From contig NC_086097.1 in the NCBI RefSeq assembly GCF_963921235.1, positions 67,396,001 through 67,460,000 of the forward strand: a stretch of DNA of 64,000 nucleotides. The letters are read 5' to 3'. The stretch is from Mobula hypostoma. Taxonomy: Eukaryota. Numbering within the stretch: the stretch's first letter is position 1; every line of letters begins with the position of its first letter. Below are positions 1 to 64,000 of this stretch, piece by piece. Under the pieces are notes generated by a model. It saw only the letters and a list, made by a program, of their open reading frames with translations. It did not search any database and was not told where the DNA came from. The translations under genes were made by a program, and so were the position numbers.

Positions 1-559
1 CCTCAGACTCTCAGACATTTGGCTTCCAACACCCAGTCCCCGGCCCAGACTTCAGACTATTTAAGACCTCCACCTTCTGGACATGCTGACCCAAGGGCCT
101 CAACCTTTGGTCTCAGCCTCTGGACTCACTGACTTCCGTCTTTGACCTTCAGGCTTCAACCTCTGGACTCACTGATCCCTGGACTTTGACCTCCAGACTT
201 TGCTGATCTCTGGGTATGACTCCAGGTCTCGTTGAGCCTGTAACCTCCAAGCCTTCATCTCTGGAGTCGCAAGGGCCTCAAGCCTGGGATTTGCCGACCT
301 GGGATGGGGATTTGCTCATTGGCCTTCATGCCTCCTGCTTTGATGGACTTCTGACTCACCGAATCGGTGCGACTCACTGACTTAAGGTGTCACCAGCCTT
401 CGTCCATGGTCTTGATGAATGACCACGGGGATTGCTGGTCTTTCTTCTCAGTGCACCTTGACTAGGACTACAATCACTGGTTCCTGCCCTGATCTCTAGC
501 TCCCTCTCTATCCTGTGCTTAAAACCTAACTCCCCACACTGCCCCCAATTTTATTTTGA

Positions 560-700
560 TTATTTTATTTTATTTAGAGATACGGTACAGAACAGACCCC
601 TCTAGCCTAGCAAGTCGTGTTGCCCAACGTCTCACCTATTTAGGACTAGCCTAACCACAGGACAATTTACAATGATCAATTAATCGACTAACTTATATGT
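560..700 (-). mobile_element. V-SINE (HE1-like) 3' fragment
   Basis: (TTTA)n tail followed by gagatacggtacagaacag...ggacaatttacaatgatcaattaa; matches the SINE copies at 19929/25691 and 42135. Confidence 0.65.
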
Positions 701-1432
701 CTTTGATATGACCCTGTGAACCTGAAAGACAGCCAAGTCAGCGATAGACTTTGCAGCTCGGTGCCATCTAGAATGGAAGCTCCCCAAGCTCCCTCACCTA
801 TGAAAGTCAGAAATCTACACCCAACATTTGTTATGGCTGGTTTTGCAAAACCGTGACTATTCAGACAGCAGATCACACATCCACATTCAATGTCAGTCAC
901 TCAAGTTACCTCACTCTTCTTCCACAACACAAACAGCCAAGTGATGTTACTGACCGCCAGGCAGTATACACTGCCTCTACCAACCCAACTAGGCTAACCG
1001 ATAGCCAGTTAGTGACTACTCTCCAACTCCACGTTTACTAACATACCCTGACACACACATCAAGTAAGACAGACTATCTCGCTGCCAAGGTGTCACTCTA
1101 AACAGGAAAGGGCCCTCTCAGGTTCAAGGATGTACTTGATTGAAGGAGTGGTCTCTCCTCCCATCTGGCTTGGAGCAGCTACTAAGGCTGCCAAAGGCGT
1201 AGCTGTCCTGTGTGTCTTCCTCTTCTTGTTGTCCTTCGTACAACGATCAAGCTTCTTAAAAGAATCTGCATGCCCATCGGTCATTTTCTACAATGGAGCA
1301 ATTCATGCAGCAACACAATGATTGTACTATGTATGTTGTGAAAGTCTTTGTAGCCAAGGCATGGAACAGACAGATCCTCCCTTCTGTTCTGCCTGCCTTT
1401 CTGTACTAAGGTTCTGTACTAAAGTACTAAGG

Positions 1433-1727
1433 GAGAAGGAGTCAATTTTAGAAAACCTAGCCCATTTATTTTTCAACATAGTCCCCTCCTACATTTACAC
1501 ACTTAGTCCAGTGGTCATGGAGCAAACGGATCCCTTCTTTGTAGAAGTCGGTGTCTTGGACCTCCAGAAAGTGGTCCACAGCAGGGGTGATTGATACGTT
1601 TGTGGCCTAAGGTAGGAGATGAGTTATGCAGCTCTCATTAAAAGCATGTGCAGTTCAACTCTGAGTGATTATGCAGAAAGTTTGAAGTTAATAACTCATC
1701 TCCTTCTACCTTAGGCCACGAACTTAT
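1433..1727. mobile_element. Partial copy of the palindromic mariner MITE
   Basis: Closely matches the left arm and inner inverted repeat of the element at 35833-36289 (ggggtgattgat..gtggcctaagg / ccttaggccacgaacttat). Confidence 0.8.
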
Positions 1728-1799
1728 GTATATACTTTTATTTTTTTTCCCAGTGAAGTACCTTTTAGGTAATTTGACAAGTGAGGTGGAAAATCTAGT

Positions 1800-3735
1800 C
1801 AGGTGGAAGAAGGCAGCATACATGAGGTTTAGGAAGGAAGGATCTGATGCGTCTATTGAGGAATTTAGGGTAGCAAGAAAGGAGCTTAAGAAGGGGCTGA
1901 GGAGAACAAGAAAGGCGCATGAGAAGGCCTTGGTGAGTAGGGTAAAGGAAAACCCCAAGGCATTCTTCAATTATGTGAAGAACAAAAGGATGACAGGAGT
2001 GAAGGTAGGACGGATTAGAGATAAAGGTGGGAAGATGTGCCTGGAGGCTGTGGAAGTGAGCAAGGTCCTCAATGAATACTTCTGTTCGGTATTCACCAAT
2101 GAGAGGGAACTTGACGATGGTGAGGACAATATGAGTGAGGTTGATGTTCTGGAGCATGTTGATATTAAGGGAGAGGAGGTATTGGAGTTGTTAAAATACA
2201 TTAGGATGGATAAGTCCCCGGGGCCTGACGGAATATTCCCCAGGGTGTTCCACGAGGCGAGGGAAGAGATTGCTGAGCCTCTGGCTAGGATCTTTATGTC
2301 CTCGTTGTCCACGGGAATGGTACCGGAGGATTGGAGGGAGGCGAATATTGTCCTCTTGTTCAAAAAAGGTAGTAGGGATAGTCCAGGTAATTATAGACCA
2401 GTGAGCCTTACGTCTGTGGTGGGAAAGCTGTTGGAAAAGATTCTTAGAGATAGGATCTCTGGGCATTTAGAGAATCATGGTCTGATCAGGGACAGTCAGC
2501 ATGGCTTTGTGAAGGGCAGATCATGTCTAACAAGCCTGATAGAGTTCTTTGAGGAGGTGACCAGGCATATAGATAAGGGTAGTGCAATAGATGTGATCTA
2601 TATGGATTTTAGTAAGGCATTTGACAAGGTTCCACACGGTAGGCTTATTCAGAAAGTCAGAAGGCATGGGATCCAGGGAAGTTTGGCCAGGTGGATTCAG
2701 AATTGGCTTGCCTGCAGAAGGCACAGGGTCATGGTGGAGGGAGTACATTCAGATTGGAGGGTTGTGACCAGTGGTGTCCCACAAGGATCGGTTCTGGGAC
2801 CTCTACTTTTCGTGATTTTTATTAATGACCTGGATGTCGGGGTAGAAGGGTGGGTTGGCAAGTTTGCAGACGACACAAAGGCTGGTGGTGTTGTAGATAG
2901 TGTAGAGGATTGCCAAAGATTGCAGAGAGAAGTGGGCTGAGAAGTGGCAGATGGCGTTTAACCCGGAGAAGTGTGAAGTGGTACACTTTGGAAGGACAAA
3001 CTCCAAGGCAGAGTACAAAGTAAATGGCAGGATACTTGGTAGTGTGGAGGAGCAGAGGGATCTGGGGGTACCTGTCCAGAGATCCTTGAAAGTTGCCTCA
3101 CAGGTGGATAGGGTAGTTAAGAAAGCTTATGGGGTGTTAGCTTTCATAAGTCGAGGGATAGAGTTTAAGAGTCCGATGTAATGATGTAGCTCTATAAAAC
3201 TCTGGTTAGGCCACACTTGGAGTACTGTGTCCAGTTCTGGTCGCCTCACTATAGGAAGGATGTGGAAGCATTGGAAAGGGTACAGAGGAGATTTACCAGG
3301 ATGCTGCCTGGTTTGGAGAGTATGTATTATGATCAGAGGTTAAGGGAGCTAGGGTTTTACTATTTGGAGAGAAGGAGGATGACAGGAGACATGATAGAGG
3401 TGTACAAGATAATAAGAGGAATAGATAGAGTGGATAGCCAGCACCTCTTCTCCACTGCTCAATTCAAGAGGACATGGCTTTAAGGTAAGGGTTGGGAAGT
3501 TCAAGGGGGATATTAGAAGAAAGTTTTTTTACTCAGAGAGTGGTTGGTGCGTGGAATGCACTGCCTGAGTCAGTGGTGGAGGCAGATACACTAGTGAAAT
3601 TTAAGAGACTACTAGGCAGGTATATGGAGGAATTTAAGGTGGGGGGTTATATGGGAGGCAGAGTTTGAGGGTCGGCACAACATTGTGGGCTGAAGGGCCT
3701 GTACTGTGCTGTATTATTCTATGTTCTATGTTCTC
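1800..3735 (+). mobile_element. CR1 LINE, 5'-truncated ORF2 (reverse transcriptase)
   Basis: ORF 1726-2940 has KSPGPDG, NYRPVSLTS, DFSKAFDKV, GVPQGSVLGP and FADD; the C-terminus is frameshifted; (TTCTATG)n tail near 3716-3735. Confidence 0.95.
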
Positions 3736-3800
3736 TAATTTTTGGTGGTTCAAGATCAAGTAAATTTCTAATAATCAGCCATTGGATTTTTTTTTTCCAG

Positions 3801-3864
3801 AAATCATGATTATTTGGCGTTTGGCACATTTAATATTACAAAAAGTGGAGACACAAGTGACTAA
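3801..3864 (+). CDS. Possible terminal coding exon of an unidentified upstream gene (..NHDYLAFGTFNITKSGDTSD*)
   Basis: Acceptor ttttttttttccag ending at 3800, phase-2 frame open to TAA at 3862-3864, AATAAA at 4145, in apparently unique DNA. No upstream exon seen. Confidence 0.25.
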
Positions 3865-4924
3865 ATTAGAGCACAATTGGTGCCAGGTTTCCTGGAGGTG
3901 GGATCGGGGTTTTGAGTCTGGAGCGTTGATGTGTTTCACCTTGTTTTGAAAATCTGGAACACAGAACACACAAGCTGAAGCATGCACACTAAAGTTCATC
4001 AAGTTCTATGTTCTGTACTTTCTTACTGGGACTCCATTTCCTGCTCCCTTTAAATCTACTGGGATCATGGAAAAATGTGAAACAGATGAAAAAAAGGAAA
4101 ATACAAATGTATCGGGGTCTTAATAGGAATAACAACAAGTAGTCAATAAAATCTGCACCAACAAATTCCTGAATATGAGAGACCATTGGAATTTCATTGT
4201 ATAATAAATAGATTATATTTTGAGGACATGACAGAATATGTGTAGAAAAAACTTGAGATGATAGTATTTTATTAACTATGAATACTTGTTCAAATGTGAA
4301 AAATACAATAGTCTTAATAGTAATCCAAACCATTGGGACTAAATCCATATTTAATGTATAAAATGCATAAGAACTGTATATCCATTGAAAATAGGTTAAA
4401 ATGTCTAATTTTTCAGTGTCAGATTTGGATAAAGTATAATAGTGTCAGCATTAAATGATGTGACTGCTGTGACAGATCGAAAAAACATCAGATGTATTCA
4501 AATTATTTGCTTCAAATGCCATTAATATGACTGCACTGCTTTAGTGTTTAGTCCACCAGCTCCTCATATAATGATATATGCAGGTTTTATTGTTTGATGA
4601 GATAGTGAAAACTGATGAGGGGCTTCAAGCTTCACTGCCGTCTACCTTTAACAGCTCTGATATAAATCGTAGTTATATTCTGTCAGCACAAGAACAGCAA
4701 AATAAAATCAACACAATTAAACTCACATCAAAGTATGATGTCATTGGTGATGTTAGTTGCAACAGAAGGGAGGTGAACCAGAGACATTTTCTGTGGGTAA
4801 TAGATCAATCACAGCAGATAAGAAATGCGTCATTCAGGCCAAGACAGCACACTGTATCAGAATGTTGCCAAGCAATATTAACATGCTTTCCAGCATCATA
4901 CTTTCATGAATATAAGTACTTTGT

Positions 4925-4982
4925 TTATAATTTTATATCCTGAACCATGTCTCTTTTTGATAACATCATGTATTTTGTTTTT
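4925..4982 (-). CDS. Candidate last coding exon of an unidentified minus-strand gene (KTKYMMLSKRDMVQDIKL*)
   Basis: Strong acceptor cctgttttcccatttctgttcctcag; phase matches the 5055-5093 exon; minus-strand AATAAA near 4586 and 4268. Confidence 0.55.
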
Positions 4983-5054
4983 CTGAGGAACAGAAATGGG
5001 AAAACAGGCTTATGAGATTGTTGTGAATATAGTCCATATGTAAATAATACTTAC

Positions 5055-5093
5055 AGAGTGTTCAACAGTTTTCTATTTTGTTGGAAATCTTTT
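5055..5093 (-). CDS. Candidate 39-nt exon (KDFQQNRKLLNTL), phase 2-2
   Basis: Acceptor ...aatattttag, perfect donor gtaagt, 72-nt intron to the last exon; only phase 2 is free of stops. Confidence 0.55.
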
Positions 5094-5351
5094 CTAAAAT
5101 ATTGAAATTGTGGTAGAATTAGTTGATTTTCTATTTTTAGTAGAAAGACCACTGTAACTATGAAGAAGAGTAATTGCAGTTTAATATTTTGCAATCCTAC
5201 CTTAAGCCATAAGGGCAAAAATAATTATGCATTTATCATTCCATTGTCCACACTTCTGCATACAAATAGCACCTTTCCTTACAAGAGCAATAGTTCTTCA
5301 GCAACACCTCCAGCAAATTTGATTCATGAATACAGCCACTTTTCATATATA

Positions 5352-8300
5352 TAACCACATAACCATGTAACAATTACAGCACGGAAACAGGCCATCTCGG
5401 CCCTTCTAGTCCGTGCCGAACTCCTACTCTCACCTAGTCCCACCGACCTGCACTCGGTCCATAACCCTCTATTCCCTTCCTGTCTATATATCTATCCAAT
5501 TTAACTTTAAATGACAACATCGAACTTGCCTCAACCACTTCTGCTGGAAACTCGTTCCACACAGCCACCACTCTCTGAGTAAAGAAGTTCCCCCTCATGT
5601 TATCCCTAAACTTTTGCCCTTTAACTCTCAACTCATGTCCTCTTGTTTGAATCTCCCCAACTCTCAATGGAAAAAGCCTATCCACGTCAACTCTCTCAAT
5701 CCCCCTCATAATTTTTAATACCTCTATCAAGTCCCCTCTCAACCTTCTAAGCTCCAAAGAATAAACACCTAACTTGTTTCAACCTTTCTCTGTAACTTAG
5801 GAGATGAAACCCAGGCAACATTTTAGTAAACCTCCTCCGTACTCTCTCAATTTTATTGACATCTTTCCTATAATTCGATGACCAGAACTGTACACAATAC
5901 TCCAAATTTGAACTTACCAATGCTTTATACAATTTCAACATTACATCCCAACTCCTATACTCAATGCTCTGATTAATAAAGGCCAGCATACCAAAAGCTT
6001 TCTTCACCACCCTATCCACATGAGATTCCACCTTCAGGGAACCATGCACCATTATTCCTAGATCCCTCTGTTCTACAGCATTCTTCAATGCCCTACCATT
6101 TACCATGTATGTCCTATTTTGATTAGTCCTACCAAAATGTAGCACCTCACATTTTCCAGCATTAAACTCCTTCTGCCATCTTCCAGCCCACTCTTCTAAC
6201 TGGCCTAAATCTGTCTGCAAGCTTTGAAAACCTACTTCATTATCCACAACGCCACCTATCATCTGCATACTTACTAATCCAATTTACCACCCCATCATCC
6301 AGATCATTAATATATATGACAAACAACATTGGACCCAGTACAGATCCCTGAGGCACACCGCTACACACCATCCTCCAATCTGACACACAGTTATCCACCA
6401 CTACTCTCTGGCGTCTCCCATCCAGCCACTGCTGAATCCACTTTACTACTTCGATATTAATGCCTAACGATTGAACCTTCCTAACTAACCTTCCGTGTGG
6501 AACCTTGTCAAAGGCCTTACTGAAGTCCATATAGACAACATCCACCGCTTTACCCTCGTCAACTTTCCTAGTAACCTCTTCAAAAAATTCAATAAGATTA
6601 GTCAAACATGACCTTTCACGCACAAATCCATGTTGACTGTTCCTAATCAGACCCTGTCTATCCGGATAATTATATATACCATCTCTAAGAAAACTTTCCA
6701 TCAATTTACCCACCACTGACATCAAACTCACAGGCTGATAATTGCTAGGTTTACTCTTAGAAGCCTTTCAAAACAATGGAACAACATGAGCAATATGCCA
6801 ATCCTCCAGCACCATCCCCGTTTCTAATGATATTTGAAATATTTCTGTCAGAGCCGCTGCTATTTCCACACTAACTTCTCTCAAGGTCCTAGGGAATATC
6901 TTGTCCGGACCCGGAGACTTATCCACTTTTATATTCCTTAAAAGCACCAGTACTTCCTCTTCTTTAATCGCCATACTTTCCATAACTACCCTTCTTGTTT
7001 CCTTTACCTTACACAATTCAATATCCTTGTCCTTAGTGAATACCGAAGAAAAGAAATTGTTCAAAATCTCCGCCATCTCTTTTGGCTCCGCACATAGCCA
7101 TCCACTCTGATTCTCTAAGGGACCAATTTTATCCCTCACTATCCTCTTGCTGTTTATATAACTGTAGACTATGACTGTATAACTGTATAACTATGACTCT
7201 GCCATAGTTGGATGCATCAGCAAGGGAGATGAGGCTGAGTACAGGGCTACAGTAGGAAACTTTGTCACATGGTGTGAGCAGAATTATCTACAGTTTAATG
7301 TGAAAAAGACTAAGGAGCTGGTGGTAGACCTGAGGAGAGCTAAGGTACCAGTGACCCCTGTTTCCATCCAGGGGTCAGTGTAGACATGGTGGAGGATTAC
7401 AAATACCTGGGGGTACGAATTGACAATAAACTGGACTGGTCAAAGAACACTGAGACTGTCTACAAGAAGGGTCAGAGCCGTTCTGTTTCCTGAGGAGACT
7501 GAGGTCCTTTAACATCTGCCGGATGATGCTGAGGATGTTCTACGAGTCTGTAGTGGCCAGTGCTATCATGTTTGCTGTTGTGTGCTGGGGAAGCAGGCTG
7601 AGGGTAACAGAATCAACAAAATCATTCGTAAGGCCAGTGATGTTGTGGGGATGGAACTGGACTCTCTCACGGTGGTGTCTGAAAAGAGGATGCTGTCTAA
7701 GTTGCATGCCATCTTGGTCAATGTCTCCCATCCACTACATAATGTACTGGTTGGGCACAGGAGTACATTCAGCCAGAGACTCATTCCACCGAGATGCAGC
7801 ACAGAGCGTCATAGGAAGTCATTCCTGCCTGTGGCCATCAAACTTTACAACTCCTCCCTTGGAGGGTCAGACCCCCTGAGCCAATAGGCTGGTCCTGGAC
7901 TTATTTCATAATTTACTGGCATAATTTACATCTTACTATTTAACTATTTATGGTTCTATTACTATTTATTATTTATGGTGCAACTGTAACAAAAACCAAT
8001 TTCCCCCAGGATCAATAAAGTATGACTATGACCAGAAAGCCTTTGGATTTATTTTCACCTTACCCACTAAAGTTGCCTCGGATCTTCTTCTAGGTGTTCT
8101 AATTTCTTTCTTAAGATCCTTTTAACATTCTTTATATTTCTCGAGTACCTCATTAACTCCAAGCTGCCTATGTTTATTGTAAATCCCTCTCTTTTTCCAA
8201 ACCAAGTTTCCTATGTCCCTTGAAAACCATGGCTCTCTCAAACTTTTAACCTTTCCTTTCAACCTAACAGGAACATAAAATCCTGTACCCTCAAAATTTC

Positions 8301-10260
8301 ACCTTTAAATGATCTCCATTTCTCTATTACATCCTTCCAATAAAAAAAATTGTCCCAATCCACTCCTTCTAAATCCTTCCGCATCTCCTCAAAGTTAGCC
8401 TTTCTCCAATCAAAAATCTCAACCCTGGGTCCTGTCCTATCCTTCTCCGTAATTATATTGAAACTAATGGTATTGTGATCACTGGACCCGAAGTGCTCCC
8501 CAACACAAACCTCTGTCACCTGCCCTATCTCATTCCCTAACAGGAGATCCAACACTGCCCCTTCTCTAGTTGGTACCTCTATGTATTGCTGCAAAAAACT
8601 ATCTTGCACACATTTGACAAACTTCAAACTATCCAGCCCTTTTACAGAATGGGCTTCCCAGTCTATGTGTGGAAAATTAAAATCTCCCACAATCACAACC
8701 TTGTGCTTACTACAAATATCTGCTATCTCCTTACAAATTTGTTCCTCCAGTTCTCGGTCCCCATTAGGTGGTCTATAATACACCCCTATAAGCGTCACAA
8801 CACCTTTCCTATTCCTCAATTTCACCCAAATAGCCTCCTTAGATGAGTCCACTAATCTATCCTGCCAGAGGACCGCTGTTATATATTCTCTGACAAGCAA
8901 TGCAACACCTCCCCCTCTTGCTCCTCCTATTCTATCACACCTGAAGCAATGAAATCCTGGAATATTTAGTTGCCAATCACACCCCTCCTGCAACCACGTT
9001 TCACTAATAGCTACAACATCATATTTCCAGGTATCAATCCATGGTCTGAGCTCATCCACCTTTCTTACAATGCTCCTAGCATTAAAATAGATGCTTTTAA
9101 GAAACTCTCCACCTCTTACTCTCTTTTTATCCTTACTGGAGCAAACAACTTTGTTATCTTTTTCTTCCTTGTCCCCTACATCTTTGGCCTGAGTGCTCCT
9201 GATCTCTGTCCCCTGCCTATCCTCCCTCACACACTGTCTACTAGCTTTCTCTATTTGTGAACTAACCTCCTCTCTCCTAGTCTCTTTAATTTGATTCCCA
9301 CCCCCCCCCCCACAACCATTCTAGTTTAAAGTCACCTCAGTAGCTCTCGCAAATCTACCCGCCAGGATATTGGTCCCCCTAGGATTCAAGTGTAACCCCT
9401 CCTTTTTGTACAGGTCACACCTACGCCAAAAGAGGTCCCAATGATCCAAAAACTTGAATCCCTGCCCCCTGCTCCAATCCCTCAGCCACGCATTTATCCT
9501 CCACCTCATTGCAGTCCTACTTTCACTGTCGCGTAGCACAGGCAGTAATCCCGAGATTACTACCTTTGCGGTCCTTTTTCTCAACTCCCTTCCTAACTCC
9601 CTATATTCTCCTTTCAGGACCTCTCCCCTTTTCCTACCTATGTCGTTGGTACCTATATGTACCACAACCTCTGGCTCCTCTCCCTCCCACTTCAGGATAT
9701 CTTGGACACGATCAGAAATATCCCGGAACCTGGCACCAAGGAGGCAAACTACCATCCGGGTCTCCGGACTGCGTCCACAGAATCGCCTATCTGACCCCCT
9801 TACTATTGAGTCCCCTATTACTACTGCCCTCCTCTTCCTTTCCCTACCCTGCTGAACTACAGGGCCAGACTCTGTGCTGGAGGCACAGCCGCTGTTGCTT
9901 CCCCCAGGTAAGCTGTCCCCCTCAACAGTACTCTAACAGGAGTACCTGTTGTCAAGGGGCACAGCACTGGGGTACTCTCTATTACCTGACTCTTCCTCTT
10001 CCCCGCCTAGCCGTGACCCGCTTGTCTGCCTCCCGTGGCCCTGGTGTGACCACCTAGCCTGTAACTCCTCTCTATCAACTCCTCACTCTCCCTGACCAGA
10101 CGAAGGTCATCGAGCTGCAGCTCCAGTTCCCTAATGTGGTCTCTTAGGAGCTGCATCTCGACGCACCTGGCGCAGATGTGGACGTCCGGGAGGCCTGGAG
10201 ACCCCAGGACCTCCCACATCCGGCACCAAGAACAACAAGCTGCCCTCACACTCATACTTC
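5352..10260 (-). mobile_element. Near-full-length CR1 LINE (ORF1 Zn-finger/SGNH esterase; ORF2 APE + RT), interrupted by Rex1
   Basis: ORF1 pieces CSWCRMWE..CARC and VVHIGTND..EGLHLN; APE 8259-9230 (FNARSI, ISETW, GDFN, SDH); RT pieces 5434-7139; short tandem tail at 5352-5370. Confidence 0.95.
7168..8032 (+). mobile_element. Rex1 LINE 3' fragment inserted in CR1
   Basis: RT C-terminus (LNVKKTKEL-like motif, HPLHNVL..SFLPVAIKLYN), AATAAA and (CTATGA)n tail; very similar to 25925-26934. Confidence 0.9.
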
Positions 10261-10314
10261 CCCTCTCCTCAAATAACAACAAAAAATGAATACCAAACCC
10301 TCTTTGCTTTGTAC

Positions 10315-11002
10315 TAAGACCATAAGACATAGGAGCAGAATTAGGCCATTCAGCCCATCGAGTCTGCTCTGCCATTCCATCATGGCTGATCCTGGATCCC
10401 ACTCAATTCTATACACCTGCCTTCCCACCATATCCTTTTAATGCCCTGACCGATCAGTAAACTATCAACTTCCGCCTTAAATATACACATGAAGTTGGCC
10501 TCCACCGCAGTCTGTGGCAGAGCAATCCACAGATTCACTACTCTCTGGCTAAAGAAATTCCTCCTTACCTCTGTTCTAAAAGGTCGCACTTCAATTTTGG
10601 GGCTGTGGCCTCTAGTTCTGGATACCCCCACCATAGGAGACATCCTCTCCACATCACCCTATCTAGTCCTTGCAACATTCAGCAGGTTTCAATGAGATCC
10701 CCCCCATATTCTTCTAAATTCCAGTGAGTACAGGTGCTGCCAAATGCTCATCATATGTTAACCCCTTCAATCCCGGAATCATCCTCATGAACCTCCTCTG
10801 GACTCTCTGCACTGACAATACATCCTTTCTGAGATATGGGGCCCAAACCTTTTGCCCATACGCCAAGTGTGGCCTGACTAGTGTCTTATAAAGACTCAGA
10901 ATTATGTCCTTGCTTTTATATTCTATTCCCCTTGAAATAAATGCCAACATTGCTTTTGCCTTCTTCACCACAGACTCAACCTGTAAATTAACCTTCTGGG
11001 AG
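10315..11002 (-). mobile_element. CR1 3' fragment of a different subfamily
   Basis: ORFs 10714-10971 and 10380-10652 are CR1 RT C-terminus; taagaccataagacatagg tail. Confidence 0.9.
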
Positions 11003-12323
11003 TGTACACCTCACTTAAAGTAAAGGATGAAGCCACACCTGCATTCCTGGACCTCTGTGTGTTCCTTGAATTCATTTAACGTTTTGAAGTTGCAAATAAT
11101 AACATTTTGGCAATGAGATATTTTTACCGAACTGTTAAAGCGGAGTGAGACATTTGAAGTAAAAAGAAACAGTTCAGCACAGCCCAGCAGGTGGAGAGAT
11201 AGTCTTCAGAAGGGAAGACATGATTGAGTTTCTTAAAGTCAGAAAATGGAAGAATTCAGGGTTGATAAAAAGTGAATACTGGGTAATACTAATCAAAAAA
11301 ATCAGAAATGGCTGGCTACATCGGAAAAGTTGACAAGCTTGATTACGCGACACAATTCATGTATATTGAGCTATTGGAACAAATGAAATAACCAGTGAGA
11401 AGCGAGTCCCAATTTTGCTGAGTTCACTCAGTTTAAAGGCATACAGTTTACTTTGACGTTTGACTGCCCCAAACAAACTATCAAATAAGCTTTGCTACTA
11501 TTGTAAAAGTGATGCAGGAGCATTTAGAACCAAAGTCATTGTTGATTGCAGAATTCCTTAGGTTTCACAAATGGCTCCAAAAGGAAGGGGAGTCCATTTT
11601 AGCCTATGTAGCTGAATTGAAGAGTTTGTATGAGCATTATCAGTTCGGTAATGGACTTAATGATGCACTGAGGGATCGTTTAGTTTGTGGAATCTTAAAA
11701 GAAAGCATTCAAAAATGGCTCCTAACTGAAGCACAGCTGACATTCAAACGGGCAGTGGAAATCGCTGTTTCAGTGGGAACTACCAACAGAGACACAAGTT
11801 GCAGCCAAGAATGAAAGTGAGCATGAACAAAATTGCATTGTCTAAACAGACACCAGCCTGGCCAAATAAATTGTGTTACCGTTGTGGCAGGGGATCACAT
11901 GCACCAAACAAATACAGATTTAAAGGTGAAACTTGCAGAAAAGGCAACAAAGTAGGACACATACGAAGAGTATGTTGGCCAGACAAAAATAAGTGGACTG
12001 CACAGGGAAGAAAAAATGCTAAAAAGTCAAGATGTAGTTTTAAAAAGAGCACTGATCTGCACACTGTTGATGAAAAATCTGATAAGGATGTAAATGACAC
12101 AGGACTGTGTAGCTTTGAGATTTATAGTGTGAAAATTAACAATAGACAAGCAATATGGTTAATGCCAGAAGTGAACTGCAAATTAATTAAAATAGAATTG
12201 GATATTGGTTCAGCTGTTTCAAACATTCCGCAAAATGAGTTTGAATAGCATTTCAAAGGTATCAAACTGAAGCCTGCAGATATCCAATTAAGGAGTTACA
12301 GTATACCGGTGAAAAGATAACTC

Positions 12324-13215
12324 AGAATCAGAATCAGGCTTAACATCTCCGGCATATGTCGTGAAATTTGTTCACTTTGCAGCAGCAGTATAATGCAATA
12401 CATAACAATAGAGAGAAAAAACTGTGAATTATAGTAACTGTATATATATATATATAAAAATGGTTAAATTACATAAATAGAGCAAAATGGGAAAAAAAAT
12501 GTAGTGTGGTAGTGTTCATGGGTTCAACGTACAGTCAGAAATTGGATGGCAGAGGGAAAGAAGCTGTTTCTGAATCACCGAGTGCGTGTCTTCAGACTTC
12601 TGTACCCCCTACCTACCTGATAGCAACAATAAGAGGACATGTTCTGGGTGGTGGAGGTCCTTAATGATGGACACCACCTTTTTGAGGCACTGCTCCTTGA
12701 AGATGTTTTGGATACTATGGAGGCTAGTACCCATGATTGACTGACTAATTTTACAACTCTCTGCAGCGTACTTACACTCTGTGCAGTAGCTATGCCCCTC
12801 TTCATTCTAAATGGTGATGCACCCAGTTAGAATGCTCTCTACTGTACATCTGTAGTAATTTTGCAAGTGTTTTTGGTGACATATCAAATCTCGTCTAACT
12901 CCTAATGAAATATAGCTATTGTTTTGCTATAGCCGTATCAATATATTGCATCCAGGTTGGGTCCTCAGAGAGGCTGACACCCAGGACTCGGAAATCTCCA
13001 CTTCTGATCCCTCTATGAGGATTGGAGTGTGTTCCCTTGTCTTATCTTTTCTGAAGTCCATGCTCATCTCTTTGATTACTGAGTGCACGGTTGTTGCTGT
13101 GACACCATTCAGCTAGCTGGTATATCTTGCTCCTATATGCCCTCTTGTCACCACCTGAGATTCTGCCAACAATGGATGTATTGTCAGCAAGTTTATAGAT
13201 GCAATTTGAGTTATG
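12324..13215 (-). mobile_element. Rex1/Babar-like LINE 3' fragment in the Gypsy protease
   Basis: (AGAATC)n tail and YKLADNTSIVGRIS motif; the host protease reads through as GEKIT|PVGITSVTVKY. Confidence 0.85.
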
Positions 13216-13479
13216 CCTGTGGGAATAACATCCGTAACAGTGAAATACAACAACCAACAAGCCACATTGAGCTTGTATGTGGTAAGAACAGAAGGAACAG
13301 TATTGTGGGGGTGTGATTGGCCGAGGCAACTACAACTTGATTGAAGATCCATCCACCATTTGCCTGCTACTTTTCCTGCAATGAAGCCAACTGAAAGTGA
13401 ATTAAGAAAGGTAGTGGATGACACCACAATTGTCTCCATGTTGAACATCGTGAAATGTTGTCGAACAGAGAACAAACAA

Positions 13480-14545
13480 GTGTTGATGACAACCTCTAAG
13501 CCTCTGGTTGGAAAATATGTTGGACCAAGGAAGAACCACACTGCTTAGAAGAAGCATAGAAGTGACAAATGCAGTGGTCTGGCTACAACAGTTTTTGTAG
13601 GCAACGTTTCTGAGAAAACTTCTGATATGTTAATCAGGTAGTTACTTGCAAAATGTGGCTTGGTTTTAAGATGGAAGTTCAAGGAGCTTCAGAAGAATTG
13701 CAAGCATTCAGCTTTTGTGAGTTTCAAGAACCAGAATCTACTCTGCGTGCATTCAGGTTATTAGTGGGAAACAACAAGTTGCTTGTAAATGTAGATGCGA
13801 AGACCAAAGCCCAGCTGGATGAATGGAAGGTCAAAAAGAAAAGAATGAATGGAGATACGGAAACAGAGGATTTGTCAGATGATGCTGTGGATGCGGAAAC
13901 TAAAAGCTGAGATCAGATCATAAGTGAATGAATTGACTTTATTTCTTACAGCCTTCACGTACATGAGTAAAAATCTTTACATTACGTCTCTGTTTAAATG
14001 TGCAATGTGCAATCATAGTAATTTATAATAATTAATAATAAATAGAACAGACAATGTAACAGAAATACATTCAAATCAGCGTGAGTTAATCAGTCTGATG
14101 GCCTGGTGGAAGAAGCTGTCCTGGAGCCTGTTGGTCCTGGCTTTTAATGCTGCAGTACTGTTTTCTGGATGGTAGCAGATGGAACAGTTTGTGGTTGGGC
14201 TGACTTGCGTCCCCAACGATCCTTCGGGCCCTTTTTACACACCTGTCTACAGATGCGCTGGGCTGTCCGCACCACTCTCTGCAGAGTCCTGTGATTGAGG
14301 GAAGTACGGTTCCCATACCAGGCGGTGATGCAGCCAGTCAGGATGCTCCTGTAGAAAGGAGCAATTGTGCCCCTGTAGAAAGTTCTTAGGATAAAGGATT
14401 AATAAGAGAATACTCCAGTGAACTAAATGCACTTTCCCAAGATCAAGATGCACAAACAAGAAGAAGAAAAAGGACCAGATTGAGAAAGGGAATGTGAGAA
14501 AGAAAAAGAAAGGGAACAAAGTAGATTCAGAAAAAGAAAATGAGA
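13480..14545 (+). pseudogene. RBM25: Processed (intronless) partial RBM25 copy, RRM to start of the RE-rich region
   Basis: Translates TTVFVGNVSEKTSDMLIR*LLAKCGLVLRWK/VQGASEELQAFSFCEFQEPESTLRAFRLL..KLLVNVDAKTKAQLDEWK..; after an insertion it resumes LIREYSSELNA. Contains stops, a frameshift and deletions. Confidence 0.9.
13926..14394 (-). mobile_element. Rex1/Babar-like 3' fragment inside the RBM25 copy
   Basis: ARRIVGDASQPNHKLFHLLPS motif; AATAAA-containing 3' end near 13940. Confidence 0.8.
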
Positions 14546-16280
14546 AGAAATGTGTTCAGCGCTGTCAGAACCACTTCCTGCAGTCTCAGAGTAAACTCCT
14601 ATACTCGCCACAGAGGGGGCTTCAGACCTGAGATTGCTTCACACCCACAAGTCTCACCTGCCAAGGAGAGTGATCTCCCTTGTCAAGAAGGATGTTATCC
14701 CTCAAGAGTAAGAAAGCCTCCACAGCGATGAAATCTTTCGGCCTGAATGGGACAATTAATTATGAGTTATATGTAAAAATACATTAATTGCAGACGTCAT
14801 CACGCTACCACATGATAAATCTGTGCCTTGTTTAAAGTAAAAGACAAAGCTAGACCTGCATTCCTGGACTCCTGTGTGTTCCTTGAATTAGTTTGTTTTG
14901 AAGTTTCAAAACATAACAATCAGCCAGCCATATCTATGAATCAAATTATTCAGCTAGAATAATGATAGTGAATGTGCATTTGTCAAAATGTACTTAGATG
15001 GAGGGCATGCTGCTATCATTGCCGACTTTACAAATTGGATGGCAGTGTGAGCAACGTAAAAGATGCAAAGGAGTTTCAGGAGATACAGGCGAGCCACGTT
15101 TGTGAATGAGTGAAGACATGGCAGGTAGAATATATGTAGAAAAATCTGAGGTACTGATAAAAAATGGAAACAGACAATAGTTTTATATGGTAAAGAATTG
15201 CATAGTATCAGCATTCAAAGGGACCTGAATGTCTTTTTATACAATCACTGAAAGATTATGTACAAGTAGAACAAGAAAATACAGATGGAACAGCTGAGCC
15301 GGAGTGAGCAGGATGTAAATGAGTGGGGTTAGAAGAGGATACTCAAAGTGAAGAGTTAAAGCAGCACGAAAAACTGAGAATATGAGGTGTCAGAGCGATT
15401 GGGAGGCAGTGAAAAAAAGACATTTTAGCACAAGAGTCCTTGTGCGAGAGAGGAAGGGGAGTGCCTTGTTGCTGAGTCTACTAACCAGTGTGTGACCATT
15501 AACTCCAATGGACCTAGACCTAGTCTCCTTTTGTCTAGGTTTCCCTCTGCCTCTGAATCAACATCTGCTATCTGGTCTGCAAGTGCTAGCCCACTTTAAA
15601 GAAGTCACATGTTGGCAAACTTCAATGAGTGTGGGGTGCTGCAAACCTGTTAATACTGTAGACATACCACAAAAACATGCTAGTTATTTTTTAATGAGTG
15701 GTATGTCTTCATGTATATTTTGACCTTTATGGGCTGCTGTCAAGCTTCTCTGTGTGTTATGTACTGAACGAAATGTGAGAGGGCATTCAGAGTAGATGAC
15801 TTCCAAGCAAAATAAACAGCTGCATGTTTGTACCTCACCTCTCTCTTGTGTTTGTGCTCTTTACGACCACCTGGCTTCCCAGTACCACAAACAGAACAAT
15901 TGCAACGAGGTGACAAGGCCTCACATGATATTTATTGTTTTGTTCCCTTTGGCAAAAAAAAGTCAATGCTGATGGTGTACTGCTGTGTAATGTGGTAAAG
16001 CGAAAAGAAGACACCATGTGAAAACGGCCACAGGAAGTGTGGTGAGTGAAGAATACAAAGGGAGAGAATGAGAATGGGACAGTTAATTAAAACAAATGAG
16101 AGAGATGGATACACCAGATAACTTTTCTGGAACATTTGAAAATGGTAACAATGTTTGGAAGAATGATGAAAGGTCATGTGATGAAATGACAGAGCAATGG
16201 TCTGTGTATTGAGGCGGTTCAAAAACATTTGCTTACAGAAGACAGACTAATATTACAGAAGGCAATTTAGATTAGTACAC

Positions 16281-18240
16281 CTATGGAAATGGCAGCTAAA
16301 GAATCAGAATCAGGTTTATTATCACCGGCATGTGATGTGAAATTTGTTAACTTAGCAGCAGCAGTTCAATACAATACATAATACAGAAGAGAAAAAAAAC
16401 AAAATAAAAAAATAAATGAGTAAATCAATTACAGTATACGTATATTGAATAGATTAAAAAATGTGCAAAAATCAGAAATACTGTATATTAAAAAAAACTG
16501 AGGTAGTGTCCAAGGGTTCAATGTCCATTTAGGAATTCGGATTGCAGAGGGGAAGAAGCTGTTCCTGAATCGCTGAGCATGTGCCTTCAGGCTTCTGTAC
16601 CTCCTCCCTGATGGTAACAATGAGAAGAGGGCATGTCCTGGGTGATGGGGGTCCTTAATAATGGACATTGCCTTTCTGCGGCATTGCTCATTGAAGATGT
16701 CTTGGATACTATAGAGGCTTGTACACAAGATGGAGCTGACTAAATTTACAACCTGCTGCAGCTTCTTTAGGTCCTGTGCAGTAGTCCCTCCATACCAGAC
16801 AGTGATGCAGCCTGTCAGAATGCTCTCCACAGTACATCTATAGAAGTTTTTGAGTGCATTTGTTGACATGCCAAATCTTTTCAAACTCCTAATGAAGTAT
16901 AGCCATTGTCTTGCTTTCTTTATAACTGCATCTATATGTTGGGACCAGGTTAGATCCTCAGAGATCTTGACACCCAGGAACCTGAAACTGCTCACTCTCT
17001 CCACTTTTGATCCCTCCATGAGGATTGGTATGTGTTCCTTCATCTTACCCTTCCTGAATTCCACAATCAGCTCTTTCGTCTTACTGACACTGAGCGCCAG
17101 GTCGTTGCTGTGGCACCACTCCACTAGTTGGCATATCTCACCACCTGAGATTCTGTCAGCAATAGTTGTATTGTCAGAAAATTTATAGATGGTATTTGAG
17201 CTGTGTCTAGCCACATAGTCATGTGTATATAGAGAGTAGAGCAGTGGGCTAACTGCAACTTCTCAGTCAGGATTGTGGGAATGATGGTATTAAATACTGA
17301 GCTATAGTTGATGAACAGCAAAACTGTTCATCAACGGTAGGTGTTTGTGTTGTCCAGGTAGCCTAAAGCCATGTGGAGAGCCATTGAGATTGTGTCTGCC
17401 GTTGACCTATTGTGGTGATGGGCAAGTTGCAATGGGTCCAGGTCCTTGCTGAGGCAGGAGTTCGGTCTACTCATGACCAACCTCTCAAAGCATTTCATCA
17501 CTGTCGATGTGAGTGCTTCTGGGCAATAGTCATTTAGGCAGCTCACATTATTCTTCTTAGGCAGTGTTGTCTTTTTGAAGCAAGTGGGGACTTCAGCCGA
17601 TAGCAGTGAGAGGTTGAAAATGTCTTTGAATGCTCCCGCTAGTTGGTTGACACAGGTTTTCAGAGCCTTACCAGGTACTCCATCTGGACCTTCCACCTTG
17701 TGAGGGTTCACTCTCTTTAAAAACAGCCTAACATTGGCCTCTGAGATGGAGATCACAGGGTCATCAGGTGCAGCAGGGATCTTCACAGCTGTAGTTATAT
17801 TCTCCCTTTCAAAGCGGGCATAGAAGGCGTCGTTCATCTGGTAGTGAGGCATCACTGTCATTCACGCTATTGGGTTTTGCTTTGTATGAAGTAATGTCCT
17901 ACAAACCCTGCCAGAGTTGGCGTGCATCCGACGAAGCCTCCAACCTCATTTGAAATTGTCTCTTCGCCCTTGAAATAGCCCTCTGCAAATCATACCTGGT
18001 TTTCTGGTACAGGCCTGGGTTGCCAGACTTGAATGCCACAGATCTAGCCTTCAGCAGATGATGTACCTCCTGGTTCATCCATAGCTTTTGGTTTGGGAAT
18101 ATACAGCAAGTCTTTGTGGGCACACACTCATACACACAGGCTTTAATGAAGTTGGCAACAACTGCAGCATACTCATTTAGGTTCAAAGATGAATCCCTGA
18201 ATACAGGGATTAAGCCCATAAGTGCAGCCAGTAAGCCCAT
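16281..18240 (-). mobile_element. Rex1/Babar-like LINE, 5'-truncated
   Basis: ORFs 17331-17861 (GPDGVPG, NRSTAD) and 16429-17214 (FSDNTT, KTKELIVEFR, HPGHALFSLLPSGRR); (AGAATC)n tail. Confidence 0.9.
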
Positions 18241-18246
18241 CTTCCC

Positions 18247-18373
18247 ATGAAGGGTCTCGGTCTGAAACGTCGACTGTACCTCTTCCTAGAGATGCTGCCT
18301 GGCCTGCTGCGTTCACCAGCAACTTTGATGTGTGTTGCTTGAATTTCCAGCATCTGCAGAATTCCTGTTGTTT
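18247..18373 (+). mobile_element. Short Penelope-derived element, hammerhead core truncated
   Basis: Nearly identical to 22901-23031; starts inside the CUGAUGA box. Confidence 0.85.
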
Positions 18374-20012
18374 CCCACGTTAATAAAGTTTTCACGGACT
18401 ATTGGCAATCAATGTTACCATTGTGGCAAAACTGGGCATTCAACAAAAGAATGCTGGTATAAGGACTTAGACTGCTGAAGCTCTGGCAAAAAACGACATA
18501 CTGAACGCACCTGTAGAAGTAAAAAGACACTGTCAACCAAAAACAATGTAATACAGAAAAATGACTTTGAAAAATAAAAAGAAATGTTAACAAGATGGTG
18601 CATACTGAGGACGGACTCTGTGGTTGAAGAAGGTTTGCATGTTCTATCTGTTTCATGACACAATGATGGCTATTGAGTGATCTTGCAGTTGGATGGGGCC
18701 ACAGTGAGGATGCAGGTGGACAGGGGCATTGCAGTATCACTGGTGTCAGAGACAGTATACAAGGAAAAATTGCAGCATCTCACCCCAGAAGGGGCAAGAC
18801 TTTCACTGGTGAGGTTGTTTCAGTGAGGGAAGTAGCACATGTTACCGTGGAGATTAATGAACAGAGAAAGACGTTTCCACTGTACACTGTTAAAGGTGAA
18901 TATCCAATGCTTCTGGTCCGCTCATGCAGATGCATGTGGAGCCAGGGTCGCAGGAACTGTTGACCATAGTGACTCACAAAGGGATGTCCAGGTGCTGAAG
19001 GCTTCCATTTGGCATCATCTTGGCTCCTGCACTTTTTCAGTGAGCAATGAACCAGATCCTGAGCTGGTTGACAGGAGTGCAGTGTTACTTGGATGACTTG
19101 CCCATTACTGGGAAAAATGAGTGTGAGCACCTACAAAGCCTGGATGCTACACTGCAAAGACTCAAAGGAATATAGGCCAAGGGTCAGGAAGGACAAGTGT
19201 GTCCTTTCGACCTTTGATTGAATATTTAGGCTACGTGATCGACAACTCAGGACTTTACAAGGAACCATCAAAGGTGCAGGCAACCATGGGCGCTCCATCA
19301 TCATAGAATGTAAGTCAATTAAGCTCTTTCTTAGAATTACTAACATACTACACAAAGTTTGTTCCTAATCTAGCTAACATGCTGAAACCACTTCATGGGC
19401 TTTTAAATAAATCAACACACTGGTAATAGATCACTGTGAAGAGGCTTTTAAAAAGGGTCTAAGCAGCTTTGTCACAATCTGAAGCACTGACACACTTCAA
19501 CACTGTCATTGCTCACACAGTTGTCTTGTGACTCATCACCCTATGGTGTGGGGGCAGTTATTTCACACATCGACTGAAGAGCGTCCAATCGCTTTCACAT
19601 CAGGGATATTAGGCAAGGTAGGATGCCACGATGCCCAGATTGAGTGGGAAGCAATCACAATTGTCTTTGGAGTTAAGGAATTCCATCAATTCCTCTTTGG
19701 TTGATGATTTTTACAGAACTGACAGGTCATCACCCCTTGATGCCAATTTTTGGTCCGCATGTGGCTATTCCTTCCCTGGCTGCTACTTGAATGCAACATT
19801 GGGCTCTATTACTATCCACACGTCAGTACGATATAAAGCACAGGAGGTCCGAGCACCATTCGAATACTGATGGACTATCTGGCCTTCCATTAGCTGTTAC
19901 AGCTCCAGACCCATCTCTGAAAGAGATCTTTTTATTTATTTATTTATTGAGATACAGCACAGAGAAGGCCTTCCTGACCCTTCATGCTGTGCTGCCAGTA
20001 ATTCCCCGATTT

Positions 20013-23000
20013 AAAAAAAAACTTTATTTTAAAAAAAAATAATGAAATCAACAAAAACATACCAGCTCAGACATGTATAAAAAAGAAATAAGCAAAAAAA
20101 AAGATATAACATTAGAGGGATTGTACAAAGTGCTCAAAAATACTAAACATTAAATCTCAAATGAGGGCCATGAGAAATCAGCTGGGGGGGAAGTTGCTCA
20201 TCCACCCCCGGCCTCGGCCAGGTAGGCAATAAATAGATCCCAGATAGCTGAAAAATTTTAATTGAATTGGTTCTCAAGAACCTAAGTTTCTCCATCTATA
20301 TGACTGAGATCATATCAGCCATCCATCTCCGAAAGGAAGGGGGAGAGAGTGATTTCCATTTCCTCAAGATAAGTCTTTTGGCAGCAATCATCCCCAGCAT
20401 CAGAGACTGTTGTATGGCTGCAGGGAAACAAATAGTAGATTGCGAGCAGCCAAATATGGCGAGATCGGCTTCCAAGGGGAAGGATCTTTTATAGGCCTTT
20501 GAGTACCAGTCGAATATTTTTGCACCAAAATCCAGTCAGTAATGGGCAAAACCAAAAGGTGTGTGACAACATGGCTTCCATCCCTTGGCATCTATCACAC
20601 ATTGGCGAGACAGAAGGGTAAATCCTGTGCAATCTAAGTTTAGAGTAATGGAGACGGTGGACAACTTTAAAGTGGATCAGTTGGTGCCTGCTGTTAACAG
20701 AGCAAGCCTGTATCATAGACAAACACTTATCCCAGGCAGTTTCAGATAATTCAATGCCCAACTCCTCTCTCCAGGCGTCTCTAATCTTCACAGTAGACGC
20801 TACAGTGCAATTATCAAACAAATGTACAAACTTAGAAACGAGATGCCTGGAGTCAGGAGGGTTCTTTAAAATACCAAAAAAAAACATATGTTTCCCTGGA
20901 AGGATTTCAAAATTACGAATCTTTGATTGAATGTAGTGTCTAATTTGTAAATAATGAAAAAAGTGCGAATGAGGCAGCTCAAATTTCTCTTTCAGCAGAC
21001 TAAATGTTGCAAACCATCCCTCTAAGTACAGGTCTTCAGTAGAAACTAGACCCTTCTTCCTCCAAGCATGGTAGGTTTTATCTGACCATGAGGGTAGAAA
21101 GGAGTGATTGAAACAGATTGGTGTTTGTACAGAGGTCTCTGGTAAATTCAGAACGCTCCTAATCTGATTTAGAATTCTGACGAAATTTTTCAAAACAAAA
21201 CTCAAACTTTTTGAGGACCCAGGCCTCTCTAACTTAGAGAACAGCATGGCTGGCAAGGAGGAATTGACAACAGAGTTGGACTCCATACATAGCCACAAGG
21301 GAGCCCCAGGGGCTAGGTTATCCGGAGCCCCCTGTTGCCAAAACATTAAAGCCCTAGCATTGACAGCCCAATAATAGTGTCTAAATACAGGTAATCCCAG
21401 CCCTCCTTCAGATTCGGGCTTTTGTAAATGAATTTCCAAAATCGTGTGATTCTTATAATTCCAGATATAAGACGATATTATGGAGTCCAACTCTTTAAAG
21501 AAAGCTGATGTAAGAAAAATGGGGAGATTTTGGCAGAGATAGAGAAACCTAGGAAGGGAAACCATTTTAATTGAATTTATACAACCAATCATGGAGGTAG
21601 GGTTTTCCTGCTTTCTCTATTCTGTTTAAGTTTTGAAATAAACTCCGCGAAGTTTAATTTGAATATTAATTTAGGATCTTTGGGGATTGTCAAGCCGAGA
21701 TAAGTAAAGTGATCTTTAACTACTTTGAACGGGACAGTTTCCAAAAAACCCCGCGTGTAGTCGTTGGAGAGGGGCACAAAGTCACTTTTTGTCCAATTGA
21801 TTGAGTATCCCGATAGTCTGCCAAAAGAGGTGATTAAAATCTAGAAGAGGGACTGACTTTTTGAGTTTTGTAATTAGAGTATCACATCATCAGCATTTAA
21901 ACTAATAGGTGTTTCAATGCCCCCCACTTTCAAACCCAGAATATTTGGGTGACTTCTTATTTTTAAGGCAAGGGGCTCTACCGCGATGGCAAAAAGGGCC
22001 GGCGAGAGAGGGCACCCCTGCTGGACTGAACGGTGTAGGGGAACCAGAGTTGACTTGTCACCATTAGTTATAATAGAACACACTGGGCTGGCATATATCA
22101 GTTTTACCCAAGATACAGATGACTCCCTGAACCCAAACCTGTACAGTGACTCAAACATGTAAGGCCACTCAATCTGATCAAAAGCCTTTTGTGCATCAAG
22201 AGATAAAATTGCTGCCCCATTAGCTTTCCCATGATCAGCATATATAGTACTAAGGAGGCATCTGACATTGGGAAAAGAGAACCTACCCAGGACAAATCCT
22301 GTCTGATCAGGATGAATGATAGATGACAAATGCTTATTTAGTCGGTTAGCCAGCATTTTACTAATTACCTTTCTATAAAAATTCTGGAGAGCAATGGGCC
22401 TATAGCTGGCCGGGTCTGTTTCCTCTTTATCTTTCTTTAGAATGAGGGAAATGTTAGCCTTGTACAATGTCCTAGGCAAGGCTTTATCTCTCTTAGAGCA
22501 AGATATCATTCTGGGGAAAAGTGGGACAAGGATATCACAGAATTTCTTATAAAATTCACAGCCAAATCCATCCGGCCCAGCAGCCTTGCCGGACAGAAAT
22601 GACTTAATGGCAGAAGTTATTTCTTCCAATGTGAAGTCAGAATCTAAGTCCTCCCTAGCAGCGTCACTAAGTCTCGGCTCTAAGTCAGAGGCAAAGAAGT
22701 CATTCAAATCAGATTGAGTGGCATTGCATTTAGAAGTGTAGAGTTCACTGTAAAATTCTTTAAAACAGTCATTTATCTCCTTGAGGTTAGTTAACAGGGT
22801 ACCCGTCCTCGACCTAATGCAGTGGATTGACCTTAGGGCCTGGGTGCCCCTGAGCTGCCGCGCCAGGAGCCCCTCAGGCTTGTCCCCCATTTCATTCCCT
22901 CCTGATGAAGGGTCTCGGCCTGAAACGTCGACTATACCTCTTCCTAGAGATGCTGCCTGGCCTGCTGCGTTCACCAGCAACTTTGATGTGTGTTGCTTGA

Positions 23001-25690
23001 ATTTCCAGCATCTGCAGAATTCCTGTTGTTTGCCCCCATTTCAAAATGCTTTTGTCTTAATTTTAAGAGGAGATTACTTATTTGACTACCCAAGATACAA
23101 TTGTACTCGTATTTAAGCTTCATTATTTTATTATAATCTTCAGAGGATTTTGAAGCCTGGTATGTCGCTTTGAGGGTTGGGAGAGTATTCTCAATCTCTA
23201 ATAATTGCCCTTCTCTCTCCCCCTTAGCAGCGGATTCATATGAAATTATATACCAACGAATTACAACTTTTAATGTCTTCCAGAGTGTGAAATCTGACAC
23301 CTCGCCATTATCGTTAATTTCTATAAAATCTTTTAATCTGGTGGTGATATATTCTATAAATTTCTTATGGGTGAGTAAGCAGGGGTTAAAACGCCAGGAA
23401 TAGATTCGTTTGGAAAGGCAGAGATTTAGGGACATTGTGAAGGGGCTATGGTCAGAAATTACTCTATTATGATATTTTATATTGGTAACACGAGATATTA
23501 AATGAGAATCAACCAAAAAATAGTCTATTCTACTATAAGATTTGTGAACATGAGAATAATAAGAATAATCCTTGTCGGTGGGATGTTGAATTCGCCAAAT
23601 ATCTACTAAATTCCTAGATCTAATCAAATTAATTTGGACCTGCACTGACACAATATTTGAGGGCGGGCGGGAGGACAATCTATCTAAATATGGATCTAGG
23701 TAGCAATTCAAGTCACCACTGATTATTATATTTGAATTACTGGCATCCGGAAGTAAATCAAAGACTTTCCTAAAAAAAATTTGGGTCTTCTGTGTTTGGA
23801 CCATAAATATTAAGGAAGGTTAGCGGAAACGAATTAATGGTGCCAGAGATCATAATAAACCTGCCGAGAGGATCTGTGGTAATGGAAGTGAGTTGAAATG
23901 GAATATTTTTCCTAAAGAGGATAGCCACACCATGGGCATGAGAAGTAAATGGTGACTGGTAAACCTGCAATATGCAGTTAGTCCTCAATCTGCGTTGCTC
24001 AGTTACTTTGATATGGGTTTCCAGTAGAAAAATCACATCTGCAGATAGAGATTTGAGATGGCTAAAAACTTTATCCCTCTTAACAACATGACCAAGGCCC
24101 TTAACATTCCACAAGACTATTGTAATATCTTTACCCCCTAGCTGCGTTCTACCACAAGGCCTCTGCATATGAGAATAAAGAGATTATTAGAGTTGAGCAC
24201 AAACATAGTAAACAATGCAAAATAACTGGTAGCCTCATAAGAACACAACATACACAAAAAAGGCATGTCTGAGCTATAAACAAAAACACACATCCTAACC
24301 CACCCCCCTTCCTGTCTCCCTAAACCAGACACATTGTTCCCCATTTCCATCCCAAAAGGAGCTGCTGGGCAGGTAACTAACATTACACAATTATCACAAA
24401 CCCCCTCTCCGAGAAAATTTATAATACAAATTATATAATACCGTTAAACAAATGCTATTAGGGCTGGGGAGAGTTATCCAGTGTCCGCACCTGAAGCTGA
24501 ACATTCATGACATCAACTCAAATTTAACCCTTATAATAACAAAAATATTTAGAACATTCTCTGCAATTAAATCCCAGTGCGGCATACAGCATCACAAAAC
24601 TACATATAACAATCAGGTCCCTCCCCGTATCCCAACATGGAAACCGGCACAAATATAAGCTGAATAAACAGTGTCAATATATCTACTCCCTTTTTTGTGC
24701 ATTATTCCTTTCCAAGAATTGTGCTGCTTCTATCAGGTCGTCATATACTTTATGCGCTCTTCCATCTTGATGATAAATATAGAGCCTAGCCGAATATCGC
24801 AGGGTGCGCTTGATTCCTCCATCAGGCAGAGTTGGCAGTACATCACGAAAGACAGGGCTTTGAGCCATCATCTCTTTAGTATAGTCCGGGAAGATCAAGA
24901 CCTTATTTCCCTTGTACTCCATGGGTTGTAGTCTGCTGCGGTGCAGGATCAGCTCCTTCACTGGAAAGTGATGGATATGTGCCAAGATGGTGCGTGGTTT
25001 CCCGCCACCGGCAACTGGCTTCGGCTGGAGAGAGCGATGCCTGCGATCGACTTTAACCGGGTACGGGAAATGCTCTTCCCCGAGCAACTTGGGAATCAGT
25101 CTGGAAACAAATTCAGTAGGTTTACCATCCTCCTCACCCTCTTATATCCCTATAATCTTAATTTTATGTCTCTGGCAACAACCCTCTAAGTCATGCACTT
25201 TAGCTTCAAGCTGGCTATTTTGTCTCATTAGCTCTGAATACTTAACTTCAAGCTCTTGCACGGGTGTTTCAAGGTCACTGGTGGTTAGTTCTTGATTAGC
25301 CACACGGGCTTGTAAGTCAGCCTGGGAGGCCCCAAGTGCCTCAAACTTGGTCTCAGAAACACCAAAGCGGTCGTTAATGCCGTGCAGAATTGACTCAGAA
25401 ATCTCCTGACCTAATTCCTTGCACATGGCCTAAGTTTTATCGGGCGGTATCTCAGACGCGGAGAAGTGCTTTACCGACCCGTTGTTAGCACTAACTTCGG
25501 TAGTTTGGCAGTCGGCGGTCTTGGCCTTATTTGCCTTCGGCATTGTCAAACCTTTCCAGACACTTAGTTTAAACATACACTGTTGGCCTATGAATAAATA
25601 AAACAGGGTATAATAGTAATTTCGTCGAGGCCTCGGAAAGGAGCACTGACCAAACACGTCTAATCCATACGCATGTGCACTAGCGCCCCC
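20013..25690 (-). mobile_element. Full-length L1-clade LINE (ORF1 25543-24683; ORF2 24168-~20198), disrupted
   Basis: Starts GGGGGCGC; ORF1 is coiled-coil/RRM-like in one frame with two stops; ORF2 has APE (WNVKGL, GDLN, SRIDY, SDH), RT (LDAQKAFD, QGCPLSP, ADD) and a C-terminal Cys/His motif; 15-bp TSD at 19998-20012 and 25691-25705. Confidence 0.93.
22895..23032 (+). mobile_element. Short Penelope-derived hammerhead-motif element inserted in L1 ORF2
   Basis: Exact 11-bp TSD cccccatttca at 22884-22894 and 23033-23043; CTGATGA at 22902, GAAACGTC at 22922; removing it restores KHFEMGDKPEGLLARQLR. Confidence 0.9.
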
Positions 25691-25924
25691 GCAATTCCCC
25701 AATTTAACCCTAGCCTAATCACGGGACAATTTACAATGACTAATTAATGTTTCAACTGGTATGCTGTGGACTGTGGGAGGAAACCGGAGCACTCAGAGGA
25801 AACCCACATGGTCAGGGGGAGAACGTACAAACTCCTTACAGACAGCGCGGGAATTGAACGCTGGTCACCTGTACTGTAAAGCCTCGTGCTAATCACTAAT
25901 CACTGTGCTGCCCATTTTACTTCA

Positions 25925-26934
25925 TAATCATAGTCGTACTTTATTGATCCTAGGGGAAATTAGTTTTCATTACAGTTGCACCATAAATAATAAATAGTAA
26001 TAGAACCATAAATAGTTAAATAGTAAGATGTAAATTATGCCAGTAAATTATGAAATAAGTCCAGGACCAGCCTATTGGCTCAGTGTGTCTGACCCTCCAA
26101 GGGAGGAGTTGTAAAGTTTGATGGCCACAGGCAGGAATGACTTCCTATGACGCTCTGTGCTGCATCTCGGTGGAATGAGTCTCTGGCTGAATGTACTCCT
26201 GTGCCCACCCAGTACATTATGTAGTGGATGGGAGACATTGACCAAGATAGCATGCAACTTAGACAGCATCCTCTTTTCAGACACCACCGTGAGAGAGTCC
26301 AGTTCCATCCCCACAACATCACTGGCCTTACGAATGAGTTTGTTGATTCTGTTGGTGTCTGCTACCCTCAGCCTGCTGCCCCAGCACACAACAACAAACA
26401 TGATAGCACTGGCCACCACAGGCTTGTAGAACATCCTCAGCATCATCCAGCAGATGTTAAAGGACCTCAGGAAATAGAGACGGCTCTGACCCTTCTTGTA
26501 GACAGCCTCAGTGTTCTTAGACCAGTCCAGTTTATTGTCAATTCGTACCCCAGGTATTTGTAATCCTCCACCATGTCCACACTGACCCCCTGGATGGAAA
26601 CAGGGGTCACCAGTACCTTCGCTCTCCTCAGGTCTACCACCAGCTCCTTAGTCTTTTTCACATTAAGCTGTAGATAATTCTGCTCACACCATGTGACAAA
26701 GTTTCCTACCGTCGCCCTGTACTCAACCGCATCTCCCTTGCTGATGCATCCAACTATGGCAGAGTCATCCGAAAACTTCTGAAGATGACAAGACTCTGTG
26801 CAGTAGTTGAAGTCCGAGGTGTAAATGGTGAAGAGGAAGGGAGACAAGACAGTCCCCTGTGGAGCCCCAGTGCTGCTGATCACTCTGTCAGACACACAGT
26901 GTTGCAAGCACACGTACTGTGGTCTGCCAGAAGG
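25925..26934 (-). mobile_element. Rex1 LINE 3' fragment
   Basis: GAPQGTVLSPFLFTIYTSD..FSDDSA motif; 7-bp TSD tacttca at 25918-25924 and 26935-26941. Confidence 0.92.
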
Positions 26935-29464
26935 TACTTCACAGAAGTACATACAGCTCTGATAACTGCGGCACACGTCCAGAAGCACACACACATACTG
27001 ACCCTTTTCTATCTAAAGTGGTGGATATGGTAATTCATGAATGGAAAGGAGAATTGAAACCTTACCAGGCTTGATGGAGGGAGCTCACAGTCCAAGCTAT
27101 GACTTATGTTTACTATGGGGCAACCATGTTGTCATTCCTCCACCATTAAGAAAGCAAGTGCTTGATAAGCTACATGCAGGACACTGGCATAGTGTGCATG
27201 AAAGAAAACACCTGCAGCTACTTCTGGTGGCCAGAACTGGATGTAACCATTGAAGGGAAGGCCAAAGCGTGTCTAGATTTTCAGCGGGTGAGGAATGTTC
27301 CTCGACTTGCTCCTTCGCATCCATGGGAATGGCCTAAGGAACCATGGCCAAGGATCCACATAGATTTTGCAGGACCTGTAGAAGGCCACATGTTCTTGGT
27401 CGTAGTAAAACCACACAGCAAATGGCCCAAGGTTGCCATCATGAAGAGCACTACATCTGAAAAATGCATTGAGGAGCTACATTCCATCTTTAGCCATTTT
27501 GGGCCTCCTCAATAGCTTGTAAGTGACAATGGCCCACTGCTCCTGTCTGAAGAGTTCAAGGCATTTAAGGAAGCAAATGGTATTTGGCACATCAAGTCAG
27601 CACCATATCATCCAGCCACTAACGGCTTTGCTGAATGATTTGTATAAGCAATGAAACAAGACGTCAAGACCTCAGTGGGAAGTGGATCCCTTAACCAGCA
27701 TCTTAATACTTTCTTGCTGACATACTGTAACACACCTCACTCCACCAACAAAATGGCTCCAGCAGCTGCACTGATGAAAAGACAGTTTCACACCCAGCTT
27801 GACCTGCTTAGACACCCAAACACAAAATAGATCATGCAAAGCAAACAGAAAACCCAAGCAGAGAGATGCGCCAAAGTATAGTACAGAAGTTTCACAGCAG
27901 GAGAGAGGGTACTTGTCTGGAACTACATCTCTGGAACAAAGTGGATGCCTGCAACTGGTCCTGTGTCATACTCAGTAGAAACCAGTAACCATAACATGTG
28001 GAGAAGGCATGTTGACCAGCTGTTGCCCACTTCTGAGGCTACTGAAAACCAGCTACAAACTGACCAAACCAGATCAGTTATAGAAATGGGACAGAATTCT
28101 AAGACAATGACTGCAGAGCCTCCATTACGATCAAATGACACAGCTAGTACACACACCCCATCACCTGTGCTTTCTGAGGTGCCCAAGCAGCACCCAAGCC
28201 AAGATCTATGCATACTCCACCAAGAGATAAAATGACTTTGGCATCCTGTCTGGGTGGTTGGTACTCTCACAGGAGCAGGCAGCCTCCAGGCAGATTGAAT
28301 CTCTTATTTAGTGACTAACCCTCAGCATATGGAGCAGACTAATCCCCAAGGTTACATCTGGGAATAGAGGCAGTCTGTCCTCTTTCCCTAGTTTAGAAGA
28401 AAAAAACATTGTCGTTGGTTGAATTTGATGATTATTCCATTGAATGTTAATAGTTCAGCAGCTGCTCTGAGTATGGGAAGGTGAGAAACTTTTAAGATAA
28501 GTGGGGGAGGGATATGTCATGTATTCATATATGTTTAACCCTTATGGGTTGCTGTCCAACTTCCTGTGCCTTACGTACTGAACATGATGTGAGGGGGCAC
28601 TCTGGGTAGATGACTTCCAAGCAAACTAAACAGCAGCCGGTTTGTTCCTTACCCCTCTGTCTCTCGTATGTGTTATTCACAGTCACCCAGTTTTCCAGTA
28701 CCACAAACATAACAATGAGAACCTTCAAAAAAATGTGATTTTGAAGAAAGCACATTGGTTGCTAACCACAACAGTGTGATTAATCAGACATGGAAGAAAT
28801 TTTCAATTTCTCGTGACAATCCAATTGAAGTTGTTCAGTACATTTGAACAGAAAAATAACCTCAAGGATGCTGATTGAAGTTTCTGTGTATAAATCCAGT
28901 ATTTCACATTTCTTTGTAAGGCAAAGTACAAAGATACAGAACATATTCATGCATGTGAAGAACGGTTTGCTTAATCTCCTACGCACCGCAGAGACACTTT
29001 CAGATCTAATGATGGTATATTACAATTGATTAAGGAAGTTTACCAACTGAAACTTTTCTCCAATGGATAAAATTAAAGACAATCATATGCAATGTTTTAG
29101 TGCCATTGGGAAATGAAGGACTACAAGGTGGTTTGAAGGAATATTTGTTTATTTCACGAGCTGTTTTAGTTCTGGTGCAATATTTTCTTTCAACAATCAG
29201 GGCGATAGCTAAAATCCTCATCTTTACATGCCTGACAGACGAAAAATATGACTTGCAATGTGAATTTCTTCATCTACTGATAGGGGAAAATCACCTTAGT
29301 GGAGAGCTTTTTGCATTTTTTGTGCACAATGCCAATATAAATTTTGGTCATTTTGAAGAAGCTGGAAAAAACATCGTGAAAATGACAGCACAAATTAGGG
29401 ACAAAAGATACTTGGTTTTGGTTATGGTGCTCATATTGTTCATCATTTAATTAAGAGGAGGGGT

Positions 29465-30825
29465 TCTGAGGAACCAGATTTATTTGCACTTGGAAAACAA
29501 GGACTGATTAGAGATTTTTAGCATGGCTTTGTTTGTGGGAGAGCATGTCTCACAAGTTTGATTGAGTTTCTTCAGGAAGTGAACAAGAGTATCAATGAGG
29601 GTAGGTCAGTTAATGTTGTCTTATTGGACTTTAGCAAGGCTCTTAGCAAGGTCCACATGGGTAGGCTAGTCCAGAAGGTTAGAATAATGGGGCATCATGG
29701 TTGTGTAATGGTCAGCACAATGCTATTACAGTTTGGGGTGTCAGAGTTCGAAGTTCAATTCCAGCATCCTCTGTAAGAAAGTTTGTACTTTCTACCCATG
29801 AGCATGTGGGATTCCTCCAGGTCCTCCCATTCCCTCTCACAGTCCAAAGATGTACCGGTTAATAGGTTAATTGGTCAATGTAAATTGTTCTGTGATTAGG
29901 TTAGGGTTAAATAGGAGGGTTGATGAGTGGTGCAGCTTGTTGGGCCAGAAGGGCATGTTCCGCACTGTATCTCTAAATAAAAATAAACAACTGCGTGGGT
30001 TGAAGGTGAGGTAGGTAGGAGATGTAGCATGGTAGTGGAGGGTAGATTTTCAGAGTGGTATTGGGTCCTTTATTGTTCATTATATACCACAATTATTTAA
30101 AAGACAAAGTTGTTGGCATGATTAGTAAGTTTGTACCAAAATTAATGTTATAGTGGACTGTATCAAAGGTCACTGAGAATGTGGGCAAGGGAATACTGAG
30201 GGAATATAATTCAGACAAATGTAAGATGATGCGTTTTGGAAAGTTAAACCAGGCCAGGACATGCACAGTGTCCTGAGAAGTATTATTGGAAAATAAGACC
30301 TTAGGGTATAAATACAATACCCTGAGAGTAAAAACAGGGGTATTTAGTATGCTATGACTATAGGAGTTGGGACTTTATATTACAATTGTATAAATTGTTG
30401 GTTAGGCAGCCCTTGCAATTCTGGAAGGTGATATTCGATAGGCTGGAACTACTTTCTGTGCGGTGAAAGGAGCTGAGGGGTGACCTTGGGGAGGTTTTGT
30501 AAAATTATGAAGGGAATACATGGAGTAGATAATCAGGGTTATTTTCCTCGGTCAAGAGAATTAAGACACAAGAGGGCACAAGTTTAAGCTGAAAGGGGAG
30601 AAATCTAAATGAGATCAGAGGTTTTTCATTCAGAGGGTAGTGGTTCCATAAAATGAACTTCCATCATCACAGGGGCATGAATATACAATTACAATGTTTA
30701 AAAGGCATTTGGAAAGGTCGTTGATAGGAAAGGCATAGAGACACAGGCCTAATGCAAGCAAATGGGATGGGCATCACAGTTGGCATGGACAAGTTGTTTC
30801 TGTGCTGAATCTATGAATCTCTAAG
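29465..30825 (+). mobile_element. Old degraded CR1 RT fragment
   Basis: HGFV.GRACLT and LDFSKAL motifs, CR1 3' region, tctatgaatct tail. Confidence 0.8.
29688..29988 (+). mobile_element. V-SINE inserted in CR1
   Basis: A-box-like tggttgtgtaatgg, B-box gttcaattcc, V-domain and A-rich tail. Confidence 0.85.
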
Positions 30826-31437
30826 AATTCAAGTAGACTTGATTAAGCATAGCATACTCTATCTATCCATGTCTTCACTCTCAGGAAACTGCATTTATAC
30901 CGCAAGGTCTTATTTCCAATAATACTTTCACACTGTGTTGTGAAAGTTTATAACTGCTTCAGTTTGTATAGAATAACTGAAAACCTGCTGATTCTTGACC
31001 TTTATGTATACTAACTTGCTTGACAACCATATACATTCTCTCCATTTGAAGATCATTAGACAGCGAGCAAGTTTCATCATTCTCCCTTATCGAGGTGCAC
31101 AAAATCACTTTGAAGTTTGAGTTGAACCTAACAGTCTACATAGATAATATTTGCTGTGCTTCAAACTGTGTTTCTTACTTGTTCATTATTTATAGGGTAC
31201 AAAATTGACTGGCCCCACAAATGCATTTGGGCATTACCATAAACATTTACTCCACCCCAATCGACCTGAATCAGCAGCTCATCACACTAGCTTTGTGCTG
31301 TCTGCTCATTCATGTACCCAGCATGTTATTTATTGGCATATTGGTTGAACAGGGTGCCTAATTTCGTGAATATTTAGCACCAGATAAAGACACCTCCTGT
31401 TATTTAAAGACAGGTTAGATCTTGTCAAGACTCATAC

Positions 31438-31449
31438 TTTAACACTGGG
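31438..31449 (-). CDS. Candidate 12-nt microexon
   Basis: ctgac branch-like site, acceptor catcttactttccag, donor gtatga; phase 2 reads PVLK. Confidence 0.25.
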
Positions 31450-31635
31450 CTGGAAAGTAAGATGTTGCATTTGTCAGCTTCTTGACATTCAGTAGTGGTC
31501 CCAAAACTAATCGTTTAGCAATATCTTGGTGAACCTGCCAGATTCGTAACAGAAAGTGCCAGTGTTTTCTTCTGAGAGATCCCATAACATGCTGGTCTCA
31601 CTTCCATTGGTGACGGCACCATTAAAAATACATTC

Positions 31636-31925
31636 TATAAGAACATAAAACTTAAAACATAAAACGTAGGGGCAGAATGAGACCATTTGGTCCATTGAGT
31701 CTGCTCCACCATTTGACCATGGCTGATTATTTTACCCTCCGAACCCCATTCTCCTTCCTCCTCCCTGTAACCTTTGACACCTTTATTAATTAAGAAACTA
31801 TTAACCATCGTCACAGCTGCTGTTGCATGAATTTCACAGATTCATCACCCTCTGGCTAAAGAAACTCCTCCTCATCTCTTTTCTAAGGGGATAACATCTT
31901 ATTCTGAAGCTATGCCCTTTGCCCA
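31636..31925 (-). mobile_element. CR1 3' fragment
   Basis: Similar to 10315-10620. Confidence 0.8.
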
Positions 31926-32364
31926 AGACTGGTTTGTCAGCTTCACTAGCATCAAATGATATTTGAACTCCTTTTATAACTAAAGAGAGGAACTAAACTA
32001 TACCACAGTTAAACCAAACAAAATAAGTTCATTTTGATTGATTAGCATCTTGGAAAATAACATCAAATTGCATTGCAAACATGATTAAGGAATTGGGATG
32101 TTAGTGTATTATCTAAAATAATCAATACACGTCATTCTTCAACAAAATAAAACGTGTCAAATTTCTATGTACAAGAACACTAGATCAGCAGATTTATGAA
32201 TCCCTAAAGGCTACCATTGCACAATTATTCCTACAAACAAAACAAAGAATGCAGTGATGATATTTGGCAAAGAAATAATACTTCTTGTTAACCAATAAGA
32301 ATACATTTGATACCTTCAGCATTGGTTTTAGCTGGTAAAACAGACTTTGACGCACAATGTTTTA

Positions 32365-33075
32365 ACTTTGTACAAGCTGGTAGGTGATAGGTGAGACCAA
32401 GTGAGGGGGAAGGTGGGAAGGTGGGTGAGTGGGTGGGTGGTGGAGGGAGATGAAGTAAGAAGTTGGGAAGTGTTAGGTGGGAGAGTAGAATTGAACTGGG
32501 TAGCCACCAGGAGATCCTGCCTTCATCTGTCTGCTGCAAAAGGCAGGACCTCCTGGTGGACACCTATTTCAATTTGCCCTCCCACTCCCATCCTGACATG
32601 TCTGTCCATGCTGTCCTCTACTGTGATGATGAGGCCAATCTCTTGTTAGAGGATCAACATTTCATATTCTGTCTTAGTTGCCTCCACCCTGATGCAATGA
32701 ACATTGATTTCTCCAATTTCTAGTAATCTTTCCCCCCCTTCCTTCTCTCATTTTATATTCCCCATTATAGCTACCCTCTCACCCCTCACTTCTCTTTAGC
32801 TCCCCATCACCTCCCTCTGTTTCCTCTCCTCCATTCCTTTCTTCTATGGTCCACTGTCCTCTCCTATCTGATTCCTTCAGTTCTCTATCTCCTCCACCCA
32901 TCCTGTCCCCTCTTCCCTTCTTATTCTGGCTTCTGCCTCCTTCCTTTCCAGTCATGATAAAGGGCCCAGAATGTTGACTGTTTATTCCATTGATGCTGCC
33001 TGACCTGCTCAGTTTCTCCAGCATTTCAGTGTGTGTTGTTCAATAATTCAAGTATCTGCAGAACCTCTTGTGTTC
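32365..33075 (+). mobile_element. Penelope-like 3' portion with an inverted 5' segment
   Basis: LEDQHFIFCLSCLHPDAMNIDFSNF (GIY-YIG C-terminus), CT-rich UTR, degenerate hammerhead near 32950; 32365-32510 is an inverted UTR piece. Confidence 0.8.
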
Positions 33076-33864
33076 AGCGTTGTAATCTGCCTGACGAGCT
33101 CCTTCCTGTGGAGTAGTGTCACGAGTAGGTACATACTGTGGCTAATTGTTTGTGTTTAGCAAAAGCTGATTTACAAGGATGGGAATTAGTTAGGAAACAA
33201 TAGTCAGAAAAAATCAATGAGAAACCAGTAGCCTCCTTTCCCTTTTTAACATTTGCATATAATACCAACTCTTCTATCTACATGGTTAATTTATATGATA
33301 TTTTTGAGTTCATGCATCTTTAAGAAACTCACTGCAGCATGCCCTACACATTTCCATTTATTTTCTGTCATTTAATTTACCAAATTTTGTAGTATAAATT
33401 CTCTTCTCAGTCCATTTCATCACAGCCTGAGATCCAGGATTGAACCAGAAGTACTATTCTTTCCGGGAGTCTAGTCAATTGGAGTTTCCTGATGTGATGA
33501 AGATCCTGGACAGCTGCAGCAGAGCTCCCTCATCAACAAGATTTCCTGCTTCCAGTGGTATAGTGAAGGACTGGCTTTGTTGGTGAGCAATTGTTCAGTG
33601 GCTCAGCAATGAATAATTGTCTCTACTAGTCCAATCAGTTCTCAACCTGAAAAGAAGCAATGATTGAACCTTCTGTACCGTTACAATAAGGCCCAGTGCT
33701 AGTTTGAGGAACAGCACCTCATCTTCTGTCTGTGCATGTTGCACCCACCTGGATTCAATATTGAGTTCTACAACTTAAAGTAAACGGGTTTTTTTTCTTT
33801 TTTATATATGTCTCTAGAGGTGTATGACATGCCCAACCTGACCAACCAAGCACAACTTCTTCTT

Positions 33865-34015
33865 CAATGTTCAAAGTTTAAATGTCAAAGTAAATTTATT
33901 ATCAAGGTAAATATGTACGTACGTCACCATATACAACCCTAAGATTCAATGAAAGACCTTACCCAACAGGACAACAAACTGTGCAAATACGAAAAAAAGA
34001 AAATAACTAATAATA
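33865..34015 (-). mobile_element. Rex1-type 3' tail fragment
   Basis: ttcaaagt..aaatttattatcaa tail resembling 40800-40840 in reverse. Confidence 0.5.
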
Positions 34016-34017
34016 AT

Positions 34018-34530
34018 CACCATATCATCTTACTATAAATATAAGCCTGACCCAGTGTTAGACTCATAATACCACAAATATATATTATTACTGATCAGTT
34101 ATTACAGATAGGACAATCCATAATAACCATTCAAATATAATAATACATGATAAACAAGCAAGAACAACTTATTTAATAGATCTAGCCATTACAAACACAC
34201 ATAACTTACAGAAATCAGTAAGTGAAACACACCAGAAGTATCCTGAATTACAAAGTACAAGAGGAAATTGAAAGACTTTGGAACATGAAGAGGGTATACT
34301 TTGTCCCGATAGTAATATCTACAACTGGTATCTTCCCAAAGGCACTACACAATAGTATTAAACAATTAGGGCTACACAGTAATACCTATGTAAATCTTCA
34401 GAAAGCCTCAATACCAAACACCACTAGAATAGTTCAATAGTTCCTAGCAATTGACAAAGAGCGTGCTTGGCTATGCCTGTATCTCAGGTTTTACCAACCT
34501 GAACTGAGAAAAAATAAATAATAACAATAA
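34018..34530 (+). mobile_element. R4/Dong-like non-LTR element 3' end (restriction-like endonuclease)
   Basis: IIIHDKQARTTYLIDLAI and EEIERLWNMKRVYFVPIVISTTG..LQKA..NTTRIV; TAA-rich sequence on both flanks. Confidence 0.75.
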
Positions 34531-34789
34531 ATTTACACAACAGTCAGAAAACTTATAATGATATATTTTTAACAACGGAAACAGGATTTAGCACTCCACG
34601 GGGGTGAATGCAATTCTGATAAGAAGTACACATGACTAAACTTAAATGAGAGCTCAACCCAGAAAAATGAAGAAATTATCACTATAGAAGAAAATGTCAA
34701 CCAGACGAATATGACCGTTCATGGAATGTTAAAATTGAATTTACCTTCCTCACTACCAATTCAACCTGTAAGTTAACCTTTAGAGAATC

Positions 34790-35405
34790 TTGCACGAGGA
34801 CTCCCAAGTCCACTTGCACCTAGGACTTTTGAATTTTCTGCCTGTTTAGAAAATAGTCTACACTTTTGTTCCTTCTACCCAAGTGCATGACCATGCACTT
34901 CCTGACACTATTCCATCTGCCACTTCTTTGCCCATTCTCCTGACCTGCCTGTCTTTCTGCAGCCTCCCTGCTTCTTTAACACTACCTGACCCTTCATCTA
35001 TCTTGTAGTGTCTGAAAACCTAGCTACAAATCCACTAATTCCATCATCCAAATGATTGACATATAATGTAAAAAGAAACCATTCCAGTACTGATCCCTGT
35101 GGAGCAGGCATAGTCTTGATGGTGGTGGGGTGGTGGTGGGGGGAGGGGGGGTGGATGCAGCTTTCTTGCAACAGCGTTCTATGTAATTGTGCTCAGTGGT
35201 GGGGAAGGCTTTACCCATGGTGGACTGGGATGGATCCAGTACTTTTTGTAGGCTTTTCTGTTCAATGGCATTGGTGTTTCAATAGTAGGCCATGATGCAA
35301 CCAGTCAATATACTCAGCATTGCACATCTGTAGAAGTTTGTCAAAGTTTGAAATGACATGCTGAATCTTTGCAAACTTCTAAGAAAGTAGAGGTGCTGGC
35401 ATGCC
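34790..35405 (-). mobile_element. CR1 fragment (to ~35100) fused to a Rex1-like fragment
   Basis: CR1 RT remnant, then sequence similar to 16620-16900. Confidence 0.65.
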
Positions 35406-35832
35406 TCTCCATTTCACAACTACTATATTCTTTAGTCTATGCTCTCACTCTCCACGTGCTTCCATTCACTCACTAACCAAATAATCTCATTTACAATTTA
35501 TTCCTTTGGTCACCATCGCACCCTAGTTTTACCCTGTAATGGATATTCCTGGCCTAGCCTATCGTCCCTGGAGCTTCTTTTCTCTACTTCCCACTTCTGA
35601 TGGGGATTTTACCTGAAATATTAATTGTTTCTCTACCCCCAGATGCAGCCTGATCAGCTGAGAATATTCAGCATTTACAGTTTTAAAAAAAGATTTATTA
35701 ACTGCTGTTTGGTGTGTGGGAGTTTCAGTTGTAAGCTCTACTTAATTTATCAGTCTTACAATCCACAAATTCCCATGTCAGAGCTTGTACTAACTACCAG
35801 ACATTTCAATGTGATGGGTGTATGGCTCAAAG

Positions 35833-36289
35833 TACGGGGGGGTGATTGATAACTTCATGGCCTAAGGTAGAAAGAGTCAATTTTAGAAAACCTAGCACAG
35901 TTATTTTTCAACATACTCCCCTCCTACATGTACACACTTAGTCTAGTAGTCATGGAGCATACAGATCCCTTCTTTGTAGAAGTGGTCCACAGCAGGGGTG
36001 ATTGATAAGTTTGTGGCCTAAGGCAGAAGGAGATGAGTTATACAGCTCAGTAATGCAGAAATTTTGAAGTTAATAACTCATCTCCTTCTACTTTAGGCCA
36101 CGAACTTATCAATCACCCCTGCTGTGGACCACTTCTGGAGGTCCAAGACGCTGACTTCTACAAAGAAGAGATCTGTATGCTGCACGACCGCTGGACTAAG
36201 TGTATAAATGTAGGGAAAATAAATGTGCTAGGATTCTTAAAATTGGCTCCTTCTACCTTAGGCCACGAGCTTATCAAACACCCCTCGTA
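35833..36289. mobile_element. Palindromic mariner-derived MITE
   Basis: TA flanks; TIR tacg(a/g)ggggtg.ttgataa..tc.tggcctaaggtagaa; arms encode the mariner C-terminus DFYKEEICMLHDRWTKCINV; second inverted pair at ~35992-36122. Confidence 0.88.
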
Positions 36290-36879
36290 AGTATGTGACC
36301 ACTAATACATTTCCTCAGTTTCTTCTGATTCACCATCTCTGGTATCATCAGCAACTGGGACCAGCCACAAGTATACCGTTTTACCATATTAGTCAGTCTT
36401 TACCATTAATAAGAGTGGCACTTAATTTGACTGTACCCTGTAACAGGGTGAAACTATTCATGCTGTTTCTTCTATCATCCACCTCATAATCCAATCCCCT
36501 TATTCCTTTTTTAACAAATTGCAGAGTATGTATGCACAGACCTATTGCTTATATTGACATTCCACCCTTGTGTCAAGAACTGGAAATGAGATGGATGCTG
36601 GTAGAACTTAAGAACATATTGAAAATGTATATACAGTGGGCCAGGGACTCGCTTATACTGTGCAGAGTTTCTGTGTGATTCAGGTTTGAACTTTTTTGTA
36701 TAGGCATGGCATTAGCATGAAAGCTACAGGAATCCACAAGGAGATAGTTGATTTTTATGTACAATTTCCCAAATTACAGCATGCACTACCTATTCACCCA
36801 AGTTGGGCGTCTTTCCTTGTAAAAAAAAAGAGTTTGGATTGTTTCAGCTGAGTATTTAATTTAAATCAGGATGACTTAC

Positions 36880-36891
36880 CGAATATAGCTG
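36880..36891 (-). CDS. Candidate 12-nt microexon
   Basis: Acceptor tcttcccctag, strong donor TCG|gtaagt; phase 2 reads (N)SYI(R). Confidence 0.3.
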
Positions 36892-37127
36892 CTAGGGGAA
36901 GATTTGTAAGATGGTCTTGTCAATCAAGTAAAATTCCACAGCAATGCTGAGTCATATTATAAAGGCAGTGGATGGTGATGTGGAATTAATTAGTGCTGAA
37001 ATCATGAAAAGCAGGAGAAGGAAGAAGTAGGTCAGAGTATTCTATAGATCCTCAAAATGAGACCCCACAGAAAGTGAGACTATCAATAGGAAAAGATCAA
37101 GGGCATATCTAAAGGGAGTTACAACTA

Positions 37128-38335
37128 TTAAGGAATATTCCAGTGACCCCACAGTCTCAACAGTAGGCATTGAGGTTCAGACAGACAGGAAGGCCCAGGG
37201 ATCAGTGGAGATGACTGAGTCATGTTTGAGGCGTAGGGATCTGGTCGGGACAGTGGTGTCTGGTCAGGCAGTGCTGGGCAGCTTATCTTCGACCTACTTC
37301 GGCAGGGCCCAAGGCAGGGACAGAAACAGAATGATCCAGGAAGAGGTGTGAGCAGCTGTCGAGGAAGTGCATACCACCAGATGGTAGGAATGGGGCAGCA
37401 GGGAGCTTGAACAAGTGTGAGGGTGCTCTGAGGCAGAAGATCTCCTGGACCAACATGTGGCAGGCAGAACCCCAAAGCATCAGGTTCAAGATCCAGGCTG
37501 TGTATGACTTCCTGCCTAGTCTAGCAAACCTTTTTGCATGGGGCAAAAGCAAGTCACCATCATATCCTCTCTGCCCTGGCTGAGGGACCCTGGAACACAT
37601 CCTCAGCAGCTGCCCAAAAGCCCTGGGAGAAGCTCGCTACTTCTGGCACCATGACCAGGTGCTGAATGCAGTGGGAGAAAATATCTCCTCGGCCAGTAAT
37701 AACAGTAGGCACCTTCACCATCCCAGAAAACACATAGCCTTTGTCAAAGCTGGAGACTAACCACAGCCTCAGCCTAAATCACCAGAAGGCTTGTTCGTCA
37801 CGATATCTGTCTGGCGACTGAAAGTCAATCTGGCAAACAATTAACATTTCCCGACTTCATTGCATTGTCATCACTGAGGCTTGACATTGTCATTCAGTCA
37901 GAAACCTTGAAGCACGTGGTCATGGCAGAACTGAAGGTGTCTTAGGGTGACTGGATTGAGGAGGTGTTCAAGCGTAAGAAGGCCAAACACTAGGAGCTAG
38001 TAGAGCAGTGCTAGAGACAGAGGTGGAGGGCACGTTGTGAGCTACAGAGGTGGGGTGTAAAGGTTTTGCTGGCTGCCTGCACTGCAGAACCTACTCTCCC
38101 CTTGGCATTGAGGACTGCAAAGAGAAGAGCCATCAGGACTATCACAGAGGCTGCTGAGCGAGCCTGCAGATGGCTGTTGATCAAGAAGTGTGACCCATGA
38201 ACCAGTACTGCTGGTACACAAGCTGGGGCCTGATCAGTCCTGGCTGGGTCGCCTGGGCGAGGGTGTCTGATGTTGAAATACCTGAAACCGCTGATGATCC
38301 GAGGTAACATCACTGATGATGTGTTCCAGCTTATC
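37128..38335 (+). mobile_element. HERO-like (R2 superfamily) non-LTR element, 3' part
   Basis: IQAVYDFLPS.ANLFAWGK..PLCPG.GTLEHILSSCPKALGEARYFWHHDQVL zinc knuckle, RLE remnants, AAERACRWL end and 3' UTR. Confidence 0.85.
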
Positions 38336-38339
38336 CTAG

Positions 38340-40045
38340 GATGTATCTCAGCATAATTTACAAAGGCAAATTTTGTAAAGCAAACTGGCAGCAAAGGCAT
38401 CATTGAAGAAGAGCTTGTGGGATGCATCAGGGATTGCTTGTTAGAGCAGTACATTGCTGAGTCTACCCAGGAATGGGCTATTTTGGTCTGATCTTATGTA
38501 ATAAATAGGAATTAATAAGAACTCGTGATTCAAGATTCCCCAAGATGATGAAATTCCCCAGTGTAATAGAATTCCAATTGCAGTTTGAGGAGGCCCATAA
38601 TCTGGATCTTTAATGTAAATAAGGTAATTACACTAGTTTAAGGGAGGAGGTGTCCAAGATGAACTGGGTAAAAAAGCTAAGAGTAAAGGAACAGTGACAT
38701 ATTTTTAAACAGCTGATCTCCAATGCTCAGCAAGAGTTTATTTTCCCCAATCGAAAAGAGGGATTTCATGAGAAAGAGGCACAATCTGTGGTTAACAAAG
38801 AAGATAAAGGTTAACGATAAATTGCAAAGTGGCAAGGGCTAATGATAGGTAATAGGACTTAGAAGTTCTTAGAATCTAGCAGAAGACTAAGAAGCTTAAA
38901 AGAAAAGAGAAAAAGAATTTTGAGAGAAAACCTGGTTGTGGTACAAAACAAACAGTGAAGTTTTTCATGAATATACTGCATAAATAGGAAGAGGACAGCT
39001 CATGTATGTGTGGGACCTCCAGAGAATGAGGCCGGTGAACTGAAAACAGCAAACAAAGAAAACACAGATACGTTAATTTTTTTGTATCAGTCTTCACCAT
39101 AGAAGATATAGTTAATATCCTAAGATATCAAACAGGCTAATTTCAATAATATGGTAGAACTCACAAAAATCCCAATTACAAGGGATAAAGTATTGGAGAA
39201 ACTCACAGGACTAAAGGTAGACAAGTTGCCAGGACCCAGTGCACTATATACTATAGCCACTATATAGAAGTGGCTACAGAAATAGTGGACCCTTCAACTG
39301 AAAATGTTCATAGCTCACTAAATTCAGGGAGGATACCAGAATATTGGAAATGAGGCAATGGGACTCCCTTATCCAAAAATGGGATAGAGCTGAAGAGTAA
39401 TTATTTTAATCTAGCTAGAGTCAACAATGAAAGAGGAAAAAGTGAATCATTTAGGAAAGCTGAATGTAATTAAATCTAGTCAATGTTCTTATGAAAAGTA
39501 ATTCATATCTGATAAATTTGATTGAATTTTTGGAACATATAACAGTGGGAGTTGATAAGAGAGGAACTAATAAATATAATGCTTTGAGATTTTCAAAAAG
39601 CATTTGACAAGGTGCCTCACAGAAGGATGGTATATAAATTCAAAGCCATGATATTTGAGGAAATGTGTTAGAATGAAATGAAAATTGATTGTCTCATGAA
39701 AAACAGAGCTGGAATAAATGGATCCTCTTCAGAATGAAAATAAGTAAATAGTGGAGCGTTGAAAAGATCAGTTCCTGCTCCACATTTGTTCATTATCTGC
39801 ATTAATGACTTGTGAGAAGGTTTCCAAATTTGCTGATGAAAGTATTTGGAAGGACACATTATGATAAGGGTACTGTGATGCTGTAATGGGATATAGATAG
39901 TTTGTATGAGTGCACACAAGGCTGGCAAATAGAGCTGAACGTGGGGAGGTGTGATGTCAAAAGAGAAATCAAAAGCCAGAATTTTTATCTAAGTGCAGAG
40001 AGACTGCAAATGAGTGATCAAGGTGTTTCAGTGCATGAATCACAA
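38340..40045 (+). mobile_element. Old degraded CR1 ORF2
   Basis: Remnants of KVDK.PGP, DFQKAFDKVPH and KFAD. Confidence 0.8.
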
Positions 40046-40322
40046 TTTTCCCAATCTACCTGCATATTGAAATTCCCTATGACTATTGTAACATTGCCCT
40101 TTTGGCATGCATTTTCTATCTCCCATTGTAATTTGTAGACCACATTCTTACTACTGTTTGGGGGTCTATATATAACTCCCATCATGGTCTTTTAACCCTT
40201 GCAGTTCTACCCACAATGATGCAATCACATTCAACACCCATGTCACCTCTTTCTAATAATCCGATTTCATCTTTTACCAACAGAGCCACACCACCCCCTC
40301 TGCCTACCTTCCTGTCCTTTCA
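40045..40322 (-). mobile_element. CR1 APE fragment
   Basis: Antisense GDFN and GGGVALL motifs. Confidence 0.7.
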
Positions 40323-40329
40323 ATGATGA

Positions 40330-40842
40330 CAAGAGCGGAGTATGGGTGGGTGTTCAGCATCACCTGCCTATGTTTGACCGGTATTCCTCTCCTGCTCACT
40401 AGCTGATGTCGGAGGAAAGTGCAGGAGCCTTGGGATCCACATTGCAAGGACTCATTTTGAGAAACTTTGAGGTTCGTGTTGCATATGTTCTGGATTCTGG
40501 TTCCTCTTTAATTTTTGCTGTTTTTAAGCAATTTGATTGGAGTAATCAATGTGGACTGGGGTGCTTTGGCAAAGAATGGCTCTGTAGCCTGCAGTGAGCA
40601 AGTGGTGCGGCACTGAACCAAACTAAACTGAATACTGTGGACTCTTGGTTTGATGTTTGATATTCCATGTGTTGTTTGCTCGAATTTTGCTATTGGCACG
40701 CTTTGGGTGTTTGATGTTTTCATGAATGGGTTCCATGGTGTTTCTTTGTTTTATGGCTGCCTGTGGGAGGACAAATCTCAGACTTATATTCTGTATACAT
40801 TCTTTGATAATAAATGCACTTCGAACTTTGAAACTTTGAATT
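40330..40842 (+). mobile_element. Non-autonomous element with Rex1-like 3' tail
   Basis: Ends tacattctttgataataaatgcacttcgaactttgaaactttgaa; 5' boundary uncertain. Confidence 0.45.
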
Positions 40843-40934
40843 GTACCTGTAATTCATGTGATCTGTAAAACATTTATCACTAAGGAGCTGGCGTTGTGTT
40901 ATGGTGCTCATTTTACCTCTGACTCCTGGTCTTG

Positions 40935-41130
40935 AAACTTTGAGCATAAAAATCTGCGCTAGCACTATATTGCACCTAGGAGTACTGCAATAGAGAGGTG
41001 ATGGATTTTGGATGAGACAATAAACCAAGACCACTCCTATTCTCCCAGATGGATCTACCAGATCCTATGGGTACTCTGACGAGAAGCCGGTGAGTTATCT
41101 TTTGTGGTCTGGCTAATATCCCATAATCAA
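40935..41130 (+). mobile_element. DeuSINE (SacSINE1/LF-SINE-like) core, degraded
   Basis: ttttggatgagacaataaaccaag..cagatggatctaccagatcctatgggtact resembles the Deu-domain core as recalled; not aligned. Confidence 0.6.
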
Positions 41131-41149
41131 TTTAATTTATAAAAATGTT

Positions 41150-42556
41150 CTCCTTTTTTCAAAGGTTGTGGTTTCCCTTCCACCACCATTAATGCTGCCT
41201 TCACCTGCATCTCCTCCATTTCCCATAACTTTGCCCTCACCCCATCCTCCTGCTGCCATAATGGGGAGAGAATTCCCTTTGTCCTTACCCACCACCCCAT
41301 GAGCCTCTATATACAACAGATCATTCTCTGTAAGTTCCACCATCTTCAATGGTATCCTACGACCAAACACATCCTTCCCTCCCCCTCACTCTCTACTTTC
41401 CACAGGCATCATTCTCTACGTGACTCTCCTGTCCATTTGTGCTTCCCCACTGATCTATCTCCTGGCACTTATCCCTGCAAACGTGACAAGTGCTAAATCT
41501 TCCTCCCTCACCACCATTCAGAGCCCCAAATTCTTCTCGGTGAGGTGACACTTCATCTGCAGGCCTGTCAGTTTTATCTATTGTACTTGGTGTTCCTGGT
41601 GTGGCCTCTTCTACATCAGTGAGACCTGATGTGCATTGGGGAATTGTTTTGTCGTGCACCTTCACTCCATCTGTCGCAAAAGGTGGGATTTTAATTTGAC
41701 TTCCCATTCCAATATGTCAGTTCATGGCTGACTCTACTGCCATGAAAAGGCACAGTCACCTTGGAGGAGCAACACCTCATATTCCATCTGAGTAGCCTCC
41801 AAGAGCACAAACATCAATTTCTCTAACTTATGGTAATTTCTCCCCACTACCGTTTATGTCTTTTTTCCATTTCCCATCTGGTTCACCTCTTACCCTTTTT
41901 TTATGCCCATCATCATTCTCTGGTACCCCTCCACTTTCTCTTTCTTCTATTGTCCATTCTTCTCTCCTATCAGATTCCATCTCTTTCAGCCCTTCACCTC
42001 TTCCATCTATCTCCTCCCAGCTTCTTACTTTATCCCCCTCCCCTATCTACCCACCTTCAGCCTCACCTGGTTTCACTTATCACTTGCCAGCTTGTACTTT
42101 TTCTGCTGCCTCCCCATTCTTTTTAAAAAAAATAGTTATTTAGAGATACAGTGCAGAATGGGCCTTTTCAGCTAAACATGCCGTGCCACCCAACAACCCA
42201 ACTATTTAAACCTCGCCTAATCACAGTACAATTTACAAGGACCAATTAACCTACTAACCGGTGTGTTTTTGGACTGTGGGAGGAAACCAGAGCGCTCAAA
42301 AGAAACCAACAGAGTCACAGGGAGAACATGCAAACTCCTTATAGATGGCGCTGGAATTGAACTCAGAACTCCAACGCTCCAAGCTATAATAATGTCATGC
42401 TAACCATGCTACTGTAATACCTATGTTCTTCTCTGTCTCCATTCCTGATGAAGCTTCAATTATTATTCCTCTCCATAGATGAAGCCTGACTTGCTGAGTT
42501 CCTCTAGAACTTTGTGTTCCTCGAAATTCCAGCACTTGCAGAATCTCTTGTGTTTA
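41150..42556 (+). mobile_element. Penelope-like element 3' part (GIY-YIG + pLTR), split by a V-SINE
   Basis: IYCTWCSWCGLFYISET motif, CT-rich UTR, cctgatgaag at 42444 and the terminal segment shared with other PLE copies. Confidence 0.82.
42135..42418 (-). mobile_element. V-SINE
   Basis: B-box gttcaattcc and V-domain; collinear with the other copies. Confidence 0.88.
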
Positions 42557-42932
42557 CAGTACCTCAAAAATGTTGTTGACCATAAAACACCAGAAGACAG
42601 GATGTGTGTGGTAATACTGGATAAAGTATCATGTCAGACTGATCCAATTAATCCAGGCCAAGATCTGTTTTCAAACTATATACCCGAGTCAGCTGAAACC
42701 CAACACATTTGTCAGTACTGTCAATCTCAGGTTGGATGTCCAAACTCTCCTTCAGGGATGTCCTGACGATTGTCAATGATACAAAAAAAGACAAGTTTTT
42801 CTTTCATAATGATAATTGTTTGTAACCTGCAATCAGTAGGTTGCTCTCATCTGTGTTTGAAAGAGGTCAAGGCCAGTATTTGCAAAAAAATTAAATTTAA
42901 CAGCAAAGGTATTTGTTCAACCAGCTGTTTAC

Positions 42933-42965
42933 TTTAGTGAAATACAATTAACAATGCCTTTCTCC
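42933..42965 (-). CDS. Candidate 33-nt exon (EKGIVNCISL), phase 2-2
   Basis: Acceptor ttgcatttctttcag, donor gtaaac; only phase 2 is free of stops. Confidence 0.4.
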
Positions 42966-43242
42966 CTGAAAGAAATGCAATAGTAACTGTTTCAGATCAC
43001 TTTACATAGCTCTAGAAATTCTGCACTCCACTTATCATGAATGTCAATGGTGGTGACAGATATACATCAAACGCCGTTATTTCTTGAGCAATACTCCTTT
43101 TGGAACATTACCAGAGAAATTAGTCAAAAGGTATGTTTTCACAGAGCAGTGCTGATTGGCAACTTGTCATAATGGCACTGCTCAAAGCAGTCAAACATTG
43201 AGAGAAAGCAAATTGCACATTTCAGCAGATTAACATTTGGAG

Positions 43243-43295
43243 CTCTCTCTCTCTCTCTCTTTACTGTGTGTGTATATATATATACATACACACAC
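43243..43295. repeat. Compound microsatellite (CT)n(GT)n(AT)n(CA)n
   Basis: Directly visible. Confidence 0.9.
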
Positions 43296-44169
43296 CTGGT
43301 TATTGATAACCATAGTTCACAATACAAAGTCCCTAAAGTCTACCTTAGTTATCATCAAGACATTCCCAATATTTCCCTTAAAGTCACTGACCATTCTCAT
43401 TCACCAGTCTCACTTCATTTGGTCACCGCGACTGACTGAAGCCATGATCAAGAGCCTCTGATGTCCTTGACTCATCCTCCAAAGTGTTCACATTCTATCT
43501 CTCAAATGGTCTAGGTGCTGATTTTGTTCTACTAATTGGCCCAGATCCTGTTCCCTAACTTTGCAGTTTGCTGATCTCCTGAAGCTACAGTGTATTGGTC
43601 CAATCTTGAACATTCATCTAATCTATCTCCAATCAAGCCATTACCCCAGCCGGAGCCAAGGATAGCACAGGTAGAGTAGGTACAGAAGTATCCACCATGG
43701 CCACCTTGCGATCTGACTAAATAGACTTTGTTTGTGGCTCTATTATGACAGAAGTCAAATCCTTTATTGCATTCAGCAGAAGAATGAAGCTTCATTTGAT
43801 GACATTTGGCTGTTTCTTAATTCCTCTGTTATGTATTATGTACCGTATGACATCAACTGCTTTATTTCTAACCTTTTTGAATCATTGATCACTTTATTGA
43901 TCATCACTAAAATGTTTCTTTTTTCCACAGTAACTTATATGGGTCCACTATCTTGTAAATCACAGCACTTGGAGTGGTGCTTTTAGAGATTTGGTTCCAC
44001 ATTCCTGATATACTGTACATTAACTAGCTAGATGTTTCATAACTTTGTCAACTCAGGCTAATAAACTAATCCTTTAACCACTTCATATTCTTTAGACTCA
44101 GGGGTCCAGCATTAGGTTCTTCTATAATGCTCCTTTGCAATTACTTCAGTGTCTCTACCCTGTGTAAGG

Positions 44170-44705
44170 TAAAAGAGATTATAGATGCTGAAAAAAACAA
44201 AAGTATTGGAAGAACTCAGTGGGTAAAGCAGCATCTGGCAAAAGATGCCTATTGATGTTTCAGGTCAGGATCTGGCATCAGGGCTGAGAGGCAAGACAAA
44301 ATATTGCCAGTATATAATAGTAGAAAACTACAGCGGGACAGAGGCTGTAGGTCATAGGTGGAACTAGATGGAAAGGGGAGTTTGGGCAGATGGAACTAGG
44401 TGAGGGAGAAAGAAGGGGTGCAGGGATGGGAAAAATGAACAAAGGAAGAAGAAAATGACATGAAGAAGTGAGTGTGTGTGGGTGAAGAACACCAGGGGTG
44501 TGGGTTATGTAAAATTGGAAAATTCAGTCTTCATATCATTGGGTTGTAAACTACTTAAGTGGAATAGGAGATATTTGTTGCTTCAGTTAGCATTTGTTCA
44601 CTTAATAGCAATGAAGAAGGCTGAGGACAGAGAGATCAGTCAGGGAATAGGAAGGACAGTTAAAATGACATGCAACTGGAAGCTTGAGATGGCTGTTGCA
44701 GATAG
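44170..44705 (-). mobile_element. Degraded Penelope-like 3' end
   Basis: Reverse complement resembles the PLE terminus and GIY-YIG C-terminus (compare 54965-55480). Confidence 0.7.
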
Positions 44706-45369
44706 TGTGGGCGTTAATTATCGAACAGCTTTGCCTTTTTTCATTTATATTAAGTTAAGTGAGACTGGTCTAACTTAACCCTTGCCAATTTAGCAGGCAA
44801 ATCTTGAAATGTTAACAGAGAATATTTTTCTCTACTCTGATAAGAGACACCAATAATGGGCCATTGATGAAAAGGATTATTTTTGTGCTCAAGTCAGTGG
44901 TGCAGGTTTGTCACGATGAATAAGGAAATTTTGTTCTTAGACTTAGCCTCCCAATTGGATATAGAAACGCAATGTTTTAATTTTTTTTGTTAATGGTCAT
45001 AATTCTTACGCTACCTAATCATCATCACCAGTGTAAACTATGTTTGTTTGATGGATTATAAACTTTATTATTATATACGGCAGAATATATAGGTTTGGAT
45101 AAGAAAAGGCAGGAGTGGGCTCAAGAAAAGCATAAGTACTAGCATGGACAAGTTGGGAGGGATGTCTTGTTAATGTACATGTTGCAAAGACACAGAGTTA
45201 ATGAATTAGCTACTATATATTATCCACAGTGCAGATTAGTATATGTGAGAAAATAGGTTAGAGGGAAATAAGTGGAGGAATGAGACTGATAGGAATACTC
45301 TGAAAGCTAGTGTAGATTTGATCAGAAAAATTACCTCCTGCAACTGTATGTTGAAAAAGAAACATGACA

Positions 45370-48300
45370 GCATGACCTGAAAGCAGACTACAGGGAGTTA
45401 GGAAGGATTACTGCCTGTGCTATGTGACAGTGAGTATAGGAATAGAGTGAGGTGGAGGATAAATGCGTGGCTGAGGGATTGGAGCAGGGGGCAGGGATTC
45501 AGATTTCTGGATCATTGGGACCTCTTTTGGGGCAGAAGTGACCTGTACAAAAAGGATGGGTTGCACTTGAATCCCAGGGGGACGAATATCCTGGTGGGGA
45601 GATTTGCTAAGGCTATTGGGGAGAGTTTAAACTAGGATTTCTGGGGGTTAGGAACCAAATTGAAGAGATGAAGGAAGAGACAGTTGGCTCACAAATAGAG
45701 AAAGCTTGGAGGCAGTGCGAGAGGGAGGATGGGCAGGTGATCGAGAAGGGACACACTCAGACTGATGGTTAGAGATGTGTCTATTTTAATGCAGGGAGTA
45801 CTATGAACAAAGCAGATGAGCTTAGAGCGTGGATCAGTACTTGGATCTATGATGTTGTGGCCATTACAGAGACTTGGATGGCTCAGGGGCAGGAATGGTC
45901 ACTTCGAGTGCCAGGCTTTAGATGTTTCAGAAAGGACAGGGAGGGAGGCAAAAGAGGTGGGGGCATGGCACTGTTGATCAGAGATAGTGTCATGGCCGTT
46001 GAGAAGGAGGAAGTACATGGAGGGATTGTCTACAGAGTCTCTGTGGGTGGAAGTTAGGAACAGGAAAGGGTCAATAACTCTACTGGGTGTTTTTAAAGAC
46101 CACCCAATAGTAACAAGGACATCAAGGAGCAGATAGGGAGACAGATTCTGGAAAGGTGTAATAATAACAGGGTTGTCATGGTGGGAGATTTTAATTTCCC
46201 AAATATTGATTGGCATGTCCCTGGAGCAAGGGATTTAGATGGGGTGGAGTTTGTTAGGTGTGCTCAAGAAGGTTTCTTGACACAATATGTAGATAAGCCT
46301 ACAAGAGGAGAGTCTGTACTTGATCTGGTATTGGGAAATGAACCTGGCCATGTGTCAGATCTCTCAGTAGGAGAGCATTTTGGTGATAGTGATCACAACT
46401 CTTTCTCCTTTACCATAGCATTGGAGAGGGATAGGAACAGACAAGTTAGGAAAGCGTTTAATTGGAGTAAGGGGAAATATGAGGCTATCATTCAGGAACT
46501 TGGAAGCATAAATTGGAAACAGATGTTCTCAGGGAAATGTATGGAAGAAATGTGGCAAATGTTTAAGGGATATTTGTGTGGAGTTCTGCATAGGTACGTT
46601 CCAATGAGACAGGGAAAGGATGGTAGGGTACAGGAACTGTGGTGTACAAATGTTGTTGTAAATCTAGTCAAGAAGAAAAGAAGGGCTTATGAAAGGGATA
46701 GAGAGCTAGAAGATTATAAGGTAGTAGGAAGGAGCTCAAGAAGGAAATTAGGAGAGCCAGAAGGGGCCATGAGAAGGCCTTGGTGGACAGGATTAAGGAA
46801 AACCCCAAGGCATTCTACAATTATGTTAAGAGTAAGAGGATAAGACGTGACAGAATAGGACCAAACAAGTGTGACAGTGGAAAAGTGTGTATAGAACCGG
46901 AGGAGATAGCAGAGGTACTTAATGAGAACTTTGCTTCAGTACTCACTACGGAAAAGGATCTTGGCGATTGTAGGGATGACTTACAGCAGACTGAAAAGCT
47001 TGAGCATATAGATACTAAGAGGATGTGCTGGAGCTTTTGGAAAGCATCAAGTTAGATAAGTCACCGGGACCGGATGAGATGTACCCCAGGCTACTGTGGG
47101 AGGTGAGGGAGGAGAGGGCGGAGATTGCTGAGCCTCTGGTGATGATCTTTGCATCATCAATGGGGACGGGAGAGGTTCCAGAGGTTTGGAGGGTTGCGGG
47201 TGTTGTTCCATTATTCAAGAGAAGGAGTAGTGATAGCCTAGGAAATTATAGACGACTGAGTCTTACTTCAGTGGTTGGTAAGTTGATGGAGAAGATCCTG
47301 ACAGGCAGGATTTATGAACATTTGCAGAGGCATAATATGATTAGGAAGAGTCAGCATGGCTTTGTCAAAGGCAGGTCGTGCCTTATGGGCCTGACTGAAT
47401 TTTTTGAGAATGTGACTAAACACATTGATGATGGTAGAGCAGTAGATGTAGTGTATATGGATTTCAGCAAGGCATTTGACCAAGTACCCCATGCAAGGCT
47501 TATTGAAAAAGTAAAGAGGCGTTGGATCCAAAGGGACATTGCTTTGTGGATCCAGAACTGGCTTGCTCACAGAAGACAAAGAGTGGTTGTAGACGGAACA
47601 TGTTCTGCATGGAGGTTGGTGACTAGTGTTGTGCCTCAGGGATCTGTTCTGGGACTCCTACTCTTAGTGATTTTTATAAATGACCTGGATGAAGAAGTGG
47701 AGGGATGGGTTAGTAAATTTGCTGATAATACAAAGGTTGGAGGTGTTGTGGATAGTGTGGAGGGCTGTCAGAGGTTACAGTGGGACATTGATAGGATGCA
47801 AAACTGGGCTGAGAATTGGCAGATGGAGTTCAACCAGATAAGTGTGAGGTGGTTCATTTTGGTAGGTCAAATATGATGACAGAATATAGTATTAATGGTA
47901 AGACTCTTGGGAGTGTGAGGAATAGAGAGATCTTGGGGTCTGAGTCCATGGAACACTCAAAGCTGCTCCGCAGGTTGACTCTGTGGTTAAGAAAGCATAC
48001 GGTGCATTGGACTTCATCAATTGTGGGATTGAGTTTTGGAGCTGAGAGGTAATGTTGCAGCTATATAGGACTCTGGTCAGACCCCACTTGGAGCACTGTG
48101 CTCAGTTCTGGTCGCCTCACGATAGGAAGGATGTGGAAACCATAGAAGGGAGCAGAGGAGATTTACAAGGATGTTGCCTGGATTGCGGAGCATGCTTATG
48201 AGAATAGGTTGAGTGAACTCGGCCTTTTTTCCTTGGAGCGACGGAGGATGAGAGGTGACGCGATAGAAGTGTATAAGATGATGAGAGGCATTGATCGTGT

Positions 48301-48622
48301 GGATAGTCAGAGGCTTTTTCCCCAGGGTGGAAATGGCTAGCATGAGAGGGCACAGTTTTAAGGTGCTTGGAAGGAGGTACAGAGGAGATATCAGGAATAA
48401 GTTTTTCACATAGAGAGTGGTGAGAGTGTGGAATGGGCTGCCAGTGACACTGGTAGAGGCAGATACGATAGGGTCTTTTAAGAGACTCCTGGACAGGTAT
48501 ATGGAGCTCAGGAAAATAGAGGGCTATGGGTAACCTTGGGTAATTTCTCAGGTAAAGACATGTTTGGCACAGCTTTGTGGGTCGAAAGGTCTGTATTGTG
48601 CTGTAGGTTTTCTATGTTTCTA
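45370..48622 (+). mobile_element. CR1 LINE (end of ORF1 SGNH + frameshifted ORF2)
   Basis: DGLHLNPRG; APE 45803-46843; RT 47025-47876; ttctatgtttcta tail. Confidence 0.95.
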
Positions 48623-49120
48623 GTTTAGCAACCATTTTTCAGATTTTTAATTCAATGTCTTCATGTTTTAACAACACAATTGCAAACTAGTTACCTACAT
48701 TGAGAATAATATTCAATTTATTGAGACTAGATCACCTCTGGGTTACAGACAGGTTGAATTTTTTTTCAGATTCCCATAAGTCAAATTTGTTCATGAGTTG
48801 GAAAATATGTCTCTAGGTATGTAAAAAATCAAATGATATGGGAATCATGCCTCCACTGTACTGAGGTAGATGCAACTGGTTGTAGAGATGCAGCTGAAGT
48901 CTACATAGGAAACTGCTATTTATAGGAAGAAACGTGTGAATGAAAGTCAGACTTTTGAATTCAAATGCGCTCATTTCTATCTATAGGATATATATAAGTC
49001 AGACATTCGTAAACAGGGGATGACCTGTACTTAGTGGATCAAAACTGTGGCATGCTTTCAAAATCAAAATAGCAAGTGCTTATGTTTTCGGTCATGAAAT
49101 GAGCTAATTCCCATGCTTAC

Positions 49121-49147
49121 CTCAGAGGTTTTATTTTAGAAGCATTT
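49121..49147 (-). CDS. Candidate 27-nt exon (NASKIKPL), phase 2-2
   Basis: Acceptor ttctgtttctttttccaaag, strong donor GAG|gtaagc; only phase 2 is free of stops. Confidence 0.45.
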
Positions 49148-49294
49148 CTTTGGAAAAAGAAACAGAATGGATGCAGTGGCTAGAAACTTGTACTGTCATG
49201 CCACTCTATGAATTTCATTGCATTTTCACAACCTACTATGTTTGGCTCAACATATTTGCTGATCATTATGTTTGAAAATAAATAATCTACTCCG

Positions 49295-50775
49295 GACACT
49301 ACAGCACAGAAACAGGCTATTCAGCCCATCTGGTTGGTGCCAAACTATTAACCATTGACCTGCACAGGGACCATAGCCCTCCATACCTCTCCCATCCACG
49401 TACCTATCCAAATTTCTCTTAAGTGTTGAAATCAACCCCACATCTACCACTTGCACTGGTAGCTCATTCCACATTTTTACCAACCACTGAGTGAAGAAGT
49501 TCCCCCTCATGTTCCCATTAAACAATTCACTTTTCACCCTTAAGCCATGACTTAATTGTAGTCTCATCCAATATCAGTACAAAAAGCCAGCTTGCATTTA
49601 CCCTATCTATAGCCCTCAAAATTTGTATACCTCTATCAAATCTCCTCTTAATCTTCGTTGTTCTAGGGAATAAAACCCTAACCTATTCAACCTCTCGCTA
49701 TAACCCAGGTCCTCAAGTCTCGCAACATCTTTGTAAATTTTCTCTGCACTCTTTCTATCTTACTTACATCTTTCCTGTAGTAGGTGACCAAAACTGAATA
49801 CAGTTCTTTAAATTAGGCCTCACCAATGTCTTACACAATTACAACATAACATCCTATCTCATGTACTCAATGCATTGCTTTATGATGGCCAATGTGCCAA
49901 AAGCTTTCTTGATGACCCTACCTACCTGTCACACTACTTTCAAGGAATTATGTACCTGCATTCCCAGATCTCTCTGTTCTACTACACTCCTCAATGATTA
50001 TGATTATGAAGACATGTAGTCCTCTTTTATTGTCATTTAGTAATGCATGCATTAAGAAATGATACATTATTTCCTCCGGTGTGATATCACAAACCACAGG
50101 ACAAACCAAGACTGAAAAAACTGACAAAACCACATAATTATAACGTATAGTTACAGTGTAACAACACCATAACTTGATGAAGAAGTCCGTGAACACAGTA
50201 AAGTTCAAAGTTTCTCAAATGTCCCACATCTCACGCAGACGGGAGAAGGAAGAAAAACTCTCCCTGCCATGCTGACCACAATCCAACTCTGAGTCATCCG
50301 AAAACTTCGAGCTCTGATCAGCTCTCTGACACCGAGTACTGAGCGCCATCTCTGTCCGAATGATTCGACCTCCTTCTCGGTCGCCAAAAGCAGGCAAGCC
50401 CGGGGATTTTGAGGCCTACCCTCTGAAAGATTCATGACCACACAGTAACGACAGCAGCAAACGGGCGTTTCAGAAATTTCTCCAGATGTTCCTCTGTGCT
50501 TTCACGTCCATTCTCCATCAAATCAGAATTGTCCACAGCCCCTATTTAACAGATACGATATCATACTGCTCACGAGTAAGACATGGTTTGTCCTCCCAAA
50601 GTACAACATCTCACACTTGTCTGCATTAAGTTCCACCTGCCATTTTTCCTGGTGCTCTAGATTCCGTTGCAAGCTTTGATTTTCTTCCTTGCTCTTTACC
50701 ACACCCCCAATCTTGGTGTCATCCACACATTTGCCAATCCAGTTTACCACATTATCATCCAGATCATTGATATGG
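49295..50775 (-). mobile_element. CR1 3' fragment interrupted by an unclassified insert
   Basis: INDLDDNVVNWIGKCVDDTKIGG (50523-50780) and C-terminal ORF 49247-49567. Confidence 0.88.
49995..50562 (-). mobile_element. Unclassified short retroelement with (ATAATC)n tail
   Basis: Interrupts the CR1; minus-strand AATAAA followed by a tandem hexamer tail; CpG-rich body with no recognised protein. Confidence 0.55.
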
Positions 50776-52051
50776 ATCAATGGTTCTTAAAGGGGGCCAT
50801 GTCAGATTTTGTAGGGGCCACAAGTAAAAAGCAAAAACCTCGGGTCACAGGTTTCTCAATGGAACATGATCAGTTGACTGTTTTAATGTACCTCAGAAGA
50901 GGTGGTTTTAGTGATGTTTTTAGTCAAATTTCCTCTCTTTTTAACTACCAGTGAACTGTCACATGTATTTGGTAGTGCCATCCTAACTGGAAGAGTTAAT
51001 GTTTTGGAGATACTTTGCAGAAAATTCATATGACCAGGGAGGAGATATTTGTAGGCTTACAGCGCAAAGAACATAGAACACTACAACATAATACAGATCT
51101 TCCGGACCACGATGTTGCGCAAACCCTTTAATTTACTCTACAAGCAGTCTCATCTTTCTCCTACATTCTGCAAACTGTCAATGTCCTGTTGTAACCTACA
51201 ACAGCCTTCTACACTACCCACAACATACCAACATTCATTTCTTCTGCAAACTGACTAACCCACCCTTCCACTTCCTAGTCCTAGTCTTCTATAGAAATCA
51301 AAAAGAGCAGTATTCGCAGAATAGACCCCTGTGGAACCCCATCTTCACCGGCCTCCAGGTAGAATATGTTCCATCTACTACTATCCTCTGACTTCCGTGT
51401 GCAAGTCAATTCTGAATCCACACAGCCACGCGACCCTGCCTTTCTGAATTAATTTACCATGGAGAACCTTGTCAAAAATGTCCTGCTAGAATCTATACTC
51501 ACCACATCCACTGCTTTGTCTTCATCAATTTGTTTTGTCATTTTCTCAAAGAATTCATTCAGGCTCGTGACGCACAACCTGCCCCTTACAAAACCATGAT
51601 GATGATCCCTAATCAAACCGTGTTTCTCCAAATGCTTTTAATTCCTGTCTCTATGAATCCTCTCCAATAGTTTTCCCACCATTTATGTAAGACTCTCTGG
51701 CGTATAATTCCAAGTGTAATCCCTGTTATCTTTCTTGAACAAAGGAATACTGTTTGCTAACCTTCAATCCTTTGGTTCTACTCCTATGGCCAGTGAGGAT
51801 GCAAAGATCATCACCAAAGGTGCAGTAATTTCTTTCCTCAGTTCCTGTAGTTTACTGCATATCCTGTCTGACCCTGGGGATTTTCTATCTTAACGTTTTT
51901 CCAAAGTTCCAACACATCCGCTTAACACTGATATGTTCCAGCATATCAGCCTGTTTTACACTGTCCTCTCATTCATCAAAGTCTCTCTCACTGGTGAATA
52001 CTGAAGCAAAATATTTATTAAGGACCTCCCTTACTTCCTCTGACTCAAGGC

Positions 52052-54162
52052 CCATAGAACCATAGAACCATAGAAACTACAGCACAGAAACAGGCCCTTT
52101 GGCCCTTCTTGGCTGTGTCGAACCATTTTCTGCCTAGTCCCACTGACTTGCACACGGACCATTATCCCTCCATACACCTCCCATCCATGTATCTGTCCAA
52201 TTTATTCTTAAATGTTAAAAAAGAACCCGCATTTACCACCTCGTCTGGCAGCTCATTCCATACTCCCACCACTCTCTGTGTGAAGAAGCCCCCGTTAATG
52301 TTCCCTTTAAACTTTTCCCCGCTCACCCTTAACCCATGTCCTCTGGTTTTTTTCTCCCCTTGCCTCAGTGGAAAAAGCCTGCTTGCATTCACTCTATCTA
52401 TACCCATCATAATTTTATATACCTCTATCAAATCTCCCCTCATTCTTCTATGCTCCAGGGAATAAAGTCCTAACCTATTCAACCTTTCTCTGTAACTGAG
52501 TTTCTCAAGTCCCAGCAACATCCTTGTAAACCTTCTCTGCACTCTTTCAACCTTATTTATATCCTTCCTGTAAGCTGGTGACCAAAACTGAACACAATAC
52601 TCCAGATTCGGCCTCACCAATGCCTTATACAACCTCATCATAACATTCCAGCTCTTACACTCAATACTTTGATTAATAAAGGCCAATGTACCAAAAGCTC
52701 TCTTTACGACCCTATCTACCTGTGACGCCACTTTTAGGGAATTTTGTATCTGTATTCCCAGATCCCTCTGTTCCACTGCACTCCTCAGTGCCTTACCATT
52801 AACCCTGTATGTTCTACGTTGGTTTGTCCTTCCAACGTGCAATACCTCACACTTGTCAGTATTAAACTCCATCTGCCATTTTTCAGCCCATTTTTCCAGC
52901 TGGTCCAAGTCCCTCTGCAGGCTCTGAAAACCTTCCTCACTGTCTACTACACCTTCAATCTTTGTATCATCAGCAAACTTGCTGATCCAATTTACCACAT
53001 TATCATCCAGATCATTGATATAGATGACAAATAACAATGGACCCAGCACTGATCCCTGTGGCACACCACTAGTCACAAGCCTCCACTCAGAGAAGCAATT
53101 CTCTACCACCACTCTCTGGCTTCTTCCATCGAGCCAATGTCTAATCCAATTTACCACCTCTCCATGTATACCTAGCGACTGAATTTACCTAACTAACCTC
53201 CCATGCGGGACCTTGTCAAAGGCCTTACTGAAGTCCATGTAGACAATATCCACTGCCTTCCCTTCATCCACTTTCCTGGTAACCTCCTCAAAAAACTCCA
53301 ACAGATTGGTCAAACATGACCTACCACGCACAAAGCCATGTTGACTCTCCCTAATAAGCCCCTGTCTATCCAAATGCTTGTAGATTCTGTCTCTTAGTAC
53401 TCCCTCCAATAACTTACCTACTACCGACGTTAAACTCACCGGCCTATAATTTCCTGGATTACTTTTCGATCCTTTTTTAAACAACGGAACAACATGAACC
53501 ACTCCAATCCTCCGGCACTTCACCCGTAGACAGCGACATTTTAAATATTTCTGCCAGGGCCCCCGCAATTTCAACACTAGTCTCCTTCAAGGTCCGAGGG
53601 AACACTCTGTCAGGTCCCGGGGATTTATCCACTTTAATTTTCCTCAAGACAGCAAGCACCTCCTCCTTTTCAATCTGTACAGTTTCCATGGTCTCACTAC
53701 TTGATTCCCTCAATTCCATAGATTTCATGCCAGCTTCCTTAGTAAATACAGACACAAAAAACCTATTTAAGATCTCCCCCATTTCCTTTGATTTCGCACA
53801 AAGCCGACCACTCTGATCTTCAAGAGGACCAATTTTATCCCTTACAATCCTTTTGCTCTTAATATACTTGTAAAAGCTCTTTGGATTATCCTTCACTTTG
53901 ACTGCCAAGGCAACCTCATGTCTTCTTTTTGCCCTCCTGATTTCTTTCTTAAGTATTTTCTTGCACTTCTTATACTCCTCAAGCACCTGATTTACCCCCT
54001 GTTTCCTATACATTTCATACAACTCCCTCTTCTTCTTTATCAGAGTTGCAATATCCCTTGAGAACCAAGGTTCCTTATTCCTATTCAATTTGCCTTTAAT
54101 CCTGACAGGAATATACAAACTCAGCACTCTCAAAATTTCCCCTTTGAAGGCTTCCCACCTAC
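52052..54162 (-). mobile_element. Young 5'-truncated CR1
   Basis: Long clean RT ORFs 52162-53157, 53185-53577 and most of 53477-54274; (CCATAGAA)3 tail on the plus strand. Confidence 0.95.
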
Positions 54163-54964
54163 CAAAAGAGTTTCCTCTTTTATCCCTAATGGATCCTAGC
54201 CTCAGTCTAGTCATCTTCCTGATCTTTACATATGTGTGGAATGCCTTGGGATTTTCCTGAATTCTGCTTACCAAGGCCTTCTCATGTCATCTTTCAGCTC
54301 TCCTAAGTCCATTCTTAAACTCCTGGCTACCTTGTAATTCTCTAGAGCCCAGTCTGATCCTTGTTTACTAAACTGTAAGTATGCTTCTTTCTTCCTCTTG
54401 ACTAGATAGTCTACATCTCATCAAACATGGTTCCTTCACCCTGCTGCCTCGATGAGAGAAACCTATTCAGAACCCCTTATAACTGCTTCTTAAACAACCT
54501 CCTTATTTCCCTGAGTACATCCATTCCCAATTTACTCTCCCAAGTTCCTGCCAAATAGCATTAATATTTCCCCTATCCCAGTTAAATACTTTCCTATACC
54601 ATCTGCTCCCATCCCTGCCAAGGCTATGGTAAAGATCAGGGTCTTGTGGTCACTGTCTCTCAAATGCCTCACTCACTAAGAGATCTCTCACCTGACCAGG
54701 GTTATTACTGAGCACCAGATCCAGTATGGTCTTTCCTCTAGTCGGCCTATTTGCATATTGTGTCAGGAATCCTTCGTAGACTAACCCAACAAATTTTTCC
54801 TCATTCAAACCTTTTGTACTAAAGAGGTGCCAGCCAATATTAGGGAAGTTGCAGTCACCCATCATAACAATCCTGTTATTTTTGCACCTTTCCGCTCTGC
54901 ATCTCAATGTTTACAGTGTTATTGGGTGGGGAAGGCAGTGTCTATAGAATGCTCTCAATAGAGT

Positions 54965-56448
54965 CACAAACAAGAGAAAATCTGCAGATGCTGGAAATCC
55001 AAGCAACACACACACAATACTGGAGGAACTTAGCAGGCCAGGCAGCATCTTGGAAAAGAGTACTGTCAATGTTTCAGGCTGAAACCCTTCAGCAGGACCA
55101 GAGAAAAAAGCTAGGGAGTAGATTTAAAAGATGGGGGGAGGGGAGGGAGAAACACAGGGTGATAGGTGAAATCTAAAGGGGGAGGGATAAAGTAAAGAGC
55201 TGGGAAGTTGATTGGTGAGAGAGACAGAAGGCCATGGGATAAGAAATGGTGATGGATGGGTGGGGAGCATTACCGGAAGTTTGAGAAATTAATGTTCACG
55301 CCATTAAGTTGGAGGCTACCCAAACGGAATGTAAGATGTTGTTCCTCCAACCTAAGTGTGGCCTCCTCACGACAGTGGAGGAGGCCATGAATGGACATAT
55401 CGGAATGGGAATGGGAAGTGGAATTAAAATGGGTGGCCACTAGGAGATCGCGCTTGTTCAGGCAGATGGACCGTAGATGCCTCCACGTCCAGCACATCTA
55501 CTCTTAACCAATCCTCCCACCACCCTACCAGGGGTAGAGTTCCTCTTGTCCTCACCTACCACCCCACCAGTCTCCATATCCAGCACATAATTCTCTAAAA
55601 CATCCACGAATTCCAACTAGATCCCACCACCAAGCATATCTTTCCCTCACCCCCCCGCCCCCCGCTTTCTGCTTTCTGCAGGGATCACTCCCTACGTGAC
55701 TCCCTTGTCCATTGATCTCCCTCCTTTCCCACATCCTTGCAAGCGGAACAAGTGCTACACCTCCCTCATTATCATTCAGGGCCCTAAACACTCCTTCCAG
55801 GTGAGGCAACAATTCACCTGTGAGTCTGTTGGGGTCATATACTGTGCTTGGTGCTCCCAGTGTGGCCTCCTGTATATCGGTGAGACCTGACATAGATTGG
55901 GAGACAAAGCACCTACGCTCCATCTGCCAGAACAAGCGCGATCTCCCAGTGGCCATCCATTCCCATTTCTGATATGTCCGTCCATAGCCTCCTCCATTGT
56001 CATGATGAAGGCACACTTAGGTTGGTGGAACAACACCTTACATTCCATCTGGGTAGCCGCCAACCTGATGACATGAACATTCATTTCTCAAATTTCCAGT
56101 AATGCCCCCCACCTCCTGTCTTTTACCATTTCTCATGGCCTTTTCCCTCCCTCATCTTATCTCCTTGCCCGCCCATCGTCTCCCCTGGTGCTCCTCCACC
56201 CCCCCCTTTTCTTTCTCCCAAGGCCTTCTGTCTCTTTCATCAATCAACTTCCCAGCTCTTTACTTCATCTTCCCCCTCCAGGTTTATCTACCACCTTGTG
56301 TTTCTTCTTCCCTCCCCCCAACTTTTAAATCTACCCCCTAGCTTTCTTCTCCAGTCCTGCCAAATGGTTTCAGCCTGAAACGTCGACTGTACTCTTTTCC
56401 TAGATGCTGCCTGGCCTGCTGAGTTCCTCCAGCATTTTGTGTGTGTTA
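54965..56448 (+). mobile_element. Penelope-like element with inverted 5' copy of its 3' end
   Basis: 54965-~55480 is a reverse copy of the 3' region; GIY-YIG TCESVGVIYCAWCSQCGLLYIGET; 13-bp TSD ct(c/g)tcaatagagt at 54952-54964 and 56449-56461. Confidence 0.9.
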
Positions 56449-56749
56449 CTGTCAATAGAGTGGTTGCTCCCTTGCTGTTTCTGACTCCCCCCCACACTGA
56501 CTCAGTACATTTCTCCACAACGTCATCCCTTTCTATAGTTGGGTGCTATCTCTGATTTGCAATGCCACTCCCCCACCTCTTTTATCTCCTCCCTTCCCTT
56601 TTGTCACATCTAAACCCTGTTTAGACAGTCAAGTCTCTGTAATAGCTACAACTATGCAGTTCATGTACCAACCCATGTTTTAAATTTATTGTCCTTGTTC
56701 CTGATACTTCTCACATTAAACCCAACCAAATGACTGCAATTATACCCTT

Positions 56750-56878
56750 CCTTCTCTTACTATCTCTTCTTTCAGTTAGTCCTGATGAAGGGTCTCGGCC
56801 AGAAACGTCGACTGTACCTCTTCCTAAAGATGCTGCCTGGCCTGCTGCGTTCACCAGCAACTTTTATGTGTGTTGCTT
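56750..56878 (+). mobile_element. Short PLE-derived element
   Basis: Nearly identical to 22901-22998. Confidence 0.85.
56777..56814 (+). ncRNA. Predicted minimal type-I hammerhead ribozyme
   Basis: Stem I UAGUC/GACUG, core CUGAUGA at 56782-56788, short stem II (GG..CC), GAAAC-GUC cleavage triplet at 56807-56809, self-complementary ACGU stem III. Confidence 0.7.
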
Positions 56879-58067
56879 CTATTCAGTAAAACCATGCAAC
56901 CAAAAATCAACAATGTCAGCCAGAGACTATTTTAATGATTACAAAGAACATTCGAGACATTGACAGGAATAATGATCAATTAGAGAAAGTCAGCTTGGGA
57001 TTGATTGTCAGCTGACCAATAGGCATTGTTTGTTTTGGCTCACCATAACAACCCCCTCTTGAAGATGATTACCTGCAGGATTTGAGCCAAAGGTTTAATT
57101 TAGGTCGGAATAAATGGCTTGCACTGGCGATCAGAACTTTTTCATGGTCACAAGCTGTCATGTTCTCGTCTTGATGTTGCTTGTGACTGTGCTGTGTTGG
57201 TGGTTGGTTCGGTTGGGTGGACTGTTTTAGGAGGAGATGAAAGTCCAGCTCTATTTTTGATGATCTACCTGATGAACCTGATATGCTATTGGGAGCATGT
57301 TACCGCAACCGGTTGATGTGGTGATGCAAGGCAGGTCCCTCTGTGATAACTTTGTAGAGCACTTTCCCTATGTGCTTGACAATCTGACCTGGTACCAAGG
57401 GTCTCTTAACTACTGCCATACAGTCTGGCTCACTGCAGCACTGGGCTTGAATGGCTTCACCTATTGACCAAGATCAGTGTGGTTATCATTGTGCATCTGG
57501 CCTCCTGTTATCTTGGATGTTGGGCTCTTTGGCAGCATTTCACTCAACATTGTATGCAGTTTCCTTCCCAAATGCGCTTCAGCTGGAGACTTCCCCCTGG
57601 ATGCAGGATAATTTGATATGTCAGAGAAATATGCTGAGAGCCTTGACCAATGTTTCTTCCCCTCAATATCAAGAGTGATTGTTTGAGGGTATTCACAAAC
57701 CTCTCTGCTTGACTGTTGGATTGTGGATGATACAGGGGTGAGCGGCTGTGGATAATTGTGCTGGTCTGGCAGACTGCAGCAAACTGCTGTGTACTGAATT
57801 ACGTGCCGCTATCAGAAACAAGCGTTTCTGGCATCCCAAACTGCAGCAGCTATTGAATGGTAGCCTTTTTCATTGTTGACTTTATAGGTAATACTGGCCA
57901 TTTGGAATAGTTGTCAACCAGAACAAGGTTGATTGAGCCAGCAAAATCAGTATGTACTCTACTCCAAGGTCTAGTAAAGTAATGCTATGGTTGAGGATTG
58001 GCTCTACTTGGATTCTTTGTGCCATAGAGTACTGAGTAAACTGCTTGTATACGGATGTGATATCTTC

Positions 58068-61000
58068 ATAGAACATTGCACATAGAACATAGAGGGTACA
58101 GCCCAGGAACAGGCCATTCAGCCCACAATGTTGTGCTGATCTATCTAAAACTGAACCAAAAACCCTCAAACACTAATCCCTCCTACCTACACCATATCCA
58201 TACCCCTCCATCCTCCTTATATCCGTGTGTCTATCCAAGTGTCTCTTAAAAGCCTCTAATGTATTTACCTCTACCACCATATCAGGCAGCATATTCCAGG
58301 TATTCACAACTCTCTGAGTAAAAAACTTACCCTTCACATCTCCCTTGAACATACCCCCTCTGACTTTCAATGCATGTCCTCTGGTATTAGAGTTTTCAAT
58401 CCTGGGAAACAGATACTCTCTATCCACTCTGTCTTTGCCTCTCATAATCTTGTAAACCTCTATCAAATCTCCCTCAGCCTCCTTGGCTCCAGAGAAAACA
58501 GCCCGAGTTCATCTAGCCTCTTGTGACAGCACGTGCGCTCTAAACCAGGCAGCATCCTGGTAAACCTCTTCTGCACCCTCTCCAAAGCCTCAACATCCTT
58601 CCTATAGGGGCGACCAGAACTGTACACAATCCTCCAGATGTGGTCTAACCCGAGTTTTATAAAATTGCAACATAAACTCTGACACTTGAACTCAATGCCC
58701 TGACTAATAAAATCAAGCATTCCATAACCCGGCTTAACAACTTCATCAACCAGTGTAGCCACTTTCAAGGACCTATAAACTTGGATTCCAAGCTCTCTCT
58801 GCTCAGCAACTGTTAAGGACCTTGCCCTTAACAATGTACTGTCTTCTTCCATATGCCCTACCAAGGTGCAACACTTCACATTTATCTGGGTTAAACGACA
58901 TCTGCAATTTCTCAGCCCATACCTGCAATTGGTCTATATGGTACTGTATTCTTTGCCAGTTGTAGCATCTGCAAACTTAGTAACCCACCCATCTACGTTT
59001 TCATCCAGGTCATTTATATAAATTACAAACAGCAGAGATCCCAGCACAGATCCCTGTGGAACTCCACTAATTACAGACCTCCAGCTTGAATAAGTCCCTT
59101 CATCCACAACCCTTCTCTGTGCAAGCCAGTTCTGAATCCAAACAGCCAATTTGCTGTGGATCCCATGCATCTTAATCTTCTGGATTAGCCTCCCATGAGG
59201 GACTTTGTCAAAAGCCTTACTACGATCCATGTAGACAACATCCACTGCCCTACCCGCATCAATCTCTCTCATCACCTTCTCAAAAAAATCAATCAAGTTG
59301 GTACGACATGACCTGCCATGCACAAAGCCATACTGGCTCCCCCTCATTAAGCTATGAATTTCTAAATGCTTATATATCCTATCCCCAAGAACTTTCTCCA
59401 GCAATTTCCCCACAACTGATGTGAGACTCATCGGTCTATAGTTCCTAGGATTTCCCCTTTTTCCCTTCTTCCCTTCTCAAATACAGGTACAACATTAGCC
59501 GCTCACCAGTCCTCTGGGATCTCGCCTGTGGCCTGAGAGGATACAAAGATATTAGTCAAGGACCCAGCAATCTCATCTGTTGCCTCTTTCAATAACCTGC
59601 GGTAAATCCTATCATGTCCTAGGGACTTGTCCACCTTAATACTCCTTAGGCGGACTAATACTTCTTCCTGCTTGACCTCTAAACGTTCCAACGCATTTGT
59701 ACGTTCAGCAATGATCACCTGGTCCTCCATATCTTTTCCTTGCTAAGTACTGAAGCAAAGTACTCATTAAGTACCTCACTCACATGCTCTGCATCCAAGT
59801 AAATGTTTTATTTATCTTTATCCTTGAGTGGTCCCACCCTCTCCCTAGTTATCCTATTACTCTTGATGTATGTAGAGAATGCCTTGTTATTCACTGTAAT
59901 CCTACTTGTTAAGGATTTTTCATGGCCCTGCTTGACTTTCCTAATTTGCTTCTTTAGTTCTTTTCTGGCTTCTTTATACTCCTCATGTGCTTTGCTTGAT
60001 CCTGACTTCCAAAGCTTTACAAACTTATCTTTTTTTTCTTCTTAACTAAATTCATCACCTCTTTGGACATCCAAGGTTCTCTTATCTTCCCATCACCATC
60101 CTTCCTTCTAACAGTAACATACTTTTCCTGTACACTGTGCAATTGATCTTTAAACACCCTCCATATGTCTGATGTGGAGTTGTCAGAGAAAATATGTTCA
60201 TAATTAACACTTGTTAGTTCCTGACTAATGCCCTCATAGTTTGCTCTACTCCAAATTAAAACTCTCCCACAAGGACCATACTTATCTCTATCTGTAGCTA
60301 ACCTGAAAGATAAGGAGTTGTAGTCACTGCTCCCTAACTGTTCACCTACTGAAACGTTGTCACCTGGTCAGGCTCTTTACCCAACACCAGGTCCAGTATG
60401 GCCCCACCTCTCATTAGACCGTCCACATACCAATTCAAGAAACCTTCCTGGATACACTGAACAAATTCAGCCGCATCTAAACCCCTTACACTAAGAAGGT
60501 CCCAGTTTATATTGGGGAAGTTGAAACCCCCATGACAAAAAGATCTATTATTTTTACACATTTCCTTAACCTGATTACATATCTGTTCCTCAAAGACCCA
60601 GTGGCTATTAGGGGGTCTGTAGTACAATCCCATCAGTGTGCTTGCACACTTCCTATTCTTGAATTCCACCTAAATGGACACAGTGCTTGACCCCTGCATT
60701 ATGTCTTCCCTGAGTGCAGCTGGGATATTGTCCCTGATTAGTAGTACCTCCTTCTCTACCTTTTCTAAAACTTTGAAAACCTGGTACATTAATCACCCAT
60801 TCCTGCTCCTCTCTCAACCAAGTTTCAGTGTTCAGTATTCAGACAGTGGTGAATCTGTGGAATTCTCTGCCACAGCAAACTGTTGAGGCCAGTTCATTGG
60901 CTATGTTTAAGAGGGAGTTAGATATGGCCCTTGTGGCTACAGGGGATCAGGGGGTATGGAGGGAAGGCTGGGGCGGGGTTCTGAGTTGGATGATCAGCCA

Positions 61001-62120
61001 TGATCATAATAAATGGCGGTGCAGGCTCGAAGGGCCGAATGGCCTACTCCTGCACCTATTTTCTATGTTTCTATGACTCCAACATTGTAGTTCCATGCAC
61101 TGATTCACGCTCTAAGTTCATCACCCTTACCCATAATACTCCTAGCATTAAAATGTACACACTACAAACTATCCCACCCATCAAGCCTTTTATTTTGATC
61201 TTGCCTTTCAATACTTTCCCTGACATCTACTTTCCAGTCTGATCCTTTACCTTACTGACCTGGGCCCTTACCTTCCCAGCCCCCTGCAAAACTAGTTTAA
61301 ACTCGTCTGAGTGGCATCAGCAAACCTCCTGGCTTGGATATTGGCTCCCTACCCAGTTCAGGTGCAACCCGTCCCTTTTGTACTGGTCACCCCTTTGCAG
61401 AAAAGGTTTTAATGATCCAAGGACTTGAAACCCTGCACCATCTCCTCAGCCACTCATTCATCCATGCAATCACCCCATTCCTACCTGCATTAGCCCATGG
61501 CACAGGGAGTAATCTCTTCAGCCTCTTTCCTAACTCTATATCCTCACTGCATAGGACCTCTTCTACTTTTCTGTCTATGTCATTGGAGCCAATATGCACC
61601 ACAACCTCTGGCTGTTTCCTGACAATATCCTGCAGCTGCTCCAATAAATCATGGACCCTAGCACCCGGGAGGCAACACCCTCCTGGAGTCTCTTTTGCAG
61701 CCTCAGAATTTCTGTCCCCCTAACTATGGAATCCCATATAACTACCGCACTGCCTGATTTTACCCTTCCCTGTCAAGACTCATATCCATGATCTGAAGGG
61801 TCACACCCCCCTCAACAGTATTCAAAAGGGTATATTTGTTGCTACGGGTAATAGCCACAGGGAAACACCACACTGATTTCATAATCCTGTTACCTCTCCT
61901 AGTAGCCACCCATCTACTGTCTGAAGACTGTACTCTGGGTGTCGCCACCTCTTCAAAAATCTCATCTAGAATATCTTCAGCCTCCTGAATGATCCTGAGT
62001 ACATCCAACTCAAGCTCTAACTCCTTGTCCTGGTCCTGCAGAGGTACCATCAGGGAAACTGTCAGGTATCCTGAATTCCCAGATCTGACAGGAGGAGTGT
62101 TCCATCCTGACTACTCTATA
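58068..62120 (-). mobile_element. Near-full-length CR1
   Basis: ORF1 leucine zipper and SGNH (VVHIGSND), APE 60346-60669, RT 58173-59730, catagaacatag tail. Confidence 0.92.
60830..61076 (+). mobile_element. Short CR1 3' end inserted in CR1
   Basis: VVNLWNSLPQ motif, 3' hairpin region and ttctatgtttctatg tail. Confidence 0.85.
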
Positions 62121-64000
62121 CCAAGAAAGAAAAAGGCTTGCCTCTTCTTAACTGTGCCTGTTCACATCGAAGGCTGTTAAGCCAAAGCCTTCATGCTCTA
62201 TTAGTGGCACACTCTGACAATAGCTACTCCACTTAAGCATGCCCTGCTTTAATTCGCAACTGAGGCTAGGCCTCTGATGCTGATACTTTTCATGCCTGTG
62301 CAGCTTAAAAGGACTGGCCTTATTCGAACCTGCTCCTTTTATCCTTTCTCTTGACATTTGTAGGGCTCTGACTAATACACACACTGTCTATGCCTGGTCA
62401 ATACACAAAGCTTCCTGCCAGGGCTTTCATTAGATTGATGCCTGGGTGACCACGGTGGAATTGTATCAGTATTTCTGGTCAGAATATTTGTGGAATTACT
62501 ATTCCATCTCCAACCATTAGGCAGGAGTCCACAGTTGGGAGTGAAATATGTCAGGAAAAGGGTATGATATCTTCTTCAATTTTAACTGGCCACCTGTCAA
62601 AGAGGTATCTGTAGATACGCTGAAGAAGAGGATCTGAGCTGTTTTTGCTCTGATCTTGTCGATTGTGACTGGAAGACCCTCAGCAGCATCCAATACAACC
62701 CAGTGGACACTGTGGTCAACTGAAATTGCAGCCATGTTTTCAGTTTTCAGTAACCTGCTGATTCACAAGTCTGGAGAGGGCACCTGCCTAAATAGGGCAT
62801 TGACTGGCACCCTTAGCCTGTACATTGTTGGGAGGAATGCCGAATAATGACTGATTATGCCCACATCTAATGGTGGAGGCATCTTTAAGACAGTAGTGGT
62901 GTTTTCGGGATCTGGGCAACGACTGTGCTCTTCTATGATGCCTGAAATCTGGGCAACGACTGCATTCTTCATTTATCTGCCTGAAATCACAATCCAAAGT
63001 TTGTTGAAAATGTGGTTCGGGCATTGGAATAGTTCTGTTTGATCCAAGCCCATCACAATGATCTCATTGAGGTAAGTGGCAAAACAGCAACACTGTCAAT
63101 ACCACTGATCATAGTGTCAATAAGCCATTGGAAAATTGAAGGAGCTGCCTTTACCCTGAAAGGCAGACAAAGGAAGATAAATAAAAAATATGGTTGTAAG
63201 GTGGGCTTCAGGCAAGTCCAAATTTGCGAAGTAGTGATCACTGTTCAATTTAGCAAAGAGATCTGCCGGTACCAGCAATAGGTACATGTGTGTCTCTGGA
63301 GCCACACTGAGACAGTTGAGAAGTCTGCACACAACCTCACTGTACTGTTGGCTTTCTTGATGATGACTCCTAGAGGTGCCCAATGTGAGTAGTCGTCAGC
63401 CCTCACCTCACCAGCTTGTTGCAGGTGATCTAGCTCTTGCTCCACGATTGGTAAAGCTGTGTGTGGTGCCAGTCTTTGGGACAGAAGACTGGCTTCGCGT
63501 CTGAACGGAGATGGAGTTCTGCTTGCGGTTTGGTGCATTGACATAAACTATCTTGAAATACTGCTGTATAGCATATAGTTGTTGTCTCATGAAATACTGC
63601 TGTATAGCATTGTTGCAGATGTTGTCTCATACATCGATGGTGGCACGGCACCGACTGACTTGATTTGAATGAACAATGTCTTCGTACAGATCTCATCCAG
63701 AGATCAAGTTTGTCCATCCAGAAAATGCCTAGGACATTCAGATCATGCTGCTTTGTTAGGTAGCGCACACTGTTGACTTAGTGACTGTTCAGATTCACTA
63801 TGCAATGCAGTTTGCCAACCAGCTGGAGGTTCCACCTGAAGCACTGCAGGTGAAATGATGAGTTGTTTTGACTGATGGGGACCCAAGTGCCCACCATGTG
63901 TATTTGGAGATAATGGTGATGTATGTGTTGAGCTATAGCTTGATCCACTGATTGTTGATAGATACATTTACTTACCGTCTCCTGGTGGCGAAATAAACCT

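Follow-up and report, generated by a model that had tools for sequence, protein, structure and literature searches.

A high-copy Gypsy family in which pol is replaced by intron-free RBM25 sequence, probably captured from mRNA

A Gypsy element on the + strand of a 64,000-nt window of Mobula hypostoma DNA, whose numbering is used throughout, very probably represents a high-copy family in which pol was replaced by intron-free RBM25 sequence, captured via template switching and spread by the enzymes of intact relatives. Gypsy gag-protease sequence (11308-13425) is followed by RBM25 coding sequence, an integrase tail and a 3' LTR. Judged by depth, the chimera has multiplied to roughly a thousand copies and is common to several species. 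The examined copy is dead; it decayed and was hit by three LINEs. The mechanism of capture is already known and it is the scale that is unusual.

The original prediction had placed an LTR, gag and protease on the + strand up to about 13435, and protein searches bear this out, with residues 1-419 of the Gypsy polyprotein P0154 matched at 11308-13434. The first stretch, gag and the first half of protease of a K02A2.6-like polyprotein (11308-12302; tblastn, P0154 1-170 and 182-341, E 6e-75), carries stops and a frameshift. The second (13210-13425; P0154 345-419, E 1e-15) holds the remaining protease half and a linker, reaching the expected start of RT. Gag-protease has 63 homologues, the top ones being full Gypsy polyproteins with 68-72% identity. 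The two LTRs agree at 75/87 aligned bases in their core (11015-11104 and 14832-14918, K2P 0.15) and at 80 of 99 over a longer stretch (11003-11104 and 14820-14918). The 5' LTR remnant (11003-11104, +), recognised by its identity to the 3' LTR, lacks about 57 nt of its start, behind a LINE; an upstream search for the missing portion was negative (score 30; shuffles 23-40). A decayed primer-binding-site-like motif with a TGG start can be read from the sequence 3 nt past the LTR (11108-11119, +).

Beyond RBM25, the integrase C-terminal tail (14546-14731, +) and the LTR follow in the order anticipated. By protein comparison alone the tail is a weak match (P0165 1285-1318, located at 14627-14728, E 8e-4); it ends with the YPSR..KPP motif present in full-length relatives, and its start is marked by a depth step at 14545 and by records starting at 14543-14563. 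The 3' LTR (14763-14918, +, about 156 nt) is delimited by the LTR pair, by a drop in depth past 14918 and, for its inferred start, by one contig whose match begins at 14763 with foreign sequence ahead of that point. In two of the listed records the match ends at 14757, which suggests a deletion in the examined copy; ahead of its 3' LTR this copy retains no clear polypurine tract. The predicted absence of RT, RNase H and the integrase core held in protein searches, which gave no match to them between 13434 and 14627. About 850 codons (P0154 residues ~420-1270) are absent, with RBM25 in their place. None of the decayed pieces had a Pfam hit above curated cut-offs, the best being RRM_1 (E 0.009, a 30-residue piece).

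The RBM25 fragment had been assigned to 13480-14545. Its intronless nature stands; its start is corrected to ~13426, some 54 nt upstream, and its extent is reduced to ~650 nt in total, because a 471-nt LINE (13923-14393) sits inside that interval. The 5' part with the RRM (13426-13922, +) was defined by tblastn with P0121 and P0122, frame continuity and exon borders, and the 3' part (14394-14545, +) by P0121 172-200 (E 8e-8), a weak match to P0060 287-325 and DNA alignment to an exon of the genomic locus L001. Matches to the shark isoform P0121 cover 13438-13922 and 14393-14479 (E 2e-27, 5e-35, 8e-8), and the opening segment is present in both shark isoforms, P0121 and P0122. There is an internal deletion near 14468; exon skipping was rejected as its cause, as the window exits the exon ~12 nt short of the donor. 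The piece is a partial mRNA that stops near residue 325 of ~820 (P0060), in a purine-rich Arg/Glu repeat, as the description of the 3' junction had implied. Both breakpoints are internal to coding sequence and the orientation is sense. Inspection of the sequence found neither a poly(A) after the piece nor a TSD around it, again as first described. The reading frame is continuous with that of protease. A comparison of the 5' junction, restricted to protein, shows A-T-T-V-S-M in host P0122 and A-T at that place in the Gypsy relatives P0153, P0161 and P0219; codon 13423 is Ala in 80-98% of depth across other copies. The true 5' junction, the in-frame protease-RBM25 fusion and the three nested LINEs had been overlooked.

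The piece is contiguous over four exon borders (13480, 13651, 13704 and 13854), as inferred from other vertebrates; it thus spans several exons, and an origin from a single genomic exon is not seen. The border corresponding to 13854 coincides with a splice acceptor in L001. Among 44 RBM25-type hits, 30 show intron read-through after ..RQLL(A/S) and 11 start at Q|VL.P, while 13 partial proteins terminate at SGKLQ. The many short hits are host exons with intron read-through rather than decayed copies. The metagenome contigs (2/64 parts scanned) gave one amniote-like genomic locus.

LINEs are plentiful in the window, and three inserted later into this element, all on the minus strand: into the 5' LTR, protease and the RBM25 piece. 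The one at 10313-11010, 5'-truncated and identified from minus-strand ORFs, is presumably CR1-type; it has similar copies at 31650, 34725 and 60840-61067, and removes the start of the 5' LTR together with the target-site duplication. Protease is split by a fragment at 12322-13209 (72% over 949 nt to a LINE at 16300-17208, with a TCAGAA tail repeat), and the ORF of that related LINE carries PF09004. The fragment in RBM25 (13923-14393) has 48% identity to the PF09004 LINE ORF (E 4e-11). It is missing from other copies, in which 13918/13923 is joined to 14394 in 10, 6 and 15 contigs (runs X1, X5 and X10). A search for TSDs at two of the nested LINEs gave only chance-level 6-7-mers.

Evidence for amplification comes from public DNA contigs with three species labels, in which each site is represented by more than 100 distinct contigs. 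RBM25 reaches 519-2,925 times single-copy depth, a ratio of summed contig depth which, by the tool's own warning, is no copy number. The RRM bins reach a summed depth of 9,300-18,800 in run X1, against 18 in unique flank, and 69,000-143,000 in X5, against 92. The RRM is covered at 0.5-0.9 times the depth of protease. X1 depth is lower at 13465-13584 (3,000-4,000), therefore not every copy aligns there. Past the 3' LTR end at 14918, depth drops within 100 nt from the thousands to single-copy values of 18-92. One variant at 13723 is present in 115-124 contigs. Among the 32 records listed out of ~120,000 pieces, two bridge the 5' junction and three the 3' junction, at 81-84% identity; both of the listed 5' bridges are from organism C and neither is from the likely source species. 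Joints from 14474 to 14557-14563 occur in 10, 13 and 12 contigs. As regards co-transcription from the LTR, one junction contig, of depth 151, belongs to a run whose RNA nature is a guess; among the runs listed no RNA holder is recorded, which counts neither for nor against expression. Contig counts, RBM25 depth, bridged junctions and the collapse of depth outside the LTR argue for an amplified non-autonomous family, whose many divergent copies have identical junctions under all three species labels. Amplification, at first raised as possible, is now strongly supported by the depth ratio and contig counts, and the junctions are not single-copy, since other copies bridge both. Independent LINE-made pseudogenes may account for part of the RBM25 depth.

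We propose that RBM25 mRNA was co-packaged with element RNA and that reverse transcriptase jumped from the element RNA to the spliced mRNA and then back. Switching may have occurred at short common sequence: the 5' side offers an Ala-Thr codon pair, the 3' side purine-rich repeats. Having kept gag, the primer site and its two LTRs, the chimera would stay packageable, and later spread would likely have relied in trans on the enzymes of intact relatives. Four observations support LTR-mediated capture of spliced RBM25 mRNA, as originally put forward: RBM25 takes the place of element sequence instead of interrupting it, it is broken within the coding sequence at both ends, it lies in sense, and no intron occurs at the four exon borders.

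It is very unlikely that RBM25 arrived as a LINE-made processed pseudogene in a Gypsy copy, which lost RT-integrase along with the 3' end and poly(A) of the mRNA through later deletions before being amplified. LINEs are certainly at hand, with three in the element itself, and CR1/Tx1 LINEs are credited with non-mammalian retrocopies in the accessible part of a 2026 preprint. However, the hallmark of such pseudogenes is an mRNA 3' end, poly(A), TSD and continuous target, whereas this piece stops at less than half of RBM25, with no 3' coding sequence, poly(A) or TSD. At least one additional large deletion, ending inside both partners, would be required, and other copies have identical internal breakpoints. 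Segmental or tandem DNA duplication of a single chimeric locus without retrotransposition is barely credible, given the drop in depth within 100 nt of the 3' LTR and the lack of the nested LINE of the examined copy in other copies.

Template-switch capture leaves the role of the cargo to be considered, and RBM25 was most likely a passenger. A founder making a Gag-protease-RRM polyprotein, whose released RRM aided RNA packaging, export or splicing escape and so drove amplification, is unlikely. The common frame of protease and RBM25 would favour it, as would the retention of RRM depth relative to protease. Two of the three in-frame stops are minority states (80-97% and 76-100% of depth shows a different letter), and the frameshift at 13677 looks private to the examined copy because 6/8 spanning records are 3-5 nt longer. 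Yet an in-frame junction arises by chance 1 time in 3, and non-autonomous elements can amplify well with no useful cargo. No gag-PR-RRM product was found: of 79 hits from phmmer against 50% representatives, two already-known RBM25 ids were excluded, and 0/77 examined proteins had both parts, nor did any of 120 listed. Two candidates, neither significant, came from a word-indexed search using the translation across the junction, and the viral contigs searched contained no RBM25 relative. If true, selected RRM cargo would have let a helper-dependent transducing Gypsy family rival its parent in number.

Replication-defective transducing retroviruses carry gag-onc fusions with host cDNA in frame in place of pol, and depend on helpers. 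The RBM25-Gypsy chimera resembles them in the first respect and probably in the second; unlike them, it has no envelope and is not infectious, and its fusion protein is putative. With fish K02A2.6-like Gypsy elements (P0151-P0165) it shares Gag-PR order, short LTRs, the integrase tail motif and gag (57-72% protein identity), but lacks their RT, RNase H and integrase core. As characterised in the accessible text of Tan et al. (2016, PMC5131818), LTR-mediated retrocopies are partial mRNAs, more truncated at the 3' end, that substitute internal ORFs, lie between discontinuous parts of a single element, have no poly(A) and can undergo secondary retroposition with common switch points. The chimera agrees in replacement, lost introns, lack of poly(A) and TSD, both LTRs and secondary retroposition. 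For fly, that text counts a few insertion sites for each retrocopy; it reports 5/7 (zebrafish), 4/10 (chicken) and 1/3 (mosquito) retrocopies, and has no cartilaginous fishes in its species set; against these few copies stand about a thousand in several species. The maize Bs1 element described there (1-5 copies, three donor genes, switch points common to all copies) is likewise an LTR element with spliced host fragments and common switch points; the examined copy has a single donor, and its family is orders of magnitude more numerous (PMC5131818). The literature searched gave no description of an RBM25-bearing Gypsy family, and it did not support an analogy with songbird PAK3L/PIM1L.

Documented cases of LTR-mediated gene capture in animals are for the most part rare and low in copy number; in this case a single capture led to a family of about a thousand copies. 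Because that family is large and multi-species, its junctions and the fate of its cargo are open to statistical study. The accessible part of the 2026 preprint places regulators such as SUDS3 among the top retrocopy parents in cartilaginous fishes and attributes non-mammalian retrocopies to LINEs and selective filtering. An alternative that such surveys can test is that a few LTR chimeras were amplified. RBM25-Gypsy copies would inflate counts of RBM25 paralogues and cause RNA reads to multi-map.

The Gypsy element is real and carries paired LTRs, as originally predicted: a direct repeat joins 11015-11104 to 14832-14918 (75 identities over 87 aligned bases; K2P 0.15). The K02A2.6-like polyprotein P0154, which has RVT_1, RT_RNaseH, rve and gag-asp_proteas Pfam domains, aligns with residues 1-170 at 11308-11796, 182-341 at 11820-12302 and 345-419 at 13210-13434. 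The next alignment inside the element is a short match to the P0154 tail (14627-14737), with none between 13434 and 14627. The gap therefore amounts to some 850 codons, those for RT, RNase H and the integrase core, and RBM25 sequence occupies their place.

The original prediction of an RBM25 fragment at 13480-14545 was right as to identity. A 94-residue ORF best matches an RBM25-like protein of a sevengill shark (E 2e-27, 70% identity), and nearly all named matches are vertebrate RBM25, which points to the window coming from a cartilaginous fish. The predicted extent does not stand, as a LINE (13923-14393) splits the fragment and true RBM25 amounts to about 650 nt. Nor does the start at 13480; the 5' junction lies near 13426-13431, since from 13426 the window matches a segment held by shark RBM25 isoforms P0121 and P0122 and absent from the bony-vertebrate sequences retrieved. 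This segment (16-20 residues, 13426-13479) sits upstream of the RRM exon, occurs as two splice variants (P0001, P0121, P0122) and is exclusively shark-type among retrieved sequences. A single reading frame, 13210-13677, runs through protease, linker and RBM25, with three stops inside.

The piece is intronless as claimed, the window being contiguous at 13480, 13651, 13704 and 13854, borders drawn from relatives' sequences and not from this species' own RBM25 gene. Intron read-through directly after ..RQLL(A/S) is seen in 30 of 44 RBM25-type matches, while 11 start at the border between Q and VL.P; SGKLQ ends 13 partial proteins, and P0001 differs from P0121 by four residues precisely at the Q-V border. 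At L001, an amniote-like genomic RBM25 locus, a pyrimidine tract and AG precede the exon matching 13854 and a donor follows KEKKED, with the following exon 2.5 kb further. Near 14468 the window departs from the L001-type exon about 12 nt ahead of the donor and picks up again in Arg/Glu-repeat sequence, through an internal deletion that joins purine-rich stretches and is common to 2 of 32 listed records. Neither poly(A), as had been noted, nor 3' coding sequence of RBM25 follows the piece.

Three LINEs are younger than the element. The first, at 10313-11010, has cost the element its TSD and some 57 nt of the 5' LTR, and the lost LTR sequence was not found upstream of this LINE. The others, at ~12322-13209 (interrupting the protease between P0154 residues 341 and 345) and 13923-14393 (interrupting RBM25), resemble the PF09004-bearing LINE at 16300-17262; within the latter insertion, 14350-14361 is an in-frame surplus of about 12 nt relative to other copies. 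Just upstream of the element lies a decayed LINE (8259-9932, minus strand) with a GDSL-esterase ORF1 and an endonuclease domain. Other, more distant Gypsy remains with RT/RNase H/integrase, broken by long insertions, lie at 18410-19950 and 26982-28205 (plus strand) and 57650-58010 and 62390-63490 (minus strand). A Pfam scan of 22 long ORFs in the window found no host-gene family, every match being a LINE domain.

Contigs of 4 of the 24 listed runs were aligned to 13225-15010 at 80% likeness. Summed depth in the RRM bins was 9,300-18,800 against 18 in unique flank in DNA run X1, and 69,000-143,000 against 92 in X5. Ratios to flank or median listed contig depth were 519-2,280 (X1), 749-2,925 (X5) and 789-1,554 (X10), which give an order of magnitude only, as summed contig depth is not copy number. 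Independently of depth, a single variant at 13723 is borne by at least 115-124 contigs in each DNA run. Depth collapses just past the 3' LTR, thus the amplified unit stops at the LTR. Two of the 32 listed records, both from X10, span the 5' junction at 81% identity, and three, all from X5, span the 3' junction at 82-84%; each covers 31 nt or more on either side. Fifteen of the 1,593 joints are listed; among them, joints running from 14474 to 14557-14563 were counted in 10, 13 and 12 contigs, and joints that bypass the LINE at 13923-14393 in 10, 6 and 15. Depth over the RRM is 0.48-0.87 times that over the protease. Three points speak against a family: the depth dip at 13465-13584, the lack, among the 32 listed records, of a 5' bridge from the likely source species, and RBM25 depth that independent pseudogenes may have added.

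The pol core was most likely replaced through RT template switching. RBM25 mRNA would have entered a Gypsy particle together with the element's RNA, with RT switching onto the host message and then back. Since the chimera kept LTRs, primer site and gag, intact relatives could have mobilised it. This route follows the model of Tan et al. 2016 (PMC5131818), in which 25 of 29 fly junctions showed microsimilarity. Protein sequences suggest microhomology at the 5' junction: host P0122 reads A-T-T-V-S-M, A-T stands at the matching place in some Gypsy relatives, and other copies have Ala at codon 13423 in 80-98% of their depth. The burst appears to be old, judging by an LTR divergence near 0.15 (an imprecise value from 87 sites), by the 81-88% identity between this copy and others, and by an abundance that is similar in three species labels.

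The window copy is dead, as predicted, and it is improbable that the RBM25 cargo was functional in the element. The protease-RBM25 fusion is in frame, but this is expected by chance in one case of three. Two of the three stops in 13210-13677 are minority states among copies and look private to the window copy, as does its frameshift (6 of 8 records spanning it run 3-5 nt longer), and a founder with an open protease-RRM frame is therefore plausible. However, none of 77 examined proteins combined Gypsy and RBM25 parts, nor did any of 120 matches listed in another search, and the translation spanning the junction gave no significant match. RBM25 is joined to the integrase tail (14474/14562 joint) in a contig of run X9 whose depth, 151, is 23 times that of the LTR-plus-flank contig of the window locus (6.65). 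This is a weak hint of a possible transcribed chimeric copy elsewhere, as the RNA nature of X9 is a guess and expression level is not readable from contigs.

The literature searched yielded no description of an RBM25-carrying Gypsy family. In the part available, a VGP retrocopy preprint (10.64898/2026.06.26.734816) names SUDS3 as one of the leading parent genes in cartilaginous fishes and regards LINEs as the source of non-mammalian retrocopies; its main text does not mention RBM, though supplements might list RBM25. Of the features of LTR-mediated retrocopies tested in the chimera, several are present and none was contradicted. Scale sets it apart from the cases in Tan et al. 2016 (PMC5131818), where maize Bs1 has 1-5 copies and fly LTR-mediated cases occupy a few sites. 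The RBM25 chimera family is real, probably arose by a known mechanism and is unusually large.

Follow-up and report, generated by a model that had tools for sequence, protein, structure and literature searches.

The stretch analysed here, referred to as the window, comprises 64,000 nucleotides of the Mobula hypostoma genome (assembly GCF_963921235.1, contig NC_086097.1, positions 67,396,001 to 67,460,000). It harbors three short and young copies of a repeat, older pieces of Penelope-like elements (PLEs), and one L1-type frame:

18248..18371, forward strand: young PLE 3'-end copy with tail, its 5' end inside the hammerhead core
21874..23819, reverse strand: L1-type endonuclease/reverse-transcriptase frame (RVT_1, E 3.5e-25; endonuclease below the curated cut-off)
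22895..23032, forward strand: young PLE 3'-end copy with tail, hammerhead core intact
22999..23032, forward strand: optional tail of 33-34 bp
32470..33071, forward strand: old PLE 3' piece of another subfamily, with GIY-YIG remnant, UTR and tail
35575..35676, forward strand: very old, short PLE 3'-end relic (nhmmer E 0.015 and 0.00035), 5' boundary uncertain
41141..42555, forward strand: old PLE 3' piece, split by a short repeat at about 42136-42407
44197..44754, reverse strand: very old PLE 3' piece, from GIY-YIG remnant to 3' end
54965..55480, reverse strand: 5'-truncated PLE with tail, paired with the 55481 copy in inverted orientation
55481..56451, forward strand: older 5'-truncated PLE without tail, with ORF end, 3' UTR and a decayed hammerhead at about 56353-56391
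56753..56878, forward strand: young PLE 3'-end copy without tail, its 5' end in the PLE 3' UTR, 29 bases ahead of core base C3
56777..56814, forward strand: minimal type-I hammerhead motif, laid out as in the available text of Cervera and De la Pena 2014 (PMC4209133)

The three near-identical copies were found where a sequence-only reading of the window had placed them, with ends refined to 18248-18371, 22895-23032 and 56753-56878 and lengths of 124-138 bp. Identity reached 97.7% over 130 bp between the 18247 and 22905 copies and 96% over 94-99 bp between the third copy and these, with 2, 4, and 4 pairwise differences in 93 shared bases; the data support their being the youngest subfamily in the window. 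All copies of the unit in the window were solitary (TRF found no such array), the young subfamily had no long member there, and its parent was visible only as a 30-base low-complexity consensus of loose ends. The same reading had called the family recently active, which holds only in a relative sense, as the 56753 insertion is apparently common to a second organism (flanks differing at 8 of 225 bases, a hint only). As it had also proposed, the three copies begin at or near the ribozyme, within about 35 bases at its upstream edge. Their 5' ends were located at -29, -2/-7, and +4 relative to C3, that is, 24-57 bases upstream of the predicted cut site and never at it. The copy at 18248 thereby misses C3-U4-G5 and the 5' arm of stem I, five bases (22895-22899) of the second copy remained without assignment, and the 56753 boundary was backed by a depth jump and by loose ends in contigs of related genomes.

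An exact 11-bp target duplication flanked the second copy (22884-22894 / 23033-23043), confirming the perfect duplication read earlier; among 2000 random position pairs none reached 10 bp or more. Shorter duplications accompanied the 18248 copy (6 bp, 18242-18247 / 18372-18377, overlapping both ends; chance about 2.4%) and possibly the 56753 copy (5 bp, 56751-56755 / 56876-56880; chance about 9%). The 22895 copy interrupts the L1-type frame, which is the target of the insertion and stands outside the repeat family. Bases common to copy and target were present at all three young junctions, and the targets were not AT-rich. The three young copies are insertions, and their origin as retro-insertions by the PLE machinery was supported.

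The layout of the hammerhead motif was as first read. At 56777, stem I consists of five pairs (56777-81 with 56810-14), followed by the core (56782-88), an unpaired A (56789), a stem II of three pairs whose first is broken, G-A (56790-92 with 56799-801), GAAA (56802-05), and the palindromic ACGT (56805-08), with the cut predicted after 56809, between 56809 and 56810. Core, bulge, and palindrome match the minimal type-I hammerhead of PLE pseudo-LTRs, as had been suggested. The A bulge between positions 9 and 10.1 and the palindromic ACGT without helix III were shared by all three young copies; the core CUGANGA ... GAAA ... UH was complete in two of them (22902 and 56782) and truncated in that at 18248. 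Stem I retained five pairs in the 56753 copy and only two in the others, where its 5' arm is truncated. The 56777 motif had been singled out as the only one with both stem I and core intact; both are indeed present, but the G10.1-C11.1 pair is lost, base 11.1 being A, whereas C or T made up about 99% of the depth at this position in two DNA-type runs (C 45-48% and T 51-54% across the family). C and T at 11.1 both pair with G10.1. The G-C pair itself was found in none of the three young copies (G-U, including the first stem II pair of the 22895 copy, G-U, and G-A), and none of the copies is an intact ribozyme.

The motif pattern alone barely exceeded chance (four matches, only two of them belonging to the family, vs. 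a shuffled mean of 1.1), and no Rfam hammerhead family matched at E up to 1 in the whole window or up to 10 in 56740-56890, as would be expected of a motif lacking helix III; the case rests on the repeat family. The hammerhead was not the lowest-energy fold for monomer or dimer (monomer -3.9 vs. -7.3 kcal/mol), and folding of the motif and of the 3' part was no better than that of shuffled sequences. No pair of stems I and II had changed on both sides among six copies, a comparison of little power, and no paired variants at a frequency of 2% or more appeared in the stems in four contig runs. The solitary damaged copies should not cut, and the ribozyme would belong to the autonomous parent, in which helix III could form only between two copies.

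The same 100-130 bases also form the end of five longer pieces, whose upstream parts match a PLE frame in a tblastn comparison with P0001. This homologue comprises the end of a reverse transcriptase, a CX4CxxC linker, and a GIY-YIG domain (E 0.00046, just under the curated cut-off), and was 75% identical to 55729-55887. A reverse transcriptase, CX2-5CxxC linker, and GIY-YIG order upstream of the repeat was thus present, for the older subfamilies only. By linker type the element is a putative Neptune-type PLE; no ORF of the young subfamily occurred in the window. The four diverged relatives named in the sequence-only reading were present (70-82% identity), together with two further, very old ones (44197-44282, reverse strand, and about 35596-35676). 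Linker and GIY-YIG remnants occupied 55729-56123 of the 55481 copy, which forms a single insertion with its inverted partner at 54965, bounded by a 10-bp duplication (54955-54964 / 56452-56461). The 32470 piece carried a decayed hammerhead (about 32949-32981) and a short inverted piece (32478-32574), and no target duplication was found for it. In the 41141 piece the hammerhead was partly deleted (about 42444); a 9-bp duplication around 41141-42555 lies 10 bases away from the 3' end, for which reason it was given no weight.

Two classes of 3' ends, 33-34 bp apart, were distinguished at +69 and at +100 to +103 from the cut. The tail separating them was present in the 18248, 22895, 54965, 32470, and 41141 copies and absent from the 56753 and 55481 copies, so that both classes occur within the single inverted insertion (54965-56451). 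An optional tail of 30-40 bp is described for 5'-truncated PLE insertions by Frangieh et al. 2024 (PMC11167929) and in the available text of Craig et al. 2021 (PMC8557442). Folding scores (z -1.1 to +1.3) lent no support to a stable stem-loop where reverse transcription would start.

Evidence on copies beyond the window was drawn from public contigs of related genomes in four runs, where contig depth is not copy number. Tens of thousands of matching pieces were recovered, with tail-less 3' ends piling up sharply at 56875-56878 and flanked by unrelated sequence. Loose ends ahead of 56753 shared one consensus in all four runs (at least 290, 200, 36, and 32 contigs), which aligned in register with the UTR of each of the two older PLE copies (15/22), as compared to 5/22 for the true flank of 56753; 21 of about 128,000 positions reached 15. 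Upstream of the longest short copy, the sequence runs on into PLE 3' UTR elsewhere. A search with a 15-base upstream motif alone gave five matches vs. 2.9 expected, the best in L1 coding sequence. Two runs that we guess to be RNA contained thousands of matching contigs, which is no proof of transcription, and the run search listed no RNA run. Two metagenome scans gave no matches, and the single 19-base match to a phage-type contig in a viral-contig scan was taken as chance.

The contigs bear on whether ribozyme action set the length of the unit, through hammerhead cleavage of the template, with or without subsequent circularisation. The conserved core, the five-pair stem I, and the palindromic ACGT do fit a dimer-type ribozyme, and apart from CpG-type decay the family varied only at sites that tolerate change, namely N7 (C in 70%) and 11.1 (C or T). 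This pattern suggests that the fold is under selection in source elements. However, a cut template would begin at 56810, and the young copies reach further upstream; none of the 24 listed loose-end rows lay there (613 more rows exist beyond those listed), no position with many starts was tabulated, and depth across the cut rose only 1.06-1.08-fold (two DNA-type runs). In the anole element, moreover, no reads ended at the cut and cleavage was not needed (PMC11167929). Taken with the folding energies and the absence of compensatory changes, these results render such a record of ribozyme action highly improbable.

The short length may also reflect a separate non-autonomous family, retrozyme- or SINE-like, as proposed in the sequence-only reading: a short RNA master consisting only of the pseudo-LTR and moved in trans by PLE protein would yield copies of ~130 bp. 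The size (124-138 bp) and near identity of the three young copies would agree with this, as would the few head-to-tail joints listed for the contigs, for instance those that link 56877 to 56753 and 56806 to 56767. PLE pseudo-LTRs give rise to retrozymes, including one chondrichthyan case (available text of Li et al. 2026, 10.64898/2026.07.22.740005), and Chlamydomonas is described as having non-autonomous derivatives of PLEs (available text of PMC8557442). Against it, the listed joints were shallow (depth 7-80 vs. millions for the unit; 21 more joint rows exist beyond those listed), the copies in the window are solitary, the three 5' ends differ and lie upstream of the cut, the sequence beyond them is PLE UTR, and the tail is that of a PLE. 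Furthermore, the RNA of the anole PLE must extend past the first start site (to +172, the first site being at +111 to +118; PMC11167929), and by analogy a solitary copy ending at the start site would probably carry no binding signal. We consider a separate family very unlikely and did not uphold that proposal.

The ~130-bp units are best explained as dead 5'-truncated 3' ends (pseudo-LTR) of a hugely amplified Neptune-type PLE of a ray, a reading to which we give a probability of roughly 0.85. Homology to PLE ends, two 3'-end classes, variable 5' ends, target duplications, and continuation into the UTR elsewhere were all observed; the enzymology is extrapolated from in vitro work on the anole element. 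The GIY-YIG nuclease of the element would nick the target, and the reverse transcriptase would start at one of two fixed internal RNA sites separated by 33-34 bases, the site used deciding whether a copy carries the tail. Reverse transcription would then pass through the uncut hammerhead, uncut RNA being the substrate for insertion in PMC11167929, and halt after 125-140 bases; the cDNA would join the target, often via a few matching bases, leaving a duplication of 5-11 bp.

Compatible with this origin from truncated PLEs is an uneven truncation, in which a stop of the reverse transcriptase, or annealing of the cDNA to the target, just past the hammerhead, in the pyrimidine-rich stretch upstream of it, creates a real ~130-bp class with no need for a separate family. 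Of the nine PLE ends in the window, four begin at the upstream edge of the ribozyme and none downstream of it, each of the three young junctions has bases in common with its target, and depth on the 5' side drops faster than the edge effect explains: once edges had been roughly corrected for, the depth 20-29 bases upstream was only one half to two thirds of that at the ribozyme (ratios 0.49-0.75). Other subfamilies account for part of this loss and the remainder is unexplained. However, nine pieces of uneven length are few, and five of them are long. The largest 5'-side peak of loose ends, before 56778, was rejected as a pile-up of 5' ends, being explained mainly by another subfamily (17/20 matches to the 32470..33071 sequence, the best in the window), with low agreement (0.36-0.45) that leaves room for a mixture; no other single 5' position appeared among the rows listed. 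Uneven truncation is thus possible, but we lean against it. Doubtful, and bolder, is the proposal that the hammerhead is a preferred stop for reverse transcription, making a large share of insertions ~130-bp ribozyme-headed units, with the few tandems perhaps founding self-propagating retrozymes.

Minimal hammerheads are known in pseudo-LTRs of metazoan PLEs, including Neptune, Poseidon, and Xena of fish, and most are single copies "probably related to truncated PLEs" (available text of PMC4209133). The ray motif resembles these in its CUGANGA plus GAAA core, the unpaired base between 9 and 10.1, the palindromic 15.2-16.2 without loop, a stem I of 4-5 pairs, and the occurrence of thousands of mostly single copies tied to truncated PLEs. 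It differs in a stem II of three pairs, as compared to 7-8 in the Schistosoma consensus, in U at 11.1 in about half of the family, and in numbers that look far higher; rays are not named in the available text. With PLE insertions in the available text of PMC8557442 and in PMC11167929 the ray copies share two 3'-end classes 33-34 bp apart, a truncated partner in inverted orientation, a single end of the pair bearing the tail, and a hammerhead slightly upstream of the 3' ends that copies traverse uncut, although the anole element (PMC11167929) belongs to the Poseidon clade whereas the ray element has a Neptune/Nematis linker. Like non-LTR retrozymes (available text of Cervera and de la Pena 2020, PMC7229834, and of 10.64898/2026.07.22.740005), the units are short and non-coding, have a type-I hammerhead, PLE pseudo-LTR origin, and target duplications longer than 4 bp. 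Retrozymes are tandem units of 150-450 bp, each with a complete, mostly canonical ribozyme, forming circular RNA (available text of both papers), whereas the ray copies are solitary, of uneven length (124-138 bp, three 5' and two 3' ends), with a minimal damaged motif that matches no Rfam family, and show no consecutive complete units.

The result extends a known kind of element by a family from a ray and explains a large repeat fraction of the genome. No description of the family was found in the papers covered, although the chondrichthyan retrozyme lists of Li et al. 2026 might include it. Cleavage by the PLE hammerhead was dispensable in vitro (PMC11167929), and so abundant a family is test material for its role in vivo, as 5' junctions near the cut can be counted precisely. 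Cleavage that shapes insertions would reveal itself by surplus junctions at the cut, and a structural stop by a surplus immediately upstream; with neither, the ribozyme would have left no trace in the copies. If the hammerhead does act as a preferred stop, this genome would provide natural data, on a scale well beyond all published sets, for mapping the ends of PLE reverse transcription relative to the ribozyme, and the birth of retrozymes from pseudo-LTRs could be watched in it.

The three near-identical repeat copies, named by their starts, were found on the forward strand at 18248-18371, 22895-23032 and 56753-56878, where the sequence-only reading had placed them, with 96-98% mutual identity in BLAST of each against the window; pairwise differences over the 93 bases common to all three were 2, 4 and 4. 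The four diverged relatives it had claimed were also present (70-82% identity), each young copy as query returning the same seven places, and profile searches of the window added two very old relatives, at 44197-44282 (minus strand) and around 35596-35676. The perfect target duplication proposed earlier held for the 22895-23032 copy: it is flanked by identical 11-bp repeats (none of 2000 random pairs gave as much as 10 bp) and splits an L1-type reverse-transcriptase frame whose halves rejoin in frame at the duplication, so this copy is a true insertion. For the other two young copies the candidate duplications are weaker, measuring 6 bp (chance about 2.4%) and 5 bp (about 9%), and both overlap the ends of the element itself. 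At the 22895 copy, the final five bases of the 11-bp duplication (22890-22899 region) match family sequence 56770-56774 in exact register, five differing bases separating them from the hammerhead core; this possibly reflects a cDNA end annealed to the target, or chance.

Homology to Penelope-like elements (PLE) was observed directly, and five of the nine PLE pieces in the window reach the protein frame. The open stretch 55729-55887 matched both protein candidates (75 and 77% identity; Mobula hypostoma and Hypanus sabinus), a result that puts the window among rays. The first candidate contains the end of a reverse transcriptase, then a CX4CxxC linker, then GIY-YIG; PMC8557442 gives this order for Neptune and Nematis PLEs, and Li et al. 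(2026, 10.64898/2026.07.22.740005) report only Neptune and Poseidon from vertebrates. The first candidate matched the following places.

PLE frames matched by the first protein candidate
55488-56123, plus strand, PLE frame
41143-41919, plus strand, PLE frame
32478-32720, plus strand, PLE frame
55135-55482, minus strand, PLE frame
44451-44754, minus strand, PLE frame

Other repeats were also present. The L1-type element interrupted by the 22895 copy (20489-25141, minus strand) has long open frames, with an ORF1-like part (24683-25141), endonuclease, RT and 3' part. Of the LINE pairs in the window, the youngest consists of 850-bp 3'-end pieces, 94% identical, at 7193-8031 and 25928-26768 (minus strand). 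A second short dispersed family (564-705, 25696-25915, 29708-29987 on the minus strand, and 42136-42407; 72-83% identity), which we take to resemble V-SINE, gave no tRNA by ARAGORN; its copy 42136-42407 sits within the PLE at 41141. Within the repeat at 35862-36285 and 1427-1727 some segments are inverted: two of its arms align with 1427-1627, one in each orientation.

Two truncated copies, joined back to back, make up a single insertion at 54965-56451, which is flanked by a 10-bp duplication; one arm carries the 33-34 bp 3' tail and the other lacks it. Young copies showed directly the same two classes of 3' end, at +69 and +100 to +103 from the predicted cut. The difference is the optional tail of 30-40 bp, which Frangieh et al. 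(2024, PMC11167929) explained by reverse transcription starting at either of two sites within the RNA.

Assembled contigs from 4 of 24 listed public runs were compared with 56660-56959 at 88% likeness. Matches came to 59,503 of 27.6 million contigs in one DNA-type run and 42,626 of 22.2 million in the other, and summed depth, which is no copy number, was 7-12 million within the unit vs. mostly <30 in the flanks. Among the 24 of 637 loose ends listed (counts in run X1 being "at least" values), those before 56753 gave one consensus common to all four runs (290, 200, 36 and 32 contigs), which fitted, in register, the PLE UTR of each of the two older copies (15/22 both times) vs. 5/22 for the true flank; because of this fit, the unit is taken to extend upstream as PLE in other copies. 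A second peak, before 56778 (295, 277, 79 and 48 contigs among those listed), matched the upstream sequence of another subfamily (32930-32949; 17/20, best in the window). In the window copies, the 5' ends upstream of the cut were directly seen to be uneven. In the contigs, tail-less 3' ends accumulated at 56875-56878 with unrelated flanks. Among the loose ends listed, none lay at the cut site and no place of many starts appeared; depth across the cut rose 1.06-1.08-fold, not above the change between neighbouring bins. Head-to-tail joints were present (depth 7-80 among those listed), short contigs being able to miss array junctions. Opposite-strand joints across the hammerhead occurred at 56779/56821 (run X18) and 56787/56819 (runs X5 and X15), one with depth 1673 in a presumed RNA run; they may represent two-armed copies in inverted arrangement or an artefact of the library.

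The proposal of a separate non-autonomous, retrozyme-like family is unlikely, since upstream sequence in other copies is PLE UTR. Moreover, retrozymes, as described in PMC7229834 and 10.64898/2026.07.22.740005, consist of units in tandem, every one of them with a complete ribozyme, whereas the window copies are solitary with damaged motifs. As for recent activity, X5 contigs 25 and 32 carry both flanks of the 56753 copy and reach 29 and 22 letters into the unit (8 differences from the window in 225; overlaps below the 31-letter rule), no more than a hint that a second organism has this insertion too and that it is not very recent.

The repeat is real and its hammerhead was correctly recognised, being minimal type I by the numbering of Cervera and De la Pena (2014, PMC4209133): core, unpaired A, three-pair stem II, GAAA and loopless palindromic ACGT, with a predicted cut after 56809. 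None of the three young copies has a complete hammerhead. In the 18248 copy, C3-U4-G5 and the 5' arm of stem I are missing, and in the 22895 copy stem I is down to 2 pairs. The motif at 56777, whose stem I and core were earlier read as intact, does keep the core and 5 stem I pairs, but G10.1 faces an A at 11.1; this A is a private lesion, since contigs of two DNA-type runs carry C (45-48%) or T (51-54%) there and other letters at ~1%. The lowest-energy fold differs from the hammerhead fold, the Rfam search for a hammerhead gave no match, and six aligned copies had 81% paired cells and 0 compensatory changes. Core positions vary by only 5-13% in the family, a level typical of CpG decay, with larger variation at the tolerated N7 and 11.1, which weakly suggests that the fold was maintained in source elements. 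In three of the five copies keeping that stretch (56753-56779, 56337-56355, 32932-32951), the core is directly preceded by a pyrimidine tract with a terminal AG, resembling a splice acceptor; in Drosophila virilis, the intron of Penelope is reported to stop where helix I has its 5' end (PMC4209133).

The copies are best explained as 5'-truncated 3' ends of a Neptune-type PLE. Counting against this, the young-subfamily parent is known only as a short, low-complexity consensus. Also against it, the 5' ends of the three young copies, and probably that of the relic at 35596, fall within ~35 bases at the ribozyme's upstream edge, none of the nine PLE pieces begins downstream of the ribozyme, and only 0.5-0.66 of ribozyme depth is left 20-29 bases upstream (rough edge correction); other subfamilies account for part of this loss, not demonstrably all. 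A preferred stop of reverse transcription at this edge seems possible to us, though less likely than not.

The element kind, single truncated copies and the link to retrozymes are already in print; a literature search outside which lay repeat libraries and the Li et al. supplements found no published account of this ray family. By analogy with the anole element, GIY-YIG would nick the target, reverse transcription would start internally on an uncut multi-copy transcript and stop early, and the product would be joined to the target over short matches, duplications having been observed directly. In the anole element hammerhead cleavage is dispensable and RNA is required beyond the first start site (PMC11167929), and this latter requirement suggests that solitary short copies are unable to move again.
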